Shown here in pieces: positions 1-64,000 of a stretch of 64,000 bases of DNA. The stretch is taken from the IMG/VR virus record IMGVR_UViG_3300009104_000003; one strand, written 5' to 3'. Source of the DNA: an uncultured virus (IMG/VR IMGVR_UViG_3300009104_000003). Its lineage: Duplodnaviria; Heunggongvirae; Uroviricota; Caudoviricetes. Numbering within the stretch: position 1 is the first letter of the stretch; every line of letters begins with the position of its first letter. The notes below the pieces were generated by a model that saw only the letters and a list, made by a program, of their open reading frames with translations, was not told the origin of the DNA and searched no databases. Both the position numbers and the translations under genes were made by a program.

Positions 1-185
1 TCAAAGGTTAATCTATCCCCTGTCATACCAAGGTTAACTCCTTTATAAGGAGTATCTATAGAAGATAAACTAATTCCAGGAAGGTTAGCTGCAGTACAAA
101 AGTACTCAGTATTAGCCATATTGGAATCAATCTTGAGTGTAAACCCTATAGGGCTTAAGAAATTTTTATTCGTCGTTAGGGCCAT
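1..185 (-). CDS. gp3: Tail completion/sheath stabilizer protein (T4 gp3-like), 5' part; runs off window start
   Basis: Not in ORF track. Manual translation from ATG at 185 gives MALTTNKNFLSPIGFTLKIDSNMANTEYFCTAANLPGISL..., the NFLSPxGF / EYFC..ANLPGI pattern of gp3; position downstream of gp23. Confidence 0.85.
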   Translation of the reverse strand, partial: MALTTNKNFLSPIGFTLKIDSNMANTEYFCTAANLPGISLSSIDTPYKGVNLGMTGDRLTF

Positions 186-366
186 AAGTTCTATTTTGCC
201 ATTTTTCTAATAACCAATCATGCCATCTATCTACATATTCATCTCTAGTTAGTCTATTTCCTGCTGCAGGTAAACTAAGATTTTCATCTTCGTTGTCTAA
301 CCACATTCTAGTACAGAAAGAATCAAAGTCATTTTGTAAATGCATCTGATTTGTTAATTTGGTCAT
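166..366 (-). CDS. Hypothetical protein (66 aa)
   Basis: ORF preceded by late promoter TATAAATA 5 nt upstream of ATG; 3' end overlaps gp3 start by 20 nt. Confidence 0.7.
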   Translation of the reverse strand: MTKLTNQMHLQNDFDSFCTRMWLDNEDENLSLPAAGNRLTRDEYVDRWHDWLLEKWQNRTYGPNDE

Positions 367-371
367 AATAC

Positions 372-379
372 TATTTATA
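372..379 (-). promoter_or_regulatory. T4-type late promoter TATAAATA
   Basis: Exact gp55 consensus on minus strand, intergenic. Confidence 0.85.
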
Positions 380-383
380 CGCC

Positions 384-412
384 AAAAAAAAGAGGATCCG
401 AAGATCCTCTTT
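384..412 (-). terminator. Rho-independent terminator after 71-aa ORF
   Basis: Minus strand GAGGATC-TTCG-GATCCTC hairpin (UUCG tetraloop) followed by T8. Confidence 0.9.
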
Positions 413-419
413 CCTTTAC

Positions 420-635
420 TTATTTTTCGTTTACGAATTCATTCAGTTGTCTAGCAACTTGAATAATATCTTCGCCAACAATCTCTCTTAACGGTAAAGT
501 TTTTTTATCGTTAGGAAAGTTATCGTTGTGCATATAAATCGCGTCACATTCTCTTTGCAAGTTTCCTTCCAAAAGACCTTGTGCTTGATTTAGTAAATCG
601 GCTCTGATTTCGAACCCAGATTTGTTATCTGCCAT
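420..635 (-). CDS. Hypothetical protein (71 aa)
   Basis: ORF with clear SD (CAGGAG) and its own late promoter and terminator. Confidence 0.8.
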   Translation of the reverse strand: MADNKSGFEIRADLLNQAQGLLEGNLQRECDAIYMHNDNFPNDKKTLPLREIVGEDIIQVARQLNEFVNEK

Positions 636-680
636 GATATTCTCCTGTGTGTATGTGTGTTAAGTCAAAATTGACATTTA

Positions 681-688
681 TATTTATA
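681..688 (-). promoter_or_regulatory. T4-type late promoter TATAAATA
   Basis: Exact consensus upstream of the 71-aa ORF. Confidence 0.85.
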
Positions 689-721
689 CGCCAAAAAAAA
701 GAGGATCCGAAGATCCTCTTT
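681..721. repeat. 41-bp direct repeat copy 2 (gp23 terminator + late promoter unit)
   Basis: Identical to 372-412. Confidence 0.95.
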
Positions 722-722
722 T
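693..722 (-). terminator. Rho-independent terminator after gp23
   Basis: GAGGATC-TTCG-GATCCTC hairpin + T8 on minus strand ~25 nt after gp23 stop. Confidence 0.9.
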
Positions 723-745
723 AGTTTGAATCGAATAGATTACGG

Positions 746-2065
746 TTAGACCATAATGTCGTCAACTCTGAAAATACGGAAATAAGGGTTAGCCCTATCA
801 GTACCAGTTCCGTCAACAGCGACGAAAGGATTGGTAACCATACCATATCTTGTTTTGAACCCAATACGAGGTTGGAAGTCACTCTCGCCGATCGCTTTGA
901 CCATAGTCAAAGGAACGTACGGGCAGTAGAACATACCAGCGTCATAAGGATTAGATCCGCGATACCCAACACATGCGAAATCGCCAGTTGAATAAGGATC
1001 TATGTAGACTTTTAAGCGTCCGTTAAGAACTCCAGCAAAAGTATTGCCAGTGTCATCAACAGATAGTCCAGTTGAAAGTGCAGGAGAGTAATCCATTACA
1101 CCTGAAGCTGCTAAAGCTGAAGCTACGTCAGAAGAACAAAGTACAAAGTTACCTTTTCCTCTACGAGTTTCTTTAGCAATTACGTTAGCTTCTCTTTCGA
1201 GTTGCATAACTAGGCCTTTGAATTTCTCTGCCATCCATCTACCATCAGAGTCAGTTCCGACATCAAAGATACCAGAAACTGCTGTGCTAGATTGAAGCGC
1301 ACCAATTTTTGCCTTCGTTAGAATTGTTCTAACAACTTCTCTATTGATTTCCGCAAGGATTTCAGCAGATAGAATATTAGCCAATTCACCTTCAGCGTCG
1401 AGGCCATGGATAGCTTTCAGATCTTGTGCTAATTCCATAGTATACTCAGCTTTCAGCGCTCTTGATTTAGCTGTAACGGTTGATTTCTCGATTGAGAAAG
1501 CCATTTCAGCGAATGCAGCACCAACTCCACCTGAAGTACCACGGGCTTCCGCAGTAGCTGTTGGTAAACCAGTACCAAATGTGCTAACAGTATCAGCAGT
1601 ATCGGCAATGGAACCATCGGTGTCGGCATCAGTAACACCTACTAATCCAGTTGGATCAGCTTGGTGAGTACCAGTACCTGAAAAGTCAGTATCAGCTTCA
1701 TCAAATAACGCTTCAGTTCCGCCTTGGGTTGTGTAACGAGATTTCATTGCGAAGATAAGGCCAGTTGGTCCAGACATTGGTTGGACTCCAGCTATATCAT
1801 ATGCAATCAAATTAGGCATTGCACGCCTAACTAAAGAAATTAAGACTGGATCGAAATTGTCGACACCAGAACCAGTGACGTTAGCCGCTGCCTCAGATAT
1901 ATCTCCAAAAGATCTTTGTTGTCTTTCTTCCCTTAGGGCTACTTCTTGGTTTTCAAGAAGACGTGCAGTAACCGCTTTTCGATATTTGTCATCGATCGCT
2001 GGAGCATCTTCATGCTCTAGGACAGGTGACCATTTTTCGATTAAGTTTTGGTCTGCGTTAAACAT
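746..2065 (-). CDS. gp23: Major capsid protein
   Basis: Hallmark motifs LIEKWSPVLEH, FDPVLISLVRRAMPNLIAYDIAGVQPMSGPTGLIFAM, SRALKAEYT, FQPRIGFKTRYG. Confidence 0.98.
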   Translation of the reverse strand: MFNADQNLIEKWSPVLEHEDAPAIDDKYRKAVTARLLENQEVALREERQQRSFGDISEAAANVTGSGVDNFDPVLISLVRRAMPNLIAYDIAGVQPMSGPTGLIFAMKSRYTTQGGTEALFDEADTDFSGTGTHQADPTGLVGVTDADTDGSIADTADTVSTFGTGLPTATAEARGTSGGVGAAFAEMAFSIEKSTVTAKSRALKAEYTMELAQDLKAIHGLDAEGELANILSAEILAEINREVVRTILTKAKIGALQSSTAVSGIFDVGTDSDGRWMAEKFKGLVMQLEREANVIAKETRRGKGNFVLCSSDVASALAASGVMDYSPALSTGLSVDDTGNTFAGVLNGRLKVYIDPYSTGDFACVGYRGSNPYDAGMFYCPYVPLTMVKAIGESDFQPRIGFKTRYGMVTNPFVAVDGTGTDRANPYFRIFRVDDIMV

Positions 2066-2093
2066 TTGTTAATTCCCCCATAAGGTTTAAATG

Positions 2094-3323
2094 TTATTGA
2101 TTGTGTTTACTAATGGCTTGAGTGTATGCAGACATTGTGTCAGATACTGGAACTGAATCAGCTCCGCTATCTTTCCCAACTAGTGCATCAGATTCATCAG
2201 TTGATCCCTCAGGCTCGGTTTTAAAATAAGACTCTTTGACGGTCTTAACTTTCATTTCGAAAGTTTCTTCGTCTTCAAAATCTATATCTTCAACTAAACC
2301 AGCGAGTTTCTCAGCTTCTGTATCTGCTAAGCCTGAAGATTGTCTACGAACGATGTCTGCTCTTTCAAAAGATTGAGCTTTGTCGTTTAATCGTATATTA
2401 TCTTCTGTGGATTTATTGAGTTGTTCTTCCAGTTCAGAAACTTGATCAGCGAGATCGTCGATCAGGTCAGCTTTACCTTCTGGAACTTCAATATAGTGTT
2501 CCTTGAACACAGATTGTAATGAACTCATGAACTCTTCAGCTATTTCAGTCCTAAGACCTTGCTGTACAGCTACTTCGTTCTCTTTCATCCAATTCTCAAT
2601 TACGTAGTTAAGATAAGAATCTACCTTTTCTACGATTTCGTTTTGAACGTCAGTTACTTCTGTTTCAAGATTTTGCGCATATTCAGACTCTAGTCTATCT
2701 ATCTCAGCACCTACTTTTGATGTGTAGGCAGCTTCGAAAATAGCTCCAGCCTTCTCACGGAATCCATCAGATAATGTAGCTTCGCTAGCTACAATAATAT
2801 CTAAATCATCTTCCCACTCAGCAGATTCTACTGGTGATTTAACGATTTTATCAGGATTGCTATCAGCTTCAGAAGATTTGGCTTTAACGGTTTTATCCTT
2901 TTCCTTCTTCTTCTGTGCATCAATAGCTTTATGTACTGATCCATCGTCTGTTGATTCGATATTAGAAATCATCTTTGCGAACAACTGTTGCGCTTCGTGC
3001 TTTTTAGCCTTTTTCAGCATTTCGACTGCGGCATTAATTACTCCAGCTTTAGTTTTTGGAACAGATGGAGCTGGAGGAGAAGATTCTTCAACCTCTTCCT
3101 CTTCTTCATCTTCTTCTTTCTTAACCTTAGCTTCGGCAACTTCTTCAACTTCCTCTTCAGAAATCTCTTCAGAAACTTCGTCAGACTCAGTTGATTGCTC
3201 TGCAACTACTCCTTCTTCGTTAGCTTCTACAGCTACTTCCAAAGTTTCATCTTGAGCTTCTGCTTCATCAGAAACGCCTTCGACTACGTTAGTGATTGTA
3301 TCACTTAAGTTTTCGTTTGACAT
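2094..3323 (-). CDS. gp22: Prohead core scaffolding protein
   Basis: LSDGFREKAGAIFEAA, VDSYLNYVIENWMKENEVAV..GLRTEIAEEF, FKEHYIEVPE; between gp21 and gp23. Confidence 0.93.
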   Translation of the reverse strand: MSNENLSDTITNVVEGVSDEAEAQDETLEVAVEANEEGVVAEQSTESDEVSEEISEEEVEEVAEAKVKKEEDEEEEEVEESSPPAPSVPKTKAGVINAAVEMLKKAKKHEAQQLFAKMISNIESTDDGSVHKAIDAQKKKEKDKTVKAKSSEADSNPDKIVKSPVESAEWEDDLDIIVASEATLSDGFREKAGAIFEAAYTSKVGAEIDRLESEYAQNLETEVTDVQNEIVEKVDSYLNYVIENWMKENEVAVQQGLRTEIAEEFMSSLQSVFKEHYIEVPEGKADLIDDLADQVSELEEQLNKSTEDNIRLNDKAQSFERADIVRRQSSGLADTEAEKLAGLVEDIDFEDEETFEMKVKTVKESYFKTEPEGSTDESDALVGKDSGADSVPVSDTMSAYTQAISKHNQ

Positions 3324-3343
3324 TTTTGTCTCCCAAAGTGAGT

Positions 3344-3991
3344 TTAAAGTTTAGAGAGGAAATTTTTAAACGCCCTCATCTCAACATCTGGTAAACCAAT
3401 TGTTGAAGCACGTTTTATTTCAGTCTCAATTTTTTCAATTTCTTGAGCTTCTAAGATACCATTATTCCATACCCAGTCAACTCCTTCCATGACTCCGTTA
3501 ACAAAAGCTGACGGAGCAGAAGGGTCTTGGACTATATCAACGGAGGCTAACATAAAGTCATCCCTCACATACATGCCACCTTTTCTGTTCTCAAGAGTTC
3601 CCATACCACGACTTGATACACCCAACTTTACACCACCTTCAAGTAAACCTTCAACGATTTGACCCATAGGGGTTTTAAGTATGGATGCTTTCCCTATAAC
3701 ATTATTTCCCTGAAATTCCAGGTTCGTAATCTTATGTGAAACTTTGTCAAGGTTAACAGTTGGTCCTTCCGGATGATTTAACTCTCCAACCGCTCTACCT
3801 TGTGAAACCTGCTCTTTTACGTATTTCTTTACAGCAGATTCCAAAATTCTTTTTTCGTATACACGACCGTTTCGATTCTTTGTCTCGGCCTGCATAAACA
3901 CACCTTCAATGTGCATACTTTTTTTACCATTAGCTGCTTTCTCAACGAGAATTTCTAATGGGCTATTAATATATTCTGATATTAACTTCAT
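3344..3991 (-). CDS. gp21: Prohead core protease
   Basis: IEGVFMQAE.KNRNGRVY, GELNHP, GVSSRGMG, DIVQDPSAPSAFV motifs. Confidence 0.96.
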   Translation of the reverse strand: MKLISEYINSPLEILVEKAANGKKSMHIEGVFMQAETKNRNGRVYEKRILESAVKKYVKEQVSQGRAVGELNHPEGPTVNLDKVSHKITNLEFQGNNVIGKASILKTPMGQIVEGLLEGGVKLGVSSRGMGTLENRKGGMYVRDDFMLASVDIVQDPSAPSAFVNGVMEGVDWVWNNGILEAQEIEKIETEIKRASTIGLPDVEMRAFKNFLSKL

Positions 3992-4210
3992 TTATTCCTC
4001 TTTGTTTAAAAGTTCTAAAAACTCTTTAACTGCGACTTCAGCATCTAGAATATTTTCAAATTCTTCATCTAATAAAGTACCATTTATTGATACTTGGTAT
4101 ATATCTCTCTCATTATAAAAGATTATATTATTATCTTCTTCACTAAGTCTTTTTACGACTATAGCTTGATTTCCTAGACTCTTTCTGAGCTCGCTAAATA
4201 ACAAAGCCAT
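3992..4210 (-). CDS. Small prohead core protein (gp68-like position)
   Basis: 72-aa ORF between gp67-like ORF and gp21; assignment by synteny. Confidence 0.6.
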   Translation of the reverse strand: MALLFSELRKSLGNQAIVVKRLSEEDNNIIFYNERDIYQVSINGTLLDEEFENILDAEVAVKEFLELLNKEE

Positions 4211-4377
4211 TACTCCACTTCTTTTTCTTCAGGTTCTTTCCCTGTTGAAGAAGCTATATCAATTTTCTTAGCATCTAAAGCATCATTTAATTTAGTTTTC
4301 ATTACATTATCAAATGCTTTATTTGCTTTAACACTATCTCCTTTAGAGATGTTATCAATCAATTCATTTGTATTCAT
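4210..4377 (-). CDS. Small prohead core protein (gp67-like), 55 aa
   Basis: Not in ORF track (<60 aa). Manual translation MNTNELIDNISKGDSVKANKAFDNVMKTKLNDALDAKKIDIASSTGKEPEEKEVE; SD GAGGA; stop overlaps next ATG (TAATG); synteny after gp20. Confidence 0.8.
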   Translation of the reverse strand: MNTNELIDNISKGDSVKANKAFDNVMKTKLNDALDAKKIDIASSTGKEPEEKEVE

Positions 4378-4395
4378 AAAGTTTTCCTCTGTATC

Positions 4396-4403
4396 TATTT
4401 ATA
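4396..4403 (-). promoter_or_regulatory. T4-type late promoter TATAAATA
   Basis: Exact consensus between gp20 and the gp67-like ORF. Confidence 0.8.
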
Positions 4404-4407
4404 AAAT

Positions 4408-5889
4408 TTAAATGTCTAGATCAAGATCTTCGCCATCATCTTCTGATTCTGTTTCGATCTGTCTATCTATTTCTTCTATTTCGTCATCAGATTGTCTTAA
4501 TATCTGCTTACGAATCCATTCATTTGAAACATATTTACCTACATATTCATCTAACGAGGCTAACATTTCAAATCTTTCTCGAATCATTTCTGATTCTTTT
4601 AACTCACTGAAGTAATTATCTTCAATAAAGTCAAAAACTATTTGTTCTTTCCAAGAATCCCAATCTTGTTTAGTTATAACCTTCTTAAGCAATAACTGTG
4701 TTCTTAAAGCTTGGAAGAATAAGTCTGAGAATCTTTTTCTAAGTCTATCGATGAATTTCTTAAATTTAACTTCATCTCTAGATATTTCAGTAGAACGACC
4801 AAGACTAAATTGAGCTTCTTGTTCTAATCTATTAATAGGAACGTTTAATGCTCTATATAGTTTCTTTTGGAAGTATATAATATCATCAATATTACCAAGG
4901 TTTTCTCCACCTGGTAGTGTTGATATTTCAGTTCCTCTTCCGCCTTCTCTTCTAGGTAAAAAGAAATCTTCCATCATGGACATATGTTTCTTATCGTCCT
5001 TGATCTCACCTGTACTAGCATCATATACCAATTTATTTCTATATTGGCTCATTATATTCTTAAGATATTCTTCTGCCTTACCTTTAGGTAAGTTACCAAC
5101 ATCAATATAAAATATTCTACGTTCAGGAGCTCTTGAAAGCCTATATATTACTAATGAATCCTCCATCATTCGGAGTTGATTCACAGGTTTAATTGCTTTC
5201 TGTAGATAAGATAATATTCTTGATCTACCAGGATCTAATTGGCCTGAGGTACAATATATTATAGAATCAGGGTGTATCTTAACACCTTGATTATGTTTTT
5301 CCATCATATTGTCTTGAAAGATAAAATACTCATCCTGCTTTACTATTAATTTAGCGCCGGTTTTAGGATCATCTTTCTCTTCGATCTCTTTAACTTTCCT
5401 CAATTTAACAGGGTCAATATATCTTAATTCTTTAATACCCGCTTGAGGTTTACTTTCATCAATTATTACATGATAAGGTAATCTTCCATCAACATACCAT
5501 TTTCTAAATATATCATGTGCATACTGATTAAAGTTAACAAGTTTTAATATTTGATCAAACTCATTTCTAATACTATCTTTAATTTGGTCTGATACATCTA
5601 ATGCATCTAAGATAATATTAACTGGAGATTCATCATGATCTCCAACAATACTTTCATTAATAATATCTTCAATAGCTGCATCACACTCTGGCTGAGCTGC
5701 TATATCTCTATATTTCAATAATAAATCTATTTCATTTTTGGCTTTATCTCCATCTATATCGAGATATACACCAAAATGACCGCCGGTTGTTATAACACCA
5801 GCGCCATCCGATTCTGTATCAGGTACAAAAGAAGGACGTTCAGGTCCTTTCTTCTTCCTATTGATTTCAAATCCAAAAAATTCTGCCAT
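4408..5889 (-). CDS. gp20: Portal vertex protein
   Basis: FRKWYVDGR, NQLRMMEDSLVIYRLSRAPERRIFYIDVGNLPKGKAEEYL, LPRREGGRGTEISTLPGG. Confidence 0.98.
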   Translation of the reverse strand: MAEFFGFEINRKKKGPERPSFVPDTESDGAGVITTGGHFGVYLDIDGDKAKNEIDLLLKYRDIAAQPECDAAIEDIINESIVGDHDESPVNIILDALDVSDQIKDSIRNEFDQILKLVNFNQYAHDIFRKWYVDGRLPYHVIIDESKPQAGIKELRYIDPVKLRKVKEIEEKDDPKTGAKLIVKQDEYFIFQDNMMEKHNQGVKIHPDSIIYCTSGQLDPGRSRILSYLQKAIKPVNQLRMMEDSLVIYRLSRAPERRIFYIDVGNLPKGKAEEYLKNIMSQYRNKLVYDASTGEIKDDKKHMSMMEDFFLPRREGGRGTEISTLPGGENLGNIDDIIYFQKKLYRALNVPINRLEQEAQFSLGRSTEISRDEVKFKKFIDRLRKRFSDLFFQALRTQLLLKKVITKQDWDSWKEQIVFDFIEDNYFSELKESEMIRERFEMLASLDEYVGKYVSNEWIRKQILRQSDDEIEEIDRQIETESEDDGEDLDLDI

Positions 5890-5941
5890 GCTCTATCCTA
5901 TAATATTATCAGAGGGGAAAGCATTTTCCCCCCATCAAATA

Positions 5942-5949
5942 TATTTATA
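5942..5949 (-). promoter_or_regulatory. T4-type late promoter TATAAATA upstream of gp20
   Basis: Exact consensus, intergenic. Confidence 0.8.
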
Positions 5950-5953
5950 CTAC

Positions 5954-6484
5954 TTATGAAGTAGTGTCTGATTCCCAATACTGAACCTGTAGTTCTACAG
6001 CAAAGTCTTCAATTGCATCATTAGAGCTGTAATCAAGAGCGATCTCAGCCACCGAAGATGGCCAACATCCGCGGAAATCATACCTCTTAGAAGTAGTTCC
6101 GTCTTTTCTTAATTGCTCAACAACAACATCTGCAGAATAATCATTCATATCAACTAATCCTGTATTACTCTGATGATTGTTAATACCATTCATCCATTGC
6201 TCAAAAGCTTTTCTTACATTAAATTCAGCATCATTAATAATAGTAAGAGAAAGAGCTCCAAAGGTTCTATCTCCAGCTAAATTAAGTTTCCTTCCTCTAA
6301 AATCAACCGCAATTGGGCCAATTGTAGATGCAGGAAGTGAAGCTGTTTTACATAAGAATGAAGTTAATTCAACATCCGCCGCTTCGACGAAAGTTGGGAA
6401 ATTAACAGTTGCTTTAAATAAAGAAGGTCTAGCACCGCCACCAGCCAATTTCGATTTAAAATCGTCTATGCCTAAAATTGCCAT
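5954..6484 (-). CDS. gp19: Tail tube protein
   Basis: GGARPSLF, FRGRKLNLAGDRTF, FEQWMNGIN, IEDFAVELQVQYW. Confidence 0.95.
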   Translation of the reverse strand: MAILGIDDFKSKLAGGGARPSLFKATVNFPTFVEAADVELTSFLCKTASLPASTIGPIAVDFRGRKLNLAGDRTFGALSLTIINDAEFNVRKAFEQWMNGINNHQSNTGLVDMNDYSADVVVEQLRKDGTTSKRYDFRGCWPSSVAEIALDYSSNDAIEDFAVELQVQYWESDTTS

Positions 6485-6497
6485 GTCTTATCCTCCC

Positions 6498-8201
6498 TTA
6501 ACCTGCAGAACCAGCTATTTCAGTAAATGAAACGCCAGATCTGGTAGCTACAAAGTTTAAAGTAATATAATTAATAGATCTTGCAGGCTTGATATAAATA
6601 TCAGCTACAAAACTATTAGTGTCTATTACTTGACTTGTATTGTTGGTTTCATCGCAAATGACTGAAAAATCTGTCAGTCCTCTACGACCCTTGACATCTC
6701 TTAAGAAAGGCTCTACCAAATTCTTAAACTGAGCTCTTGTGAATTCATCGTTGAATTCGAACAATTGAGCTTTAGCTGCAGTTGATACTGCCTTCTCTAA
6801 AGTGATGAATAATCTACGTACATTAATACGATCAAATGCAGAAGGTTTTGCTAATAGGGTTTTATCTCCAAATAGCATAGTACCTTGTCCAGGTAATGAT
6901 ACTAAAGGATTAACTCTTCCCTTGTATAGAGTATCTCTATCCGCTTGGACAGGATTCCATGCAAGTTTAGTTATACCTAATAGTTGTCCTCTGCTTACAC
7001 CAGCTGGTGAATACCAAGCATCTGCAACTCTATCTGTATTAGCACATAATCCAGCAACGTGACCAGCTGCGCCTATCCAACGGTAAGTATCATTGTACTT
7101 ATCGTAAACATAAACTGCAGAAGAATCACATACTGCGTATGAGCTAGAAGTTAGACCATTTGCAAACGCCATAACATCCGTAGCAGGAGCAGAAGCCCCT
7201 TGGCTATCTTCGATTGGAGGTGAGACAAAAGCTACACAATCTTTTCTTGCGTTAGCAATAGAGATTAAGTCTTCAGCAATTGTTTCTGCTCCATTAGCAT
7301 CTGGGCAAGCAAACAATAAACCAACATCAACTGTTTCGGCATCTTCCAATAGGTCGTAACCTGTTGCAATCTCACCAACAGTAGGTGCGTTATCATCTGT
7401 TCCACCAGTTAACGAATCTTCAATAGCAGCCGTATGGCCAGCTATTGCAGTCGTAGCTGCTAATCTTAGATCAGCCCCAGCATTAGTTAATGTAGATGAA
7501 TGATCCATCCATCGTACGTAGTCGGAACCATTATTTACCACATCAACGTAGTAATTAGATGTTCCATCTGGGTTTTTAGCATCAGAAGCTTGTGAAGCAT
7601 ATGCAAATGTTTCTAAAACAGTACCTGCGGTACCACTAAATACTCCATCTTCATCTATAACTGCTACATGAACTTCATCACCTATCGACCCCTTACCAAG
7701 ATTCGCCGCGTACGTCGAAGTTCCTGGTGCACCATTGAAAGATGAGCTATAAGCCCAACCAGAAAAACTGGTGATTCCTTCAGTGATTAATGATACCTTC
7801 AAACTATTTCCTTTGACACCTGGATATTTAGCAGCCCAGTGACCAACGGCCCCTGCACCAGTATTATACCCTGAATCAACATAGTGAGTATCATTTTTAA
7901 TCAAAAGTCCGTTATCCGCCACACCTGTAGCATTTAAATGCCCAGACTGGACGCGAACTACTTTCAAAGCGTTGCCGTACTTTAAGAACGACGCGGCTGT
8001 AAGAAAGTATTTGTATGTATTGTCATCCGGAGCACCAAAGGTATCAGCTAAGCTCTGTTCAGAACTAATGCTAACAACTTCACCGACCGGACCCCAATTA
8101 AATGACCCAGCGAATCCACCAATGCTAGTAGATACGGCAGGTACTACAGCAGTTGCGTCAATTTCATTGACTTGAACTCCTGGTGATACTTGAAATGCCA
8201 T
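6498..8201 (-). CDS. gp18: Tail sheath protein
   Basis: MAFQVSPGVQVNEID, FNWGP, WYSPAG, GDKT, SAFDRINVRRLF, IKPARSINYITLNFVATRSGVSF. Confidence 0.97.
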   Translation of the reverse strand: MAFQVSPGVQVNEIDATAVVPAVSTSIGGFAGSFNWGPVGEVVSISSEQSLADTFGAPDDNTYKYFLTAASFLKYGNALKVVRVQSGHLNATGVADNGLLIKNDTHYVDSGYNTGAGAVGHWAAKYPGVKGNSLKVSLITEGITSFSGWAYSSSFNGAPGTSTYAANLGKGSIGDEVHVAVIDEDGVFSGTAGTVLETFAYASQASDAKNPDGTSNYYVDVVNNGSDYVRWMDHSSTLTNAGADLRLAATTAIAGHTAAIEDSLTGGTDDNAPTVGEIATGYDLLEDAETVDVGLLFACPDANGAETIAEDLISIANARKDCVAFVSPPIEDSQGASAPATDVMAFANGLTSSSYAVCDSSAVYVYDKYNDTYRWIGAAGHVAGLCANTDRVADAWYSPAGVSRGQLLGITKLAWNPVQADRDTLYKGRVNPLVSLPGQGTMLFGDKTLLAKPSAFDRINVRRLFITLEKAVSTAAKAQLFEFNDEFTRAQFKNLVEPFLRDVKGRRGLTDFSVICDETNNTSQVIDTNSFVADIYIKPARSINYITLNFVATRSGVSFTEIAGSAG

Positions 8202-8280
8202 CGCTTTATCCTCTCAAAAAGGTTTGTTTATAAGTTAAATTTATAATATTAAACATAATAAGGTTATTTTCACTCGTAAC

Positions 8281-8288
8281 TATTTATA
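8281..8288 (-). promoter_or_regulatory. T4-type late promoter TATAAATA upstream of gp18
   Basis: Exact consensus right after gp17 stop. Confidence 0.8.
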
Positions 8289-8289
8289 A

Positions 8290-9909
8290 TTAAAATAATC
8301 CTGTGGTCTTTGTATCTTCTTCGAACCAAACGTTTCCTTCGCCATCTCCAAATCCATCATCTTTCTTTTGACCATCATCTATAATTCCAAATGGAAGCAT
8401 ATCATCTTGTATTGCTTGTAATTGTTCTTTATATAACATATCTTTCATATCAATATTAGATATAGAAGTAAAAATATCTGTTGTGGTAAACCATCCAAAT
8501 AGTACTAGATTCATCATCAGATCATCATGATTAGGGGCAATAGCCATAAAGGATTTTCCCCTGGCTACAAAAGTACTCATTTCTATAATAGTTTGAGCAT
8601 CTCTTATTATTAATTTCTTTTGTTCAATTAGATCTTTTATAGTAGAACATCCTATACGTTTGACTCTTTGAGTCATTTGAGCACCAATAGCATTCTTTTT
8701 AATAGCTGATTCTACAAACATATTCTCATATTCAAGATCATAATATAATCCATTACATACTACCATACCTGCATCATTTGATTCAACTATTACATAGGCT
8801 TTATTATAAGTCATTGCATATTTGTATATAACATCTGGAAATAGCATAGGAGATATATTATTATCTCTAAATGTAGCTACTTGTTCAAAAGGATTAGTAG
8901 ATATATCTATTATATTAAATGTTGAATAATCTTGTCCTCTTCCTTTCGCTGTATCTACCATTAACAAATAATCATGTTCTTTTATTGGTTCTTTATATAC
9001 AAAAACATTCTCTTTAATATGTAATGGTTCAACACTTTTCTGAGATAATAGATAATTTGCTCCAATAAGTGTATTACCTCTACCATGAAATGTATTAGCA
9101 AACTCTTGTTCAAATTGCAATTCAGATGTATTCGATATAGTTTCTTCTTTCCATTTTTCATCCCTTCCTGGTACATCCCACCAATCTACTCTAAAGGGTT
9201 TAAATTCATTTGATCCTGTAGTTGCTCCTTCCCAAAGTTTATGATATATATTACCAATACCATTAGCTGTTGATGTAACAATAATTTGTGTATCTTTACC
9301 AGCCGTAACAACAGGATAGGTTGAGGTATAAAATTGTGCATCATTTTCTACAAAAGCAAACTCATCCAAGAATAAAAGATTGATTGATAATCCTCTAATG
9401 GACGAACCGCTTGTAGCCGCTGCTATAATTCGCGAATTGTTACTAAATTCTATACTCCCTTTATTAAGTGCTTTACATCCAGGCTGTAAAAAGAAGGGTA
9501 AGTTCTCGAGCGCGAGCGTTACACGCGCGAGCATCTCGCGAGCGACCGCGCCCTTGTTCGCGAGTATGGCTATAGTTTTTTCTGGATAGAAACATGCATA
9601 CCATAAAAGATATACAACAGAAGATATAGATTTACCACTTTGTCTACATGCTAGTATAATGGAAAATCTATTTTTATGGAAATGCTTAAACATTTTCTCT
9701 TGATAAGGATATAGGTCAAAGTTTATAAGACCTTCATCAAGAGAGATAATCTTTACATATTCACGTGCAAAATATGCAGGATCTTTCTGACACTTTTGGT
9801 ATTCTAGTATTTCTTTACGAGTAAAATCTGCAACAACACCATCTCTTTTGATAGAAGGGTTGCCTAAATATCCAAACTCGTTATTTTTAATCCTCTGCAT
9901 CGACATCAA
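8290..9909 (-). CDS. gp17: Terminase large subunit
   Basis: YLGNP, Walker A RQSGKS, Walker B LLFLDEFAF, STANG coupling motif, HDDLMM nuclease motif; true start may be 9900 or 9906. Confidence 0.97.
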   Translation of the reverse strand: MMSMQRIKNNEFGYLGNPSIKRDGVVADFTRKEILEYQKCQKDPAYFAREYVKIISLDEGLINFDLYPYQEKMFKHFHKNRFSIILACRQSGKSISSVVYLLWYACFYPEKTIAILANKGAVAREMLARVTLALENLPFFLQPGCKALNKGSIEFSNNSRIIAAATSGSSIRGLSINLLFLDEFAFVENDAQFYTSTYPVVTAGKDTQIIVTSTANGIGNIYHKLWEGATTGSNEFKPFRVDWWDVPGRDEKWKEETISNTSELQFEQEFANTFHGRGNTLIGANYLLSQKSVEPLHIKENVFVYKEPIKEHDYLLMVDTAKGRGQDYSTFNIIDISTNPFEQVATFRDNNISPMLFPDVIYKYAMTYNKAYVIVESNDAGMVVCNGLYYDLEYENMFVESAIKKNAIGAQMTQRVKRIGCSTIKDLIEQKKLIIRDAQTIIEMSTFVARGKSFMAIAPNHDDLMMNLVLFGWFTTTDIFTSISNIDMKDMLYKEQLQAIQDDMLPFGIIDDGQKKDDGFGDGEGNVWFEEDTKTTGLF

Positions 9910-10300
9910 TAATATTGTCCTTATCTAATAACATTCTTTGAAGCTCTGTAGTACTTCCTACAAATACATTGTTATTAGTAATTTCTCTCCTCACATCATC
10001 TTCGGTTAATTCTTTTTTATTCTTTTGAAGTTTCATTAGCTTATCAGTAATATCACCAATAGATTTTAGGTGATTAGATAATACTTCAAATGCGCGCGGG
10101 TGCTCGCTCTCGCGGGCGAGCTCGGCTAATGCATCCATTGATTGGGTACCAACACTTATAAGATCTTTATATGTTGCCCGTGAAAATTCATAATCATCCT
10201 TAATTTCTTTTTTATCTTTAAGGATTTCGTTTTCTTTTCTTTTTTCAGCTGGAAGATTTTTGGCCAGCCGGTCAGATATAGCTTGTTTTTTATCAATCAT
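9887..10300 (-). CDS. gp16: Terminase small subunit
   Basis: DYEFSR, A.ESEHPRAFEV, NNVFVGSTTELQRML. Confidence 0.93.
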   Translation of the reverse strand: MIDKKQAISDRLAKNLPAEKRKENEILKDKKEIKDDYEFSRATYKDLISVGTQSMDALAELARESEHPRAFEVLSNHLKSIGDITDKLMKLQKNKKELTEDDVRREITNNNVFVGSTTELQRMLLDKDNIIDVDAED

Positions 10301-10315
10301 AATAATATATTATAT

Positions 10316-11335
10316 TTATGTATACGAGGCAATCACTGCAGTAGCTCCAGATGAACTACCTGTTAATGTTTCTCCAACTTGGAACCAACCCGATGGTATA
10401 GCAATTCCTAAAGTATTACTTCCCTCTGGTGTATCTGCATAGAATACACTCATCTCACCAGTATTACCAGAAAGACTTCCAGTTATAACTTCTTGTTGAG
10501 TAAATGTTCCACTCACAGTACCTACTATAGCAGTAAATGAATCTGGAACTCCTAATGGATCATAGCTAGTTACTATATTATATTCATCAGTTCCTGGAGT
10601 ACCTGTTACTAATGTATCATCTACCTCTGCGGTTTTAGGATTAACCTTATAATTCACTCCTGAATATTTTTCTGAAGTATTTGTTTTATTAAACCAATCA
10701 AGTTGAACTTCTTTAATAACTCCTTGAGCCCCAATTCCGGAATAGAAAGTCATTTTCATAGTAAAATCTAATGTATAAGTTAATACCCTTCGTGTAATAA
10801 AATCACCATCATAACTATCTTCAATAGAAACAGAATTTAATATAATAGGAACATCTTGTTTATAATCTGTCCATCCATCAATAGGTTTAATAGTTACGGT
10901 ATAATCAGGTTGAAAATATGGTACGATTTGTTCTAATATTTGTAATCCATCATCTTGATTCTTTGCAAGAATATTGAGTTGCATCCCAATTTCATAAGGA
11001 GTTTGTGCTCGAATACTTTGTCTTTTATATGAATCTGTAGCATGAGCAGCAGTTATTTTATTTAATTTATTTTCTTTTTTATTTAGGTCAACTGCCAGGG
11101 ATGTAATCTCAAAAGACATTCGAGGTAATTTAAGAGCCATACTTGCATCTTCCATTGTCTCTTGATCTATACGAGCTAAGAATTTTTGTTTAGGACCATA
11201 TGCAAGAGGTACTTTTATTTGATTAAGTATACCTCCAGAACCATCTTTACGAATAACAGATATATTATTAAACATAGTACCAAAAACCGCTACGGATTTT
11301 CTCATGGTTGCGTGATAAAAATGAGTACCAAACAT
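10316..11335 (-). CDS. gp15: Tail sheath stabilizer/terminator with C-terminal extension
   Basis: FYH...RKSVAVFGTMFNNI, KVPLAYGPKQKFLAR, LPRMSFE, QILEQIVPYFQP. Confidence 0.93.
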   Translation of the reverse strand: MFGTHFYHATMRKSVAVFGTMFNNISVIRKDGSGGILNQIKVPLAYGPKQKFLARIDQETMEDASMALKLPRMSFEITSLAVDLNKKENKLNKITAAHATDSYKRQSIRAQTPYEIGMQLNILAKNQDDGLQILEQIVPYFQPDYTVTIKPIDGWTDYKQDVPIILNSVSIEDSYDGDFITRRVLTYTLDFTMKMTFYSGIGAQGVIKEVQLDWFNKTNTSEKYSGVNYKVNPKTAEVDDTLVTGTPGTDEYNIVTSYDPLGVPDSFTAIVGTVSGTFTQQEVITGSLSGNTGEMSVFYADTPEGSNTLGIAIPSGWFQVGETLTGSSSGATAVIASYT

Positions 11336-12270
11336 TAGTAATTCTCCGAAGGATCACCAAATGGATTAGATTCAGTAAAGTCTAGAATTGAATCTGCGCT
11401 CAATTCAAATTCAAGGTTATCACTTCCACCACCCGTTGGATCTACAAAAGCTCCAGAAGAGGTATCTCCTATATCATATACTTTAGTAATATATCCAGAT
11501 ACAGTTGATGTTCCACCTACTAAAGGAATAGTAGTTGATACTATAAAGTCTCTTGCTTCAGCAATTCCAGATACTCCAATATTAGATACGGTTATTCTTC
11601 CACCTGTTGCTGATAATTTATCTACAGTTTGTACTTCTGCAGATACAGTAATACCTGAACTAACTACCTGAGTAATAGTTTCACCTTGGCTAAAGTGATT
11701 ATTACTAGAAGTTGAATAATCTATTGTGACTTGATAAGCTTCTGTAGCTTGTATAATATCAATTGCATCCACACCAGTTTCGAAATCCTCTTCATTATAT
11801 TCATAAAGAGCACACTGAAGTTTATAAACAGGTAAATTAGATAGTTGATAAAATGGTTGCTCATGTTCAACAAACATGATTTCAAATAATTTATTAGACA
11901 TTGGAAGGAATAATATATCTCCTTCATAAGGCACAGGATAATCTACGTCATTATTCCAAACCCCTATAAGTTTTTGCCATTGTCTTTTAGAAATTATGAA
12001 TGTAGCTTCATCCCTAATTTCAAGACCAAACTTAGAATATAAATCCCCTGATCCAGCGAATCCTTCAATATCTTCTATATAAGCTTCAATGATATATGCA
12101 TCATCAAACTTAGAAGCTCTGTCTTCACCTAATACTGCATCACGGCTAACTATAGTTCTAGGAAGATAGTATACATCTTGCCCATAGATTTTCAAAGATT
12201 CTATTATTAGATCTTCGTATAAATTTTGCTCGGATTTAACGGCTTGAGAGAAATATACATTTCTAGCCAT
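11335..12270 (-). CDS. gp14: Neck protein
   Basis: EQNLYEDLIIESLKIYGQDVYYLPR, SKFGLEIRDE, FVEHEQPFYQL, DFTESNPFG. Confidence 0.93.
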   Translation of the reverse strand: MARNVYFSQAVKSEQNLYEDLIIESLKIYGQDVYYLPRTIVSRDAVLGEDRASKFDDAYIIEAYIEDIEGFAGSGDLYSKFGLEIRDEATFIISKRQWQKLIGVWNNDVDYPVPYEGDILFLPMSNKLFEIMFVEHEQPFYQLSNLPVYKLQCALYEYNEEDFETGVDAIDIIQATEAYQVTIDYSTSSNNHFSQGETITQVVSSGITVSAEVQTVDKLSATGGRITVSNIGVSGIAEARDFIVSTTIPLVGGTSTVSGYITKVYDIGDTSSGAFVDPTGGGSDNLEFELSADSILDFTESNPFGDPSENY

Positions 12271-12273
12271 GGT

Positions 12274-13242
12274 TTACCCCGTCATAAAATCAACTGGCAT
12301 TTCCCAATTGAGCCTAGCTTCTTCTGTTAATCTTTCTAGATCAGCAACTGCATCATCATAAAATTGTCTTCCATTGAAGGTCACTCCGCCAGGCATGGTC
12401 ATTCCTTCAAACTTAATTAAATTAGTACCCCACTGGCGTTTAATAAGAGCAGTACTATATTTTTTTAAGAAATAATCGTTGTATATATCTGTATATGTAT
12501 CAGGATCTAAAATTCTATAGCATTCAAAAATAAGATAGCTATCAACATCAACCTCTTGAGACCAATCCATATCTATTCTTAAGGTATTTCTATGTCTAGA
12601 AAAATCATAATGTTTATCACTCGTAGATATAATCATATCAAGAAGAGATAGCCATTGTTTTGTCATTTCATATTCTAATAATGAACCCATATATCCTAAA
12701 GAAAACATATCATTTAGATGCATTTGATATTTAACATCAAACATGTTTATGGTACTAGTATCTGTATCATTAATTGGAAATACATTCACAACGTTGGTAA
12801 CTAGATCTGGAATTGTTACATATCCAAGTTCTACATCACCTTTAGATATACTAGAGATTGTTGCTGTTGCCGAAGATGTTCCACCTGTGATAGTTTCTGA
12901 AGCTGAAAAAGGAGTATTTATATCTCCTAGATAAGCATAAGTAATTTTAGTTCCACTAGCAGTTAAGATATCTGCAGTAGCTCCGGAAGTTCCGCCTGTA
13001 ATAGTTTCTCCAACAGTAAAATTACCAGCTACTGAAGCTGATAATGTTAAAGTAGATCCCGTTACCTTATGTTTTAGATATACTTTTTCAATTGAATCAT
13101 GATGATACTCTTGATAGAATTGTAGAGCTTCGTCTATTCTGTCATCTACTTGATCATCATCCACATTGATTTCGATCACAGGATGTCCTAGTTCTCGTTT
13201 GCAATATGAGATTAATGTTGCTCTTGAATTTGGTTTTGCCAT
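12274..13242 (-). CDS. gp13: Neck protein
   Basis: YCKRELGHPVIEINVDDDQ, LIKRQWGTNLIKFEGMTMPGGVTFNG. Confidence 0.93.
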   Translation of the reverse strand: MAKPNSRATLISYCKRELGHPVIEINVDDDQVDDRIDEALQFYQEYHHDSIEKVYLKHKVTGSTLTLSASVAGNFTVGETITGGTSGATADILTASGTKITYAYLGDINTPFSASETITGGTSSATATISSISKGDVELGYVTIPDLVTNVVNVFPINDTDTSTINMFDVKYQMHLNDMFSLGYMGSLLEYEMTKQWLSLLDMIISTSDKHYDFSRHRNTLRIDMDWSQEVDVDSYLIFECYRILDPDTYTDIYNDYFLKKYSTALIKRQWGTNLIKFEGMTMPGGVTFNGRQFYDDAVADLERLTEEARLNWEMPVDFMTG

Positions 13243-13261
13243 TATTTCACCTCTCTATATC

Positions 13262-13269
13262 TATTTATA
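13262..13269 (-). promoter_or_regulatory. T4-type late promoter TATAAATA upstream of gp13
   Basis: Exact consensus, intergenic. Confidence 0.8.
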
Positions 13270-13275
13270 CTAATT

Positions 13276-13992
13276 TTAATCTTTGTATGAAGTTATTCCT
13301 TTTGTACTATCAAAAAAATTCTTTGGGTGTGTTTCTTTAACTTTATTTATCATATCTATTGTATATTTTGATCCTACATTAAAATTAAAAGAAATCAGAG
13401 TTTTCCTTTTATAGCTATAAGGAGATTTATGTATATATCCTGAAGGAAATATTAATAATTGTCCTTCCTTTACCTCTGGTTGAAATATATTTCCTTCATA
13501 ATCTATTAAAAGAGTTTCTTCTCCTTTTGGTAAATCTATATAATATACTCCAACCCACTGACAATGAGTATGATTATGCCAATTATCATAATCACCTTTA
13601 TCCCTTCTGTGAAACCACATAACACTAACAGTAATATGATAATTTAATTCTGTTTCTGATCTTACTGCAACTTCTCTTGCAAATTGTTTTACTAAAGGAG
13701 CAGCTCCATTCCAAAACGTTATTTTATATTTTTGATCTGGGGATTTATCGATAGCAGGTGGAGGATACTCAATATATCCCATTTTAGAGTGTTCATCTAC
13801 CCAAGGCTTATATACTCTTTCCATTTGGAATTCAGGATAGTTTGCATTTCTTGATTTCTTATGATTATATCCATCATAATGACTAGTTGGTTGTTTCTGG
13901 GATTGTATTCCTTTTGGAGTATGATCTATCTCTCTTCTAAGTTGATCATTTAGTTCTTTATAATTTTCTGGGGTATAGGTCCAATATTTCAT
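13276..13992 (-). CDS. Putative 2OG-Fe(II) oxygenase
   Basis: W..HNH...W.GVYY, EGQLLIFP...H, R...ISFN pattern typical of phage 2OG-Fe(II) oxygenases (HxH...H triad). Confidence 0.75.
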   Translation of the reverse strand: MKYWTYTPENYKELNDQLRREIDHTPKGIQSQKQPTSHYDGYNHKKSRNANYPEFQMERVYKPWVDEHSKMGYIEYPPPAIDKSPDQKYKITFWNGAAPLVKQFAREVAVRSETELNYHITVSVMWFHRRDKGDYDNWHNHTHCQWVGVYYIDLPKGEETLLIDYEGNIFQPEVKEGQLLIFPSGYIHKSPYSYKRKTLISFNFNVGSKYTIDMINKVKETHPKNFFDSTKGITSYKD

Positions 13993-15218
13993 GACGGATC
14001 CTTATTAAATTTCCATGGAGTAGTTTCTTCTATTTCTTTTATGAATTCTTTTGGAATATTATGATCAGCTACAACAGTTCCTCTACTCTTAATAAGCTTT
14101 CCCATAGCAAAATTACTAATAAAATGTTTATTATCTTTTATAATTAGGTTATTTGGATAAGCAATATTATACTTATCATGTAAATGTATAGGATATTCAT
14201 TTCTATTATCATCACATGTAATTAAAAGCTTTTGACAGGTTTTATCTTTCCAAGCCTTTTCAAATAATGATACATCTTCAAACATACCTTTTAGATATTC
14301 ATCACCAGTCATGAATATAGGTGTACTATTAAATATATCCGGCCTTACATTTGTTTCTAGAAAATACCATTCTCCTGAAACATATGCCCCACAAAAACTT
14401 CCTTCCCAACTTCCACCCATTTTAGCAATGTGATCTAGATATTTTTCAGCTTCTTGTCTAACTATTTTATCTATAGAAGGACTTAATGGTTTAATATAGG
14501 TATTGAAATACCATACATCACCATTTATAGTTTTATTTAAACCTTCACCTATTATCTCCTGGGTATGAGTAATAGCATATTTCCCATTTGAGATTACAAA
14601 AAATACATTTGTTTCTATCATATCATGTAAATATTCTTCTATATAATAATCACTATCGGTATCTCTTGGCCAATCTCTTCTTTCAACTTTGTTTATGGCC
14701 TCTGCAGCTTCTTCTTGGCTATTAATTATTACTGCTGGTGCCCAACGATGAGATGGTTTTTCTACACAAGGAAATGTAAGACCTTTACAATAATCTTTAT
14801 CAAAATATTTTCCACGCTTAATAATATCAGGAACTTTTATTCCAAGTTGTTTGGCTATATCTTTTGCATACAATTTATTTGTTTCTAAGAGAGATACTTC
14901 TTCTGGTGGACCAATATATTTAACCTTATCTTTTAAATCAGTATGCAAATAAGAACATGTTGGGATGCAAACTTGAAGAATATCAATATTATACTTATCA
15001 ATAAGTTGTTCTACAAAAGCAGTGTTTTTTGAAATATTTACTGGAGAAGCTGTTTGATAAATTAATGTATTTTCTTCTTCGGTTAAACATTTTATACCAA
15101 GAGAAGTTTCATATGCGTATGCTTGGTTCCAATTAGTATATACATTGTGGCCAGATTTGGCTAATTCAATTAAAGTGTGGAAATGACATCTAGGAAGATT
15201 CAAATTCAATAGATTCAT
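13989..15218 (-). CDS. ATP-grasp protein, PurD (GAR synthetase)-like but divergent
   Basis: IGPPEEVSLLETNKLYAKDIAKQLGIKVP resembles PurD GP...LE.SK..AK; FPCVEKP, YYIEEYL, YFLETNVRP (ExNxR) ATP-grasp motifs. Confidence 0.75.
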   Translation of the reverse strand: MNLLNLNLPRCHFHTLIELAKSGHNVYTNWNQAYAYETSLGIKCLTEEENTLIYQTASPVNISKNTAFVEQLIDKYNIDILQVCIPTCSYLHTDLKDKVKYIGPPEEVSLLETNKLYAKDIAKQLGIKVPDIIKRGKYFDKDYCKGLTFPCVEKPSHRWAPAVIINSQEEAAEAINKVERRDWPRDTDSDYYIEEYLHDMIETNVFFVISNGKYAITHTQEIIGEGLNKTINGDVWYFNTYIKPLSPSIDKIVRQEAEKYLDHIAKMGGSWEGSFCGAYVSGEWYFLETNVRPDIFNSTPIFMTGDEYLKGMFEDVSLFEKAWKDKTCQKLLITCDDNRNEYPIHLHDKYNIAYPNNLIIKDNKHFISNFAMGKLIKSRGTVVADHNIPKEFIKEIEETTPWKFNKDPS

Positions 15219-15234
15219 AATATAAATTAAGATG

Positions 15235-15765
15235 TTAAGCTATTATTTCAAAAAACATTGAAGCACCATCAGTATTAGTAATATATGTGCCACCACCTGT
15301 CTGCGAAGTTTTATGGACTAGCCCATCGTGGGTCATAGAAGCTCTTGTAACTGTAATTGCACTTCCTTCTGTTGCACCAATCTTTAGACTTGTCCAACTA
15401 TCATTACGAGAACCAGACCAGAATAATCTTAGACCTGTTCCACCTGGGTAAGTCACAATATCGGTAATTGTACCACCAACATTATCTGGTGTATAATCAG
15501 TTAGTAATAATTTCCAAGTAGTGATTTTACCTGATTGCACCTCATCTACAGTACCAGTTTGATACCATCTATGGGTATATCCTAAAAATTCTAACATTCC
15601 ATGAGGTGTTGATCCATCAATTGTATTTCCAGCAGTAACTACATCACCCGTTGATAAGGTAACTAAACTACCTGAAGTAATATCTGTACGTCCATCCGTA
15701 TCGATAGATCTACCACTTCCTGCGGCTGTTTTAATTGAGATTGGTGCTGTTTCTGATACTGGCAT
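15235..15765 (-). CDS. Putative virion/adhesin tip protein (176 aa)
   Basis: N-terminal MP....PIS ... PHGMLEFLGY resembles N-termini of small phage adhesin-type proteins; located at end of fibre cluster. Confidence 0.45.
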   Translation of the reverse strand: MPVSETAPISIKTAAGSGRSIDTDGRTDITSGSLVTLSTGDVVTAGNTIDGSTPHGMLEFLGYTHRWYQTGTVDEVQSGKITTWKLLLTDYTPDNVGGTITDIVTYPGGTGLRLFWSGSRNDSWTSLKIGATEGSAITVTRASMTHDGLVHKTSQTGGGTYITNTDGASMFFEIIA

Positions 15766-15770
15766 ACTAC

Positions 15771-15778
15771 TATTTATA
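15771..15778 (-). promoter_or_regulatory. T4-type late promoter TATAAATA
   Basis: Exact consensus 5 nt upstream of ATG 15765. Confidence 0.8.
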
Positions 15779-15779
15779 C

Positions 15780-16037
15780 TTATTCTATTGCGTTTGTATC
15801 AGGATTCCAAGTTTTACCAATATTTGCTCTACTAGCTACCCATTCATTAACTTCAGTCTGTGCTGCAGTATATGCTTCTTGAGTAATAGCATTATCAGTT
15901 TTACTTCCCGTAGTAACGAGCTTGTCAATTAAGAATAATGAACCATCACTATCATCTTCGACTGTAAATCCTACTCTTGTTTTTGATGCTTCATTGTCAT
16001 CTACTTCAAAAGTTTTAATTTTATATGTTAAAGCCAT
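15780..16037 (-). CDS. Hypothetical protein, possible fibre assembly/accessory factor (85 aa)
   Basis: SD GAGGA; directly downstream of a fibre gene. Confidence 0.65.
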   Translation of the reverse strand: MALTYKIKTFEVDDNEASKTRVGFTVEDDSDGSLFLIDKLVTTGSKTDNAITQEAYTAAQTEVNEWVASRANIGKTWNPDTNAIE

Positions 16038-16051
16038 ATTATTTTCCTCTA

Positions 16052-18184
16052 TTAATTACCTAAGTATCTATGTATTGTAATTGAAACATTATTACTTATA
16101 CCTAATCTATTTTTTACTGTTACATTTCCATTGCCTGCTGTTTTATAAACACACATATAACCATCGGTATCAGAATTTCGTAAAAATCCTACTGGATCAG
16201 CAATTATAGTTCCAGCTGTAGTTCCTATATGATATCCAAGAAAGATCAATGCATGAGCATATGCAACATTTTGTCCACTTTTTCTATAAGAACCAATAGA
16301 AATTAGACAACCAGTATTAGCAACTGAACTTAAAGTTATAGTCGCATCATCTGCCATTGTCACATAACTACTATTATAACTAACATGCATTTGTCCTGAA
16401 GTATTTGGACCCATAAATGTCATTCCATCATGTCTTACACGAAATCTAGTAGTATCAGATATCTTGAAGTCCATATTATTATTTCCTTCCGGAATAGATA
16501 TACTACCGCGTGAAGCTTCACTAGAAGAACCACCACCTAAAACTAATGATTCTGTTCCACCTCTAATATACATATTGTTATTAGTATGGTGAGCTATTAC
16601 TCCTGCAGTTCCTGCTCCAGAAGATGAAGCAATATTATCAATAATAATTGTTCCATCATTTTTGATCTCTAAAGGAACTGCGCCATTAGAACCGGAATAA
16701 ATTTGGCAATCATTTCCACTTTCTCTAAATGTCCAGTATCTTCCACCTGTAATTTGGAACATAGTTGCTGCATAAATTCCAGCATTACCTGAAATAGTTC
16801 CAGTTACTTCAAGAGTATGACTAGAAGGTGCTCCACCTATACCAACACGATTATTCCCACCATCCACAGAAATCATATGAGGGTTACCATCTGATTCAAC
16901 TCTGAAGTCAGAATCAACACCATTTTCGTTTATTACAAAATGATTGCCCGCAGGAGGGTATGTTGAAATGTTACCACTGTTACTGATAATCATTCTATCA
17001 GTATCATTCGTTCTTAACACAAATGGATGATTAGTTCTTGTACCAATAGCGTTAAGTGCAGTTAGTCCCCAAATTGCAGTATTAGATGTACCATCTTCTG
17101 ATAAAGATATTCCTACTTCTCCACCTGTATTATCAACTGTAAGTCTTGCATTATTAATCACTGATGTTGTTCCTATAGTAACATTTCCAGCACCATTTAA
17201 AGTAAATGCACCTGATGAAGCATTTTCTGAACCACCACCTGCAGTTATCCACAATCTACTATTACCTCTGTGATATCCAATTCCAGCTGCATTCGGATCA
17301 GCTGCAGAACCAAGCATTACCATTGAAGTTGTATTGTCTGTAGAATGTACCTGGAGGCATGCACCAGATCCATCGTTCATAGTAGTACCACTACCCTGTA
17401 TTGTTAATTTATAATCTGGGCTTGAAGTATTAATACCAACATTTCCACTTCTAAATGTAGCAACAACAGAATCCATATGAGCTAGCTGAAGTGGTTGTGT
17501 AGCATCATTATTAGCACGAATAAAAGCGGCATTAGACAAAGTGCCAGTAGCTTGTGTACCTGCAACTCCTTCTAGTCCCATATAAAATTGTTTTGCTGAT
17601 GAACCATCTTGTCCAAAACTAAGAAAAGGATTATCACCTTCTCCAGAATTGTCAGTATCTGCTCTTATGTGTATTCCTATATCTCCTGTTGCATTTAGAC
17701 CTAAAGTTGTTCCATCAAAAGTTAAACCACTTTCTGAATCTAATTCTGTAGTTGTACTTCCTACTGTTACCAATTCGTTTGCTGTTGCGTTGTTTAGTGC
17801 TGTTATTGGTGAGGAAGAAATTGCTGCCCATGAATTATCTCCTCTTAAATAAGTAGAAGAACTAGCTGATCCTGTTGCAGATAATTCTGCTATTCCTATA
17901 GCATCATCTGCCATTAAAGCGTTTGTTATATCTCCATCATTAATCTTTGCTGTAGTAACTTGATCATTTCCAATTGCTGCTGTTAGTATATTATTATCTT
18001 GGATATGTTCACTTCCTACTGCATCATCGGCAATTAAATCAGCTGTTATTTGATCTGCACCAATATGTACTGTATCTATTGAACCGTCAGTATAATGTTC
18101 TGAATTAATTGCATTGTTAGCAATTAATGTTCCATCGATAGCATCGGCTGTGATTAAATTATTTGGTATCTTTGTTAATGCCAT
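16052..18184 (-). CDS. Tail fibre-like virion protein (710 aa)
   Basis: MALTKI N-terminus, DDAV/IADD pentapeptide repeats, GNVGI.T..P repeats, INE.G.D.DFRVES module. Confidence 0.8.
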   Translation of the reverse strand: MALTKIPNNLITADAIDGTLIANNAINSEHYTDGSIDTVHIGADQITADLIADDAVGSEHIQDNNILTAAIGNDQVTTAKINDGDITNALMADDAIGIAELSATGSASSSTYLRGDNSWAAISSSPITALNNATANELVTVGSTTTELDSESGLTFDGTTLGLNATGDIGIHIRADTDNSGEGDNPFLSFGQDGSSAKQFYMGLEGVAGTQATGTLSNAAFIRANNDATQPLQLAHMDSVVATFRSGNVGINTSSPDYKLTIQGSGTTMNDGSGACLQVHSTDNTTSMVMLGSAADPNAAGIGYHRGNSRLWITAGGGSENASSGAFTLNGAGNVTIGTTSVINNARLTVDNTGGEVGISLSEDGTSNTAIWGLTALNAIGTRTNHPFVLRTNDTDRMIISNSGNISTYPPAGNHFVINENGVDSDFRVESDGNPHMISVDGGNNRVGIGGAPSSHTLEVTGTISGNAGIYAATMFQITGGRYWTFRESGNDCQIYSGSNGAVPLEIKNDGTIIIDNIASSSGAGTAGVIAHHTNNNMYIRGGTESLVLGGGSSSEASRGSISIPEGNNNMDFKISDTTRFRVRHDGMTFMGPNTSGQMHVSYNSSYVTMADDATITLSSVANTGCLISIGSYRKSGQNVAYAHALIFLGYHIGTTAGTIIADPVGFLRNSDTDGYMCVYKTAGNGNVTVKNRLGISNNVSITIHRYLGN

Positions 18185-18185
18185 A

Positions 18186-21100
18186 TTATCCTTCTAATGT
18201 TTCTATTCTGGATTTTAAATCATCAATAATTGTTTGTTGTTCTTTCATTGCACTTATAAGTATTGGAACTAATCTTGAATATTTTAATCCATAAGATGTT
18301 TCATCTTCAGATAAATCTACTAAAAGGCTAGTATCGTTATTACTTCCAAAACCATTAGCTTGTTCTATAGTTAAAACTTCTTGTGATAATAATCCAACTT
18401 GTATTGAATCTTTTTTATGTGTTCCATCAGGAACGGCCGCTAAAATGTCTGCTGAAGTTCCAGCTGGTGTTATTAGATTTTCTCCTGTTTCATCCCATTC
18501 TTCTTCATCAACATACCAAACTCTTTTATCCCATTTATAAGTTACAGGACGCATGGCTTTTATCCAATCTAAACCGCCTGTAAAGTTAGTTATATCTGTT
18601 TTATCTCTTTCATCTGAACTAGCAATACTTGTATCAGCACAATAAAAATTAGTTATATTGTTGTCTCCTAAACATAGGATATTACTAGCTGTATTAACTT
18701 CCCCTGATGGTGAGGTTGATTTACCCGCTTGATAGCCTAATAATAAATTATTATTACCAGTGGTAATTTCCATACCGGCATCTTTCCCCAAACTTGTATT
18801 ATAATCGCCAGAAGTTGTGTGATACCCACCATAATGGCCAACATAAGTATTGCCATAAGCATTTGTTCCTTTACCTGAGCCTGTATTACCAAATGCATTC
18901 ATACCAATCGCGACATTGTGATAACCAACTATCGGTCCTCTTCCTGCACTTGCACCAATAAATACACTACATGATGTAGTTGCACTATTATAATCTGCTC
19001 CTGCACTATTTCCTACGAATGTATTACTACCACCAGATGTTGAACTTTCTCCTGCGCTTCTACCTATTATAGTATTATTAACTGCATTACCGGAAGTTCC
19101 ATAATTTGTTCCAGCATTATGTCCTATGAATACATGACCATAAGCAGTAGTAACGGCATCACCTGCGAATCCTCCAATAAATACATTTTCTGATCCGGTT
19201 TCAACGTTAGCACCGGCCGCAGATCCAAGAGCTGTATTATTGCTAGCTGTGCAATCTCTTAAAGCTGCATGTCCAACAGCCGTGTTATTACCGCCAGATA
19301 CGTTATATCGCATTGCAGTAAAACCAACTGCAGTACTTCCACTTCCAGTATTTTGGGTAGCCAAACACAATTTACCAACTGCAACATTTTCATTTCCGGA
19401 ACTAATATTCATTCCGGATTCATGTCCAATTGCGGTATTTCCAGAACCAGTGGTTAGATCATATAGAGTATCTCTACCCATTGCTACATTTTCACTACCA
19501 GATGAACCACTTTGCGCGCGTATTGAACCAGTTCCTATTCCTATATTATATGCACCAGTAGCCCATCTTCCGGAATCTGGACCTATACCAATGGCATTAT
19601 TAACAGTTGTTGGAAATTGAATTGAATTATCACCTATAGCTACATTATTTGATCCGTCTTGATTAGCTGCTAATGATGCTTGTCCTATGGCTACATTATA
19701 ATTACCGGATGTTATATCTTCTCCGGATTGAGATCCAAAACAATTATTTTGTGAACCACCTTCTAGATTTGTTAAAGAATTGTAGCCAACTGCAGTATTG
19801 TAATCTCCGCTTGTTATAGCATCAAGTGCTGTCGTTCCAACTGCCACATTCTTTTGTGCGTCATTTGTGGTTGATGATGGATCGTTACCAAGCCAGATTG
19901 AATTGGTTTCTACTAGACTTGTTACTCCACCACCACCTGCATCTTCCCAAGCTACTCCACTTCCTGTTGAAGTTAGTACTTGTCCATCACTACCTTGTGC
20001 ACCATTAATTTTAAAGTTGTCGGCATCACAATATCCTGTAACTTCTATACCATTATTATCAATGTATAATCTACGAGTTCCTTCGTATGCTCCTGTTGTT
20101 AAAGATGCTGTATAAAAAGAATGATTTGTTGCTGCACTTGTTGCATCTACACCACCACCATATCTAAGGAAATTGCCCCCAACATGGCCATTGATATATA
20201 AACCTGCAATATCACTTGTGCTTCCACTATCGTAGGGTATGCCCATAAGTTTAGCGTGTTTTTCAGCATCGTCAGTTCGGTTACTTGCCATTTTAAAATA
20301 ACCTTGAAGGTCAAGAGCCTGAGATGGACTCGAGGTTCCTATACCAACTTTGCCTGTATTATCAATAGCAATTGCAGTACCAGCACTGCCAGTGTCATTG
20401 TCTATATAAAAATAATTGTTATTACTAGTTTTTAGTTTCCAATTAGAAGTAGCAGTACCACTATTACTGCTTCTTAGTCTTATGTGAGCAGAACCATTAC
20501 CTGTATCTTCAACAAGAAGATCGCCAGCACCTGCTATATGTAGTTGATAGTCTGGAGAGGTTTCTCCTATACCAACATTTCCAGTTGAAGAATCCATAAA
20601 CATAAGTGCTGGTCTTGCACTCGCATGTCCACCATAAAAAATAAAATCATCTGATAAAGCTGATATTAATGGTGGTAAAGTTGCACTACCATTATCTTTT
20701 AGTTCTATTCCTGAATACGCATCTGTTGATTCAACTCTTAATGGTTGATTGTCTGAACTAGAAATATGTAAAGGTTTTGCTGGGCCCGTTGTTCCTATAC
20801 CAACATTTCCACCGTCTTCAATAACCATGTGGGTATTAGTACCATCGTGTATTCTTAATTCATTTGCAGAACCATCGTGATCTATAATTACTTGAGCAGT
20901 TCCAGCTTCTTGAAAATAAATACCTTTATCATGACTAGAACTAGCAGCATCTAAAGATATAAATGCATGATCTGAAGAATCAACATGGAGCATTCCTATA
21001 CTAGAAGTATGAGCTCCTGCCACTTCTAATAATACATCAGGAGCTGTATTTCCTATACCAACCCTATTATTTGAACCATCTACATATAAAGTATTTGTAT

Positions 21101-21494
21101 CAAATGTTGCGTTACCTGTAAATGTGGGATTAGCTAAAGGAGCTTTGAGTGCTATAGCGTTATTAACTGTTGTAGTAAAAGTAGGATCATCATTAAGGGC
21201 TGCTGCGATTTCATCCAGGGTATTCATTGTTCCTGGAGCCGAATCTATAAGTGCGTCTATATCAGCATCTACTGCAGCTTGTACGAAAGCTGTAGTTGCG
21301 ATACGCGTACTAGAATTACCAAGTGATTGAGTTGTAGTTGTAGGATTTCCAGCAAGTGCAACATTATCTTCAATTAATGCTCCAGTTACTGCATCATCTG
21401 CAATCTCTGCAGTTCCAATTGCATCATCACCTAATGTTGCTCTAACTACTGCATCATCTGCCAATACTCTTGATGTTATTTTGGTTGCTGCCAT
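18186..21494 (-). CDS. Tail fibre/spike with trimeric adhesin-like N(T/V)A(I/V)G repeats and C-terminal intramolecular chaperone (peptidase S74-like)
   Basis: GNVGIG repeats, many NxAxG repeats, SSDERDKTDI...PVTYKW...GLLSQEV...LKYSRLVPILI + coiled coil. Confidence 0.88.
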   Translation of the reverse strand: MAATKITSRVLADDAVVRATLGDDAIGTAEIADDAVTGALIEDNVALAGNPTTTTQSLGNSSTRIATTAFVQAAVDADIDALIDSAPGTMNTLDEIAAALNDDPTFTTTVNNAIALKAPLANPTFTGNATFDTNTLYVDGSNNRVGIGNTAPDVLLEVAGAHTSSIGMLHVDSSDHAFISLDAASSSHDKGIYFQEAGTAQVIIDHDGSANELRIHDGTNTHMVIEDGGNVGIGTTGPAKPLHISSSDNQPLRVESTDAYSGIELKDNGSATLPPLISALSDDFIFYGGHASARPALMFMDSSTGNVGIGETSPDYQLHIAGAGDLLVEDTGNGSAHIRLRSSNSGTATSNWKLKTSNNNYFYIDNDTGSAGTAIAIDNTGKVGIGTSSPSQALDLQGYFKMASNRTDDAEKHAKLMGIPYDSGSTSDIAGLYINGHVGGNFLRYGGGVDATSAATNHSFYTASLTTGAYEGTRRLYIDNNGIEVTGYCDADNFKINGAQGSDGQVLTSTGSGVAWEDAGGGGVTSLVETNSIWLGNDPSSTTNDAQKNVAVGTTALDAITSGDYNTAVGYNSLTNLEGGSQNNCFGSQSGEDITSGNYNVAIGQASLAANQDGSNNVAIGDNSIQFPTTVNNAIGIGPDSGRWATGAYNIGIGTGSIRAQSGSSGSENVAMGRDTLYDLTTGSGNTAIGHESGMNISSGNENVAVGKLCLATQNTGSGSTAVGFTAMRYNVSGGNNTAVGHAALRDCTASNNTALGSAAGANVETGSENVFIGGFAGDAVTTAYGHVFIGHNAGTNYGTSGNAVNNTIIGRSAGESSTSGGSNTFVGNSAGADYNSATTSCSVFIGASAGRGPIVGYHNVAIGMNAFGNTGSGKGTNAYGNTYVGHYGGYHTTSGDYNTSLGKDAGMEITTGNNNLLLGYQAGKSTSPSGEVNTASNILCLGDNNITNFYCADTSIASSDERDKTDITNFTGGLDWIKAMRPVTYKWDKRVWYVDEEEWDETGENLITPAGTSADILAAVPDGTHKKDSIQVGLLSQEVLTIEQANGFGSNNDTSLLVDLSEDETSYGLKYSRLVPILISAMKEQQTIIDDLKSRIETLEG

Positions 21495-21502
21495 AGTTTA
21501 TC

Positions 21503-21847
21503 CTATGTATTTTCTGTTATGTATGCTTCACCTAATGCCATAGCTGCTATATAAGCTGAATCATCACCACCATCATTTTTCCAACCAACCATATCTGGTT
21601 CCATATTAGGTGGAAGAGGGTCTCCAGTTATATTATCTTTTCCATCCCATGCTAGATAAGCTGCAATTGCATCAATATAATTTCTCATTTGATAATTAGC
21701 CGCTTCTTGTGTTTCTGGTGTTGGAAGATTATAATGATTAGTTCCATTAGTATTAAGGTCTTCTATCATTGCTACATGATCATCTATTTGATTCAATACA
21801 TGTTGTACTGTATAACTAGCTGATCCACCATATCTATTTTCAGTCAT
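21503..21847 (-). CDS. Hypothetical protein (114 aa)
   Basis: ORF overlapping the stop of the 1808-aa fibre gene; possibly fibre accessory. Confidence 0.65.
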   Translation of the reverse strand: MTENRYGGSASYTVQHVLNQIDDHVAMIEDLNTNGTNHYNLPTPETQEAANYQMRNYIDAIAAYLAWDGKDNITGDPLPPNMEPDMVGWKNDGGDDSAYIAAMALGEAYITENT

Positions 21848-24800
21848 TTTTTAATTCCTCTATTTCTTCTTTTAAACTTTCTACCTGAGTAGATAGTTCT
21901 TGTACTGATTTAATTAACATTGGTACAAATCTTTCATATTGAAGACTGTATGCCTTTCCATCACCTGAAAGAGTAGTAACTAATGCTGTTTTGTCTTCCT
22001 TATCAAATCCATATGATTGTTCAATTTCTTCTACGTCTTGTGCTAATAAACCTGCATGTAGTTGTGGTTCTGTATGTGTTCCATCATGTACCACATCATC
22101 TAGATCAACAAAATCTGGATCATCTTTAGGTAAATCTAGCATATATTTCTTAATATATTTTGTACGTTTATCCCAACGATAAGTTACTGGTTCTAATTTA
22201 TTAATAAATTCTAATCCCAAGGTTAATGGTTCTATATCATTTTTATCTCTTTTATCTGAAGCCGCAGTAATACCTACTTGAGCATTAATGGTTGTGATAT
22301 TTTCATCTCCTAAATACCCTTCGTTATTACCTGCAGGTGCACCACCAGGTGAACCTGAATAAGCCGCTTGATAACCAAGACCGAAATTATTACTACCACT
22401 AGTAGATTGTCCACAATATGCTCCTACATAAGTATTGTTTGCACCAGTACCCGGACCACTATACATAGTCTGGAATCCTATTGCAGTATTACCATTTCCT
22501 GTACTTACTCCTTGCAAGGCTCTCCTACCTACTCCAACAGATTGTCCTGAATTAGCTCCCCAACCTGCAGATTTACCTACATATACACTTTGATCAGCAG
22601 TAGTTTGAGAATTTCCTGCTTGCCTTCCTACTGCAACTAGGCCATCACCCCCAGTAGTTACCCCATGAAAAGCATGATACCCAAATGCATGATTTCCATT
22701 TGCATTAGTATTAGAAGAACTAGATAAAGTATTAGCACCAACTGCACATGCATCATTACCAGAAGTTATATATCTTAAAGAATTATATCCAACTCCAGTC
22801 AGGTAATCATTGGTTTGGTTTGCATTAACTGCATTAAGCCCTACTGCGGTAACATAATCTGCAGAAGTCAATGAATACCCTGCATCCATTCCAACCGCAA
22901 CATTTCCTGTTGCACCGCCAGCACCACCTTGCATTGCTCTAGCTCCGATTGCTGTATTTGATTGGCTACCTGAACCAAGTTGATATCCAGAGTGTGTTCC
23001 TACAAAAGTATTATAACCAACTGATGTACCTGTTAAACTATAACCTGCATATTCACCCACTACAGTACAGAATCCTGGATTACCATTAAAAGTAAATAAA
23101 GCTCCATGACCAATAGCTGTGTTTCTATTATCACCTGAAGCTGCGAAACTTGTCATAGCATTTTTACCAACAGCAGTTATTCCACTTCCGGTAACATTTG
23201 ATTGCATTGCTCCTGTACCAATTGCTACGTTACCACTTCCTGTAGTATTTGCTTTTAATGGTTGTTGCCTGGCACCATCATAACTACCTATTGCTACATT
23301 ACCTGAACCAGTTGTACAAGCTTGCAAAGTTGCTTGACCAACAGCTACATTACCCATTCCTTGAGAAGCTCCGGAATTTCCTATCACATTTTCTAACGAT
23401 AGTGCGCCAACACCCACATTATAACTAGCATCAGTTGCATCTGTACCTGAATTATAACCTATAAAGACGTTTTGATCTCCTGAGGTAATAGCATTCATTG
23501 CATTGGCACCAATACCTACGTTTCCATCAGCTGAACTTAATGTTCCTGTTGTTGTATGTCCTACGAGTATTGAATTAGTAAAGTTTGCTCCGCCTACTGT
23601 ACCGGTTACGCCACCACCGCCACCACCAGATGCATCTTCCCATCCTACTCCACTTCCTGTTGAAGTTAGTACTTGTCCATCAGAACCTTGTGCACCTGCA
23701 ATTGTTAAATTATTTACATCTAATTTACCTGCAATATCAACAGTACCATCTTTATCGATTGTCATACGTATATCACCAGCAACCGGGTTAGTATGAGTCG
23801 AAGCAGATCTTGTCATGAATACAAGTGAACCTCTATCATATCCTGCAGTTCTATTAAACCCGATAGCAGCACCTGCACCTGCAGTATTTTCTATACCAAA
23901 TCCAATTAATGAATAATATCCATTATCATTATAAGAACTAGTATTAATTTTTAGAGGCATATGTAATCCTGCTGCACTAGTTGCTTGTACAATTCTAAGT
24001 GGATGTGAATTGGAAGTAGTTCCTATACCAATATTCCCATCGGAATTAATACGCATAGCTTCTGCATTACTGCCTGTTGCAAATCTTATATTAGTATCTG
24101 CATTTAAATATACTGAAGCGGGATGATTAATTTCGAGTGCACCTGATTGTCCACTATCATACATATAAGTTGAAGCAGTTCCACCAATATCAAACCCAAT
24201 AATTGCAGAGCTTGTTCCTTTCATTTCAAAATTAATTCTACCTGAACCTGCATGATGTCCTGAAGTCATACCAAGAAATAAATTTCCACTAGAATCAATA
24301 CGCATTCTTTCTGTTGCACCATTTCCGCCATCTGAAGTTGTTCCAAATACAAGTCTGCCCGGTGTATCATCAGATCCAGGTGTTCCATCTATTGCGGCGG
24401 TTATATATGCACTGGAAGAATTTCTGTCAGTGCCATCTGCTGCATAAAACATTATTGATCCAAGATTATCATCATCTTGAATAACTGTATCTGAATTTAC
24501 TGAAGCACCTCTTGATTTACCAAAATTTAAATATGGTCCAACTGCACTAGCTGCATTTCTAAATAAACTCATACTTGAATTAGTTGAGCTTGTTCCTTCT
24601 ATTTGAAAATAATTATTTTGGAAATCAGATTCAGTAATTCCAATCAATACTCTCCCTGCATGATCTTGTATTAAACCTTGTGTGAGTGTTCCACCATCTG
24701 TAGTAGTAAGAAGAGCAAGATATGAATCGTTTGCTGAAGAAGGACCATTATAAGCTCGAATTGCAGCGTGTGGACCATTTCCACCTATTGCAGTTTCAAA

Positions 24801-27266
24801 AGCTATTCCTAAATATTCATTAACATTGTCAGCACCAGATTTTAAATAAAGAACATCTTCACTAGCAGCTCCTGTGCTAGTTACAGATAATAAACTATCT
24901 GGGCTAGTAGTTCCTACACCAATCTTGTCGTTCCCACCATCAACAAAGAATATATTAGCGTTGTTGTTAGATTCAATTCTGAAATCTACATCTGCACCTG
25001 TATCATTAAAGGTAGCAGCTCCATCAAAATTACCACCATCACAAACAACTGTACCTGTTACATCTATACCACCCGTTACTGTGTCTAATTTCTTTGAATT
25101 ATCATAATAAAGACCTGTACCTCCATTAACAATAAATGATGCATAATATTCAGTTCGTGCAGCATTTCTAAAATAAATATTATCGGACTCTATAAACAGA
25201 TTTCCTGTTCCATTAGACATATAAGTATGAGTACCATCGTGTGAAATCTGTAAATCATCACCTGTTCCTAACTTAATAATTGCACTATCTGGCATATCAA
25301 TATGAGTTGTAGGACTTATAACTCCCGTAACTCCTAATGTTCCACCAATTGTTTGATTACCACTTACTGCTAAACTTGATAATGTTCCTAAAGAAGTAAT
25401 ACCTCCTTGTGTTGCATCAACGGATAGTGAATGAGCAATACCTTCACCTGAAGTTGCTCCTGTACTTGTTAATCCTGTACCAGCTGTAACGGTTGCTACA
25501 TAATTTCCTGTAGTATGCGTAGTTAAATCAACAGAATCTGCTTGGATAGCTGCTGTTCCTGTAACGTTACCTGATCCATCAAAACTTGCAGATGTCCATA
25601 CAACATCTCCAGTCATTCCTATAGTTCTACCAGTAGCCAGAGCTGTAGCTGTATCAGCATTTCCTGTGACAGCACCTTCTATATTAGCAACTAATGTTCC
25701 AGTCGCATATCCTGTACCACTTGTATTAACTGTTGTGGTCGGTACTGCCTGATTGTCTTTAAATAATTTCCATTTTCCTGAATCGGAAGCATCTCTGAAT
25801 AATCCTCCATAAAGGTCTTGTGAACCTGAGGTATCATACAGTCCGTATATTCCAATATCTACTGCATCAGCTGCGTTATTACCTGTAGCTAAAGATACTA
25901 AAGGATCTTCTACCGCCAGGGTTGCTGTATTTACGGTTGTAGTATCTCCACTTACCGTTAGATCTCCCGAAATTGTTACATCAGTTGGGAATCCTATTTG
26001 AATTTGGTTATTTGAAACTGTAGTTGCTATTTGATTAGTAGTACCAGCAATTGTTAGAGTTTCGCCAGTATTAAAAGTATCATTAGAACCTGAATCAGCT
26101 GATAAAGTAAAGCTTGTGCTTATTGCAGCTGTACTAGCAGCTGTCAAACGTCCTTGAGCATCAACAGTAATTACTGGAATAGCTGTTGAAGTACCATATG
26201 AACCTGCAGTAACTGCTGTATTAGCTAGTTTATCTGCTGTAATTTGATCATCGGCTATATGAATAGTGTCTATTGAACCATCTACATACTGATCTGAATC
26301 TATTGAATTAACAGACATATGAACCAAATCAATAGCTCCATTTGCAATTTCTGCACTATCAATAGCATCATCTGCCATTAAAGCATTTGTTATTTGACTG
26401 GCAGCTATATGAGCAGTATCTATTGAACCATCAACGTATTGATCGCTATCGATAGAGTTTACTGACATATGAGCTAAGTCTATTGCACCTGCAGCTATTT
26501 CATCACTGTCTACTGCATCATCTGCTAACATGGAGTTTTCCACTGATCCAGCTTGTATTGTAGCTGCAGCGGTTATGTTTCCACTACCATCAAATGAAGG
26601 TGATGTCCAAACAACATCTCCAGTCATTCCTATTGTTCTTCCTGTAGCTAGTGCTGTTGCTGTATCAGCATTACCCGTAACATTACCTGTTAAAGGTCCT
26701 GCAAAAGCATCTGAGGTGACTGTACCATCAAAGAATGCATCTTTAAATTCTACCGAACTTGTACCTAAGTCTATATCACTATCTGTTGAAGGAACAATAG
26801 CTCCATCAATAAATGTTACTTGGTTCGCGCCCGCGGCCGATATTGTTATAACATCAGAACCACTAAAGGTTATTGCAGTATTTGAATCTGCATCTCCTGT
26901 GATACTATCTAATTGAATATCACCAACATTAGTAATTGCTGAATCACTAAAATCAAGTGTACCCGTAACATCAAAGTTACCACCTATACTCATATCTCCT
27001 GTGACCGTTAAATTATCTGCCACAGTTGTTTCTGAGGTTGTATGTCCTATTGTTACTGCTATACCACTAGTTTCTGTAGCAATTTTTAATGCTCCAGTTC
27101 CATTAGTGATATAAGAATTTGTGCCATCGTGGTAGAGAGTTAAGTCACTTCCACCAGTGCCAATTACTATTTTATCGTTATCTGCGAATAATAACCCATC
27201 ACCTGCGGGTAATTCTTTGATTGCTAATGCGCTAGAATCTACGATTAATGGGTATCTATTTGCCAT
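21840..27266 (-). CDS. Long tail fibre with adhesin-like repeats and C-terminal intramolecular chaperone (S74-like), 1808 aa
   Basis: MANRYPLIVD N-terminus, DSDQYVDGSIDT repeats, ERMRIDSSGN, NxAxG repeats, SDKRDKNDI...PVTYRW...GLLAQDVE...YERFVPMLI. Confidence 0.88.
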   Translation of the reverse strand: MANRYPLIVDSSALAIKELPAGDGLLFADNDKIVIGTGGSDLTLYHDGTNSYITNGTGALKIATETSGIAVTIGHTTSETTVADNLTVTGDMSIGGNFDVTGTLDFSDSAITNVGDIQLDSITGDADSNTAITFSGSDVITISAAGANQVTFIDGAIVPSTDSDIDLGTSSVEFKDAFFDGTVTSDAFAGPLTGNVTGNADTATALATGRTIGMTGDVVWTSPSFDGSGNITAAATIQAGSVENSMLADDAVDSDEIAAGAIDLAHMSVNSIDSDQYVDGSIDTAHIAASQITNALMADDAIDSAEIANGAIDLVHMSVNSIDSDQYVDGSIDTIHIADDQITADKLANTAVTAGSYGTSTAIPVITVDAQGRLTAASTAAISTSFTLSADSGSNDTFNTGETLTIAGTTNQIATTVSNNQIQIGFPTDVTISGDLTVSGDTTTVNTATLAVEDPLVSLATGNNAADAVDIGIYGLYDTSGSQDLYGGLFRDASDSGKWKLFKDNQAVPTTTVNTSGTGYATGTLVANIEGAVTGNADTATALATGRTIGMTGDVVWTSASFDGSGNVTGTAAIQADSVDLTTHTTGNYVATVTAGTGLTSTGATSGEGIAHSLSVDATQGGITSLGTLSSLAVSGNQTIGGTLGVTGVISPTTHIDMPDSAIIKLGTGDDLQISHDGTHTYMSNGTGNLFIESDNIYFRNAARTEYYASFIVNGGTGLYYDNSKKLDTVTGGIDVTGTVVCDGGNFDGAATFNDTGADVDFRIESNNNANIFFVDGGNDKIGVGTTSPDSLLSVTSTGAASEDVLYLKSGADNVNEYLGIAFETAIGGNGPHAAIRAYNGPSSANDSYLALLTTTDGGTLTQGLIQDHAGRVLIGITESDFQNNYFQIEGTSSTNSSMSLFRNAASAVGPYLNFGKSRGASVNSDTVIQDDDNLGSIMFYAADGTDRNSSSAYITAAIDGTPGSDDTPGRLVFGTTSDGGNGATERMRIDSSGNLFLGMTSGHHAGSGRINFEMKGTSSAIIGFDIGGTASTYMYDSGQSGALEINHPASVYLNADTNIRFATGSNAEAMRINSDGNIGIGTTSNSHPLRIVQATSAAGLHMPLKINTSSYNDNGYYSLIGFGIENTAGAGAAIGFNRTAGYDRGSLVFMTRSASTHTNPVAGDIRMTIDKDGTVDIAGKLDVNNLTIAGAQGSDGQVLTSTGSGVGWEDASGGGGGGVTGTVGGANFTNSILVGHTTTGTLSSADGNVGIGANAMNAITSGDQNVFIGYNSGTDATDASYNVGVGALSLENVIGNSGASQGMGNVAVGQATLQACTTGSGNVAIGSYDGARQQPLKANTTGSGNVAIGTGAMQSNVTGSGITAVGKNAMTSFAASGDNRNTAIGHGALFTFNGNPGFCTVVGEYAGYSLTGTSVGYNTFVGTHSGYQLGSGSQSNTAIGARAMQGGAGGATGNVAVGMDAGYSLTSADYVTAVGLNAVNANQTNDYLTGVGYNSLRYITSGNDACAVGANTLSSSSNTNANGNHAFGYHAFHGVTTGGDGLVAVGRQAGNSQTTADQSVYVGKSAGWGANSGQSVGVGRRALQGVSTGNGNTAIGFQTMYSGPGTGANNTYVGAYCGQSTSGSNNFGLGYQAAYSGSPGGAPAGNNEGYLGDENITTINAQVGITAASDKRDKNDIEPLTLGLEFINKLEPVTYRWDKRTKYIKKYMLDLPKDDPDFVDLDDVVHDGTHTEPQLHAGLLAQDVEEIEQSYGFDKEDKTALVTTLSGDGKAYSLQYERFVPMLIKSVQELSTQVESLKEEIEELKND

Positions 27267-27826
27267 TATGTTACTCCTACTGAAATATTTGCTGCCCTAC
27301 CTACGACAGTTAATGTTGCGTTACTTACTGTACAATCTACATAAGCACCAGGTAAAGAACCTCTGCCTATTACTCTAAGTTCTGTTCCAACCGCAGGGGT
27401 TTCGAAATTTAACTTAGCATTTGTATCATCATAAGTAGCTGTAAATCTTGTTTCTGTATTCCCAGAGACCATTGCACCAATTATATCTTGTATTTCTTCT
27501 GTGGTTTTACCACCAGATCCCCATGATACATCAGTACCATCTGAGGTTAGTGCTTGACCAGAAGATCCAATCGATAAAGCTGCCGGGTTACCAGAAGAAT
27601 CTCCATAAATTATGGTCCCTCTAGCTAGTCCAGCCATTTTGGCCAGTGTTACTTGATCATCTGCTATATGAGCAGTATCTATTGAAGTATTAGTATAATG
27701 TTCACTATCAATAGCATCATCTGCTATTTTTGTGCTATCAATTGAATCAGCTGGTATTTTGCCAGCAGAAATTGTTCCATCACTTTGTAAAAATTGTGCT
27801 AATCTTCTTCCTCTTGAATACGCCAT
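27266..27826 (-). CDS. Virion structural protein (186 aa)
   Basis: IADDAIDSEHY repeats and EEIQDIIGAM module shared with neighbouring fibres. Confidence 0.7.
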   Translation of the reverse strand: MAYSRGRRLAQFLQSDGTISAGKIPADSIDSTKIADDAIDSEHYTNTSIDTAHIADDQVTLAKMAGLARGTIIYGDSSGNPAALSIGSSGQALTSDGTDVSWGSGGKTTEEIQDIIGAMVSGNTETRFTATYDDTNAKLNFETPAVGTELRVIGRGSLPGAYVDCTVSNATLTVVGRAANISVGVT

Positions 27827-27831
27827 ATATC

Positions 27832-27839
27832 TATTTATA
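27832..27839 (-). promoter_or_regulatory. T4-type late promoter TATAAATA
   Basis: Exact consensus 5 nt upstream of ATG 27826. Confidence 0.8.
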
Positions 27840-27884
27840 CTCCTATGAGCTCTCTATTAATGTTTTTAATTCCTTATTATTTTC

Positions 27885-28790
27885 CTAAGTCCAGTTGTTT
27901 CCTGCTACAGCAATATAAACCGCTTGCATAGTCCAAACTCCAGAAGTGTTAGTTGTAACTGCGGGTTCTTTAATGATAACAACACCAGAGGCACCTGCTG
28001 TACTATTGATACTGTTACCAGAACCTCCGCCACCACTACCTGTGTTTACAGTTGGCGCTGATGATGACTGATTGTTACCAGCACCATTACCACCACCACC
28101 AGTTCCACCAGTTCCACCAGATTGACTAACATCACCACCGCCTCCACCACCACCAGCTCTTGTTACAGATGAACCTGTGATTGAAGAAGCCGTACCAGCA
28201 CCACCGTGACCACCGTGGCTATAATTGGTCCCATCAGTCTGCCTACTATGACCACCAACTGCGCCAGCACCTCCGCCGCCGCCTCCGCCGCCAAGTGCGT
28301 TAGCTCCACCGCCACCTCGACCGCCACCAGCATTACCTTGACCAGAAGGTGATGCAGCACCGCCTCCTAAACCGTTTGCGTAACCATTTCTACCACCAAC
28401 ACCACCGCCAGAGCCACCAGCATCACCTGCCCCTTGGAAACCTGCTCCGTATCCACCGCCTTCGGAAGTTATTGAAGAAAAAACTGAATCTGATCCGTGC
28501 ATTGCAGAACTATTTCCTGCATTACTTTGAGCTCCACCTGCACCTACAGTAATTGAGTAGTCGGTTGAACTTGAAACCGAGAAACCACTAGCTGTCCTAT
28601 AACCACCAGCTCCGCCTCCACCAGAAACAGTGCTTCCAGCACCACCACCACCAGCAATAACTAAATATTCAACTTCGGTTGTTAGCGCGCCTGTTGTAAG
28701 AGTACCACTTGAGTTAAATGTACTTATAACTTCAGCTTGTGAACTTGGCACATTACTTTTGCCTATTATTCCACCATTAGCACTAGCCAC
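27885..28790 (-). CDS. Glycine-rich virion protein (301 aa)
   Basis: VEYLVIAGGG, GGGGAGGYR, YSITVGAGG, NTGSGGGG, GASGVVII - typical phage glycine-rich domain. Confidence 0.8.
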   Translation of the reverse strand: MASANGGIIGKSNVPSSQAEVISTFNSSGTLTTGALTTEVEYLVIAGGGGAGSTVSGGGGAGGYRTASGFSVSSSTDYSITVGAGGAQSNAGNSSAMHGSDSVFSSITSEGGGYGAGFQGAGDAGGSGGGVGGRNGYANGLGGGAASPSGQGNAGGGRGGGGANALGGGGGGGGAGAVGGHSRQTDGTNYSHGGHGGAGTASSITGSSVTRAGGGGGGGDVSQSGGTGGTGGGGNGAGNNQSSSAPTVNTGSGGGGSGNSINSTAGASGVVIIKEPAVTTNTSGVWTMQAVYIAVAGNNWT

Positions 28791-29157
28791 TAGTTATCTC
28801 CTCCCATTGTGTGTCTGTTTCGTTCCAATAATAAAGTTTCCCATCATCAGGCTTACTGGTTGGCGGTTGCCAATCATCATTAGAATCTAAAGTCCAAGAT
28901 GGATAAGGTTTATCAGCTATAAATATATTTTTTGATGAATTGTAAGTATATCCCTTGCCTGCATATTGTTTTCTAAAATTATTATTATAAGAACATTGTT
29001 TCCAAGCTACTCCACCTGTTGAATGTGGAACAATAGTTGTAACAAAAGTTTCTGCATCAGCATGTTGATCACCACCATTGGCATCTACATCCTCATTAGA
29101 TACTACGATTACTCGTAATACTTCATTATTTGAATTAAGTTCTGCAAAGTGTGCCAT
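28783..29157 (-). CDS. Conserved phage protein accompanying glycine-rich proteins (124 aa)
   Basis: MAHFAEL..., WKQCSYNNNFRKQYAGKGYTY, PYPSW.L...W.PP motif. Confidence 0.75.
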   Translation of the reverse strand: MAHFAELNSNNEVLRVIVVSNEDVDANGGDQHADAETFVTTIVPHSTGGVAWKQCSYNNNFRKQYAGKGYTYNSSKNIFIADKPYPSWTLDSNDDWQPPTSKPDDGKLYYWNETDTQWEEITSG

Positions 29158-29158
29158 G

Positions 29159-29521
29159 TTAATCTGTCATTTTTTCGCCTGAAACTAGATATGTAAGATC
29201 ACTATTAGCTCCACAGCTAATTCTTAATCTATCAGTTTCATCTAAATAAAATGAACTATTTCTGTCGATTGCTACCAATACTGCATCAGCTGGTACTGAT
29301 ACTGTGCTAGTTATATTATGATATGTAGTAGCACCATCGGTACTTACTTTTAAAGTAACACTTTGTGCATTTGTACCATCAATATTAGTAATAATAATAG
29401 TATTAATTTTATAGATATAATCTGAAGGTACAGTTACTATATCTGTATCAGATGTTGTAACAGCTCCATTAACTGTAAATCCATTAATTGTTGCTACATT
29501 TACTAAATTTGGTGTTGCCAT
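29159..29521 (-). CDS. Virion structural protein (120 aa)
   Basis: MATPNLVNVATI, NIDGTNA, VSVPADA, YLDE.D.L pattern common in tail regions. Confidence 0.7.
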   Translation of the reverse strand: MATPNLVNVATINGFTVNGAVTTSDTDIVTVPSDYIYKINTIIITNIDGTNAQSVTLKVSTDGATTYHNITSTVSVPADAVLVAIDRNSSFYLDETDRLRISCGANSDLTYLVSGEKMTD

Positions 29522-29539
29522 TTTTTATTTCTCCCATTA

Positions 29540-30526
29540 TTATCCGAAAACCATGGCCATTGCTATAGCCCTCGATCTTACTGGTATACTGTTTTCTTTA
29601 ATTATTCCTGTTGTGCTATCTACATGGAATCTAACGGTACTTCCGTCCAAGTATTGCAAAGAACCATCTATACCATTCCCGGCATTGATAACTTTAAGTC
29701 TATGACCTGATGTGTTGACTGCCCCAACATCTAGCGTAATTGCAGCATTATTTGGAGATACAGAGGCTACTAATCCACCACCCGAATAACCGTATTGATG
29801 TGAATTATTTTGTCCAGCTACAAATTGATGACCAAAATATTTTAATGAATTTGAATCATCTGCATTGGACTGAAGACGGATTACGGAGGTCCCTGTTAAT
29901 CCAATACCACCCGTAACTTGTAACGTTCCGTTTGTTCCTGCTGAAGTTTGACCTACCAGCACCTTTCCATCACGATCTACAAAAACCCTAGTTGTATTGT
30001 CAGTTTTGAAAAGAATATCGCCACCAGATACATCACCAGCATTAAGAATTAAATCACCAGTATTTGAATGTTCGTTTCCATGTAATTCGATAAATGCTCC
30101 ACGACCTTGAGATACATCACCACCACCACCAATTCTAGTTCTTCTATTATCTGAACCATCTGAAGTAGTTTGATATATGTCAAAATTACTTGCACCACCT
30201 TGCAAGGCCGCATTAAGTACTAATGCTCCTGTCATTGTGCCACCTGCTAGAGGTAGTTTTGTTGCAATACTATTTGTAATTGTTGTACTAAAATTAGCAT
30301 CGTCACCAAGAGCAGTTGCTAATTCGTCTAGAGTGTTAAGTGTTCCAGGAGCAGAATCAATAAGCGCATCGATTTCTCCACGAACATAAGCCGTAGTAGC
30401 TAATAATGTTGAACTATTTCCTACTGACTGAGTAGCTGCGGTACCCGTGATCACGCCTGCAGAAGAAATACGTTCTGTACTTCCTACAGTTAATCCATTC
30501 TTTACTATGAAATTTTTATCTGCCAT
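29540..30526 (-). CDS. Tail fibre-like virion protein (328 aa)
   Basis: MADKNFIVKNGL N-terminus, LIDSAPGTLNTLDELA module, C-terminal AIAMAMVFG. Confidence 0.75.
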   Translation of the reverse strand: MADKNFIVKNGLTVGSTERISSAGVITGTAATQSVGNSSTLLATTAYVRGEIDALIDSAPGTLNTLDELATALGDDANFSTTITNSIATKLPLAGGTMTGALVLNAALQGGASNFDIYQTTSDGSDNRRTRIGGGGDVSQGRGAFIELHGNEHSNTGDLILNAGDVSGGDILFKTDNTTRVFVDRDGKVLVGQTSAGTNGTLQVTGGIGLTGTSVIRLQSNADDSNSLKYFGHQFVAGQNNSHQYGYSGGGLVASVSPNNAAITLDVGAVNTSGHRLKVINAGNGIDGSLQYLDGSTVRFHVDSTTGIIKENSIPVRSRAIAMAMVFG

Positions 30527-30553
30527 TGGTTTTCACTCTCCAACCAGGTTTAT

Positions 30554-30573
30554 TATTTATATCTCTATTTATA
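30554..30573 (-). promoter_or_regulatory. Two tandem T4-type late promoters (30554-30561, 30566-30573)
   Basis: Two exact TATAAATA on minus strand in the intergenic gap. Confidence 0.75.
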
Positions 30574-30577
30574 TAAA

Positions 30578-33500
30578 TTAAACTTTGATCGCAGAATGTT
30601 TTGTCTTGATAGCGTGTGTATTTGATCCAGTCCTTGTATATTGAATAAGAACATTACCACCAGAAATAGTGGCTGAAATAGTTCCTAATGCAGCAGAACC
30701 AGTATATATTTGAGCATATTCTGTTATTGATGCTGTAGATCCATTATGAACCATAAGAACCTCAGTTGATTCATATTCTCCTGCAGTTGCATCCTTAATA
30801 GATATTTCTAATTTAGCTGATCTATATGTTGCTGCAGCAAGAGAACAAATTGTTGTAGCACTTCCAGAACTAACAGAAGTTACGGTCATTCCTATTGAAA
30901 GATCAGAATCAATAGTGACTTGACCATCTGTATTCCATGTAGGACCACCGGTAGAAAGTTTACCCGGAGATACTGAATCATCTGCAGGAACACTAAGTTC
31001 AGTAACTGTTGGTATTATAACCTCAATTGCTGTATTTGCAGTTACATTAGCATCAAATGTTATTGTAGTTCCTGATGTAGTAAATGTAGATTTATTCTGA
31101 TATACACCATCAAAGAATACAAAACAATTATCTTCGCTTAAAGGATTAACCGATAGAGTATAAGCTGCGGTCGAACCATTGGCTGTAAATTGATCACTAG
31201 TATGTCCTACTCCCGTTACTCCAGTTGAGATTGTATGTATAACAACTTCTTGACCGCTGGCCGGAGCAGTATCTAATGTTACTGTTGTTCCTGATTGAAC
31301 ATATGAATTTTTATTTTGATATACACCTTCAATGAATACCAGCATAGAATCTTCATCGGCTGGCTCTTGGCTTACAGTAAATTGAGTTGTTGAAGCATTT
31401 GCAGTAGTAAATAAATCAGTATTAAAAGGATTAACTGCAGTTCCAGCAGTAAGTGTAATTGAATCTGCACTAGCATCTGTGGTAATAGTCATACCAGTAC
31501 CAGCAACAAGAGTTAATGTATCATCAGTGGCATCAGCTACTACGCTTGATTGACCTGATACTGCAATTGTTTTAAATGCATTATCGCCAGTAGCAGAGTT
31601 TGTTATTGTAAGTGTATCTGAACCTGCCGCTGTTGTTAATGTTATTCCTGTTCCAGCTGCAAATGTAAGGGTATCTGTTGTAGAATCTGCTACGATATTT
31701 GATTGACCTGATACTGCAACTGTTTCGAATGCATTACCACCAGCGGTTCCCCAACTTAAGTTTCCAGAACCATCTGTCTTAAGTGCATGACCACTTGAAC
31801 CATCAGCCGAAGGTAATACCCATATTTGATCTGCCGATAGAGCAGGAGCTTCGAAGCCAACATAATTAGATCCTTCATAAAATCTTAATTCTTTATTTGA
31901 ACCATCTAATGAAAGGTTATCATTTATAGTAACTGCACCATTAACATCTAATCCAGTTAATGATCCAAGAGAAGTTATAGCAGTTTGAGCTGCTGTAGTA
32001 ACTGTTCCTGCAGTTGTAGCAGTAGCAGCATTCCCAGAAGTATCTTGTGTACCTGAAGCATTAACCCCAGGTAGATTAATATTAGCTGTACCATCAAATG
32101 ATACTCCACCAATTGTTCTTGCTGTGGCAAGAGCAGTTGCAGTTGCCGATAAAGCTACTGCTATATTTGCTGATCCATCAAAAGAAGTTCCACCAATAGT
32201 TCTAGCTGTAGCTAATGTAGTAGCAGTAGATGCTAAAGCTACCGCAATATTTGCTGTACCATCAAAGGATGTTCCACCAATAGTTCTTGCATTTTGTAAT
32301 GCTGTAGCTGTTGCTGCGTTTCCTGTTGTACTTCCAGAACTTCCAGATGTATTTCCAGTTACGTTACCAGTAACATTACCTTCAAGGTTAGCAACTAATG
32401 TTCCTGTTGCATAACCAGTTCCTGAGGTATTAACTGTAGTAGTTGGAACTGCTTGATTATCTTTAAATAATTTCCACTTACCAGAATCTGATGCATCTCT
32501 AAATAAACCACCGTATAAATCTTGAGAACCTGATGTATCATATAATCCATAAAACCCTATATCTACTGCATCTGCAGAATTATTTCCTGTTGCCATTGAT
32601 ATTAAAGGATCTTCTACGGCCAATGTAGCTGTATTAACTGTAGTAGTATCTCCACTAACAATTAAATCTCCACTAACTGTTAAATCATTAAACGTTACAT
32701 CTGAACTTGTGGCTACTGCTTGTCCAATAGAGATTGCTCCATTAGATATTGCTACGCCCGTGCCCGCGCTTATGTGCGCTCGAACCTCGGCCGCGCTCGG
32801 GCCTGTGTATGTAATAACGCCATTTGAATATGCTAATGAACCATCACCACCAGAATCTGTTACACTTATATGTGCTCTTACTTCTGCAGCACTTGGACCA
32901 GTGTATGTAATTACTCCTGTTGAACTATTGTAAGCTAATGAACCATCACCACCAGAATCTGTAACACTTATTGCGCCTCGCGCGTCCGCGTCCGTATATA
33001 ATGCGGATCCGGCAAGTGTTGTACCGGTTATACTAAGTCCAGTACCAAGTGTTAAGAATTTAGCTGCTCCAGCTGAATCATCCCAAAAGAATATTCTATC
33101 AGCATTAGGATCAGAAAGAGCTTCAAGTCCTAAATGAGATAAACTAAATGTAGTACTAGATAATGCTAGTCCTGTGCCGGCCGAATAAGTTGTATTAGCC
33201 GTCATATCATCGACGACTAAATCTATTGTTCCATCACTATCATCATAGGTAAGAGAACCTCTTGTTTCTGTATTGCTAGTGAACATAGCACCAACAACAT
33301 CTTGAACCTGTTCTGTTGTTAATTGTGTAGAGGCTAGAGTTAATGTTCCAGCGGCATCATCATAAGTTTTAGTTATATTTGATCCGGCAACAATTAGAGC
33401 ATTAACTCTATCATCTACTCTTTCTGATGTATGATATAAATTACTAGAACCTTCAGATAGATCATCAGTATCAGCCGCAGCTATTCGAGCATCTGCTCTA

Positions 33501-34309
33501 GCATTGGTATAATAAAGATTAGAACCTTCTGATAGATTAGAAGTACTTAAATTAGATAAACTTGAAACTGTTCCAGTAACATCACCTGTCAAATCTCCAA
33601 CAAATGCGTTGGCTGTCATTGTACCACTAATAGTAAGATCTGCTACAGTAGTATCAACAACTAAATTAGAAGAATGAGTTACGACCTCGACTGTTGCACC
33701 ATTTGCTGGTGCACTTGAAAATGTAAGAGTAGTTCCAGCTACAGAATAGGTTGTTTTATTTTGATATACACCATTTATGAATATAGTAGTTTGATTTTCA
33801 TTAATAGGATTAGTAGCAAGAGTAAATTCTGTTTCACTACCATCTACACCTGTTAATTGTTGTACTGTATCTGCTCCAGTACCAATTGATTTAAACCATG
33901 CTATAACTTGAAGTAAATCACCATTAGCTGCTGCATTAACAAGAGTTATAGAATTACCATTTGCAGCAGTATAGTCTGTTGTGGGTTGTAATAATACACC
34001 ATTGAGGTATACTTGAAGAGCACCTACTGTATATTTTAGAGTATTTGAACTATTATCGGCACCTGAGAATACAGTATTGCCACTGGTTCCATCGGAACCA
34101 TCGTATTGATATTCTTTAAGAATGTCGGCAGAAACTGCCTCTGATGAACCAATTTGAACTACAGATTGAGTACCACCTACATCTTTCTTCATGTAGGCCT
34201 TACCATCGTAGGTATTAAGGGCTATCTCACCTAAATCTAATTGGGATGTTGTTGGTACGGCGCTAGCTGTAGCTGAACGCCTTAATTTAATATTCGTTAC
34301 GCGTGCCAA
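30578..34309 (-). CDS. Tail fibre-like protein (1243 aa), TTG start
   Basis: IKLRRS...P...L..GEIALNT.DGK N-terminal domain (Mtd_N-like), VYLNGV/VFIEGVYQ beta modules, ARTIGG.SFDG repeats; TTG preceded by AGGAG. Confidence 0.85.
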   Translation of the reverse strand: MARVTNIKLRRSATASAVPTTSQLDLGEIALNTYDGKAYMKKDVGGTQSVVQIGSSEAVSADILKEYQYDGSDGTSGNTVFSGADNSSNTLKYTVGALQVYLNGVLLQPTTDYTAANGNSITLVNAAANGDLLQVIAWFKSIGTGADTVQQLTGVDGSETEFTLATNPINENQTTIFINGVYQNKTTYSVAGTTLTFSSAPANGATVEVVTHSSNLVVDTTVADLTISGTMTANAFVGDLTGDVTGTVSSLSNLSTSNLSEGSNLYYTNARADARIAAADTDDLSEGSSNLYHTSERVDDRVNALIVAGSNITKTYDDAAGTLTLASTQLTTEQVQDVVGAMFTSNTETRGSLTYDDSDGTIDLVVDDMTANTTYSAGTGLALSSTTFSLSHLGLEALSDPNADRIFFWDDSAGAAKFLTLGTGLSITGTTLAGSALYTDADARGAISVTDSGGDGSLAYNSSTGVITYTGPSAAEVRAHISVTDSGGDGSLAYSNGVITYTGPSAAEVRAHISAGTGVAISNGAISIGQAVATSSDVTFNDLTVSGDLIVSGDTTTVNTATLAVEDPLISMATGNNSADAVDIGFYGLYDTSGSQDLYGGLFRDASDSGKWKLFKDNQAVPTTTVNTSGTGYATGTLVANLEGNVTGNVTGNTSGSSGSTTGNAATATALQNARTIGGTSFDGTANIAVALASTATTLATARTIGGTSFDGSANIAVALSATATALATARTIGGVSFDGTANINLPGVNASGTQDTSGNAATATTAGTVTTAAQTAITSLGSLTGLDVNGAVTINDNLSLDGSNKELRFYEGSNYVGFEAPALSADQIWVLPSADGSSGHALKTDGSGNLSWGTAGGNAFETVAVSGQSNIVADSTTDTLTFAAGTGITLTTAAGSDTLTITNSATGDNAFKTIAVSGQSSVVADATDDTLTLVAGTGMTITTDASADSITLTAGTAVNPFNTDLFTTANASTTQFTVSQEPADEDSMLVFIEGVYQNKNSYVQSGTTVTLDTAPASGQEVVIHTISTGVTGVGHTSDQFTANGSTAAYTLSVNPLSEDNCFVFFDGVYQNKSTFTTSGTTITFDANVTANTAIEVIIPTVTELSVPADDSVSPGKLSTGGPTWNTDGQVTIDSDLSIGMTVTSVSSGSATTICSLAAATYRSAKLEISIKDATAGEYESTEVLMVHNGSTASITEYAQIYTGSAALGTISATISGGNVLIQYTRTGSNTHAIKTKHSAIKV

Positions 34310-34389
34310 TTTTGGCTCCTATTTGTTCAACCTCTATATAGAGAATTTAATATTTTACTTCGCTTCAGTATATACTGAATTAATATAGT

Positions 34390-34397
34390 TATTTATA
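34390..34397 (-). promoter_or_regulatory. T4-type late promoter TATAAATA
   Basis: Exact consensus after stop of 600-aa gene. Confidence 0.8.
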
Positions 34398-34401
34398 ACG
34401 A

Positions 34402-36204
34402 TTAATAGGTTCCGCCATCAATAATATTTGAAAATGCTGGCACTCCACCTGAAGCTGCAGTTTGAAGTACTGCACCTGCTGCGGTTGAAGCTGCCGTAAC
34501 ATCTAATGCATTAGCACCATCTCCATAAAGTACACCATTATCTGTGAATGATGATACTCCAGTACCACCTTGTGGAACTGCTAAATCGTTTGTTAATGTG
34601 ACTGTTCCCGTTACGGTTAAGTCATCATCAACCGTTACTAGACCACCAGTTGAATCTATAGTTAGATTACCAGTTGAGGTATCAATTTCGTTTGCACCAG
34701 TGACACCAATTTGAATATTATCAATATAAGCACCGGCTATGTCTATATCACCAGTAGAACCAGAGATAACTGCATTGGTTTCTGTAGCATCTGGTACGAA
34801 TGTAAATCTTCCTGTTGAATCGTCGAATCCAAAGAACGCTGTTTTTGCTGCTGAACCGTTATGCCATCTACCTAATATACCTAAGTCTTTATTAAGATCC
34901 GAACCTGGAGCAGTATCACCACCTAAGGTCATAATTGGATCATCTAATGTTACCTGATCAGTATTAACTGTTACGGTAGTACCGTCAACTTGTAAATCAC
35001 CAGAAACTGTTAGTTTATTACCAACTGTTAAATGACCAGCTACTGCTGTCGTTGAATTTGCTACGGTTGCGTTAGGTGTAATAGATAAATGAGTTACTGC
35101 AGTTCCAGCAGTATTAATATCATTACCAAATGATAATACGTTATCTGCTGCATTATTTAGAACGTGCCATTCATCTCCAGCATCGTCTGATTCATCAGCT
35201 ATTATTTTAATTAGGGCAGATTCTGCTTCACCAGCAGTTACTGTAAATGTATCAGCATCTACGACAACGTCACTATTACCATCTGGTGATAATGTAAGAT
35301 CACCTGTTGCGGTAGATATGGTTCCATCTGCATTTAAGCCAATTTCAATATTATCAACTACTAATGAATCAGTAATTGTTACTGCGGCTGGTAAACCAAC
35401 CGTAACTTTAACATCAGTACCTACTTTAGTTACTGCAGTATCAACTTCACCTGATGTACCTAATACTTGTAGATCATCTGCTAATAGATTTACGTCTTGA
35501 GTTCCGGAATCACCATCTACTGTAAGAGTAGTAGCAACCGTTACTGTACCAGCAGCTGTTAATCTACCTTGTTGATCAACTGTAAATGTTGGTATAGCTG
35601 TTTGAGATCCATATGATCCTGGTGTTACGGCTGTATCATCAAGATCAATCTCGATTGTATTACCAGATCCAACAGTACTTATTCCTGTATCACCAGAAAT
35701 AGTTAATACTTCTGAATCCAGATCAATATTTAATGCACCGCCTGAATCACCTTGAAAATCTAGGTCTTGAGCTGTGACTTGAGCGTCAACATAAGCCTTA
35801 ATTGACTGTTGAGTAGCAAGTCCAGTAGCATCATCAGATGCCATATTATCTTCATCAAGTATAGTATCAATTGCAACTGCACCACCAAGAGAACCTGTTG
35901 CTGCAATTTTAAGAGCTGCTGTATTTACTGCGCTTACATGCGAATTAGCATCTGTAATTAGAGCGCTCGATGCTGTAGTTGTACCATGAACGTGGTCGAG
36001 CATCGTGGTAAAATATTTACCACCTATAACATCTACACTAGGAGCGTACGGGTTTTCCGTACCAGTACCAATGTATAATCTATCACCATTGTTTGATTGT
36101 GTACCGGCAACATATGAATATGCTAATTCACCGGTGTATATATTCGCCGGAGCCGTTGTTGTGGCACCGGTCGTTAAAATTTTAATTCTTGTTAGTTCTG
36201 CCAT
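34402..36204 (-). CDS. Tail fibre-like protein (600 aa)
   Basis: GELAYSY, DRLYIG, IGGKYFT, TQQSIKAYVD, FTVDQQGRLTAA, C-terminal IDGGTY. Confidence 0.8.
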   Translation of the reverse strand: MAELTRIKILTTGATTTAPANIYTGELAYSYVAGTQSNNGDRLYIGTGTENPYAPSVDVIGGKYFTTMLDHVHGTTTASSALITDANSHVSAVNTAALKIAATGSLGGAVAIDTILDEDNMASDDATGLATQQSIKAYVDAQVTAQDLDFQGDSGGALNIDLDSEVLTISGDTGISTVGSGNTIEIDLDDTAVTPGSYGSQTAIPTFTVDQQGRLTAAGTVTVATTLTVDGDSGTQDVNLLADDLQVLGTSGEVDTAVTKVGTDVKVTVGLPAAVTITDSLVVDNIEIGLNADGTISTATGDLTLSPDGNSDVVVDADTFTVTAGEAESALIKIIADESDDAGDEWHVLNNAADNVLSFGNDINTAGTAVTHLSITPNATVANSTTAVAGHLTVGNKLTVSGDLQVDGTTVTVNTDQVTLDDPIMTLGGDTAPGSDLNKDLGILGRWHNGSAAKTAFFGFDDSTGRFTFVPDATETNAVISGSTGDIDIAGAYIDNIQIGVTGANEIDTSTGNLTIDSTGGLVTVDDDLTVTGTVTLTNDLAVPQGGTGVSSFTDNGVLYGDGANALDVTAASTAAGAVLQTAASGGVPAFSNIIDGGTY

Positions 36205-36452
36205 TAGTATTGTCCTGAGTTAATGCTGAGATTTTCGTTCTCAATATTTGTTTTCATTTCGTAGTTACCAGAATCACCATCGAAGATCATCATAGCTCCG
36301 TCAGTTTGACCTGACACATCTACATTATTTAAATCCCCAATGCTTACATTAAAAGATCCTATACCTACGGCTTGAGCAACAATTTCCTTTTGAGATCGAG
36401 CTTTCCCTTTTAATTTTCCAGTCGTTTTAACTTTGGATTTTAAGTTTGCCAT
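36204..36452 (-). CDS. Small virion protein (82 aa)
   Basis: DLNNVD...DGAMMIFD...IN.GQY pattern; translationally coupled on both sides. Confidence 0.7.
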   Translation of the reverse strand: MANLKSKVKTTGKLKGKARSQKEIVAQAVGIGSFNVSIGDLNNVDVSGQTDGAMMIFDGDSGNYEMKTNIENENLSINSGQY

Positions 36453-36784
36453 TATCGTGTCACTCCAGGTGTAACTTCTAATTGTCCTTCTAAAACTCTA
36501 GTAACAGTTCCTCCTGAACTTGTTATCTCAACATCATATACATATCTTCCAGCTACTAGAGCATTGGTCTGTACTGGCGTTAATGCTATAGTTATTTCAC
36601 CTTGTGTTGCATTCGATACACTAGCTGAAAAAGCTACAGATGTAGTAGAGTCATAAGTCTTTCTTATTTGTCCTGCTACAGTATAACCTGTTAATGTAAG
36701 TATATTATCTTCTGTGTCTGTTATATCAACACTAGCCGAGAAAGTACTTCCTTGATCAACCGTTAAATTAGATATTATCGCCAT
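36452..36784 (-). CDS. Conserved virion protein (110 aa)
   Basis: NLTVDQGSTF, GRYVYDVEIT, RVLEG...VTPGVT. Confidence 0.75.
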   Translation of the reverse strand: MAIISNLTVDQGSTFSASVDITDTEDNILTLTGYTVAGQIRKTYDSTTSVAFSASVSNATQGEITIALTPVQTNALVAGRYVYDVEITSSGGTVTRVLEGQLEVTPGVTR

Positions 36785-39700
36785 TAACCTTTATCCTTAC
36801 TATTTATACTTTTTAGTTCTTCGACTTCGGATTTTAATTCTTTTATTGATTCTATTAATAATGGAACTAGTTTATCGTACTTAACTCCTAGATATCCATT
36901 ATCACCTTCATCTACTGCTTCTGGTAAAACTTCTTGGACTTGTTGTGCGCTTATACCAACTTGAACTGTTTCTTTATCTTCTGATTCAGCTTTATCATTC
37001 CAAGTATATAAGAATCCATCTAATGCACATATTTTATCTAATGCATTATCTAAAGTTCCAACTTTAATTTTTAATCTTTCATCAGATGATGCGACAAAAT
37101 CAGTAGCATAGAAGATATTAGAAGATGAATTAACAGTAAGTCCACCACTATGATATATTGGTCCTGAACCATCAGATGTAGCTACAGTAAATAATATTCT
37201 AGTTTGAGTATTATTATCCGTATTCAGCCATTTTGCATTAGCACTTTGACTTGAAGCGAAATTACAAACAGAACTAAATGTTTTAGTTCCTCCTATTGTC
37301 TGATTTCCTGTGGTATAAACTCCATTTGTGACTGTTCCTGCATTACCGGTAATACTTCCTGTAATTGTTCCTACGGTGAAATTAGCAACTGTTCCAGTAA
37401 ATGTAGGTGCAGTAAACATAGTAGCTTTACTTTCGTTTGTTACATTACCTAAACCTACATTAGATGCTGTTGTTCCTGATCTAATATCTGCTACTGAAGT
37501 ATTATCTACATTACCTAGTCCAACATCAGATTTTGTTGTTCCTGATCTAATATCTGCTACTGAAGTATTATCTACATTACCTAGTCCAACATCAGATTTT
37601 GTTGTATTACTATTTAATAGAGTTGAAACACTTGTTAATCCTGTTCCACCTCTAGATGCAGGGAGTGTTCCTGCGGTAAGTTTGCTAGTATTTAAATTTG
37701 GTATTCTTGCATCAGCAAGTGTACCAGTTGTAATTTTACTAGCATCTAAATTTGCTATTCTAGCTGCAGCTACCGTTCCAGTATCTATCTCTGAACCATT
37801 AAGATCCGTAATACCTGAACCAATACCTGAAATAATTCCTGATGTCCATATATTAGTACCTAATGCACTTGTTATACTTCCATTCTGAACAACAAATAAT
37901 TGATTTCCACCAGCTTTATTATTCAGTGCAGCATCTGCCCATGCTAATCCATAAAATCCTGTTAAGTTATTACCCGAGGCATGCATAGTATTTGATGTGC
38001 TTCTTCCCCAAACGTGATGGTATTTACCTGCGTTATAGAGTCCATGTACACCATGACCATAGTCAGAAGCTACGAGAGCATTCTGTGTTCCCATAGTAAG
38101 TGAACCAGTAAAGCTATCTGCAGTATCGCTTCTTAAGAATTGACTTGAATCAACCCCATCTAATGTAGCAGCATTTGAAGCTGATGCTGCGTTTCCTGTA
38201 CAAGATGCAGATGATCCATTAATGGATCCTACTATTGTAGAGGTAAACGTTTTAATTCCATTTACTGTTTGATTATTAGATCGATCCATATATCTATCAT
38301 CAAAATCATCAGCTGTCACTGCCGTTACTTGACCTTTTGCATTTACAACAACTGATTTAATATATTGACCATCTTCAGATCCAGTTTGACCATAAGTTGC
38401 TGCTCCAGCGCCAGTATCAGCTAGTGCCCACGTAAAGTGTGCTTGTGAATTAGGTGTTGAGCTAGTTACAGTTATACCTGTTCCAGCATCAAAGTATAGT
38501 GCAGCATTATTTCCACCATAACTACTAGGTGAAAGTCCAGATCCAGTAGTAGGAGTTATAACTTTCCATATATTTTGAGAGGATCCTCTGTCACTGTTAG
38601 TGATAGGAATATCAATATCATTACCAGTTATTCCTACATCTCCATTGTCTAACTCAATTCCAGTTCCTTCTCTAAAATGTAATCTCCTAGTTCCAGATAA
38701 TTCCATATTTCCGTCACCAGTTAAATCTGTACCTGAACTATTAGTTATTGCTACCTCTGCAGTTCCTAGTGTTGCTTCAGATAATACTAATGATCCATCT
38801 GCTTCCCAACGATCTGTTGCAAAATTATATACGAGTGAGTGAGTACCAGCTACGCCCGCTGCCGCGTTCGCGTGAGGGTTTGTTTGTCCAGTAAATGGCC
38901 TTGTTTCTATACCAAATCCACCACTTGATGGATAACTATTTGAAGCACCCATTAGTATTATAGTATCATCTACTTCTAATGAGGTAGTATTTAATGTAGT
39001 TGTTGTACCATTAACATCTAAATTACCAGTGATAGTAATATCACCTCCAACAGTTAAATCATTACTAATTATAGCATTGCCATCACCTGGATCTGATCCT
39101 GATGTTGCAACTCTAAGTCCGGCTGTTCTTGTATAATCCGTAACTGTTAAGTCATTTCCTATTGTAACATCATCTGGTAATGCAAGTGTAACTGCTGCTG
39201 TTTCTGAACCTGATCCAGAAACTGTTATTTCGTTAGCTGTTCCAGCAATTGTTGCTATATAATTTCCAGTTGTATGAGCACCTAAATCAACTGAATTATT
39301 TGCGATTGTTGTTATAAGGTTTTGATTGGCTAAATTCGTAATTGTTGCGGTACCAGTTACATCACCAGTTAAAGTAATACTAAAGTCATTAACATCAAAA
39401 TCAAAATTCTCGTTTGTAGCATCCCAAGTTACATTAATACCTGATTCGGTATTATTAGCTATTAAATTAAATGCATTATATCTTGTAACAATAGAAGTAG
39501 TATTAGTAGTACCATCAGTTTCCATTCCAATTAATTGCCAAGCTTCTTCTGGGTTAACTAATGATGAACCATTATGAGCTATAGCTTCATTCCATTGTAA
39601 TCTTACATCATGATTTGTCATAGTACCAAATTGAGTAATATGATCTCTATCAACCTGTAGTCCCATTCCTGTGGACAGGTTAGCATCAAGATTTAAGAAT

Positions 39701-41475
39701 GCAGATCCGAAGTTTGCTATTCCACCTGCAGCTGATACGAGTAAAGTACCATCAGATATATCTAAAACTGCATTATTAGCAAAGTCTAAAGTAACTGCAT
39801 CGGTTCCATCACCGATTTGAATTGTTCTATTTGTTCCTGTTAGGGTTTGTGTTGTAGTATCTAAATTTAATCGTAATCTATCAGCTATTTCTGTATCATT
39901 AGCAATCATTCCTGCTTGAAGAAGATCTAATGTACCAGCGACAGTGTTTGCTCCGTATGTCCCATCATTATATGAATCGGAATCACCGAGTGCTGTATTT
40001 AAAAGATTAACTGCAGTTGTTATATTAGCTGCGCCAACTGCCTCTGTTCCTGATCCTGATATAACACCAGTTCCAAGGGTTGAATCTAATTCTACTACTG
40101 CCGCAGTTAAGTCAGTAGCTACTATATTTGTTCCAGTAGTTAATGTTGCTCCACTATTTCCAACATCACCTATATCAACTCTTATTTCTCTAAGTCCTGC
40201 TGATAAATCACTAGCAGCTAACCCAGTAAGAGTCATATTACCAATATCACCTTCATGCTCATTTAAAGCATCCATTACTGTTGATGAAGAGAATGTTCCT
40301 GCAAAGGCTTGTGTTGGTTCTACTCTTGCATTTAATACATCTATTTCTGTTTCTAATTCGAGTATAGCAGGACCTACTGTTGAAGCAGTTGTTCCCATAG
40401 CAGCTGCAGAGATTGTTCCTAGTTCAGCATCATGTTCATTAACTGCTGCAAGTAAATCATTTCCTGTAGTTGTAAGTCCAGCTGAAATTAGACTAGAGGA
40501 ACTTCCTCTTATGCCTGTTTCTAACTCATTAACAGCTGTTACTACATCTGCTTTATCAGTTGTGCCTAATGCAGTAATATCACCAACATCATCTTGAACT
40601 TCATTAATAGCATCAACTGCATCATTTGAAATAACTAGAATTGCCTGAGAACCAGTAGCTAAGGTATGTAATTCTACAATAGTACCATAACTTGCATCTA
40701 CCGATACACCACTAGATAAATTAGCTGCAAGAATTCTGTCTCCACTAGTCTCAGATTGTTTTAACATAACACTGGCACTGAATGATCCGGTGTATGTTTT
40801 TAAGTAGACGTTAGATGTAGTAGTTTTTAATATTGTACCTGTAAATGTTTCTGATCCTACACTACCTTGATAAACAGTTGCACCTTCCGAAAAGGTAGCT
40901 AATACGGCTGGTGATCCTGTAAGAGTAATAGTATATGCAAGGTTAGGTACATGGAATCCTGCCTGAACTTGTGTTTGTGTTTGTTCTGTTCCACCTTGTT
41001 TGACTCTTACATATCCTACTGCAACTGATTCAGAAACTGTTCTTACTAAATTAGCATGAGCAATACTTTGTCCACTAACTGTTAGATTTTCTCCAGCATT
41101 AAATGTTCCACTTACTGTGCTAAATGCTGCTTTATTTGTATTAATCCATAAGATCTTACCAGAGAATCCACCAGTCTGAGTAGCCGTAGCTCCTGCAACA
41201 AAGTTTGAAGGTATTGTTGGTGATCCAGTAAAGATAACCACATGAAGCATATCCGTAACTGTTTCTGGTGCTTCTTCAAATCTTAAAGTTTTAGATCCAG
41301 TATCAGTACCAGTAAATAGTGCATCTCCAGCAGAAGCTGTATATGTATAAGTTTTATCTAATATTCTAGAATCTAATTGATCAACATCACCTAATTCGAA
41401 GGAAACTTCATTGCTTTTTTGTCTCCATCCTTCAAAGGTATCTGTTTTTATTACTCTAGTTTCGTTATTCGCCAT
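36784..41475 (-). CDS. Long fibre protein with coiled-coil segments and C-terminal intramolecular chaperone (1563 aa)
   Basis: DTFEGWRQKSN N-terminus, repeated A(V/I)NE helical segments, VGLGNV repeats, SSDERLK...GISAQQV..VLPEAV...YDKLVPLLIE. Confidence 0.85.
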   Translation of the reverse strand: MANNETRVIKTDTFEGWRQKSNEVSFELGDVDQLDSRILDKTYTYTASAGDALFTGTDTGSKTLRFEEAPETVTDMLHVVIFTGSPTIPSNFVAGATATQTGGFSGKILWINTNKAAFSTVSGTFNAGENLTVSGQSIAHANLVRTVSESVAVGYVRVKQGGTEQTQTQVQAGFHVPNLAYTITLTGSPAVLATFSEGATVYQGSVGSETFTGTILKTTTSNVYLKTYTGSFSASVMLKQSETSGDRILAANLSSGVSVDASYGTIVELHTLATGSQAILVISNDAVDAINEVQDDVGDITALGTTDKADVVTAVNELETGIRGSSSSLISAGLTTTGNDLLAAVNEHDAELGTISAAAMGTTASTVGPAILELETEIDVLNARVEPTQAFAGTFSSSTVMDALNEHEGDIGNMTLTGLAASDLSAGLREIRVDIGDVGNSGATLTTGTNIVATDLTAAVVELDSTLGTGVISGSGTEAVGAANITTAVNLLNTALGDSDSYNDGTYGANTVAGTLDLLQAGMIANDTEIADRLRLNLDTTTQTLTGTNRTIQIGDGTDAVTLDFANNAVLDISDGTLLVSAAGGIANFGSAFLNLDANLSTGMGLQVDRDHITQFGTMTNHDVRLQWNEAIAHNGSSLVNPEEAWQLIGMETDGTTNTTSIVTRYNAFNLIANNTESGINVTWDATNENFDFDVNDFSITLTGDVTGTATITNLANQNLITTIANNSVDLGAHTTGNYIATIAGTANEITVSGSGSETAAVTLALPDDVTIGNDLTVTDYTRTAGLRVATSGSDPGDGNAIISNDLTVGGDITITGNLDVNGTTTTLNTTSLEVDDTIILMGASNSYPSSGGFGIETRPFTGQTNPHANAAAGVAGTHSLVYNFATDRWEADGSLVLSEATLGTAEVAITNSSGTDLTGDGNMELSGTRRLHFREGTGIELDNGDVGITGNDIDIPITNSDRGSSQNIWKVITPTTGSGLSPSSYGGNNAALYFDAGTGITVTSSTPNSQAHFTWALADTGAGAATYGQTGSEDGQYIKSVVVNAKGQVTAVTADDFDDRYMDRSNNQTVNGIKTFTSTIVGSINGSSASCTGNAASASNAATLDGVDSSQFLRSDTADSFTGSLTMGTQNALVASDYGHGVHGLYNAGKYHHVWGRSTSNTMHASGNNLTGFYGLAWADAALNNKAGGNQLFVVQNGSITSALGTNIWTSGIISGIGSGITDLNGSEIDTGTVAAARIANLDASKITTGTLADARIPNLNTSKLTAGTLPASRGGTGLTSVSTLLNSNTTKSDVGLGNVDNTSVADIRSGTTKSDVGLGNVDNTSVADIRSGTTASNVGLGNVTNESKATMFTAPTFTGTVANFTVGTITGSITGNAGTVTNGVYTTGNQTIGGTKTFSSVCNFASSQSANAKWLNTDNNTQTRILFTVATSDGSGPIYHSGGLTVNSSSNIFYATDFVASSDERLKIKVGTLDNALDKICALDGFLYTWNDKAESEDKETVQVGISAQQVQEVLPEAVDEGDNGYLGVKYDKLVPLLIESIKELKSEVEELKSINSKDKG
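37468..37605. repeat. Exact 66-bp tandem duplication inside fibre gene
   Basis: tgttgttcctgatctaatatctgctactgaagtattatctacattacctagtccaacatcagattt twice (period 66) encoding TKSDVGLGNVDNTSVADIRSGT. Confidence 0.95.
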
Positions 41476-41696
41476 TATTTACTCGCTATCTTTTTTAAAA
41501 GTTTTTTAATTTCTTCAACATCCTTTTTAAGCTCCATTATATCCTCAGATTGTTTTTCATCTCTTTTGGATTTTGCTATCTGAGATAATCTTGCTTCATA
41601 TGCTTTATCACTATTATTTATAATAGCATTAGTAGATAAATCACGAACTAAATCCGGATTATCTTCAACTATTGCTGTTTTTTGTTTCTTTGCCAT
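41475..41696 (-). CDS. Small conserved protein (73 aa)
   Basis: LVRD..TNAIIN + coiled coil; usual neighbour of the VrlC-like gene. Confidence 0.75.
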   Translation of the reverse strand: MAKKQKTAIVEDNPDLVRDLSTNAIINNSDKAYEARLSQIAKSKRDEKQSEDIMELKKDVEEIKKLLKKIASK

Positions 41697-41700
41697 ATCT

Positions 41701-44700
41701 TTATAATGCTGCTATTGCTCTAAAATCTTTAACACTTGGAACATATGAACTATCGCTTGTTCTTAATACAAGTTTAATTGCAAATGAACCAAAATTTGCC
41801 CCAGGAGCTATAACATAATGTACCTCGTTATATATTCCTCCATCATTATCTGGAATTACAGATTCTGGTGCATCTAATACCCAAGCTTCAGAATCAAAAT
41901 CACTATCTGATCCTGCAGGTAATGTTTTATAATATAGATCTATATTAGCATTCTTAGGTTTATTAGCACTGATATAAACATCAATATTTGATGCTTCGTT
42001 CTTAAGATCTATTCTCTTAGTAATATATTTATTTATTTCTGATCCACCTGTAGCTACTGTTTCAGCAACGTATGTTCTACCATATCCAGTATTATTATAA
42101 CCTGAACCACCTGAATTATTTCCTGCATCATTTACTTTATTAGAGATTAACGTTGCACTACATCTATTCATATCAATAATTGGTGATAGAGTAGATGTTC
42201 CTGCAAATGTAGCTGTTAAAGCCAGTGAAGTATTTTCTGTTATGCTTTGTGCTATTTCATTTCTTTGTGAGCAAACTGTATGTAGTGCTGTAAGTACATT
42301 ACTAGAATTAGGTAATACTGCTCCAATTGTAGAAGCTGCATAAGCTGATTCTGTTCCATCTTGAGATTTACCTGTACGTCCTGCTAAACTATAACTAAGA
42401 CCAGTTCCTGGAACTTCGAGAGTTTGTATTTGTGGAACGAATATATTATAATTTATATTACCTGCAGCTGTCATTGCTGAACCACCACCATCAATTGCAA
42501 CAGTTGTTGCATTATCACTTGAAATAAGAATTGAATAAGAATCATGTTCTACATTTCCTATAACGTGAGTTGCATTAATCTTAGCAGCTGCTATACCATT
42601 AACTTCACCACTTTGTCCAGCTAAGTCTACACTACTTCCAGCATACATACCGTGATTTGGATGTGTAACCCTTATAATACAATCTGATCCTGAATTAGCA
42701 ACATATCTAAGTGGATTAGCTGGTAATGTTTTAGTTGGCATTCTATCATTATTTAATACCACTGTACCAGAAGTTTGAGTAAAGTTACATCTATTAAGTT
42801 TGAATTTAAGATCTTTAGTTTGTTCTGGAGTCCAGGTTGAAGCATTTTGTGATGTAAAGAATACTCCATTATAAGGCTGTTTTGTAACCCTATTGGCTGT
42901 ATTCTGTAGATCAAATCCACCAACTTCTGCAATGAATACCTTGTAATCATCTGATTGAGATATTAATACAATTGCATATTCTTGATCTTGTCCTAAATAA
43001 ATTGGATGATCGAATGTAAATTTAGTTGCTGTTGCTCCAGTAGCTGAAGTTGTTATCGCACTTGGGTACATATTAACACTTGACCCTGGAACAACCTGTT
43101 GTGTTGGTGTTCCATTCTCAACTGCTCTTATTGAAAGATTAATTGGTATACTAGCATCTTCAGCTGCTATATAAATTTCACAAGATGAAGCGAATATACC
43201 ACCAGCAGTATCAACAATAAATGTTTGTGCTAATGGATCAACCCACTCAACTGGATCTGTAAATCTTGTAATTGCAGTATCTTGAATAACTCTAGAATCT
43301 GTTAATTCTGTTGATACAAATTTAGGTACCTTAGTTGATATTATAACATTTTCTTTAACCTCAAGTAAACCCTGAGCGTGATAAAGAGCTTCTGCAAAAG
43401 TTGTTTCATCTGTTTTAGAATTAGTATTTGAATCACTTAGTCTAAATTCTCTTGTACCTGTTTTAAATTTAAGTGTAGAGTTATGTGGTATTCTAAATGA
43501 TCCTTCAACTTTACCTGCTGCATCAGTAATCAAATCAGAATTAGAGGCATGAGCTGTAGCATCTTTAAAACTAGCTACTGCAGTTCCAACTGATTGACCT
43601 GACCATTCGACAAAAGATGTTTCTGCACAGAAATCTGTTACATTTGCACCATTAAAGAATGCGTAAACCTTTGTATTTGGTTTCATTCTTTCTGCTTTAA
43701 AGAATATTTCTCTTGATCTCATAAATGGAACAAAGTTTGTTTCAACTACTCTTGAGCCCATTTCTTTTAATTGAGTATCAGGTACAACGGTTGTTCTTAA
43801 CCCTGATCTAGCTTGATTAGATGTAGTAGTTGTTGCAACAGTAGTTGTAGTAGAAGCTCCTCTCCTTCTTCTCCATCTACTCCAGAATCTTCCACCATCT
43901 TCTTGTTCAATCATATTTGAGCTAGTACTTTCCGTAACTTCTACGCCAGTCCAGTTAGTTTCCCATTCATTCCAAACTGTTCCAAGTATTCCAGATTCTT
44001 CAGCCATATTTACTAACTGATCATAAACTCCTTCATCATCAATCACTACGTCTGGTCTTGTATCTGTATCTTTCCATTCATCTGATTCAGGAGAAAGTTT
44101 CATTTCTCCACCCCAGGTGAATACATTATATGGGTTAACAAACTCAGACATTGTAGCATAAGGTTGTTCTATATAAACTGTTTCAGTAAATGGTAGGTGA
44201 AGTAAAGAACCTGTTTTTGTTACATTACTTGTAGTTCCTTGGATCATTCTAATATTATCTTCATGGAATCTTGGTCTAAGTACACCATTTCCTTTATCAA
44301 TTGAACAATTATAATCTGGGTGAGTTATATTACCAATATTATGTCCATAGAATCCATCAACTACGATACCATTTTTTAATCTATCGTTAGCTGAACCATC
44401 TTGTATTTGTATTTGTGAAGCTTCTTTTTCTAAAAGAGAAAGAGAAGTATAGTATTCTAGGTTCTTCACCCTTGAATCGATAGCACCAATATCCCGCATT
44501 GTATAGCGTTTGGAATCTATCTTAACTGGAATACAATCTCCAGTATTAAATACGTAAGGTTGATGATGTAATTCAAATATTGTCATTGAATCATCTATAT
44601 CATCTGGTGATTGTGGATTAGTAGCAGCTACACCCGTTACTGCTGCAAAATCTCCTTCTCTATCAATATAGAGTTTATCAATTCTACCTAAATAGTGAGA

Positions 44701-46923
44701 TATATCTGCTTGAGCAACTCCTCCTGGTTTTGGAGCATCTGCATTTGAAAATCCTGTTCCGTTTGTAAATACATTATCTTCTGTAAATGAACCTGCACTA
44801 GCTTTAGTTGGTCTAAAATCAATACAATCTCTAAGTTCTACTTTACCTTGAGATGAATCAAATGTAGGAATATCTGTATATGTAGGATATGAATCTACTG
44901 TAAAATAATCCCCTGTTTGAGCGTGTGAAAAATGTTTAAATGCAATATTAACTACTGTACCATTAGCTAACCAATTACCAATTGGATATAATCTACCTTC
45001 ATCATAGAAATTATCTCTCTGTCCATTATCAAGTCTAAATTTATCACTAGCATCTGCTCCACCTATTGTAATTGATGTAATAGAATGAATATCTGATTTA
45101 TCTAAAGGAATATATCCTGTAGCACTTGCATATGTGAAATCAGCTGCTGCTATTGTTTCTAGGGTTTTATTTTTCTTTCCACCTGAAGCAGTTTTTTGAA
45201 CTGTACATATAGCTTTTACGTGTGGTGTTCCAGAAGCGAATCCAGTAAGTGCACTTCCTACATTAGTAAGTGTTAGAGTTGTAGTTCCTACTCCACCAAC
45301 GGTTCCAGATGCTGCTACCTGAGGAGCATTTCCTGCAGTTGCAACCATTATATCTGAATTAGATTGTAGATTTCCAGGAAGATTACTAAATACTACCGCT
45401 GCACTTGTTCCAGTTCCTGATACAGTTCCTTCAACCTCTACTCTTACATTATATTCTAACGGATCTGCAGGAGAAGAATCTAGTAGTGATTTAACTCCAT
45501 CATATGGTAATTTAAATACTAATCCATTATTACCTGAATCATATCTTACTCCAACTACAGATAAATGACCATCAAAATCTTGATTTGTTTGAGTTTGAAA
45601 TACATTATGAACATTAGAGAATGTTTGACCACTATTCATTGTTATATCAAATAGGTATAAATTCCAAACAGTAGCTGTATATTCTTCAAGTCCTCTTACT
45701 CTTGCATAACCAATAACAGTATCTGAGCTATTTCTTAAAGAAATTCTAGAATAAGAATTAATATCTGGCATACCAGTAATAGTAGATACAGTTAATCTAA
45801 CATAGTTACCAATAGGTAATACTACAGATTTTTCATTTTCATTAACGTGATCTCTTGGTTTATCTACTGCAACATATTTTGTTGCTAAGTTTTCTACTCT
45901 AAATCCCTGTACATAAGCTATTGATGGTTCAACACCAATTGCCAATTTAGTGGCTACTCCACCTTGACCTGATGTTAAATATCCACCATTACCTGCTCCA
46001 TCATCTAGATGCTCTCTAATATCTAAGGAGAATGGAGCAACAGAATAATTACCTGATTCTTCGTGTGTTCGTCTAGCTAATCTTGTAGTTAATTCTGTAT
46101 TAGCTGTTTTAGTATCTGTCTTAACCTGTATAATACCAGCTTTAATTTTCATTAACATGATATAATTAGCATAGGTTGTATTTGGTGCAGTTAAGCTTTC
46201 TTTGATTAAAGCTGTTGCAATTTTATATCTGTGTGCACCTGGTGCAGCATAATTTGGAGTTCCTTGAGCATTATCTACAAGAGATACATCAGTTGAATTA
46301 TCTACTAAACTTTCAGTGACAGATAATCCAATTATATAGGAAGGAGTATTAGTATATTTGTCTAGAATTAATGTTTGTTTTGCTACATAAGCCAGAGTAC
46401 CTGAAATAAAATAAACTCCTTCATCTATATCTACTTTTGATCCTTTTCCAGTAGAAGATGAAGATGCTAATGTTGCGGTTTTAGAATTTGTATCTGTAAT
46501 TGTTTCGCCATTAACAAATAATTTAGTTGCGTTAGCTGTACCTGAAGTATCATATTTAATATAAAGAGTATCTGGATCACCACCTGTTGCAGCCACTGCA
46601 GCTAATACTGTAGCCGTGACTCCATTGGTTCCACCTGTAATAGTATTTCCTACAAAAGCAGCAACGGCCGAGGTTGATGTTAATTTAATAAAATCATATT
46701 CGGTATTAACCGTGACTTTACCACCAACCACTCTAGAACCATCTTCGAACGAATATTGACCAAGTTTATCTATCTGAGAATATAATGATGTTTGTAATTG
46801 AGTTAATTCCCTTGCTTGAACTGCAAATCCCGGACGAAATAAAACACGATGATAGTTTTTTGACTCATCGTAGTCATCATAATAAGGGGCTATGTTATAA
46901 TTCTTAACTTTCGTAATTGCCAT
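41701..46923 (-). CDS. Large virion structural protein (VrlC/DUF4815-like), 1740 aa
   Basis: PYYDDY, VLFRPGFAVQARELTQLQ, APGAHR, LARRT.EESGNY, RYTMRDIG, LEYYTSLSLLE, DPLAQTF, F.SQNASTW, DFRAIA. Confidence 0.9.
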   Translation of the reverse strand: MAITKVKNYNIAPYYDDYDESKNYHRVLFRPGFAVQARELTQLQTSLYSQIDKLGQYSFEDGSRVVGGKVTVNTEYDFIKLTSTSAVAAFVGNTITGGTNGVTATVLAAVAATGGDPDTLYIKYDTSGTANATKLFVNGETITDTNSKTATLASSSSTGKGSKVDIDEGVYFISGTLAYVAKQTLILDKYTNTPSYIIGLSVTESLVDNSTDVSLVDNAQGTPNYAAPGAHRYKIATALIKESLTAPNTTYANYIMLMKIKAGIIQVKTDTKTANTELTTRLARRTHEESGNYSVAPFSLDIREHLDDGAGNGGYLTSGQGGVATKLAIGVEPSIAYVQGFRVENLATKYVAVDKPRDHVNENEKSVVLPIGNYVRLTVSTITGMPDINSYSRISLRNSSDTVIGYARVRGLEEYTATVWNLYLFDITMNSGQTFSNVHNVFQTQTNQDFDGHLSVVGVRYDSGNNGLVFKLPYDGVKSLLDSSPADPLEYNVRVEVEGTVSGTGTSAAVVFSNLPGNLQSNSDIMVATAGNAPQVAASGTVGGVGTTTLTLTNVGSALTGFASGTPHVKAICTVQKTASGGKKNKTLETIAAADFTYASATGYIPLDKSDIHSITSITIGGADASDKFRLDNGQRDNFYDEGRLYPIGNWLANGTVVNIAFKHFSHAQTGDYFTVDSYPTYTDIPTFDSSQGKVELRDCIDFRPTKASAGSFTEDNVFTNGTGFSNADAPKPGGVAQADISHYLGRIDKLYIDREGDFAAVTGVAATNPQSPDDIDDSMTIFELHHQPYVFNTGDCIPVKIDSKRYTMRDIGAIDSRVKNLEYYTSLSLLEKEASQIQIQDGSANDRLKNGIVVDGFYGHNIGNITHPDYNCSIDKGNGVLRPRFHEDNIRMIQGTTSNVTKTGSLLHLPFTETVYIEQPYATMSEFVNPYNVFTWGGEMKLSPESDEWKDTDTRPDVVIDDEGVYDQLVNMAEESGILGTVWNEWETNWTGVEVTESTSSNMIEQEDGGRFWSRWRRRRGASTTTTVATTTTSNQARSGLRTTVVPDTQLKEMGSRVVETNFVPFMRSREIFFKAERMKPNTKVYAFFNGANVTDFCAETSFVEWSGQSVGTAVASFKDATAHASNSDLITDAAGKVEGSFRIPHNSTLKFKTGTREFRLSDSNTNSKTDETTFAEALYHAQGLLEVKENVIISTKVPKFVSTELTDSRVIQDTAITRFTDPVEWVDPLAQTFIVDTAGGIFASSCEIYIAAEDASIPINLSIRAVENGTPTQQVVPGSSVNMYPSAITTSATGATATKFTFDHPIYLGQDQEYAIVLISQSDDYKVFIAEVGGFDLQNTANRVTKQPYNGVFFTSQNASTWTPEQTKDLKFKLNRCNFTQTSGTVVLNNDRMPTKTLPANPLRYVANSGSDCIIRVTHPNHGMYAGSSVDLAGQSGEVNGIAAAKINATHVIGNVEHDSYSILISSDNATTVAIDGGGSAMTAAGNINYNIFVPQIQTLEVPGTGLSYSLAGRTGKSQDGTESAYAASTIGAVLPNSSNVLTALHTVCSQRNEIAQSITENTSLALTATFAGTSTLSPIIDMNRCSATLISNKVNDAGNNSGGSGYNNTGYGRTYVAETVATGGSEINKYITKRIDLKNEASNIDVYISANKPKNANIDLYYKTLPAGSDSDFDSEAWVLDAPESVIPDNDGGIYNEVHYVIAPGANFGSFAIKLVLRTSDSSYVPSVKDFRAIAAL

Positions 46924-46945
46924 ATTTTTCTCTTCTAAAAATTAA

Positions 46946-48571
46946 TTAGAATTCAATAATCAGTTTAATATCTTCAATTTGTGAGGATGACCTATTGATT
47001 GCATCTCTATTTTCTAGGAATAAGAGTTGACCTGAATTCATTTTTACTTCTGGACCATAACCATTCGTGGCTTGTCCATACCAAGTTGTTCCTGAAGTTG
47101 TATTTAATACTGAACTTCCACCTGAAGGTAAGGTTCCTGTAATAGTATCTCCAGATACAAAATCAGCATATCCTGTTTTTGAATTCTGAACATAATATAA
47201 AACCTTATTAGTAGTATCTATTTCAACTAAATAAGCTTTAGCTCCAGAGCTTGATCCAACAATAACTTGATCAACTGCAAATCCAGAAACTGAACCAGCA
47301 CTAGCTAATACTAAAGCTTTTCTTGCTCTTAGTGTAGTAGCTGTAGCAGTAACATCTGTTCCAAAGTTTTGAGGTTTTTTGATTAATGATATTTGTCTAA
47401 AATCGTTTCCTACGGTAAGATCTCCACCTTCTGAGCCTGATAGTTGTGAATTAACTGCAACATAAAATGCTCCAAGTTCTTTTACAGGATCTATTCCGTG
47501 TCCTCCCGAAGGAGTAATAATTGCTCTTCCAGCTGCAGCAGTACCGCCACCAGATGTAACGCTACCAATAAGTAAATCTGCAACAGTATATCCATCACCT
47601 TTATTAGCTTCTGTACCAGAACCAGCACTTGAAACTGTGATTGCCGTAACTGCTCCTCCAGAAACAGTAGCTACCGCGAGCGCGTTAGTACCATCTCCTC
47701 TAACAATAACGTCGGGAGCAGAAACATATCCTGAACCTCCAGCAGTGACTTCATATCTTTCTATACCAGCTACTGCAGTAAGTGAGGTATCAGCTGAATT
47801 TATTTGAGCTGTTTGATTAGCATAGTTAACATCTGTATCTGCTAATCTACCAAAAGTTAATGTAGTACCATTAGCAACTGCTCTTGCAGTTGATAAAGTA
47901 AGTGTTGTTCCATCAATAGCTGCAACTGTATCTCCGGCTGTTATTCCAGAACCAGTAACTAACATACCAGCTACAATATATTCATTAGCAGCTGTTAGCG
48001 TAACAGTTGTACTTGAAGATCCACCATTACCTCCAGTAGAGGTTGATACAGTTGGTTCAGTTCGAACTGGTAGATATGAAATAGTTAAAAATTTCTCTGC
48101 ATCAGTTACTGAAACTGTATACATATATTTCCATTTGTAAGAATCAGATTCTGCAGTTGGATCTGTATTAATATGTGTTGGTTCAACAGTTGATTGTGTT
48201 CCTGGTGAGGATATACACTTATAAACTTTATATTCTGAAGTAACGACATAAAATGCTTTATCGTATATTGCAGAATCATCTGAATCCCAAGCAGTATAAG
48301 TTGTTCCTGAAGTCCAAGTGTGCCGTGGTACGATGTGTGCTACATCTGCAGAGGCTATCTTTTTCATACCAATCATATTCTGGTATGCTTCATGAATATC
48401 ATCTATTCTGTCTTGTGGAGTGAAGGGTGTGGTTGCATCCGTTAAATCTGAGGTTGCTGTAGACCAAACGTCTGTTTTACCAATCCCTACATATACTGAA
48501 GAACCGGCAACATCCTCTTTAAAATTCTCTGCATTTACCACTCTAAAGGGGGTTGTTACTATTGCTGTCAT
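46946..48571 (-). CDS. gp8: Baseplate wedge subunit
   Basis: AIVT..FRV.NA, VYKC, YKWKYMY, GGHG.DPVKELG, NDFRQI, ENR..I.R...Q.EDIKLIIEF. Confidence 0.9.
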   Translation of the reverse strand: MTAIVTTPFRVVNAENFKEDVAGSSVYVGIGKTDVWSTATSDLTDATTPFTPQDRIDDIHEAYQNMIGMKKIASADVAHIVPRHTWTSGTTYTAWDSDDSAIYDKAFYVVTSEYKVYKCISSPGTQSTVEPTHINTDPTAESDSYKWKYMYTVSVTDAEKFLTISYLPVRTEPTVSTSTGGNGGSSSTTVTLTAANEYIVAGMLVTGSGITAGDTVAAIDGTTLTLSTARAVANGTTLTFGRLADTDVNYANQTAQINSADTSLTAVAGIERYEVTAGGSGYVSAPDVIVRGDGTNALAVATVSGGAVTAITVSSAGSGTEANKGDGYTVADLLIGSVTSGGGTAAAGRAIITPSGGHGIDPVKELGAFYVAVNSQLSGSEGGDLTVGNDFRQISLIKKPQNFGTDVTATATTLRARKALVLASAGSVSGFAVDQVIVGSSSGAKAYLVEIDTTNKVLYYVQNSKTGYADFVSGDTITGTLPSGGSSVLNTTSGTTWYGQATNGYGPEVKMNSGQLLFLENRDAINRSSSQIEDIKLIIEF

Positions 48572-48574
48572 TTT

Positions 48575-50620
48575 TTATTCCTGTGCGATATTTGTTTTCA
48601 CGTTATATTTATTTATAACGCTTTCGTAAGTAGATCCTATGATATTTTCACTAAAAAAACTAATAGGATAATTATCTCTGAACTTTTTATTTGCATAATA
48701 AGTATTTTTACTATTAAAATAATCATTTTCAGATAAAGTTTTAAATCCGTCGCCCCAAGTTTGATAAGCTTGCTTGTTTGCTACGTGATTTAACATAATA
48801 ATAGCTATCTCTTTTACATCTTTTCCTCTATTTTCAGATTCAGAAGGTGAGATAATTCTTATTTTTGGGTCTTTAATATAACCAAAACCGTCTTCGGTAA
48901 TGGTATATCCTGAGATTTCTCCTGCTTGAGCATGACCTTCAGCATATAATTGTATCGTTGCTGTAGCTGTCACATTAGTTTCTAGCGGTTCACCATCAGC
49001 ATCTGTTGCAGTTGGTGCATCAAAAACTAATACTGGTGCAGCTGCATATGTTTTATCAGCTAAATTACTAGTAAGAATTGTTTTAATCTTGCCAACATCT
49101 GGATTAGCTGATGCACTAGTATATGCAGTTGTATATCCAGACCCAGCATTTGTTATTGTAACTGTTTCAACTACACCTGTAGTTGCATCAATCGTACAAG
49201 TAGCTGTTGCATTTGAACCATTATCTCCTGTAATAGTTAAAGTAGGGGCTGAAGCGTATCCCCAACCACCATTAATAATTTCAATAGAGGTTATTTGACC
49301 CCCAGAAAAATTAGTGGAAAGAGTTGCGCTTCTATCAACCTTAGCTATAATATTAGGTAAGAATGTTGAAGCAAAAGCTTCTACGAGTAGTGCAACATCT
49401 TCTGCGCCAATAACCCCAGGCTGTAATCCTGGCATTGAACTAAGTGTTTTCCTACCACTCCTAGGATAAACATTTAAATATTTATATTGATATCCTGGAT
49501 TTGCAGGGTCTTGAACTAATCCATCTCCAGCAGTTGTTGCTGAAACTCTTTGATAATCTCCTAGTATAAGTCGAGTTAATTCTGTTAGAATTAAAACTTC
49601 ACCAAAGAAAATAAATCCTGCAGGATGAACTAATCGATCAAAAGCATATCTCCAATCAGCTAAATTTTTACCTGTTTTTATATTATAAGAAAACTTTTGC
49701 CAATAATAAGAATCTTGAAGTTTAATAGTATTTGATAACATTCCTTTTTTATCTAGGTATTGTCCACCAGCTGGATGATTCTCATCTATATCCCAATCTC
49801 CTGAAGAAGGGATTAATGTTTCATTCCATGGATATTCTACTTCAACATTTTCATCAAATAATAATCTAAAAAATACTTCAATACTATCCTGTGCACCTTT
49901 TAATTTATAGAACTCTGTGATATTTTTATATAGAGATCTTTTTTCTACTGAGGTTAAGTTACGAGGAATAGCTCCTGCTATTTCTTTTTGCATTTGATCT
50001 AGATAAACTTCTGAATTTTCGTCTATGTTCATAGCTTCTTCAATAGCATTTAAAACATAAGAAGGTCCTGGTCCAACCCAATGACAGGCAGTAGTAGTTA
50101 ATGTAGCATATTTTCCTACATAAGAGCCATCTATATCATCGACCGTAAAAGTTTTGCCTTTTGGGGTTAAACTATTTACTAAAGTTCCTGGAAGTTCATT
50201 ACCATTTGAAATAACTGGTACAGAATTACCAGTCAAAGGAATAGTTACATCAGTACCGGCATTATCTACGACTAACGTTGAAGATGCACCAGTTGAATCA
50301 GCAAAGAATTCATTATTTTCATTATTAGGATCTGGTATTCTAAAAGCAGCTTTTGATTTTCCACTATATGTAGTAGAAGCTGAAAGAAGATCCGTATATG
50401 TTTCAGTGGAGGTATATATAAATTCCTCCATATTCATAAACTTATAATAATATTCTAATAATGTTTTTATATTAGGAGAACCATCACTATTGGTTGCATC
50501 CTGTAATATATGAGAAGGGATTATCGAATCAATTCTAATATCTTCTTTAGTTTTTCTTTTTAAAGAAGCAACAGATTCCACATAATTGGGATTCTCGTGA
50601 TCTGATCCGTATTTTGCCAT
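48575..50620 (-). CDS. gp7: Baseplate wedge initiator
   Basis: FYKLKG..DSIEVFFRLLFDE, LQDSYYWQKFSY.IK, VHPAGF.FFG. Confidence 0.82.
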   Translation of the reverse strand: MAKYGSDHENPNYVESVASLKRKTKEDIRIDSIIPSHILQDATNSDGSPNIKTLLEYYYKFMNMEEFIYTSTETYTDLLSASTTYSGKSKAAFRIPDPNNENNEFFADSTGASSTLVVDNAGTDVTIPLTGNSVPVISNGNELPGTLVNSLTPKGKTFTVDDIDGSYVGKYATLTTTACHWVGPGPSYVLNAIEEAMNIDENSEVYLDQMQKEIAGAIPRNLTSVEKRSLYKNITEFYKLKGAQDSIEVFFRLLFDENVEVEYPWNETLIPSSGDWDIDENHPAGGQYLDKKGMLSNTIKLQDSYYWQKFSYNIKTGKNLADWRYAFDRLVHPAGFIFFGEVLILTELTRLILGDYQRVSATTAGDGLVQDPANPGYQYKYLNVYPRSGRKTLSSMPGLQPGVIGAEDVALLVEAFASTFLPNIIAKVDRSATLSTNFSGGQITSIEIINGGWGYASAPTLTITGDNGSNATATCTIDATTGVVETVTITNAGSGYTTAYTSASANPDVGKIKTILTSNLADKTYAAAPVLVFDAPTATDADGEPLETNVTATATIQLYAEGHAQAGEISGYTITEDGFGYIKDPKIRIISPSESENRGKDVKEIAIIMLNHVANKQAYQTWGDGFKTLSENDYFNSKNTYYANKKFRDNYPISFFSENIIGSTYESVINKYNVKTNIAQE

Positions 50621-52473
50621 TAGGTTCTAAACCTTGAAGTAGTTGTATAATCTATAGAACCTGAAGAACCAGCTGTAGAGATAGTATCTATTTCTGCTGT
50701 GACTGACATTCTTGCCCCATCAACTGCTAAAATTTCTTCTCTCTTTGGAGCAACATCTAATGAATCAGGTGTTACGGTTAATCGAATTTCAGTAGTATCA
50801 TCTGGGGTAAAATTATTTAATACTACTACGCCAGTTGAAGGAGTAATTGTTCCACAATTATCTATTGTAGTTACTTTAATACTATCAACTATTTTATAAG
50901 AATATATTTGTCTATCTGTAGAACCTGAAATTGCTTTATCTGCAAAATAATTATCAATACCACCATATTTCCAGGCAGTAGAACTTATACAAGATTCATC
51001 AACACCATTTGGAGTAAAGATTGATCCAGGGAAAGTAAGTGTAAAATTATTTAATACGCCAACTGTTGCAATTGGTGTTATATTTTTAAATATAAAAGGT
51101 CTACAGGTAGAAGACAATATTGATGGATCAGAGCTATCAATTTGTTTTAATATTCCAGAATGCCTAAATACTCCATCAAATTTATTTAAGTTATTAAGGC
51201 TATAATCATCAACTGTATCTTTTACAACAGAAACTAGATCTGCAGAAGTTCTATCTGTTAGATTAGGATTATATTTAAAATATATATCTAATTCTAAATA
51301 ACTATAATCTGGATCTATGATTTCTGGCGTAACAGATACAACATTTTTTCCTTTAAGGATAGAATTAATAATAGATATTTTTTCATCTGGATCTAATGTT
51401 GTTGCAGTTGTTGGTTTAATACAGATAAAAGCTTTTCCATAATCAGGTATAGCTTGATCTTCTCCGCCCCAAGTATTAATAGAAGAAATATTTGTAAAGT
51501 TTCTTTCGATAATAGATTTATAATCATCTGCCGTAACTGCTCTATTTTGAGCAGTAAATGCTATTGGAGCATTATATCTAATTGATTCTATAGTTTCTTG
51601 ATCAGCTCCACCTGCTGCATTACTGACAGTTGTTACTGCAGTATTAGAAAATCCACCAATTGAATCTACCATAGTAAATGTAGTAGCTCCATTAGAATCT
51701 TTACCATTTGAGTGTACATAATCTAGAGTAACAATATTATTATTAGCAGGTTTAGTACCAATAACCCCATCGCCCATATATAACTCATAAAATCCATTTG
51801 AATTTTCTTGAAGATGATAAATCTTAGAAGTTGATACTACATTTAATAGAGTAGTAAATTTAATAAACAGATCATAGTTTGAAGATTCTTCATTCGCCTG
51901 TACGCGCACGCGGAGCGTGGTCGTGTCCACGTTCTTATGAGGAATTTGATGCTTTTGAATTGCTATATCATTATCAACTCTATACTTAATTGAATTATAA
52001 GTTCCTTCAGCAATTTCTACATTATTATATGTATATTTGTTACTAATTAATGATGCAGTTTGGGCTTCTAAAGCAACATATCTATAAGTTAATCCTCCTA
52101 CTGAAGTAGAAAATTTAGCTCCTCTAGGTATTGTAAGAGAAGTAGGTTTTTCTGCTGTTTCACCCGTAACATCTAAAACAATATTAATTTTAGCTCGAGC
52201 TGCTAACTCGGATGTAGGAACGTATCCTAACATCCGAGCTCTCGAGACAGCGTTTCCTCTTATTTGAGCAGAATCAAGGAAAGCTTCATTTAATGATAAA
52301 TGTGCGGCCATGGCATTATAATGTGTATTATATGCTAGAACATCTAGTAATACATTTAATCCTGACCCATCAAAATCATAATCATTAAATACGGTTTGTT
52401 GTTTTAGATAATTTTTTAGATTTTGTTTTATATCATCAAAATCTAATTCGGTTACATTTAAATTTGTTGCCAT
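50620..52473 (-). CDS. gp6: Baseplate wedge subunit
   Basis: LDFDDIK, DYDFDGSGL.VLLDVLAYNTHY, E.FLDSA..R, QNRAVTADDY, WGGED. Confidence 0.95.
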   Translation of the reverse strand: MATNLNVTELDFDDIKQNLKNYLKQQTVFNDYDFDGSGLNVLLDVLAYNTHYNAMAAHLSLNEAFLDSAQIRGNAVSRARMLGYVPTSELAARAKINIVLDVTGETAEKPTSLTIPRGAKFSTSVGGLTYRYVALEAQTASLISNKYTYNNVEIAEGTYNSIKYRVDNDIAIQKHQIPHKNVDTTTLRVRVQANEESSNYDLFIKFTTLLNVVSTSKIYHLQENSNGFYELYMGDGVIGTKPANNNIVTLDYVHSNGKDSNGATTFTMVDSIGGFSNTAVTTVSNAAGGADQETIESIRYNAPIAFTAQNRAVTADDYKSIIERNFTNISSINTWGGEDQAIPDYGKAFICIKPTTATTLDPDEKISIINSILKGKNVVSVTPEIIDPDYSYLELDIYFKYNPNLTDRTSADLVSVVKDTVDDYSLNNLNKFDGVFRHSGILKQIDSSDPSILSSTCRPFIFKNITPIATVGVLNNFTLTFPGSIFTPNGVDESCISSTAWKYGGIDNYFADKAISGSTDRQIYSYKIVDSIKVTTIDNCGTITPSTGVVVLNNFTPDDTTEIRLTVTPDSLDVAPKREEILAVDGARMSVTAEIDTISTAGSSGSIDYTTTSRFRT

Positions 52474-52477
52474 ATCT

Positions 52478-52915
52478 CTACCTTGTTCTTCTTAGTAAAA
52501 CCTCTACATTGGTTACTATATTTATATTTTTTATTAAAAACTTAATGTTTATTATCCACGCGTTAGCATCAACATCATCTAATATACTTATTCCTTCGAG
52601 CTTTATTCTTGATTCATGATAACTTAATACATCAGTAATAGCTTCTTTTATTTCGTATGCTGTAATTGGATCAGCTGGTTCAAATAAAAATCCAGATAAA
52701 TTACCTCCCTTTGCATGTTGAAAAGGTCTTTCGTAAAAATTAGTTAATACTAGATTCTTAACAGCATTTTTAATAGCATTATCATCCTTTAAAGGTATTA
52801 TATCTTTTTGTATAGGATGTTTTTTCAGAGATAAATCCAAATCAGCCCAGCCCTTTTTCCTAGATACTGTGCTTATTGGAGCATATACTGATGATTTGTC
52901 TGTTGCGATTGCCAT
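52478..52915 (-). CDS. gp25: Baseplate wedge subunit
   Basis: DLDL....HP...D, AIKNAVKNLVLTNFYERPF, LFEP, terminal LRRTR. Confidence 0.92.
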   Translation of the reverse strand: MAIATDKSSVYAPISTVSRKKGWADLDLSLKKHPIQKDIIPLKDDNAIKNAVKNLVLTNFYERPFQHAKGGNLSGFLFEPADPITAYEIKEAITDVLSYHESRIKLEGISILDDVDANAWIINIKFLIKNINIVTNVEVLLRRTR

Positions 52916-52920
52916 ATATC

Positions 52921-52928
52921 TATTTATA
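52921..52928 (-). promoter_or_regulatory. T4-type late promoter TATAAATA
   Basis: Exact consensus 5 nt upstream of gp25 ATG. Confidence 0.8.
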
Positions 52929-52932
52929 CTCG

Positions 52933-54321
52933 TTAGCCACTAGAATCAGGAATTACTAAGTACTCTGTTCCAGCTGCAGCTGCTTCATCCAAAACTATAT
53001 TTCCACTTACAATTGTATAATCTGTAAATGCTGTTTCTGCATCCAGAGTTGCTGTGTTAACAACCGTTACACCTTCTGTAAAACTTCCTTCAATGATTGT
53101 TTGTCCTTCTGACATAGTCTGTTCTGTAAAATTACTTGCCGGATTATTTGAAGCACTCAAAGTAGGTAATCCTGAATCAAAAGTATTTGCTACTTCTTTA
53201 ATACTTGAGAAGCTACTCAAATCTAATGCTGTAGGTATACCCATTAGTACCATAAAATCACAAAAATCTAATAATACTAAATCTATTACTGGTCCTAATC
53301 CTATTGCCTTAAGGAATGGTCCAACTTTTTGTAACCAGGTTTTTATCGTAAAGTCCTCAAAGTTAACTTCAAATTCTTTTAACTTCGATTGTATTCTGGC
53401 AATTTGAACTTCCATTGATTCAACATTATCATCAAACTCTCCACCGAGTAAAGCCATAACATCAAATCCTGCTATTTTAATATTCTTTAATGCTGCCATT
53501 TTTTCTACATCATCTTTAGCATCTGCTATAGCTGCATCAATTAGTGCTTTTGCATCTAAATTTAGTGGGAAATCTATACCAGGTAATCCTAAAGCATCCC
53601 ATATTATTTTAAATTTATCAATTAGAGCAGTAGCTCCACCTGTCATTAAAGCATTCTGTAATTTCTTAGCTTCATTCTTTATAAAATCCCCTATCTGCTT
53701 TCCTTTAAAATCCGCAGTTTCGAACCCATGTTCACCAGCAAACATTTTATATTCAGAAGGAAGTAATTGATATATTGCGTCTAATTTATCTGCTCGGAGT
53801 TTATCTATTGCTTCTTGTCTTGCTTCTGGGGATAAATCTGAAGCTAATCCATCTATTTGTGCCTGGACATCAGCACCAAATCCTTGAACATCTGCCATTA
53901 ATTGATCTAGATAAGCTCTATCAGAAACTAATTTAATTAAATCTATTTGTAATCCTAGTAAAGGTAATGTGAAATTTATAGGGATTATATTACTAACTAA
54001 TTGTAAGATTGTATTTTGAATATACATAGGATATTCTTCCATCAATCTTTGTATCATTATCTCCCATTCTTTCTCTGGCATTTCTAATCTTTTCCATTTA
54101 GGATCATATGCAACTAGAAATTCTCTAAAGGTATCTAATATATCTTTTAATTTTTCTCCTTCATCTCTCCATTCTGCAACTGCAGATAAAGCGAATTTTT
54201 CTGCATTGGTTGCTATAGTGCCAAACATATTGGTCATATTAGCAGGAGTAGGTAATAGTTCTCCTACACATTCAAAAGGAGGTACCGAGATTTCTGGGAG
54301 TGTTTCTGCTGCTTCAGCCAT
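52933..54321 (-). CDS. Hypothetical protein (462 aa) in baseplate cluster
   Basis: Long ORF coupled to gp5 stop; mostly helical/amphipathic, short C-terminal beta module. Confidence 0.7.
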   Translation of the reverse strand: MAEAAETLPEISVPPFECVGELLPTPANMTNMFGTIATNAEKFALSAVAEWRDEGEKLKDILDTFREFLVAYDPKWKRLEMPEKEWEIMIQRLMEEYPMYIQNTILQLVSNIIPINFTLPLLGLQIDLIKLVSDRAYLDQLMADVQGFGADVQAQIDGLASDLSPEARQEAIDKLRADKLDAIYQLLPSEYKMFAGEHGFETADFKGKQIGDFIKNEAKKLQNALMTGGATALIDKFKIIWDALGLPGIDFPLNLDAKALIDAAIADAKDDVEKMAALKNIKIAGFDVMALLGGEFDDNVESMEVQIARIQSKLKEFEVNFEDFTIKTWLQKVGPFLKAIGLGPVIDLVLLDFCDFMVLMGIPTALDLSSFSSIKEVANTFDSGLPTLSASNNPASNFTEQTMSEGQTIIEGSFTEGVTVVNTATLDAETAFTDYTIVSGNIVLDEAAAAGTEYLVIPDSSG

Positions 54322-54974
54322 TATGATATCTTGGTTTTCTTTCCGATACCAGAACTAATTATAATATCTTCTGATAAAGATGTTACGTAAACTTTTCCAG
54401 CAACTGAAGTCAAATATACATTACCATCTTCTGATTCTATATCTGTTTTTCCAGTCGTCTTAATACTGGTATCACCGCCAGTAGTTATACTGGTATTTCC
54501 AGAATTGGTAATAGTGATGTTATTATCTTTATCAATATTAATCTTTGTACCCTTTGCGTGGGTTACTTGAATTGTTTCATTATCTTTTTCATTTTGTAAT
54601 TCTATTAGATGACCAGCTTTTGATCTATAAATTTTATTTGTTGTTGAAGCTGAAGAATGAAGATCTTCAGTACCATTATCTGAAGTAGTTATACTTCCCA
54701 TAACAACAGGGTCTTGCGCGCTAGCACCATCTCTAAAGAATCCAATTACCCACGAACCTTCTTCGAGGTGATGATTAGCTCCTACGTTTTGTATACCAGC
54801 TGAAGTTGTCGGCATCATAACTGTTGCCCAGGGTAGATCCTCTTTTTTTATATCCTCTGGGTGATAACCGTGGCATTTTACTTTAACCCTATTCCATTTT
54901 TTAGTATCATTTATATCTAATACTTCACCACTAAACCAGTAAAATTTTTGTCCTATGAAATCATCTTCTCTCAT
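54321..54974 (-). CDS. gp5: Baseplate hub/central spike (gp5-like OB-fold, no lysozyme)
   Basis: F.WF.G.V.D..D....RVKV...G.H, LPWATVMMP, GSWV.GFF.DG..AQ.P.VMG, GH.IE, beta-helix-like C-terminus. Confidence 0.85.
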   Translation of the reverse strand: MREDDFIGQKFYWFSGEVLDINDTKKWNRVKVKCHGYHPEDIKKEDLPWATVMMPTTSAGIQNVGANHHLEEGSWVIGFFRDGASAQDPVVMGSITTSDNGTEDLHSSASTTNKIYRSKAGHLIELQNEKDNETIQVTHAKGTKINIDKDNNITITNSGNTSITTGGDTSIKTTGKTDIESEDGNVYLTSVAGKVYVTSLSEDIIISSGIGKKTKIS

Positions 54975-56518
54975 TATACTTTAATCTCCTCATCAAGATC
55001 TACTGTTGATGAATCTTTTATAATTTCACAATCCATTGTATATCCAGTAGATTTAAAATAATGATTAATTTTTTTTATTATAAATCTTCCGCCCATTAAT
55101 GTATCACCATCTGTTGCTTTAGTTGTAATTTCTTCATCAGTAAGATTTTGATCTTGTATTTTGTGTACATGTAATTGAACTATCATTCCTGCTCCTAATA
55201 CTGGATCTCCAGGTATTTCCATGGTATGAGTTAATACATCCATATTAGCTCGATAAGATTCTTTTTGCTGTATTTCTTTTACTTTTAATGCTGAATGATA
55301 ATTTTTCCAATCCTTAAAAGCATTTAGATTTAGACTTACAAAAAAGTTTCTAGCATCTTTATTAGAATCTGTATTAAGAGAATCACCATTAAATTTAATT
55401 TTATCTGAGAAAGGTTTATAGCTATTTAATTTCTTCATTTCATCATTATTATCATATTTAAAAACACTACCCCAATTTTTCCCAGTCATATAGCGTTTTG
55501 TAGAAAAATCAACTGAAGTTAGATTAGAAGCATATGCTCCTTTTCTAGCATCATTATATTTAGAAACCCCTAATGAACTTTGGAGTGATATTATTTTTCT
55601 TCTTTGATAATCATAATAATCTGGATTATCGATAGTCATTTCTCTACCTTTATATATTGAATCGAATGGAAGATTGGTAAATGGCATTACAGGACCATAA
55701 GGAAAATTATCTGCAACATCTAGAATCATATCTTCCCATGATTTTAATTGATAACCATATGTCATACTCTCATAAAAAAATATAGGAGTACCAAGATCAC
55801 TAGCATTTCTTAATAACCAATTAATTGCTGCCATAGGTCTAAGTTTAGGATATATTCCTTTTATTGGTTCACCATAACCACTATCATCAGGAGGTGAACT
55901 ATAAACTGTATCATCAATAGCTTTAATTAAATCAATTGAGTTTGGTTTAAATTTTCGGCCTTTTTCTCCTAGTTCTATTTCTAAATCACCTTCAGCTATA
56001 TTTTTTATCAAATCTGCTGGTGTACCTTCAAAGCTTTCATTTAAAACTTTTAATTGATTTAGAAAAGCAGGTTTTGTAACACATTCTAGTGTATAAGTTT
56101 GTGTGTCAATCTTAGGTTTTTCAAAGTTTTTTATATCTGAAATATAAAGTTCTAGATCAATGTCTTTTGTTAAATCTTGCAAAAAACTACTTGAAAAAAC
56201 AGTCTGTTTAATTTTTTGTTCAATTCGTAAATGTATTTTTTCTCCCCCTTGTATACGAAGTTCATCTAAAATTCCAACAGCATCTATAATACCAAAACTA
56301 ACATGGAGAGCACTTTGGAATATTGATTCTGTAATTAGAATCATATTTACCTGGGGTCTAAGATCTATAGATGTTTTATCTCCTTCTTTTTCCTTGAATG
56401 TTACAGTATGGGGATATAATTCTACCTTTTTTATATCATAAGCAATAGGATCAACATGAAATCCTTGATGATCTGCTTTGGAGGTTGGGGATAAAGGTTC
56501 TGTTATATTTTCAGTCAT
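54974..56518 (-). CDS. Probable baseplate hub protein (gp27-like position), 514 aa
   Basis: ITESIF, I.GGE.I, P...P..AI.WL, FFYE, IPGD....AG, GRF.I..I.H motifs; between gp53 and gp5. Confidence 0.6.
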   Translation of the reverse strand: MTENITEPLSPTSKADHQGFHVDPIAYDIKKVELYPHTVTFKEKEGDKTSIDLRPQVNMILITESIFQSALHVSFGIIDAVGILDELRIQGGEKIHLRIEQKIKQTVFSSSFLQDLTKDIDLELYISDIKNFEKPKIDTQTYTLECVTKPAFLNQLKVLNESFEGTPADLIKNIAEGDLEIELGEKGRKFKPNSIDLIKAIDDTVYSSPPDDSGYGEPIKGIYPKLRPMAAINWLLRNASDLGTPIFFYESMTYGYQLKSWEDMILDVADNFPYGPVMPFTNLPFDSIYKGREMTIDNPDYYDYQRRKIISLQSSLGVSKYNDARKGAYASNLTSVDFSTKRYMTGKNWGSVFKYDNNDEMKKLNSYKPFSDKIKFNGDSLNTDSNKDARNFFVSLNLNAFKDWKNYHSALKVKEIQQKESYRANMDVLTHTMEIPGDPVLGAGMIVQLHVHKIQDQNLTDEEITTKATDGDTLMGGRFIIKKINHYFKSTGYTMDCEIIKDSSTVDLDEEIKV

Positions 56519-57641
56519 TGATCAAAGACTCGAATTTAGATACAAACTCTGAAATAAATGTAGGATCTATAATTCTTATCTTAGAACGTTCTTCATTTTT
56601 CTCAAATATGTATTCTCTATTAGAAGTATAAAGAGGTGCTGCAACAGACCCTTCTTGTTGAAGTAAACGCTCTGCTGCGGTTGCATCATCTGTGACTGAA
56701 AAGAAATTAGCATTTGAAACGTGAGCTTCAATACCATATTTTGGGGTTCCATCCGGATAGGTAGAAGGTATTATTACCTTTATCTCTGCACCATTTACTG
56801 GTGCTGAAGAAAAGGTTAATGTTATACCATTTAAAGTCCAATTATAATTTGATTGATTATTTACTTGAACTTGGACTTTTTCTGAGGCATAAGGTAAACT
56901 AGTTAAAGTAAATACGCGTGTTGTACCATCACCTTCAAATTCATCTTGAAAAAATGATTCATTTTCAATAGCATCACCTGATATATACCAGTGATGAGGT
57001 GCATCAGCATATGGCCATGCTTTCCAAATTTGAACTGAGCATGGTATAATAGCTTTAGTAACAGGATCTATCCAACTACCCGTAACATCTTCTAAGGTAT
57101 TTCCATCTCCAGCTCCTAGGAAAGTTCCAGTGACATCTTGTACGACTAGTTGATTTAAGTAAAGATCTTTTCTTTTAAGAATACCAGTAGCACCACTGGT
57201 AGCTCCAGTAACAGTTCTTCCAACAGTCCAAGCACCTTGTTTTTGTGCTTTGTCTTCTCCTGCAAGAGAATTCCTGAATTCAGTAATACCACCATCTGTA
57301 TCTCGTACAATATTTGGTCTTGTTTCTAAGGCAACTCCTTCATATTCAAGATCAATATATTGATTCAAATCTTGCATACCCATTGGCCAAGAACCTATTC
57401 CATTTTGAAGAAAATCATTAATTATAAAAAAGGTCCAATAATAACTTGTATTTCCATATAATTTTTGAGATACTATATCTGGTCTTTCGCCATCTCTAAT
57501 TGAATAAAATTTATAAGCAGTAAAATTGTCTACATAATTTTGTATTGGTCTAACCTGCCTAAATATATCAACCACTGAATTAACAACGCCTTCACGATTA
57601 AAATCATAAACTAATTTAGGGAATCTTTTAAAATAACTCAT
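56511..57641 (-). CDS. gp53: Baseplate wedge subunit with insertions
   Basis: MSYFKRFP...Y, Y.I.DGERPD.VS..LYG...YYWTFF..N, WP, NEERSKIRII. Confidence 0.9.
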   Translation of the reverse strand: MSYFKRFPKLVYDFNREGVVNSVVDIFRQVRPIQNYVDNFTAYKFYSIRDGERPDIVSQKLYGNTSYYWTFFIINDFLQNGIGSWPMGMQDLNQYIDLEYEGVALETRPNIVRDTDGGITEFRNSLAGEDKAQKQGAWTVGRTVTGATSGATGILKRKDLYLNQLVVQDVTGTFLGAGDGNTLEDVTGSWIDPVTKAIIPCSVQIWKAWPYADAPHHWYISGDAIENESFFQDEFEGDGTTRVFTLTSLPYASEKVQVQVNNQSNYNWTLNGITLTFSSAPVNGAEIKVIIPSTYPDGTPKYGIEAHVSNANFFSVTDDATAAERLLQQEGSVAAPLYTSNREYIFEKNEERSKIRIIDPTFISEFVSKFESLIND

Positions 57642-57763
57642 TTGTTTTTCTCTCTAAACTCTTTTTTTATCCTAAGTTCTCTTTTTATATCTTCATCAAT
57701 AAGTGTTTGAAGCTCTTTTATTTCTTCTGGGGTTAACTCATTGAATTTCCAGTAACCACCCAT
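57638..57763 (-). CDS. Small hypothetical protein (41 aa)
   Basis: Not in ORF track. MGGYWKFNELTPEEIKELQTLIDEDIKRELRIKKEFREKNK fills the gap exactly; TAATG overlap with gp48 stop and ATGA overlap with gp53 start. Confidence 0.7.
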   Translation of the reverse strand: MGGYWKFNELTPEEIKELQTLIDEDIKRELRIKKEFREKNK

Positions 57764-58680
57764 TATTCTGCTGAAACTTCACCTGTAAATGCTTCAGGCG
57801 CAGTTGATTCTAATCCACCTCTTTCATAATGATATGTAGTTGATTTAAAATTTAATGGATCCTTATATAATCCTTCTCTTGTATTTTGTTGTGCTTCATC
57901 AAAAGCTAAAGCTAGATCTAATTCAATCGGTTGACCTTTTTTATGATAGGCATTTGTGGAACTATTATAGGTAGTACTTACACTTCTTAAATAACAAAGA
58001 TCAATATAAGGCAAATAAGGATTCTCATCTACTTTTCCATCTCTATGGCTCATAAATTGTATTGACCAGTATGGTGGATATTTAAGTACTATGCCCAGTT
58101 CTTTTTCATTACTTGGATATAAAAATTTTCTAAATGTATTTTCTATTTTTCTTATCTCTTCAGATTCTTTTTCAGATTCACCAACCAGTTTAAATGTAAA
58201 AGTAAAAGATCTCATACCAACACCATCAAATGCAAGATTAGTATGAGCATTTTTTGCACGGCCGGCTGTTATCATTCCTTTTTGTAATACTCCCCAGCCT
58301 AATTGATCTTTAGCTGCTACTGCTAATCCTCCAGCAACTTCTGATTTATTTGCAAGTATAGTATCTTTCAGAGAAGAAGTTGCTCCTGCGTCACCTTTTA
58401 TTGCAGGAGCTACACTTGTCATATTTTGTTGTAAAGCTCCTGTAAATCCAAAGTCTTGAGTATTGTAAGTAGCTGAATCAGCACTTGCAACGCCAGCTGG
58501 AGTATAAAGATATATGGTTTGTTTATCTTCTTCTAAATTATCCCTAGATTTTATAGAGAATCTCATTAATTCCGTCACTTCTTCATTTAATATATTTAAT
58601 GGGTATTTTAAAATACCTTCAGTATCACCTCCTACAGGACCAGCTGGTTCTTTAGTTTGGTTACTCTCTTTTTCTGCCAT
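57763..58680 (-). CDS. gp48: Baseplate tail-tube cap
   Basis: LKYP, IYLY.P, F.G...RSFTFTFKL..ESEKESEEIRKI...F, L.YP..W.I.F, C.L..V...Y. Confidence 0.85.
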   Translation of the reverse strand: MAEKESNQTKEPAGPVGGDTEGILKYPLNILNEEVTELMRFSIKSRDNLEEDKQTIYLYTPAGVASADSATYNTQDFGFTGALQQNMTSVAPAIKGDAGATSSLKDTILANKSEVAGGLAVAAKDQLGWGVLQKGMITAGRAKNAHTNLAFDGVGMRSFTFTFKLVGESEKESEEIRKIENTFRKFLYPSNEKELGIVLKYPPYWSIQFMSHRDGKVDENPYLPYIDLCYLRSVSTTYNSSTNAYHKKGQPIELDLALAFDEAQQNTREGLYKDPLNFKSTTYHYERGGLESTAPEAFTGEVSAE

Positions 58681-58692
58681 AGTTTTTTCCTA

Positions 58693-58700
58693 TATAAATA
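58693..58700 (+). promoter_or_regulatory. T4-type late promoter TATAAATA (for gp4)
   Basis: Exact consensus on plus strand in divergent gap. Confidence 0.8.
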
Positions 58701-58728
58701 GAGTTAACATTAATTTAATATATAGAAT

Positions 58729-58736
58729 TATTTATA
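58729..58736 (-). promoter_or_regulatory. T4-type late promoter TATAAATA (for gp48 operon)
   Basis: Exact consensus on minus strand in divergent gap. Confidence 0.75.
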
Positions 58737-59188
58737 TGAGTTACAAAGGCAGATACAAAATTACTAAACCAGAGAAATATGTTGGGGATTCTACCAATGT
58801 TGTATATCGTTCTCTCTGGGAAAGACAATCATTTAAATGGTGTGAGAACAATCCAAACGTTAAAGCATGGAATAGTGAAGAGGTAGTTATACCATACATT
58901 GCACGAGAAGATAAAAGAATGCATCGTTATTTCGTAGATCTATTAATAGAAATGAAAAATGGTGATACATTTCTAATAGAAATTAAACCTAAAAGCCAAA
59001 CAAAACCCCCTAAACAACCTAAGAGAAAGACCAAAAAGTATCTTAAAGAAGTTATGACCTATGTGAAAAATCAAGATAAGTGGGAAGCAGCTGATAAGTT
59101 TGCTCAACATAAAGGTTGGAAATTTCAAGTCTGGACAGAAGATACTTTGAAAAATTTAGGCATCAAACTTCTGAAGTCCCAGGTATAA
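58736..59188 (+). CDS. gp4: Head completion nuclease
   Basis: Start corrected to MSYKGRY; KY.GD...VVYRSLWER, W.SEE..IPY, HRYF.D, IEIKP, NQ.KW.AA. Confidence 0.92.
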   Translation: MSYKGRYKITKPEKYVGDSTNVVYRSLWERQSFKWCENNPNVKAWNSEEVVIPYIAREDKRMHRYFVDLLIEMKNGDTFLIEIKPKSQTKPPKQPKRKTKKYLKEVMTYVKNQDKWEAADKFAQHKGWKFQVWTEDTLKNLGIKLLKSQV

Positions 59189-59191
59189 ATA
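59184..59191 (+). promoter_or_regulatory. T4-type late promoter TATAAATA (for gp2)
   Basis: Exact consensus overlapping gp4 stop, 5 nt upstream of gp2 ATG. Confidence 0.8.
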
Positions 59192-59196
59192 GATAT

Positions 59197-59790
59197 ATGG
59201 CAAGTTTATTTGATACATTACAAGCTGGAGCATATAGAGCTAATATAGTTCCTAGAACTAAGAAATCTAGGGCTTGGTTTCAAGCGCGCGTACGTGAGCT
59301 CGGGGACGTATCTAGAGCTAAAATAATGAAAGATGATCAGCTGAAAGTACGTGCTCAACCCAAGATAGGTGATATGTGTATGTATGTTTATGATCCTAAA
59401 TTAAAAGCCGAATTACCATATTACGATAAATTCCCTATGTCAATAATGGTACAACCAGCACCAGGGGGATTTCATGCATTGAATTTGCATTATCTTTCTC
59501 CAGGAGTAAGAGCTTTATTTCTAGATGAATTAATGGGATTAGCACCTAAAAAATTAGCAGAAACAACTAGACTAACAAGATTAAAATATGATCTATTAAA
59601 AGGTGCAACAAAATATAAAGAATTTAAACCTTGTTTTAAACATTATCTTATGTCACATGTTAAATCTAAAATTAATAGAGTACCAATGACCGAATGGGAA
59701 ATTGCAGTATTCTTACCAGTAGATGAATTCAAAAAAGTATCTCGAGATACTGTTTGGAGATATTCTAGAAAATCTATATACGGAAAATAA
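59197..59790 (+). CDS. gp2: DNA end protector protein
   Basis: Start corrected to MASLFD; YDPK.K..LPYYD.FP, LNLHYL.P..R, FKPC.KHYL, W.IA.FLP. Confidence 0.92.
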   Translation: MASLFDTLQAGAYRANIVPRTKKSRAWFQARVRELGDVSRAKIMKDDQLKVRAQPKIGDMCMYVYDPKLKAELPYYDKFPMSIMVQPAPGGFHALNLHYLSPGVRALFLDELMGLAPKKLAETTRLTRLKYDLLKGATKYKEFKPCFKHYLMSHVKSKINRVPMTEWEIAVFLPVDEFKKVSRDTVWRYSRKSIYGK

Positions 59791-59798
59791 ACATACAG

Positions 59799-60443
59799 AT
59801 GGCTAATTCAATAGAAGATTTAAAAGCAAGTATATCTAAACATGGTGGATTAGTACCAGCAAATAGATTTAATATAATCTTTACTCCTCCACAAATTTCT
59901 CTTATAAATTTAAACCCTACTAATTTAATAGGAAGTTTAATATCCGGATCATTCAGTGCAAAAAGTTTAATTAATGATCCAAGAGATATAACTTTATTGT
60001 GTAAAACTGCTTCTTTACCAGGGCAACAAATAAATACTCTGGATTATCAAGCACACAAAGAATCAAGAAAAATGCCTAACGCAGCAACACAAGAAGATAT
60101 ATCTACAGTTTTTTACGTTACCAGCGACATGTATATTAAGACAATGTTTGATGGCTGGTTAGACGCTATATTCGACAGAGAAAATTATCACGTCGGATTT
60201 AAAGATGAATTCAGTACTGATGTAACTATACAGCAGTTGAATAAAGAAAATAGACCTGTTTATGGAGTAAGATTGCGAAATGCATTTCCTACTTCTGTAG
60301 GAGGTCTTGGCCTGGATCATAGTAGTGAAAATACTATGCAGGAGTTAACGGTTAGCTGGTCCTATGATAAATGGGTACCAGAGAATGCGATAACATCGAC
60401 TCTTGGTGGTGGACTAAGAGCGATTAAAAATTTAATTTCATAA
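59799..60443 (+). CDS. gp54: Baseplate tail-tube initiator (gp54-like, tube fold)
   Basis: GG....NRF, LC..ASLPG, F..W...I, L..AFP.S, LTV.W.Y..W; synteny between gp2 and gp26. Confidence 0.75.
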   Translation: MANSIEDLKASISKHGGLVPANRFNIIFTPPQISLINLNPTNLIGSLISGSFSAKSLINDPRDITLLCKTASLPGQQINTLDYQAHKESRKMPNAATQEDISTVFYVTSDMYIKTMFDGWLDAIFDRENYHVGFKDEFSTDVTIQQLNKENRPVYGVRLRNAFPTSVGGLGLDHSSENTMQELTVSWSYDKWVPENAITSTLGGGLRAIKNLIS

Positions 60444-60461
60444 TAATTGGAGAATAAAATT

Positions 60462-61172
60462 ATGGCTTTACCAAAACTTGATGTGCCTCGTTATCCGGTG
60501 ACAATTCCGTCAACGGGAGAGGAATACATTATGAGACCTTATTTAGTTAAGGAAGAAAAGGTCTTATTGTTAGCTATGGAATCTCAGGATCCCAAACAAA
60601 TAGCATTAGCAATAAGAAATTTAATAAGTAATTGCATTGAAGGTGAAATTAATATTGATTCTCTTGCAGGGTTTGATATTGAAAAACTTTTCTTAGAATT
60701 GAGAGGAATCTCAGTTGGAGAAAAGATTCAATTACAAACTAAATGCCAAGCTGAGGAGTGTGAACACCCTAATGGCGTTGAGATCGATATTAAAGATATT
60801 CAATTAAAGGATTATAATCCAGATGACTCAATAATTAAGCTTTCAGAAGATGTTGGCGTAACTATGAGATACCCAACCATTGATTTATTAAATGATATGG
60901 AAGGTGATTTGGATTCATTAGATACTTTAATGAATATTGTAACATCATGTATTAATACTATTTTTGATAATGAAAATATTTACGATTGTAAAAAAGAAAA
61001 TATTAAAGAAGTTCAAGACTTTGTTGATAATTTAACTTCTGATCAATTTAAATTGATAAGTAGTTTCTTTCAAAATACTCCGGTATTAGAATACGACTTA
61101 AGATTTAATTGTGAAAAATGTGAGCACGAAAGTTCATATGAACTGAGAGGGCTCCAAAGTTTTTTTACGTAG
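60462..61172 (+). CDS. gp26: Baseplate hub assembly protein
   Basis: Start corrected to MALPKL (SD GGAG); RPYLVKEEKVLLLAMES, FDIE.LFL.LR..SVGE, MRYP, terminal GLQSFF. Confidence 0.92.
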   Translation: MALPKLDVPRYPVTIPSTGEEYIMRPYLVKEEKVLLLAMESQDPKQIALAIRNLISNCIEGEINIDSLAGFDIEKLFLELRGISVGEKIQLQTKCQAEECEHPNGVEIDIKDIQLKDYNPDDSIIKLSEDVGVTMRYPTIDLLNDMEGDLDSLDTLMNIVTSCINTIFDNENIYDCKKENIKEVQDFVDNLTSDQFKLISSFFQNTPVLEYDLRFNCEKCEHESSYELRGLQSFFT

Positions 61173-61192
61173 GCCTCTCACATGAGAGCATC

Positions 61193-61345
61193 ATGAATCA
61201 TTATCAAACTAACTTTGCGTTGGTACAACATCACAAATATAGTTTGAATGAATTGGAAAACATGATACCGTGGGAGCGCGATGTTTACGTTACAATGTTA
61301 AAAGATCATATAGAGGAAGAACTGGAAAAACAGAGGAATAAGTAA
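61193..61345 (+). CDS. gp51: Baseplate hub assembly catalyst (50 aa from ATG; possibly expressed as frameshift fusion to gp26)
   Basis: Not in ORF track. MNHYQTNFALVQHHKYSLNELENMIPWERDVYVTML..., the NF.L.QHHKYSL...MIPWER motif of gp51. Confidence 0.88.
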   Translation: MNHYQTNFALVQHHKYSLNELENMIPWERDVYVTMLKDHIEEELEKQRNK

Positions 61346-61731
61346 TGGCAGAACACGATAGATTTCATGGCGATATGAGCCGGAATGAAGTGGAAATGGA
61401 CTTATCAAAGTTCATGGAAATGCTTGCGGAGAATGGAAAATTAAAAGATAGGATAAGAGAATTAGAAGATATACATGATCAAAATCCATGGCAAAAATGG
61501 ATTTACCTATCTAAAATGATCGATTCTTGGCGTATATGGCCAAGAGCATTCTTAAGTGTTTACATATTTTTAATATATTATGTAGTAATGTGGTTCTTAG
61601 ATCTAGAGGCTCCAACAATGGAACAATCTGGATTACTATCAATATTGGTAGGTGCAGGAGCAGCATGGTTTGGATTGTATGTTAACAGCGCAGCAAAAGA
61701 TCATGCGGCAGATATATCAATCAAAAAATAG
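61345..61731 (+). CDS. Membrane protein with two predicted TM helices (128 aa)
   Basis: DSWRIWPRAFLSVYIFLIYYVVMWF and QSGLLSILVGAGAAWFGLY hydrophobic segments; TAATG coupled to gp51. Confidence 0.7.
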   Translation: MAEHDRFHGDMSRNEVEMDLSKFMEMLAENGKLKDRIRELEDIHDQNPWQKWIYLSKMIDSWRIWPRAFLSVYIFLIYYVVMWFLDLEAPTMEQSGLLSILVGAGAAWFGLYVNSAAKDHAADISIKK

Positions 61732-61739
61732 GAAAATAA

Positions 61740-63794
61740 ATGGCTGACGATAAAACAGATGCTGAAAGCCAAAGAGGTAAAACAGGTAAATCAAAGCCTG
61801 ACCCAGTCTCGGGTAGTACTCAAAAAGAATTACTATCTGAAATAAAAGAAACTCTGATTAAACAATCAGAGAACCTTGGCGAATCCCTAGGAAGAGATAC
61901 GATTAATGTTCGTAGACATCTCCTTGAAATGAAGAATATGACTGCTGCGCAGTTAGAAAATCAAAAAGCCCTTAATAAAACCTTCGGTGCTCAACTTGAA
62001 AATGAAGAGGAAAAGCTAGAAGGAGAATCAGTTGAAGGTCTTAAAGAGGAAGAAAAATCCGATGATATGCAAAAGATCTTTGAGGATATAAGAGATTCTC
62101 TAAAAGGACAACCAGAAGCTTTAGCTAAAGAAGGATCAAAAGAATCCGGAAAATTAGCTGAAGGTCTAATGGGTGGTATGGGCAAGATGCTGGGCGGCTT
62201 AGGTATAGGTGTTGGAGCTGCTGGACTCGGAGCTGCAGCTGTTATAGGAGCAGGAGCTTATCTATTAAATGTATTAGATGATATAGATTCTGAAAAGATA
62301 AAAGAAAATGTTGCAAACCTATTAAGTATTAGTGATCTAGTTGAAGCAGATGGGGATTCATTTATAGGAGAAGGAAGTAAATTCTTCTTAGCCATGCTTG
62401 GTTTAGGCCTTGGATTAGCAGCATTTGCAATAGGTTCGGCCGCGACCATGGGCGCGTCAGCTTTAAGTCCAGTAGTAGAAAAATTTACAGGAAAGAAATG
62501 GACTGATGATGTTAAAGATAATGTTATAACCCTTTTAAGTATATCTGATGAAGTAGGTGGTGCTGGTGAAATGCTTAAAGATGGTGGTGCATTCTTCCTT
62601 GCAATGACTGGTTTAGGTCTTGGATTAACAGCTTTTGCTATTGGTCAAGGAGCTTCAGCAGTTGCCTCAGGACTTTCGGCCGGTGTAGAGATGTTTACAA
62701 AAGAAGGAGACTGGGCAGAAAAGATAAAGAAAGATGTTATAACATTATTATCTATTTCAAAAGAGCTAGGTGGTGCTAAAAATCTTATGGGAGAAAGCGG
62801 TGCATTCTTCCTTGCAATGACAGGTCTTGGATTAGGTTTAGTAGCATTTGCAATTGGTAAAGCTGGATCCGGTGTTGGTGATGCAATTACATTGTTCCAA
62901 GGTGAAAATTTTGCAGAGGATATTAAAGCAGAAGTAGAAACACTATTATCCATATCACAAATAGAAGGAATGGGTTGGGATACAACTAAATTCATAGCTG
63001 TTATGGGTGGATTAGCTGCAGGTCTAGTAGCATTTTCTTATGGTAAAGGCATGGCTGGATTAGCTGATGCAATAACTAAATTCTCAGCTGGTGATAATTT
63101 TGCTGAAGATATTAAAAGAGAAGTAGCAACACTATTAACCATTGGTGATTTACCTTCAGCAACATTAGAAAAAACTACAAAAACAACTGCCATATTAGTA
63201 GAATTAGCTGCAGGTCTAGCTGCCTTTGGCGGTGGTACATTTATTGGAGCATTAGGTCAAGCCATGGCAGCTGTTGTAAAATTCTTTTCAGGTGAAAAAG
63301 GTCCAGTAGAACAAGCGCTTATCTTAGCAAATAATGCTGATCAAATTGATAAAGGAGTTGATTCTTTAGAAAGATTTAGAAATGTTTTAACTGATTTCCA
63401 AGGATTAGGTGATATAACATTTGATATGGATACGGAGCAAATGGCTGAGGATCTATTGGACGCTACAAAGGTATTTGAGGTAGCTTTAGAAGGTGGAATT
63501 GATTATAGAGGATTCAATACAGAAGTTAAGGGATTACTTAATATAGAAGGAATAGATAGGGTTACTGAAGAAATTAATCTATTAAAATCCTTATTTGCTC
63601 CAATTCAGACTACTGGTTTAGAATTAGTTGCTGCTGGTAATCCTGCTTTAGCGACTGCCGGAGGACCTACTTCTGTTGATCAATCTGTCTTCTCACCAAC
63701 AAGTTTAACTACTAGTACAAACATCACTAATTTAGCTTCTATACATTCAACACCAGATTCATCTGATACGACTAATTCTTTAAAGATTGGATAA
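61740..63794 (+). CDS. Probable tape measure protein (gp29-like), 684 aa
   Basis: Charged helical N-terminus followed by repeated Gly/Ala-rich hydrophobic units (FFLAM.GLGLGL.AFAIG, V.TLLSI); position after gp26/gp51. Confidence 0.65.
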   Translation: MADDKTDAESQRGKTGKSKPDPVSGSTQKELLSEIKETLIKQSENLGESLGRDTINVRRHLLEMKNMTAAQLENQKALNKTFGAQLENEEEKLEGESVEGLKEEEKSDDMQKIFEDIRDSLKGQPEALAKEGSKESGKLAEGLMGGMGKMLGGLGIGVGAAGLGAAAVIGAGAYLLNVLDDIDSEKIKENVANLLSISDLVEADGDSFIGEGSKFFLAMLGLGLGLAAFAIGSAATMGASALSPVVEKFTGKKWTDDVKDNVITLLSISDEVGGAGEMLKDGGAFFLAMTGLGLGLTAFAIGQGASAVASGLSAGVEMFTKEGDWAEKIKKDVITLLSISKELGGAKNLMGESGAFFLAMTGLGLGLVAFAIGKAGSGVGDAITLFQGENFAEDIKAEVETLLSISQIEGMGWDTTKFIAVMGGLAAGLVAFSYGKGMAGLADAITKFSAGDNFAEDIKREVATLLTIGDLPSATLEKTTKTTAILVELAAGLAAFGGGTFIGALGQAMAAVVKFFSGEKGPVEQALILANNADQIDKGVDSLERFRNVLTDFQGLGDITFDMDTEQMAEDLLDATKVFEVALEGGIDYRGFNTEVKGLLNIEGIDRVTEEINLLKSLFAPIQTTGLELVAAGNPALATAGGPTSVDQSVFSPTSLTTSTNITNLASIHSTPDSSDTTNSLKIG

Positions 63795-63856
63795 TAAGAT
63801 TTGGTGTGTTCCTTTTCTCAGGCTATCACTTTATATATACGTTTTGAATTCCTAAG

Positions 63857-63893
63857 AAAAAGGGATTCGGATTTACGGTCACGAACCCCTTTT
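63857..63893. terminator. Probable bidirectional terminator between convergent tape measure and gp32
   Basis: AAAAAGGGATTCG...CGAACCCCTTTT imperfect hairpin flanked by A and T tracts. Confidence 0.6.
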
Positions 63894-63936
63894 AAAGTTT
63901 AGAATTGACTACGATAGAGTATACTAAACCCGTGTA

Positions 63937-64000
63937 CTATGATTCGTTTGCTAGTTTAGCAAAATAACTCAAAGTATCATCTTCTTCAGAAGAAGATTCA
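63937..64000 (-). CDS. gp32: Single-stranded DNA-binding protein, C-terminal end
   Basis: Minus-strand translation ...ESSSEEDDTLSYFAKLANES*, the characteristic gp32 C-terminus of environmental T4-like phages. Confidence 0.85.
   Translation of the reverse strand, partial: ESSSEEDDTLSYFAKLANES

Follow-up and report, generated by a model that had tools for sequence, protein, structure and literature searches.

Clade-limited CpG-dense islands of G/C-ending codons in an AT-rich T4-like phage genome, possibly a product of biased repair

The genes of an uncultured marine T4-like phage and its close relatives contain short patches, within ordinary coding sequence, in which nearly every free codon position is G or C, and this pattern is real and repeatable at the DNA level. 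It is limited to one clade and is no general trait of T4-like phages. We tentatively favour the explanation that the islands are made by a W-to-S (A/T-to-G/C) drive acting on the DNA, most likely through short-patch repair, biased towards GC, of heteroduplexes formed in recombination. The window, that is, the whole stretch of 64,000 nucleotides analysed here, has 35.5% GC, a CpG observed/expected ratio of 0.53 and a GC3 of 15.7% over its 42 ORFs. All 12 patches listed by the first-pass annotation were found at their coordinates; they are 7-60 nt long, with a GC fraction of 0.70-1.00 and 3-14 CpG each. The names gp18, gp17, gp16, gp8, gp6 and gp2 agree with PHROG matches, while ORF 61740-63794, earlier called a tape measure gene, has no family match and its name is putative. 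The features are as follows.

7704..7717, minus strand: gp18 tail sheath island, ORF 6498-8201, codons 162-166 (TCG ACG TAC GCG GCG); GC3 5/5, CpG 5/5 possible.
9505..9565, minus strand: gp17 large terminase island, the largest, ORF 8290-9909, codons 115-135, peptide ILANKGAVAREMLARVTLALE; GC3 17/21, CpG 14/16 possible, three GCTCGC hexamers on the coding strand.
10087..10130, minus strand: gp16 small terminase island, ORF 9887-10300, codons 57-72, peptide AELARESEHPRA; GC3 11/16, CpG 8/10 possible, two GCTCGC hexamers, one per strand.
19514..19520, minus strand: GCGCGCG, 7 nt (CGC GCG), in fibre/spike ORF 18186-21494; missed by the blind CpG scan and the GC3 scan, and too short to be an island alone.
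26817..26846, minus strand: fibre island, ORF 21840-27266, codons 143-148 (TCG GCC GCG GGC GCG AAC); CpG 5/5 possible, also in the GC3 scan.
28262..28299, minus strand: Gly-run patch of a different kind, ORF 27885-28790 (GGC GGC GGA GGC ...); GG/CC-rich because of its glycine codons and left out of the CpG-island set; absent from the first-pass list.
32749..32807, minus strand: fibre island in the third copy of a 32-residue tandem repeat, ORF 30578-34309, peptide YTGPSAAEVRAHISAGTG; G/C-ending codons, GC3 10/14 over the shared peptide, CpG 9/10 possible.
32864..32905, minus strand: internal control in the second repeat copy, codons 469-482 of ORF 30578-34309 (from which the coordinates were calculated), identical peptide YTGPSAAEVRAHIS; A/T-ending codons, GC3 1/14, 0 CpG.
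32969..32998, minus strand: fibre island in the first copy of the 32-residue repeat, ORF 30578-34309 (ACG GAC GCG GAC GCG CGA GGC, TDADARG); CpG 6/7 possible.
38847..38880, minus strand: fibre/baseplate island, ORF 36784-41475, codons 866-877 (HANAAAG); CpG 5/6 possible.
47665..47684, minus strand: gp8-like baseplate wedge island, ORF 46946-48571 (AAC GCG CTC GCG); CpG 4/4 possible.
51893..51931, minus strand: gp6 baseplate wedge island, ORF 50620-52473, codons 180-193, core CGC GTN CGC GTA CAG GCG; CpG 8/10 possible.
59283..59308, plus strand: gp2 DNA end protector island, ORF 59116-59790, codons 57-64 (GCG CGC GTA CGT GAG CTC GGG GAC), with a 13-nt alternating purine-pyrimidine run inside.
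62435..62460, plus strand: island in ORF 61740-63794, located where a tail-length protein would be (TCG GCC GCG ACC ATG GGC GCG); CpG 5/6 possible.

Are the islands more than codon usage would yield by chance? A blind scan of the window (windows of 20 nt, 4 or more CpG, GC fraction of 0.70 or higher) returned 11 islands, namely 10 of the 12 listed patches and the Gly-repeat patch; 7704-7717 and the 7-nt 19514-19520 fall under its threshold. Shuffling synonymous codons within genes (500 shuffles) gave 1.34 +/- 1.11 islands, at most 7, and reduced the total island length from 402 bp to 30.9 bp. Runs of at least six consecutive G/C-ending codons number 11, against 0.73 under the shuffle null (at most 4 in 300). 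Islands ascertained by GC3 alone number 20 against 7.8 +/- 2.4 (maximum 17); the excess is weak for GC content alone (15 against 9.6 +/- 2.3), because Gly-rich GGY runs also enter that count. The islands realise 74 of the 86 CpG possible for their peptides, and all genes together 996 of 10,676. Every island keeps the reading frame and adds no length compared with homologues, and the spacing of the islands in the scan lists is irregular.

The choice among G/C-ending codons is itself skewed. CG and GC steps are in excess in the islands (74 against 53.2 and 61 against 46.6) and GG plus CC steps are avoided (41 against 70.3); none of 5000 random G/C-ending recodings was as extreme, and the preference runs in the same direction under GC-only ascertainment. 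GCG outnumbers GCC by 22:5 within islands, the ratio being 68:114 elsewhere. Codon choice tracks CpG, not rarity: GGC is taken over the rarer GGG by 8:1, and CTC, whose rival CTG is just as rare, by 8:0. The islands had been described as written purely synonymously, which is correct in part: codon positions 1 and 2 are also GC-enriched. GC at these positions is raised in five of eight islands relative to non-island orthologues, with flanks near 0. In gp2, the island peptide is Ala/Arg here and Lys-rich in relatives; amino acids have therefore shifted as well. This spill-over means that the force acts beyond silent sites, which counts for the drive. So does the same 14-residue peptide coded GC-rich and AT-rich within one fibre gene, 32 codons apart, since no protein or expression need can then set the codons. 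By conservation, the segments that hold the large islands (gp17, gp16, gp6) rank high, at the 85th-94th percentile, and those of the small ones are variable (9th-26th percentile); several of the islands are in helical Ala/Arg-rich segments.

Do the islands carry a common signal? Motif discovery found no k-mer shared by them beyond CG-rich words, and dense W-to-S clustering of this kind without a motif counts for the drive. The notion of a second code overlaid on the genes survives as a force at the nucleotide level, distinct from the protein code and supported by the excess over shuffles, the recurrence at orthologous positions and the likeness of silent sites in gp16 and gp17; it does not survive as a single code. 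Z-DNA-prone elements, also suggested at first, are not borne out: alternating purine-pyrimidine runs are not enriched overall, the longest that bears CpG being 14 nt, and Z-DNA potential is little. None of 10 folded islands beat dinucleotide shuffles (z -1.20 to +0.88); absolute fold energies are -10.6 to -26.9 kcal/mol, the GC-rich stretches being more stable than their AT-rich surroundings. The islands have no Rfam family match, no terminator-like site at those in 5-12 kb, and no endonuclease gene beside them.

An artefact of assembly or sequencing can be practically discounted; no point in its support was found, and islands occur in contigs from other samples and studies. In IMG/VR, contig L001 from another sample is 99.2% identical over 4,865 nt with near-identical islands, which are also present in L083-L085 and G001, again from other samples. 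Logan contigs from runs of other samples and studies cover the gp16 and gp17 islands, and an RNA-library contig of another sample covers the gp18 island without differences. The diverged relatives G007 and G008 have 15 islands against 1.73 +/- 0.75 and 6 against 1.31 +/- 0.58, including some in UvsW, gp41-like, gp32, dCMP deaminase and thymidylate-synthase-like genes; two further islands lie outside any ORF of at least 80 residues. The excess thus extends across the genome, replication genes included, and is blind to gene class. T4 has a mild excess of islands, and no excess was found in P-SSM3 (0 against 0.58), pelagiphage Mosig (1 against 0.81) or C48C1 (22 against 26). Such clade specificity is as expected of a repair habit, and both observations count for the drive. 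The wider family ranges from 31 to 50% GC, and the nearest isolate, C48C1, has 43%.

Comparison of orthologues gave a divided answer: island positions recur in gp16, gp17 and gp6, but the islands are present, partial or absent depending on the relative. The gp17 island occurs in its full form in 4 of 76 protein-retrieved relatives and in half forms in others; these two states, extended forms and absence of the island are found side by side in relatives whose flanks are saturated, and in a quick tree the full form falls in two separated subclades. All 31 contigs with the patch in a pattern scan are AT-rich (31-35% GC), and its residues are of the AT-rich near-clade type (A-V, L-A-L-E), not the outgroup type (A-T, L-M-L-E), so an origin in situ is indicated. 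Among 80 gp17 loci, the highest-GC relatives (40-46% GC) score 9-13/21 at the site with other codons, and C48C1, at 13/21, is no higher than its flanks (29/50). L166 has apparently lost four adjacent G/C codons of the island, and conversion would thus not be strictly one-way, a point against the drive. Identity to the window is similar on either side of the gp17 island, with no breakpoint there. The gp16 island is common to 10 of 67 relatives' rows; its bearers use AGC for Ser where most close relatives without it use TCN, a split which suggests transfer of the patch. Together with the AT-rich bearers, this apparent transfer and the coexisting states count for the drive. An essential role is not supported, given that in most relatives AT-rich codons serve for the same peptides and that one phage peptide is coded both ways.

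How well are the islands kept? Third-position identity among bearers is 0.83 in the gp17 island against 0.62 in its flanks, and 0.79 against 0.64 for gp16. In gp6 it is 0.71 against 0.69, no better than the flanks, and the expectation of an exact sequence constraint everywhere fails here. Of the 56 rows from relatives for gp6, 14 have the island (GC3 of at least 8/14); in one clade the codons at residue 187 are AGA ACA AGA ... GCT instead, and an island is found at about residue 88. The gp8 island is kept in L084/L085 (99% DNA relatives) and reads AAC GCG ATC GCG in L087, and a distant fibre, L260, 62% identical, shares part of the codon choice at 32749..32807. That the exact sequence is only moderately kept in gp17, gp16 and gp6 counts for the drive. 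Selection, too, would account for the recurrent positions and for the higher silent-site identity of gp16 and gp17, which to that extent count against the drive.

Could the islands be functional sites? They may be maximally stable CpG-dense duplex patches recognised by a phage or host protein, or recombination anchors, with a pac-like region for small-terminase recognition in genes 16/17; we consider this chief rival to the drive possible but doubtful. In aligned gp17 rows, judged by eye, the island has edges where the G/C-ending codons stop and neighbouring silent sites vary, and this, with the recurrence across lineages, the better-kept silent sites of gp17 and gp16 and the alternative gp6 island, is what a site would lead one to expect. 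The preferred CG and GC steps are also those of the most stable stacking in nearest-neighbour values. However, we know of no protein that binds such islands, they share no motif, their spacing is irregular, and the gp6 island is not specially kept. The packaging lead is confined to the gene 16/17 pair. Five of the seven GCTCGC copies of the window lie within 9512-10121, in the two terminase-gene islands, although the hexamer is not enriched over the whole window (7 copies against 5.6 expected). A T4 study (PMC3012670) gives a precedent: the pac site that gp16 prefers is a stretch of 200 bp in gene 16, at its 3' end. With so few bearers, and with the two islands occurring independently among relatives, neither terminase island can be essential. 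A non-functional drive by biased repair covers the whole set at least as well as functional sites do.

Action at the mRNA level is improbable. Clusters of unusual codons or stable structure would slow ribosomes for co-translational folding, or block RNases; position-specific clusters of codons rare for this genome, the helical Ala/Arg-rich setting and the stabler folding of GC-rich stretches would suit this. Codon choice that follows CpG instead of rarity does not fit rare-codon pausing, and many island codons (AAC, GAC, CAC, GGC) are read by the same tRNA as their A/T-ending counterparts. The fold, Rfam and terminator results, the peptide coded both ways, the lack of clusters in most relatives and the islands outside ORFs point the same way. 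Still less probable is that conserved AT-rich stretches targeted by a homing endonuclease, CRISPR or antisense RNA were rewritten wherever a codon position was free, and that the resistant patch then spread by repair-templated conversion. The large islands do lie in conserved segments, the sole silent alternative to A/T in two-fold codons is G/C, and patches move between backgrounds; but the small islands are in variable segments, many weapons would be required for some 10-15 targets in every 60 kb, no endonuclease gene adjoins them, the CpG preference is not predicted, and independent escapes should differ where bearers have the same codons. It is very unlikely that the islands are GC-rich DNA brought in as short conversion patches from a relative of high GC, or left over from an ancestor richer in GC. 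Island codons resemble high-GC codon usage, and the family does reach 50% GC; against this stand the AT-rich contigs with near-clade residues, the different codons of high-GC gp17 loci, the unremarkable C48C1 site and the excess of CTC over CTG, which is atypical of most high-GC bacteria.

GC-biased gene conversion gives biased clustered substitutions, for example in human accelerated regions, and bacterial GC3 has been linked to recombination. The islands resemble such clusters in their dense A/T-to-G/C changes within tens of bases, silent and some non-silent, and in the lack of a motif, the lineage turnover and the highly recombining genome. They differ in tract length (14-60 bp, shorter than typical conversion tracts, which counts against the drive), in the preference for CpG/GpC over GG/CC and in recurring at identical codons of diverged lineages. 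From plain GC-biased conversion one would expect no distinction between G and C; as GG/CC is avoided, which also counts against the drive, a CpG-context repair enzyme must be assumed, and none was identified. In E. coli, Vsr repairs T:G mismatches at methylated sites by very short patches, and in crosses of phage lambda the allele that bears the site is over-transmitted as a result. Similarly context-specific T:G-to-C:G correction over a few bases would give a CpG-favouring drive, but in roughly 100 kb annotated of relatives there is no Vsr-like or cytosine-5 methylase gene, the only DNA-modifying enzyme being an N6/N4-type methylase.

Other known systems share single aspects. The P1 pac site consists of hexamer repeats, and pac sites lie within small-terminase genes. 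Like the T4 pac site (PMC3012670), the two largest islands are in this region, in genes 16/17 and within about 400 nt of the gene 16 end; the likeness covers 2 of about 12 islands, and most relatives are without them. Conserved rare-codon clusters, reportedly described by Chaney and colleagues in 2017, are likewise position-specific, genome-rare and common to some homologues, but the islands follow CpG, reach codon positions 1/2 and include one peptide written both ways. Yeast mitochondrial GC clusters and Rickettsia palindromic elements are also short GC-rich islands across very AT-rich genomes, some within genes; they are insertions with palindromic structure, whereas the phage islands are in-frame rewriting with no length change and no special fold. 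In T-even tail-fibre genes, conserved motifs are said to mediate recombination, with crossover points at the protein and DNA level (Tetart and colleagues, 1998). One fibre island is partly common to a 62%-identical fibre in a similar way, but no breakpoint is seen at the island examined in gp17.

A limited literature search returned no paper on biased gene conversion in phages or on short CpG-favouring tracts of this kind in them. For the mechanism, we infer that heteroduplexes are repaired, that the repair is biased and that a CpG-specific enzyme may take part. Recombination is frequent in this T4-like clade, and when diverged members infect one cell they would form heteroduplex DNA, in which transition mismatches (G:T, A:C) may be corrected in short patches with a bias to G:C, above all at CpG. 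Once a tract has gained some G/C sites it would be over-transmitted, extend at its edges, pass from lineage to lineage and get lost again; the island itself would need no function.

The window covers the structural module of an uncultured marine T4-like myovirus, and its ORFs gave PHROG matches to the following proteins:

gp23, gp22, gp21, gp20, gp19, gp18, gp17, gp16, gp15, gp14 and gp13
several fibre proteins, a gp8-like protein, gp6, gp25, gp5, gp2 and a baseplate hub protein

By large terminase, the nearest isolate is Phage C48C1 (67% amino-acid identity); cyanophages and pelagiphage Mosig share about 45% identity in this protein. The GC content of the window is 35.5%, the observed/expected ratio of CpG is 0.53, and the share of G/C-ending codons (GC3) is 15.7% over 42 ORFs. 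A 2OG-Fe(II) oxygenase gene (13276-13992) lies between the neck and fibre genes, an arrangement also found in cyanophages and pelagiphages.

Are the CpG-packed patches in these AT-rich genes real? All 12 patches named in the first-pass annotation were found as described. A blind scan (20-nt windows with at least four CpG and a GC content of at least 0.70) returned 11 islands, comprising 10 of those 12 and a further patch in glycine repeats. The islands discussed below are:

7704-7717, in gp18
9505-9565, in gp17
10087-10130, in gp16
28262-28299, glycine-repeat patch
32749-32807, in fibre repeat copy 3
32969-32998, in fibre repeat copy 1
47665-47684, in the gp8-like gene
51893-51931, in gp6
59283-59308, in gp2

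When synonymous codons were shuffled within each gene, 1.34 +/- 1.11 islands were expected instead of 11, with a maximum of 7 in 500 shuffles; the count thus exceeds the null against which the first-pass annotation had proposed that the islands be judged. Unbroken runs of at least six G/C-ending codons occur 11 times, where 0.73 would be expected. When islands were ascertained by GC3 alone there were 20 against 7.8 +/- 2.4; ascertainment by GC content alone gave a weak excess (15 against 9.6 +/- 2.3), because glycine runs are then also counted. The ORF at 27885-28790, which has a PHROG match of unknown function, encodes long glycine runs as GGT/GGC/GGA repeats and has several GC-rich patches at 28135-28622. 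Gaps between threshold-passing islands, in the window and in the scans of relatives, are irregular by eye.

Sequencing or assembly artefact, the other doubt raised at first pass, is ruled out by the presence of islands in contigs of other samples and of two other studies. An IMG/VR contig of another sample, 99.2% identical over 4,865 nt, has both the gp16 and gp17 islands, and Logan contigs from a second sample and two other studies span one or both of them. The gp6 and gp8 islands were also found in other contigs, and the gp18 island is covered by RNA-library contigs, possibly through DNA carry-over.

Within the islands, codon choice is directed towards CpG and not only towards G and C. Island codons realise 74 of the 86 CpGs possible for their peptides, a figure inflated by the ascertainment of islands on CpG, against 996 of 10,676 for all genes together. 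Over 315 nt of islands, alanine is encoded by GCG 22 times and GCC 5 times (68 and 114 elsewhere in the genes), leucine by CTC 8 times and never by CTG (42 and 40 elsewhere), and arginine by CGN in 10 of 10 codons, in a genome that uses AGA 399 times. Compared with random choice among G/C-ending synonyms, CG steps (74 against 53.2 +/- 3.6) and GC steps (61 against 46.6 +/- 3.0) are in excess and GG+CC steps are depleted (41 against 70.3 +/- 5.0). None of 5000 random recodings was as extreme, and the direction of the bias is unchanged in islands found by GC content alone. The islands had been described as written synonymously. The gain of GC at silent sites is borne out, but it is not confined to them: GC at codon positions 1 and 2 is raised in five of eight islands, and the peptide of the gp2 island has moved from lysine-rich to alanine/arginine.

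Enrichment of k-mers was tested against codon shuffles; it yielded no motif common to all islands, just CG-rich words: CGCG (44 against 19.4), CGGCCG (9 against 1.3) and CGCGAG/CTCGCG (8 against 1.9). The hexamer GTTACG/CGTAAC, unrelated to the islands, occurs 32 times in the window against 12.9 after codon shuffling (z 5.1). Two further copies stand beside repeated AAAAAGTTGA units in an intergenic, promoter-like region about 6 kb past the end of the window (L341 3020-3045, a locus of the same phage, G001). The intergenic stretch around them (L341 2860-3140) combines direct repeats with a GC-rich patch (2920-2963) and a good promoter-like site (-35/-10); it may mark a boundary between modules or serve in early control.

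Islands occur in conserved and in variable protein segments alike: those of gp17, gp16 and gp6 stand at conservation percentiles 85-94, those of gp18 (gp18a), gp8 and gp2 at 9-26. A burst of single-strand deamination was rejected as their source; aligned codons, read by eye, show A-to-G, T-to-C and transversion changes mixed on one strand between AT- and GC-coded forms, and the changes are therefore not strand-coordinated.

An internal control is provided by the fibre ORF at 30578-34309, which has three tandem 32-residue repeats (32713-33001, residues 437-532). In copy 2, one of the 14 codons for the peptide YTGPSAAEVRAHIS ends in G or C; copy 3 encodes the identical 14 residues with 10 such codons, and copy 1 has an island of its own. 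Both codings belong to one gene, one transcript and one expression level and specify the same protein sequence, so a protein-level cause is excluded. A translational-pause cluster tied to peptide context was rejected on the same two codings within one ORF. The GC-coded version is partly shared by a fibre of 62% identity. The YT..A..R..IS part of the repeat is coded differently in each of the three copies, and copies 1 and 2 retain about 29 identical nucleotides in the VTDSGGDGSLAY part. Direct repeats are therefore tolerated, and their avoidance was rejected as the cause of the two codings.

Do the islands act through an unusual DNA or RNA structure, or through translation? Alternating purine-pyrimidine runs of at least 8 nt are not enriched overall (137 against 149 expected). 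CpG-bearing runs of at least 10 nt are more frequent than expected (7 against 1.6), the longest being 14 nt, and the alternating pattern is broken in most islands. The suggestion that the islands are Z-DNA-prone elements was accordingly rejected as a general reading. None of 10 islands showed a special RNA fold relative to composition-matched shuffles (z -1.20 to +0.88), Rfam gave no matches to islands, and no terminator-like sites were found at the islands between 5 and 12 kb of the window. Glycine in islands is encoded by GGC 8 times and GGG once, and neither CGG nor AGG occurs. Rare-codon pauses were rejected, given that GGC and CTC are preferred to rarer or equally rare alternatives.

Among relatives, the islands may be complete, partial or absent. 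Among 76 protein-retrieved relatives, the full gp17 island is present in four, with 17-18 of 21 G/C-ending codons and near-identical nucleotides; others have only its first or second half, and most have 2-9 of 21. In a quick tree, the full form falls in two separated subclades within one clade of 26 rows. The gp16 island, found in 10 of 67 rows, occurs independently of that in gp17 and is extended upstream in two related loci (L058 and L063). Where close relatives that lack the island mostly encode serine as TCN, its bearers have AGC, a change that single silent steps cannot make. At the gp6 site, G/C-ending codons make up at least 8 of 14 in 14 of 56 rows; in one clade the site reads AGA ACA AGA, and an island stands near residue 88 instead.

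Where did the GC-coded sequence come from? When aligned with relatives codon by codon, the gp17, gp16 and gp6 islands are free of gaps; with no extra DNA relative to homologues, an inserted mobile GC cluster of the yeast mitochondrial or RPE type was rejected. Among protein-retrieved loci, third-position identity between bearers exceeds that of the flanks at gp17 (0.83 against 0.62, four lineages) and gp16 (0.79 against 0.64), with no excess at gp6 (0.71 against 0.69). A search of viral contigs with the second half of the gp17 island returned 31 loci, all of 31-35% GC, and in each of them identity to the window is similar on the two sides of the island, with no crossover there. The island's residues are typical of the AT-rich near clade and unlike those of outgroups, and C48C1 is no richer in GC at this site than in its own flanks. 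A high-GC donor was thus rejected for gp17, and the patches arose within AT-rich genomes, against the mutational grain.

How widely are the islands distributed? Comparator phages were given the same scan and the same codon-shuffled null as the window.

Islands in comparator phages and relatives (observed; codon-shuffled null)
Prochlorococcus phage P-SSM3: 0; 0.58
Pelagiphage Mosig: 1; 0.81
C48C1 (43% GC): 22; 26
T4 (L175, 75-125 kb): 9; 3.96 +/- 1.46
G007 (diverged relative, 59 kb, 34% GC): 15; 1.73 +/- 0.75
G008 (diverged relative, 43 kb): 6; 1.31 +/- 0.58

The excess in T4 is mild and consists only of CpG-dense patches of minimal length. In G007 and G008, islands lie in genes for UvsW, a gp41-like helicase, gp32, dCMP deaminase, a thymidylate-synthase-like protein, a peptidase and proteins of unknown function, so that structural and replication genes both contain them; two patches are not within any ORF of at least 80 residues. 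The scan found no islands in two 21-kb loci of relatives (L179 and L243). Over 1.46 Mb of AT-rich related loci, a set that includes near-duplicates and the 31 loci retrieved by island pattern, 138 islands cluster at recurrent gene positions.

G007 also carries a row of genes (L337 4450-8292) for an N6/N4-type DNA methylase, a weakly thymidylate-synthase-like protein, an asparagine-synthase-like amidotransferase and dCMP deaminase. Together these genes could make up a pathway that modifies nucleotides or DNA bases, and as such might bear on how the islands are read. Early genes of G008 (L338 5311-11545) encode CsgF-like, CsgG-like and FecR-like proteins and a CHASE2-adenylate/guanylate cyclase, and the cyclase gene contains two islands, one of 58 nt.

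Taken together, the data require a force at the DNA level that favours G/C within tracts of 14-60 bp, with a particular preference for C and G in alternation. It is limited to one phage clade but not to any gene class, and the positions where it acts recur yet are dispensable. The explanation ranked first, though held tentatively, is a drive in which co-infecting relatives would form heteroduplexes that are corrected in short patches with a bias towards GC and a preference for CpG. Such a drive would need no island function. It is proposed to account for the patchiness, the half forms, the non-silent spill-over, the limitation to a clade and growth at the edges, as in the upstream extension of the gp16 island in L058 and L063. 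The islands resemble tracts of GC-biased gene conversion in their clustered excess of A/T-to-G/C changes over a composition-preserving null and in a bias that disregards codon position and gene class. They differ in showing dinucleotide context: gene conversion of this kind is expected to favour G and C equally, which the preference for CG and GC over GG+CC contradicts. The weak points of the drive are that it calls for a CpG context, that no enzyme for it was found and that the tracts are short.

That the islands are instead real DNA signals ranks second and is considered doubtful. Its best lead is packaging: five of the seven GCTCGC hexamers in the window fall at 9512-10121, inside the two terminase-gene islands, and in T4 the preferred pac site is the 3' 200 bp of gene 16 (PMC3012670). 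However, pac-type placement, in or beside the small terminase gene with repeated short motifs, is seen for these two islands only, and the conservation expected of a pac site is not seen, the islands being absent from most relatives (4 of 76 rows have the full gp17 island, and 10 of 67 that of gp16). No pile-up of ends is listed for the sequencing-run contigs, although contigs are not expected to reveal one. In its broader form, likewise improbable on our assessment, this reading holds that a clade of marine T4-like phages keeps CpG-saturated, maximally stable duplex patches every few kb across the genome, within genes of every class, as a true DNA-level signal. The patches could be marks for a phage or host protein, as in terminase loading at genes 16 and 17, barriers against an AT-binding silencer or nuclease, or anchors for recombination between diverged genomes; the amino-acid code could then have been bent locally to accommodate them. 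Ranked below both biased correction and DNA signals are roles in the mRNA, recoding as an escape, import of GC-rich DNA, and artefact.

As an observation, then, the islands are confirmed and extended, and the second code that the first-pass annotation saw in them is possible. No earlier description of such islands in phages was found in the literature searched, at the level of listings, and they are best filed under clustered biased substitution or synonymous-site elements. Should repair bias be the cause, the islands would count as clear traces of biased gene conversion in a virus and would warn against inferring function in phage genes from synonymous conservation. Should they be signals, abundant ocean phages would have a hidden layer of information in their DNA, written via codon choice, with relevance to packaging, to recombination between diverged phages or to escape from host DNA-binding defences. 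Under either reading, the islands mark allele exchange in wild phage populations sharply and are easy to score.

What the first reader, a model, noticed from the sequence alone, without database searches (positions are those of the whole stretch)
32755..32910. Internal control: the same peptide encoded once AT-rich, once GC-saturated
Seen: the 1243-aa fibre repeats YTGPSAAEVRAHIS. The first copy (~32864-32905) reads GGT CCA AGT GCT GCA GAA GTA AGA GCA CAT ATA AGT. The second copy (~32768-32809) reads GGC CCG AGC GCG GCC GAG GTT CGA GCG CAC ATA AGC, continuing GCG GGC ACG GGC. Nearly every synonymous site switches toward G/C, while the neighbouring repeated segment (aatgaaccatcaccaccagaatctgt) is identical in both copies. 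Protein sequence cannot explain the island, so the DNA or RNA sequence itself appears to be selected.
Basis: seen in the sequence. Interest (0 to 1): 0.75.

Follow-up and report, generated by a model that had tools for sequence, protein, structure and literature searches.

The report
CpG-saturated synonymous islands in phage genes
An AT-rich marine T4-like phage spells the same fibre peptide once in ordinary codons and once in codons packed with CG steps, and this is one of about ten such short patches in its late genes, so something acts on the DNA itself, though what it is remains open.

Summary
In the 1243-aa fibre ORF (30578-34309, minus strand), YTGPSAAEVRAHIS occurs twice. Copy 1 has 1 of 14 G/C-ending codons. 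Copy 2 has 10 of 14, or 14 of 18 with AGTG (P = 5.6e-10). It is the strongest of 19,993 codon windows, and no other repeated peptide in the window swings this much.

It is not unique. Similar 40-70 nt patches lie in the genes for TerS, TerL, gp6, sheath, capsid, gp2 and a second fibre. The G/C choice in them maximises CpG and CGCG, while the genome as a whole is CpG-depleted (o/e 0.53).

- No specific RNA fold or Rfam match was found.
- No GC-rich donor was found. In metagenomes the GC-saturated spelling of the fibre motif occurs only as islands in AT-rich phages.
- Contigs from four studies carry the island.
- Relatives encoding identical peptides have the island, part of it, or none.
- The fibre motif is a mosaic recombination junction, and one crossover lies inside it.

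Best reading, at modest confidence: a DNA-level CpG island kept by a recombination-linked CpG-favouring process. A selected CGCG-dense cis-element is nearly as likely. The function is untested.

The parts
30578..34309 (-). 1243-aa tail-fibre ORF (TTG start) that holds the repeat
   Evidence: PHROG tail fiber families, best phrog_6722 at 4.3e-27
32756..32809 (-). GC/CpG-saturated copy 2, YTGPSAAEVRAHISAGTG. The 40-nt windows with G+C of at least 0.65 span 32749-32815; it holds 10 CpG.
32864..32905 (-). AT-rich copy 1 of YTGPSAAEVRAHIS (1 of 14 G/C-ending codons)
32829..32869 (-). Repeat D2, copy b (IS-VTDSGGDGSLA coding).
32931..32971 (-). Repeat D2, copy a
32972..33014 (-). Second fibre island over the degenerate motif copy YTDADARGA (3 CGCG; up to 10 CpG per 60 nt)
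   Evidence: (z 4.5)
9499..9570 (-). TerL island (AILANKGAVAREMLARVTLALEN): 14 CpG and 6 CGCG, the densest in the window
   Evidence: (z 8.0)
10085..10138 (-). TerS island (ALAELARESEHPRAFE)
   Evidence: (z 6.6)
51889..51942 (-). gp6 baseplate-wedge island (KNVDTTTLRVRVQANE)
   Evidence: (z 8.2)
38833..38892 (-). Island in the 1563-aa fibre-like ORF
   Evidence: (z 5.0)
7950..7997 (-). Weaker island in the tail-sheath gene
   Evidence: (z 5.4)
884..931 (-). Weaker island in the major capsid gene (no CGCG)
   Evidence: (z 6.0)
59260..59310 (+). Island in the gp2 (DNA end protector) gene, on the other strand
   Evidence: (z 4.8)

Best explanation
The GC-rich copy is a short CpG island written through silent codon positions into a conserved fibre peptide. 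That peptide serves as a recombination linker between fibre modules. The island is one of about ten such islands in the late genes of an AT-rich (35.5% G+C), CpG-depleted T4-like marine myovirus.

The force acts on duplex DNA. At nearly every silent site, the base that creates a CG step is the one present.

I think the most likely origin is recombination-linked. Related phages that co-infect a cell form heteroduplex preferentially in these invariant peptide-coding stretches. A repair or conversion bias that favours C:G in the CpG context then pushes the stretch into a CpG-saturated state. That state is passed on in short tracts.

The two copies in this fibre are the two allelic states of one motif. 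They were set side by side by an unequal crossover in the 95%-identical 41-nt repeat.

Shown here:
- the island family
- CpG maximisation
- presence or absence among relatives with identical peptides
- the mosaic junction, with a crossover inside the motif
- no GC-rich donor found in the collections scanned
- no specific RNA fold

Inferred:
- the biased repair itself
- heteroduplex concentrating in these stretches
- the unequal crossover
For: Island family: 8 CpG clusters with at least 7 CpG per 60 nt, against a Poisson expectation of about 5 such window positions where 329 were seen. Of 44 CGCG in the window, 24 lie in 874 island bases.

CpG maximisation over 9 islands, against random G/C at G/C-ending third positions:
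- CpG 72 against 56.5 +/- 3.2, reached in 0 of 5000 trials
- CGCG 22 against 10.7 +/- 2.6, reached in 0 of 5000 trials
- NCG:NCC is 25:7 inside islands and 251:393 outside, Fisher P 2e-5
- Arg is CGN in 11 of 12 codons inside and 117 of 590 outside
- window CpG o/e 0.53, with TpG 1.17 and CpA 1.12

Polymorphism with an identical peptide:
- TerL island full in 4 of 38 relatives at 74% aa identity or more, partial in several, in two separate starred clades
- TerS island in 12 of 33 rows
- the fibre motif is AT-rich in most relatives, full in L004, L352-L355 and L357, and partial in L003 and L024

Recombination at the fibre motif:
- L355 is 0.79-0.82 identical to L352/L354 upstream, but 0.85 identical to L014 downstream
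- L353 is 0.78 identical to the window upstream and 0.93 identical to L003 downstream
- L024 joins an AT-rich 5' half to a 3' half identical to the L352 type, so a crossover lies inside the motif

Direction of change: by my reading of the aligned codons, L355 differs from L014 (its closest relative downstream of the motif) at 15 of 20 codons; 14 changes gain G or C and 12 create a CpG.

Block-like divergence within the duplicated unit: 2 differences in 41 nt against 12 in 42 nt.
Against: - No enzyme for such a bias was found. Vsr (PF03852) is in 0 of 5 related phage records. A C5-methylase (PF00145) is in 1 of 5, and that record lacks the TerL island. The records are 30-100% complete and the host is unknown.
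- A general G/C-biased conversion does not predict a preference for CG steps over GG/CC. A CpG-specific repair has to be assumed.
- Many equally conserved, equally permissive peptides are not islands. Windows with a CpG potential of 14-17 carry 0-3 CpG. One example is the ARTIGG fibre repeat.
- The gp6 island keeps its CpGs across relatives down to about 58-67% aa identity: Arg is CGN in 30 of 31 rows with LRVRV. This looks more like purifying selection on a site than like a drifting hotspot.
- For TerL, the similarity between distant island bearers is a local peak with no flanking breakpoint.
- The CpG-maximal spelling of a peptide is nearly unique. Shared codons among island bearers therefore do not prove common descent.
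Confidence: 0.36

Rival explanations
1. The islands are selected cis-acting DNA elements: CGCG-dense patches that a phage or host protein recognises. Candidates are the small terminase during packaging, or a methylation or partition-like system. Alternatively they act as duplex 'GC clamps'. In a genome that is 98% coding, they are written into the few peptides (rich in Ala, Arg and Leu-Ala) that allow CGCG without changing the protein. They are redundant, so single sites are gained and lost.
For: - CGCG is the only word that stands out: 22 against 10.9, z 4.4, in 8 of 9 islands. The 44 CGCG of the window occur almost always in groups.
- Five islands lie within about 4 kb across the TerS, TerL, sheath and tube genes. 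The TerL island has CGCG at 9511, 9524/9526, 9537, 9547 and 9559, roughly every 12 nt. The known location of pac sites inside small-terminase genes is recalled, not tested.
- CpGs are kept over deep divergence while the third base of CGN varies (gp6; TerS).
- States are mostly full or absent, with fewer intermediates, as expected of an element that works only when complete.
- A CGCG-dense patch also lies in non-coding DNA of the near-identical record G001, upstream of a sigma-70-like promoter.
Against: - No motif longer than CGCG, no fixed spacing and no strand rule were found.
- Each island is missing in many relatives with the same peptide.
- The fibre island state is rare: 2 of 98 distinct motif copies in one sample had 8 CpG.
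- No binding protein was identified.
- Pelagiphage HTVC008M, with a similar G+C (0.337) and CpG o/e (0.56), has 0 CGCG and no such islands in 50 kb. The element is therefore not general to AT-rich marine T4-like phages.
Confidence: 0.32
2. The islands are clusters of rare codons that slow the ribosome locally, to help folding or assembly of late proteins.
For: The island codons are the rarest in the window: GCG 0.05, CCG 0.06, ACG 0.05, CGC 0.03, CTC 0.04. All islands seen lie in structural or packaging genes, but the window holds little else.
Against: - The choice follows CpG, not rarity. CCG (0.06) is used rather than the rarer CCC (0.03), CTC rather than CTG, and GGC rather than GGG.
- C is preferred before a G-starting codon, 13:2 against 120:70 outside (P 0.09, a trend only). 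This effect spans two codons.
- The position is not conserved: most relatives with the same peptide use common codons.
- The same peptide 32 codons upstream needs no such cluster.
Confidence: 0.08
3. The island forms a functional RNA (or single-strand DNA) structure inside the message.
For: G+C-rich sequence in an AT-rich message folds stably by itself. The local hairpin predicted for the fibre island has -21.5 kcal/mol.
Against: - The real G/C choices fold no better than random G/C choices. Sense-strand z values for the 9 islands are -0.26, -0.96, -1.47, +0.10, -1.35, -0.79, +0.64, +0.15 and +0.95.
- A 301-nt fold over both fibre islands gives z -0.24, and 43 of 100 shuffles fold as well.
- Rfam gives 0 matches in 64 kb.
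- The two fibre islands do not pair with each other.
Confidence: 0.05
4. The patch was imported by recombination from a GC-rich phage or host that shares the conserved motif.
For: The peptide motif is very widespread in marine phage fibres: 98 distinct copies in 80 loci. The only phage-database DNA match to the region is a Roseobacter phage fibre, with 45% G+C over the 6-kb locus fetched, at 70% identity.
Against: - A scan of 241 million metagenome records for the G/C-saturated spelling found 7 stretches. Five are fibres with AT-rich flanks (0.35-0.41). Two are unrelated proteins in 75% G+C DNA. There is no GC-rich fibre donor.
- In IMG/VR the richest flank was 0.52, with only 6 CpG in the motif.
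- A donor that is GC-rich on both sides offers no flanking homology for a 55-nt patch.
- Leu is always CTC and never CTG in the islands I read (sequences). That this is unlike most GC-rich bacteria is recalled.
Confidence: 0.03

Closest known systems
GC-biased gene conversion tracts and very-short-patch (Vsr-type) T:G repair
   Same: Changes toward G/C are concentrated where recombination occurs. Tracts are short, and a CpG-type context is preferred. The pattern of genome-wide CpG depletion with local CpG islands resembles the vertebrate picture.
   Different: The islands here are 40-70 nt, inside phage genes, and saturated. No Vsr and no linked methylase were found in relatives. Five literature searches (listings and abstract starts only) found no paper describing such a bias in T4-like phages.
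Conserved-motif recombination linkers of T-even tail-fibre adhesin genes (His boxes in gp37, glycine-rich motifs in gp38; Tetart et al. 1998, recalled and not read here)
   Same: A short conserved coding motif lies between variable fibre modules, and crossovers shuffle the modules there. Here the mosaic junction at YTGPSA.EVRAH.SAGTG is shown.
   Different: The motif differs. The T-even linkers are not known to me to exist in two synonymous states or to be CpG-saturated. Islands here also lie in non-fibre genes (TerS, TerL, gp6).
pac sites and terminase recognition elements embedded in terminase genes (P1 pac with clustered methylatable repeats; T4 gene 16 and gene 19 homologies; recalled)
   Same: These are clusters of a short, methylatable, palindromic word written inside terminase coding sequence. 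The TerS and TerL islands fit that location.
   Different: The finding itself lies in a fibre gene. There is no end mapping and no binding data, and the islands are missing in many relatives.
Synonymous GC blocks noted earlier in this scan in a crAss-like phage (e1-5872509) and a CpG-rich codon domain in a freshwater T4-like phage (e1-5684755)
   Same: Silent sites switch to G/C or CpG inside phage late genes with no change of protein.
   Different: Those are 130-200 bp blocks with a 10-11 bp rhythm, or a 10-kb regional regime. These are 40-70 nt, CpG-maximised, polymorphic and tied to invariant peptides. The earlier notes are unchecked by me.

Membership tests
Recombination-linked biased conversion tract | Differences between island and non-island alleles run from A/T to G/C | tested here: met
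   Copy 1 against copy 2: 10 of 12 differences. L355 against L014: 14 of 15 changed codons (my reading of the aligned codons).
Recombination-linked biased conversion tract | Co-location with recombination breakpoints | tested here: inconclusive
   Met for the fibre motif: upstream and downstream kinship differ, and L024 has a crossover inside the motif. Not seen for TerL, where there is only a local identity peak. Not tested for gp6.
Recombination-linked biased conversion tract | Derived G/C alleles skewed to high frequency within populations | not testable with these tools
   Only contigs were available, not reads.
Recombination-linked biased conversion tract | A repair activity with CpG or T:G specificity is present | tested here: not met
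   Vsr in 0 of 5 and C5-methylase in 1 of 5 related records, all but one incomplete. The host is unknown.
pac / terminase recognition site | Lies in or next to the small terminase gene | tested here: not met
   The finding lies in a fibre gene 22 kb away. Two sister islands do lie in the TerS and TerL genes.
pac / terminase recognition site | Packaged DNA ends or terminase binding map to it | not testable with these tools
   Contigs show no ends (table 6: none).
Rare-codon pause cluster | Position conserved among homologues | tested here: not met
   TerL 4 of 38, TerS 12 of 33, fibre 2 of 98 in one sample.
Rare-codon pause cluster | Codon choice explained by rarity alone | tested here: not met
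   CpG-forming codons are preferred over rarer alternatives, and an effect spans codon junctions.
Structured RNA element | Folding beyond composition-matched controls, or a known family | tested here: not met
Diversity-generating retroelement target | Differences confined to adenines of the template copy, and non-synonymous | tested here: not met
   The 12 differing sites are 6 T and 6 A in copy 1, and all are synonymous. No reverse transcriptase appeared among PHROG hits of the 52 ORFs.
Foreign GC-rich patch | A GC-rich donor carrying the same sequence | tested here: not met
Fibre recombination linker (T-even type) | Conserved motif flanked by modules of differing ancestry | tested here: met
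   pair table and alignment.

The most novel reading that the evidence does not exclude
A lineage of marine T4-like phages carries a dispersed set of CGCG-dense cis-elements hidden in silent codon positions. A dedicated protein or a CpG methylation and repair system reads them, so these phages have a small-scale 'CpG island' biology of their own. The elements could be landmarks for packaging, recombination or self-recognition. They would be gained, lost and exchanged independently of the proteins they overlap.
Probability: 0.3. Interest if true: 0.8.

Novelty: new variant of a known kind. Interest (0 to 1): 0.62.

Why it matters
Overlapping nucleotide-level signals in coding DNA are usually inferred from weak statistics. 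Here nature supplies a clean control: the same peptide, in the same gene and 96 nt apart, in two spellings. Dozens of related phages carry one spelling or the other.

If a biased repair drives the islands, that would be a case of CpG-directed conversion shaping phage genes. It would also warn that synonymous conservation in phages need not mean function.

If the islands are cis-elements, they are a handle on packaging or recombination control in an abundant, uncultured group of ocean viruses.

Either way, the fibre motif is a natural crossover point for swapping host-recognition modules.

Tried and rejected
- Whole genome of the window: not held.
- Phage database DNA searches: no close relative. 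The best TerL match is 66% (Phage C48C1). That genome has 43% G+C and CpG o/e 1.1, so it is no comparator.
- Rfam: 0 matches.
- RNA folds: no excess.
- Longer motif, palindromes and spacing: only CGCG stands out. The 6-mer palindrome excess (18 against 11.9) mostly disappears when trials are matched for CpG (15.8).
- Z-DNA-like purine-pyrimidine alternation: no genome-wide excess. Runs of 13 or more number 6 against 6.5 expected. Inside islands CG and GC steps are up and GG and CC are down.
- CpG 'potential' of the peptide: necessary but not sufficient.
- Triple-CGCG and paired-CGCG pattern counts in five related records: too sparse to compare genomes.
- Vsr and C5-methylase in relatives: no support.
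- tRNA genes in the window: none.
- Earlier scan notes: none on this genome. One sequence look-alike concerns a different fibre feature.
- Literature: five searches (listings and abstract starts only) found no description of such islands in phages. Subscription journals are not covered.
Full report
WHAT THE WINDOW IS. The 64-kb window is 35.5% G+C and 98% coding. It holds the structural and packaging module of a T4-like myovirus. PHROG matches cover the major head protein, portal, sheath, tube, large and small terminase, baseplate wedge gp6, DNA end protector gp2 and several very long fibre-like proteins. Nearly all genes lie on the minus strand. The nearest phage-database relatives are distant: TerL DNA is 66% identical to Phage C48C1 and 67% to Pelagibacter phage HTVC008M. 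IMG/VR holds many uncultured marine relatives, among them near-identical contigs from other samples.

THE OBSERVATION. The fibre ORF (30578-34309, minus strand, 1243 aa) contains ...YTDADARGAIS-VTDSGGDGSLAYNSSTGVIT-YTGPSAAEVRAHIS-VTDSGGDGSLAYSNGVIT-YTGPSAAEVRAHIS-AGTG... The first YTGPSAAEVRAHIS (32864-32905) uses the phage's ordinary A/T-ending codons. The second (32768-32809, running on through AGTG to 32756) uses G/C-ending ones. There are 12 differences in 42 nt, 10 of them from A/T to G/C.

Given the peptide and the window's codon usage, 14 of 18 G/C-ending codons has P = 5.6e-10. Copy 1 has 1 of 14, against 1.86 expected. Of 19,993 sixteen-codon windows this one has the largest G+C excess, z 8.4. 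Among 12 families of repeated peptides in the window, no other shows a swing above 4 of 10 codons; this one shows 8.

Contigs from four runs of four studies cover the island. One 424-nt piece has no difference and a 153-nt piece from another study has four. No listed variant falls in 32743-32899, but 119 variant rows were not shown, and these are contigs, not reads. IMG/VR and metagenome contigs repeat the island as well.

IT IS ONE OF A FAMILY. The same scan finds comparable patches elsewhere:
- gp6, 51889-51942, z 8.2
- TerL, 9499-9570, z 8.0
- TerS, 10085-10138, z 6.6
- major capsid gene, z 6.0
- sheath gene, z 5.4
- the 1563-aa fibre-like ORF, z 5.0
- gp2, on the plus strand, z 4.8
- a second patch in this fibre over YTDADARGA, 32972-33014, z 4.5

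The window as a whole is CpG-poor: o/e 0.53, with TpG 1.17 and CpA 1.12. Yet its CpGs are strongly clustered. Of 44 CGCG, 24 lie in 874 island bases, and most of the rest come in pairs. G+C-rich stretches at 28239-28465 are a different thing: glycine runs.

WHAT DEFINES THE ISLANDS. I held the peptide fixed, kept which codons end in G/C, and drew G or C at random.
- The nine islands together carry 72 CpG against 56.5 +/- 3.2, and 22 CGCG against 10.7 +/- 2.6. Both values were reached in 0 of 5000 trials, and every island lies above its null mean.
- NCG is chosen over NCC 25:7 inside islands and 251:393 outside (P 2e-5). C precedes G-starting codons 13:2 against 120:70 outside (P 0.09).
- CG and GC steps are enriched (z 4.8 and 3.9). 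GG and CC are depleted (z -3.1 and -3.0).
- Arg is CGN in 11 of 12 island codons and in 117 of 590 elsewhere.

No word longer than CGCG stands out, and there is no fixed spacing or strand rule. The palindrome excess largely follows from CpG. Purine-pyrimidine alternation is not enriched genome-wide. The real G/C choices do not fold better than random ones (z -1.5 to +1.0). A 301-nt fold across both fibre islands is ordinary (z -0.24). Rfam finds nothing. The signal is therefore about CG steps in DNA, not codon rarity or an RNA fold. A permissive peptide rich in Ala, Arg and Leu-Ala is needed but is not enough: many windows with a CpG potential of 14-17 carry 0-3 CpG.

RELATIVES. Peptides under the islands are invariant, yet the spelling varies.
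- TerL (GAVAREMLAR[VI]TLALEN). The island is full in 4 of 38 relatives with at least 74% aa identity (L079, L110, L137, L142), partial in several (L080, L083, L085, L086) and absent in the rest. On a tree built without the island columns, the full state sits in two separate well-supported clades. Between these clades similarity peaks locally at the island, 0.87-0.89 against about 0.70-0.78 around it.
- TerS (ELARESEHPRAFEV). 12 of 33 rows carry at least 6 CpG in 54 nt. Arg stays CGN while its third base takes all four values, so the CpG is what is kept, not G/C at the third position.
- gp6 (LRVRVQANE). Arg is CGN in 30 of 31 rows with that peptide, down to about 58% aa identity. It is AGA in L323 and in all 9 rows where the peptide is LRTRV.
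- The islands assort independently. L137 and L142 have the TerL island but not the TerS one. L136, L138, L141, L143 and L151 have the reverse. G002 has the fibre and TerS islands but not the TerL one.
- HTVC008M has a similar G+C and CpG depletion, but 0 CGCG and no such islands in 50 kb. The habit belongs to a lineage.

THE FIBRE MOTIF. YTGPSA[AST]EVRAH is very widespread: 98 distinct copies in the 80 loci fetched, with flanks of 0.33-0.52 G+C. It is nearly always spelled AT-rich in AT-rich phages; only 2 copies had 8 CpG.

A scan of the metagenome collection for the G/C-saturated spelling returned 7 stretches. Five are fibre homologues with AT-rich flanks (0.35-0.41), each with a single 40-nt bin at 0.75 G+C. 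Two are unrelated proteins in 75% G+C DNA. I found no GC-rich donor.

The motif lies between modules of different ancestry:
- L355 matches L352/L354 upstream (0.79-0.82) but L014 downstream (0.85).
- L353 matches the window upstream (0.78) and L003 downstream (0.93).
- L352 matches L007 and L011 downstream (0.84-0.88).

L024 has an AT-rich 5' half joined to a 3' half identical to the L352-type island, including its Ser codon family. That places a crossover inside the 60-nt motif. Fibres that share closely related downstream modules carry different states (L353 against L003, L355 against L014, L352 against L011), and identity dips at the island.

L355 differs from L014 only by single-step silent changes, 14 of 15 toward G/C and 12 creating CpG (my reading). 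L352 differs from L011 by switches of Ser codon family, which point to block replacement. Both in-place directional change and patch exchange therefore seem to occur.

HOW THE 'INTERNAL CONTROL' AROSE (inference). Within the duplicated unit, the first 41 nt differ at 2 sites and the next 42 nt at 12. The two YTGPS copies match the two states that segregate among relatives. The simplest history is an unequal crossover in the IS-VTDSGGDGSLA repeat between an island-bearing fibre and an AT-rich one. That set both states in tandem.

MECHANISM. Two readings remain close.
- (a) Recombination-linked, CpG-favouring conversion. It explains why islands sit in invariant, recombination-prone stretches, why tracts are short and nested, why the direction is toward CpG, and why genome-wide CpG decay coexists with islands. 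It lacks an identified enzyme. It does not explain why other conserved permissive peptides are spared, nor the deep retention in gp6.
- (b) Selected, redundant CGCG-dense cis-elements. It explains the retention, the mostly all-or-none states, the concentration around the terminase genes, the roughly 12-nt CGCG spacing in TerL and a non-coding CGCG patch in the near-identical record G001. It lacks a motif and a reader protein, and must accept frequent loss.

I put (a) at 0.36 and (b) at 0.32. The rest: rare-codon pausing 0.08, RNA structure 0.05, foreign patch 0.03, and the remainder for something not thought of.

WHAT IS KNOWN. The nearest concepts are GC-biased gene conversion and very-short-patch repair, the conserved-motif recombination linkers of T-even fibre genes, and pac-type elements inside terminase genes. 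The last two rest on recall. Five literature searches (listings and abstract starts only) turned up no description of short CpG-saturated synonymous islands in phage genes. Two earlier notes of this scan describe larger synonymous GC or CpG regimes in other phages; I did not check them. I rate this a new variant of a known kind, with a real and strong signal and an open mechanism.

Noticed in passing
L359 (KC465899.1 40001-90000): Pelagibacter phage HTVC008M has no CGCG at all in 50 kb, at 33.7% G+C and CpG o/e 0.56. My rough estimate from base and CpG frequencies is about a dozen expected, so the word may be avoided there.
   Followed up: no
L289 1490-1700 (G001, beyond the window's right end): A non-coding stretch holds a CGCG-dense patch (4 CGCG in about 25 nt) and two small G+C hairpin-like repeats. 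A TTTACA-17-TATAAT promoter-like site follows, ahead of a 146-aa ORF.
   Followed up: partly
window 21840-27266 and 30578-34309: The 1808-aa fibre-like protein and the 1243-aa fibre share a stretch with 56 identical 10-residue words (around KDNQAVPTTT). This suggests module exchange between fibre genes of one genome.
   Followed up: no
window 28239-28465: G+C-rich stretches (up to 0.80) in the 301-aa ORF encode glycine runs (GGRGGGGANALGGGGG). Amino-acid content explains them, so they are not of the island kind.
   Followed up: partly
window 32650-32685: An 18-nt tandem pair at 89% identity encodes the repeated DLTVSG/DLIVSG just downstream of the island.
   Followed up: no
window 9505-9552 versus L004 about 2790-2830: The sense strand of the TerL island and the antisense strand of the L004 fibre island share the 12-mer CGCTCGCGCTCG. 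This may be chance in low-complexity CG sequence.
   Followed up: no
L292 (G003:C1:43266-44156): One related 128-kb phage record encodes a C5 DNA methyltransferase domain (PF00145, 52.7 bits), while four others show none.
   Followed up: no
window 32124-32414 (+): A 96-aa GTG-start ORF lies antisense inside the fibre gene. It is probably spurious and was not examined.
   Followed up: no
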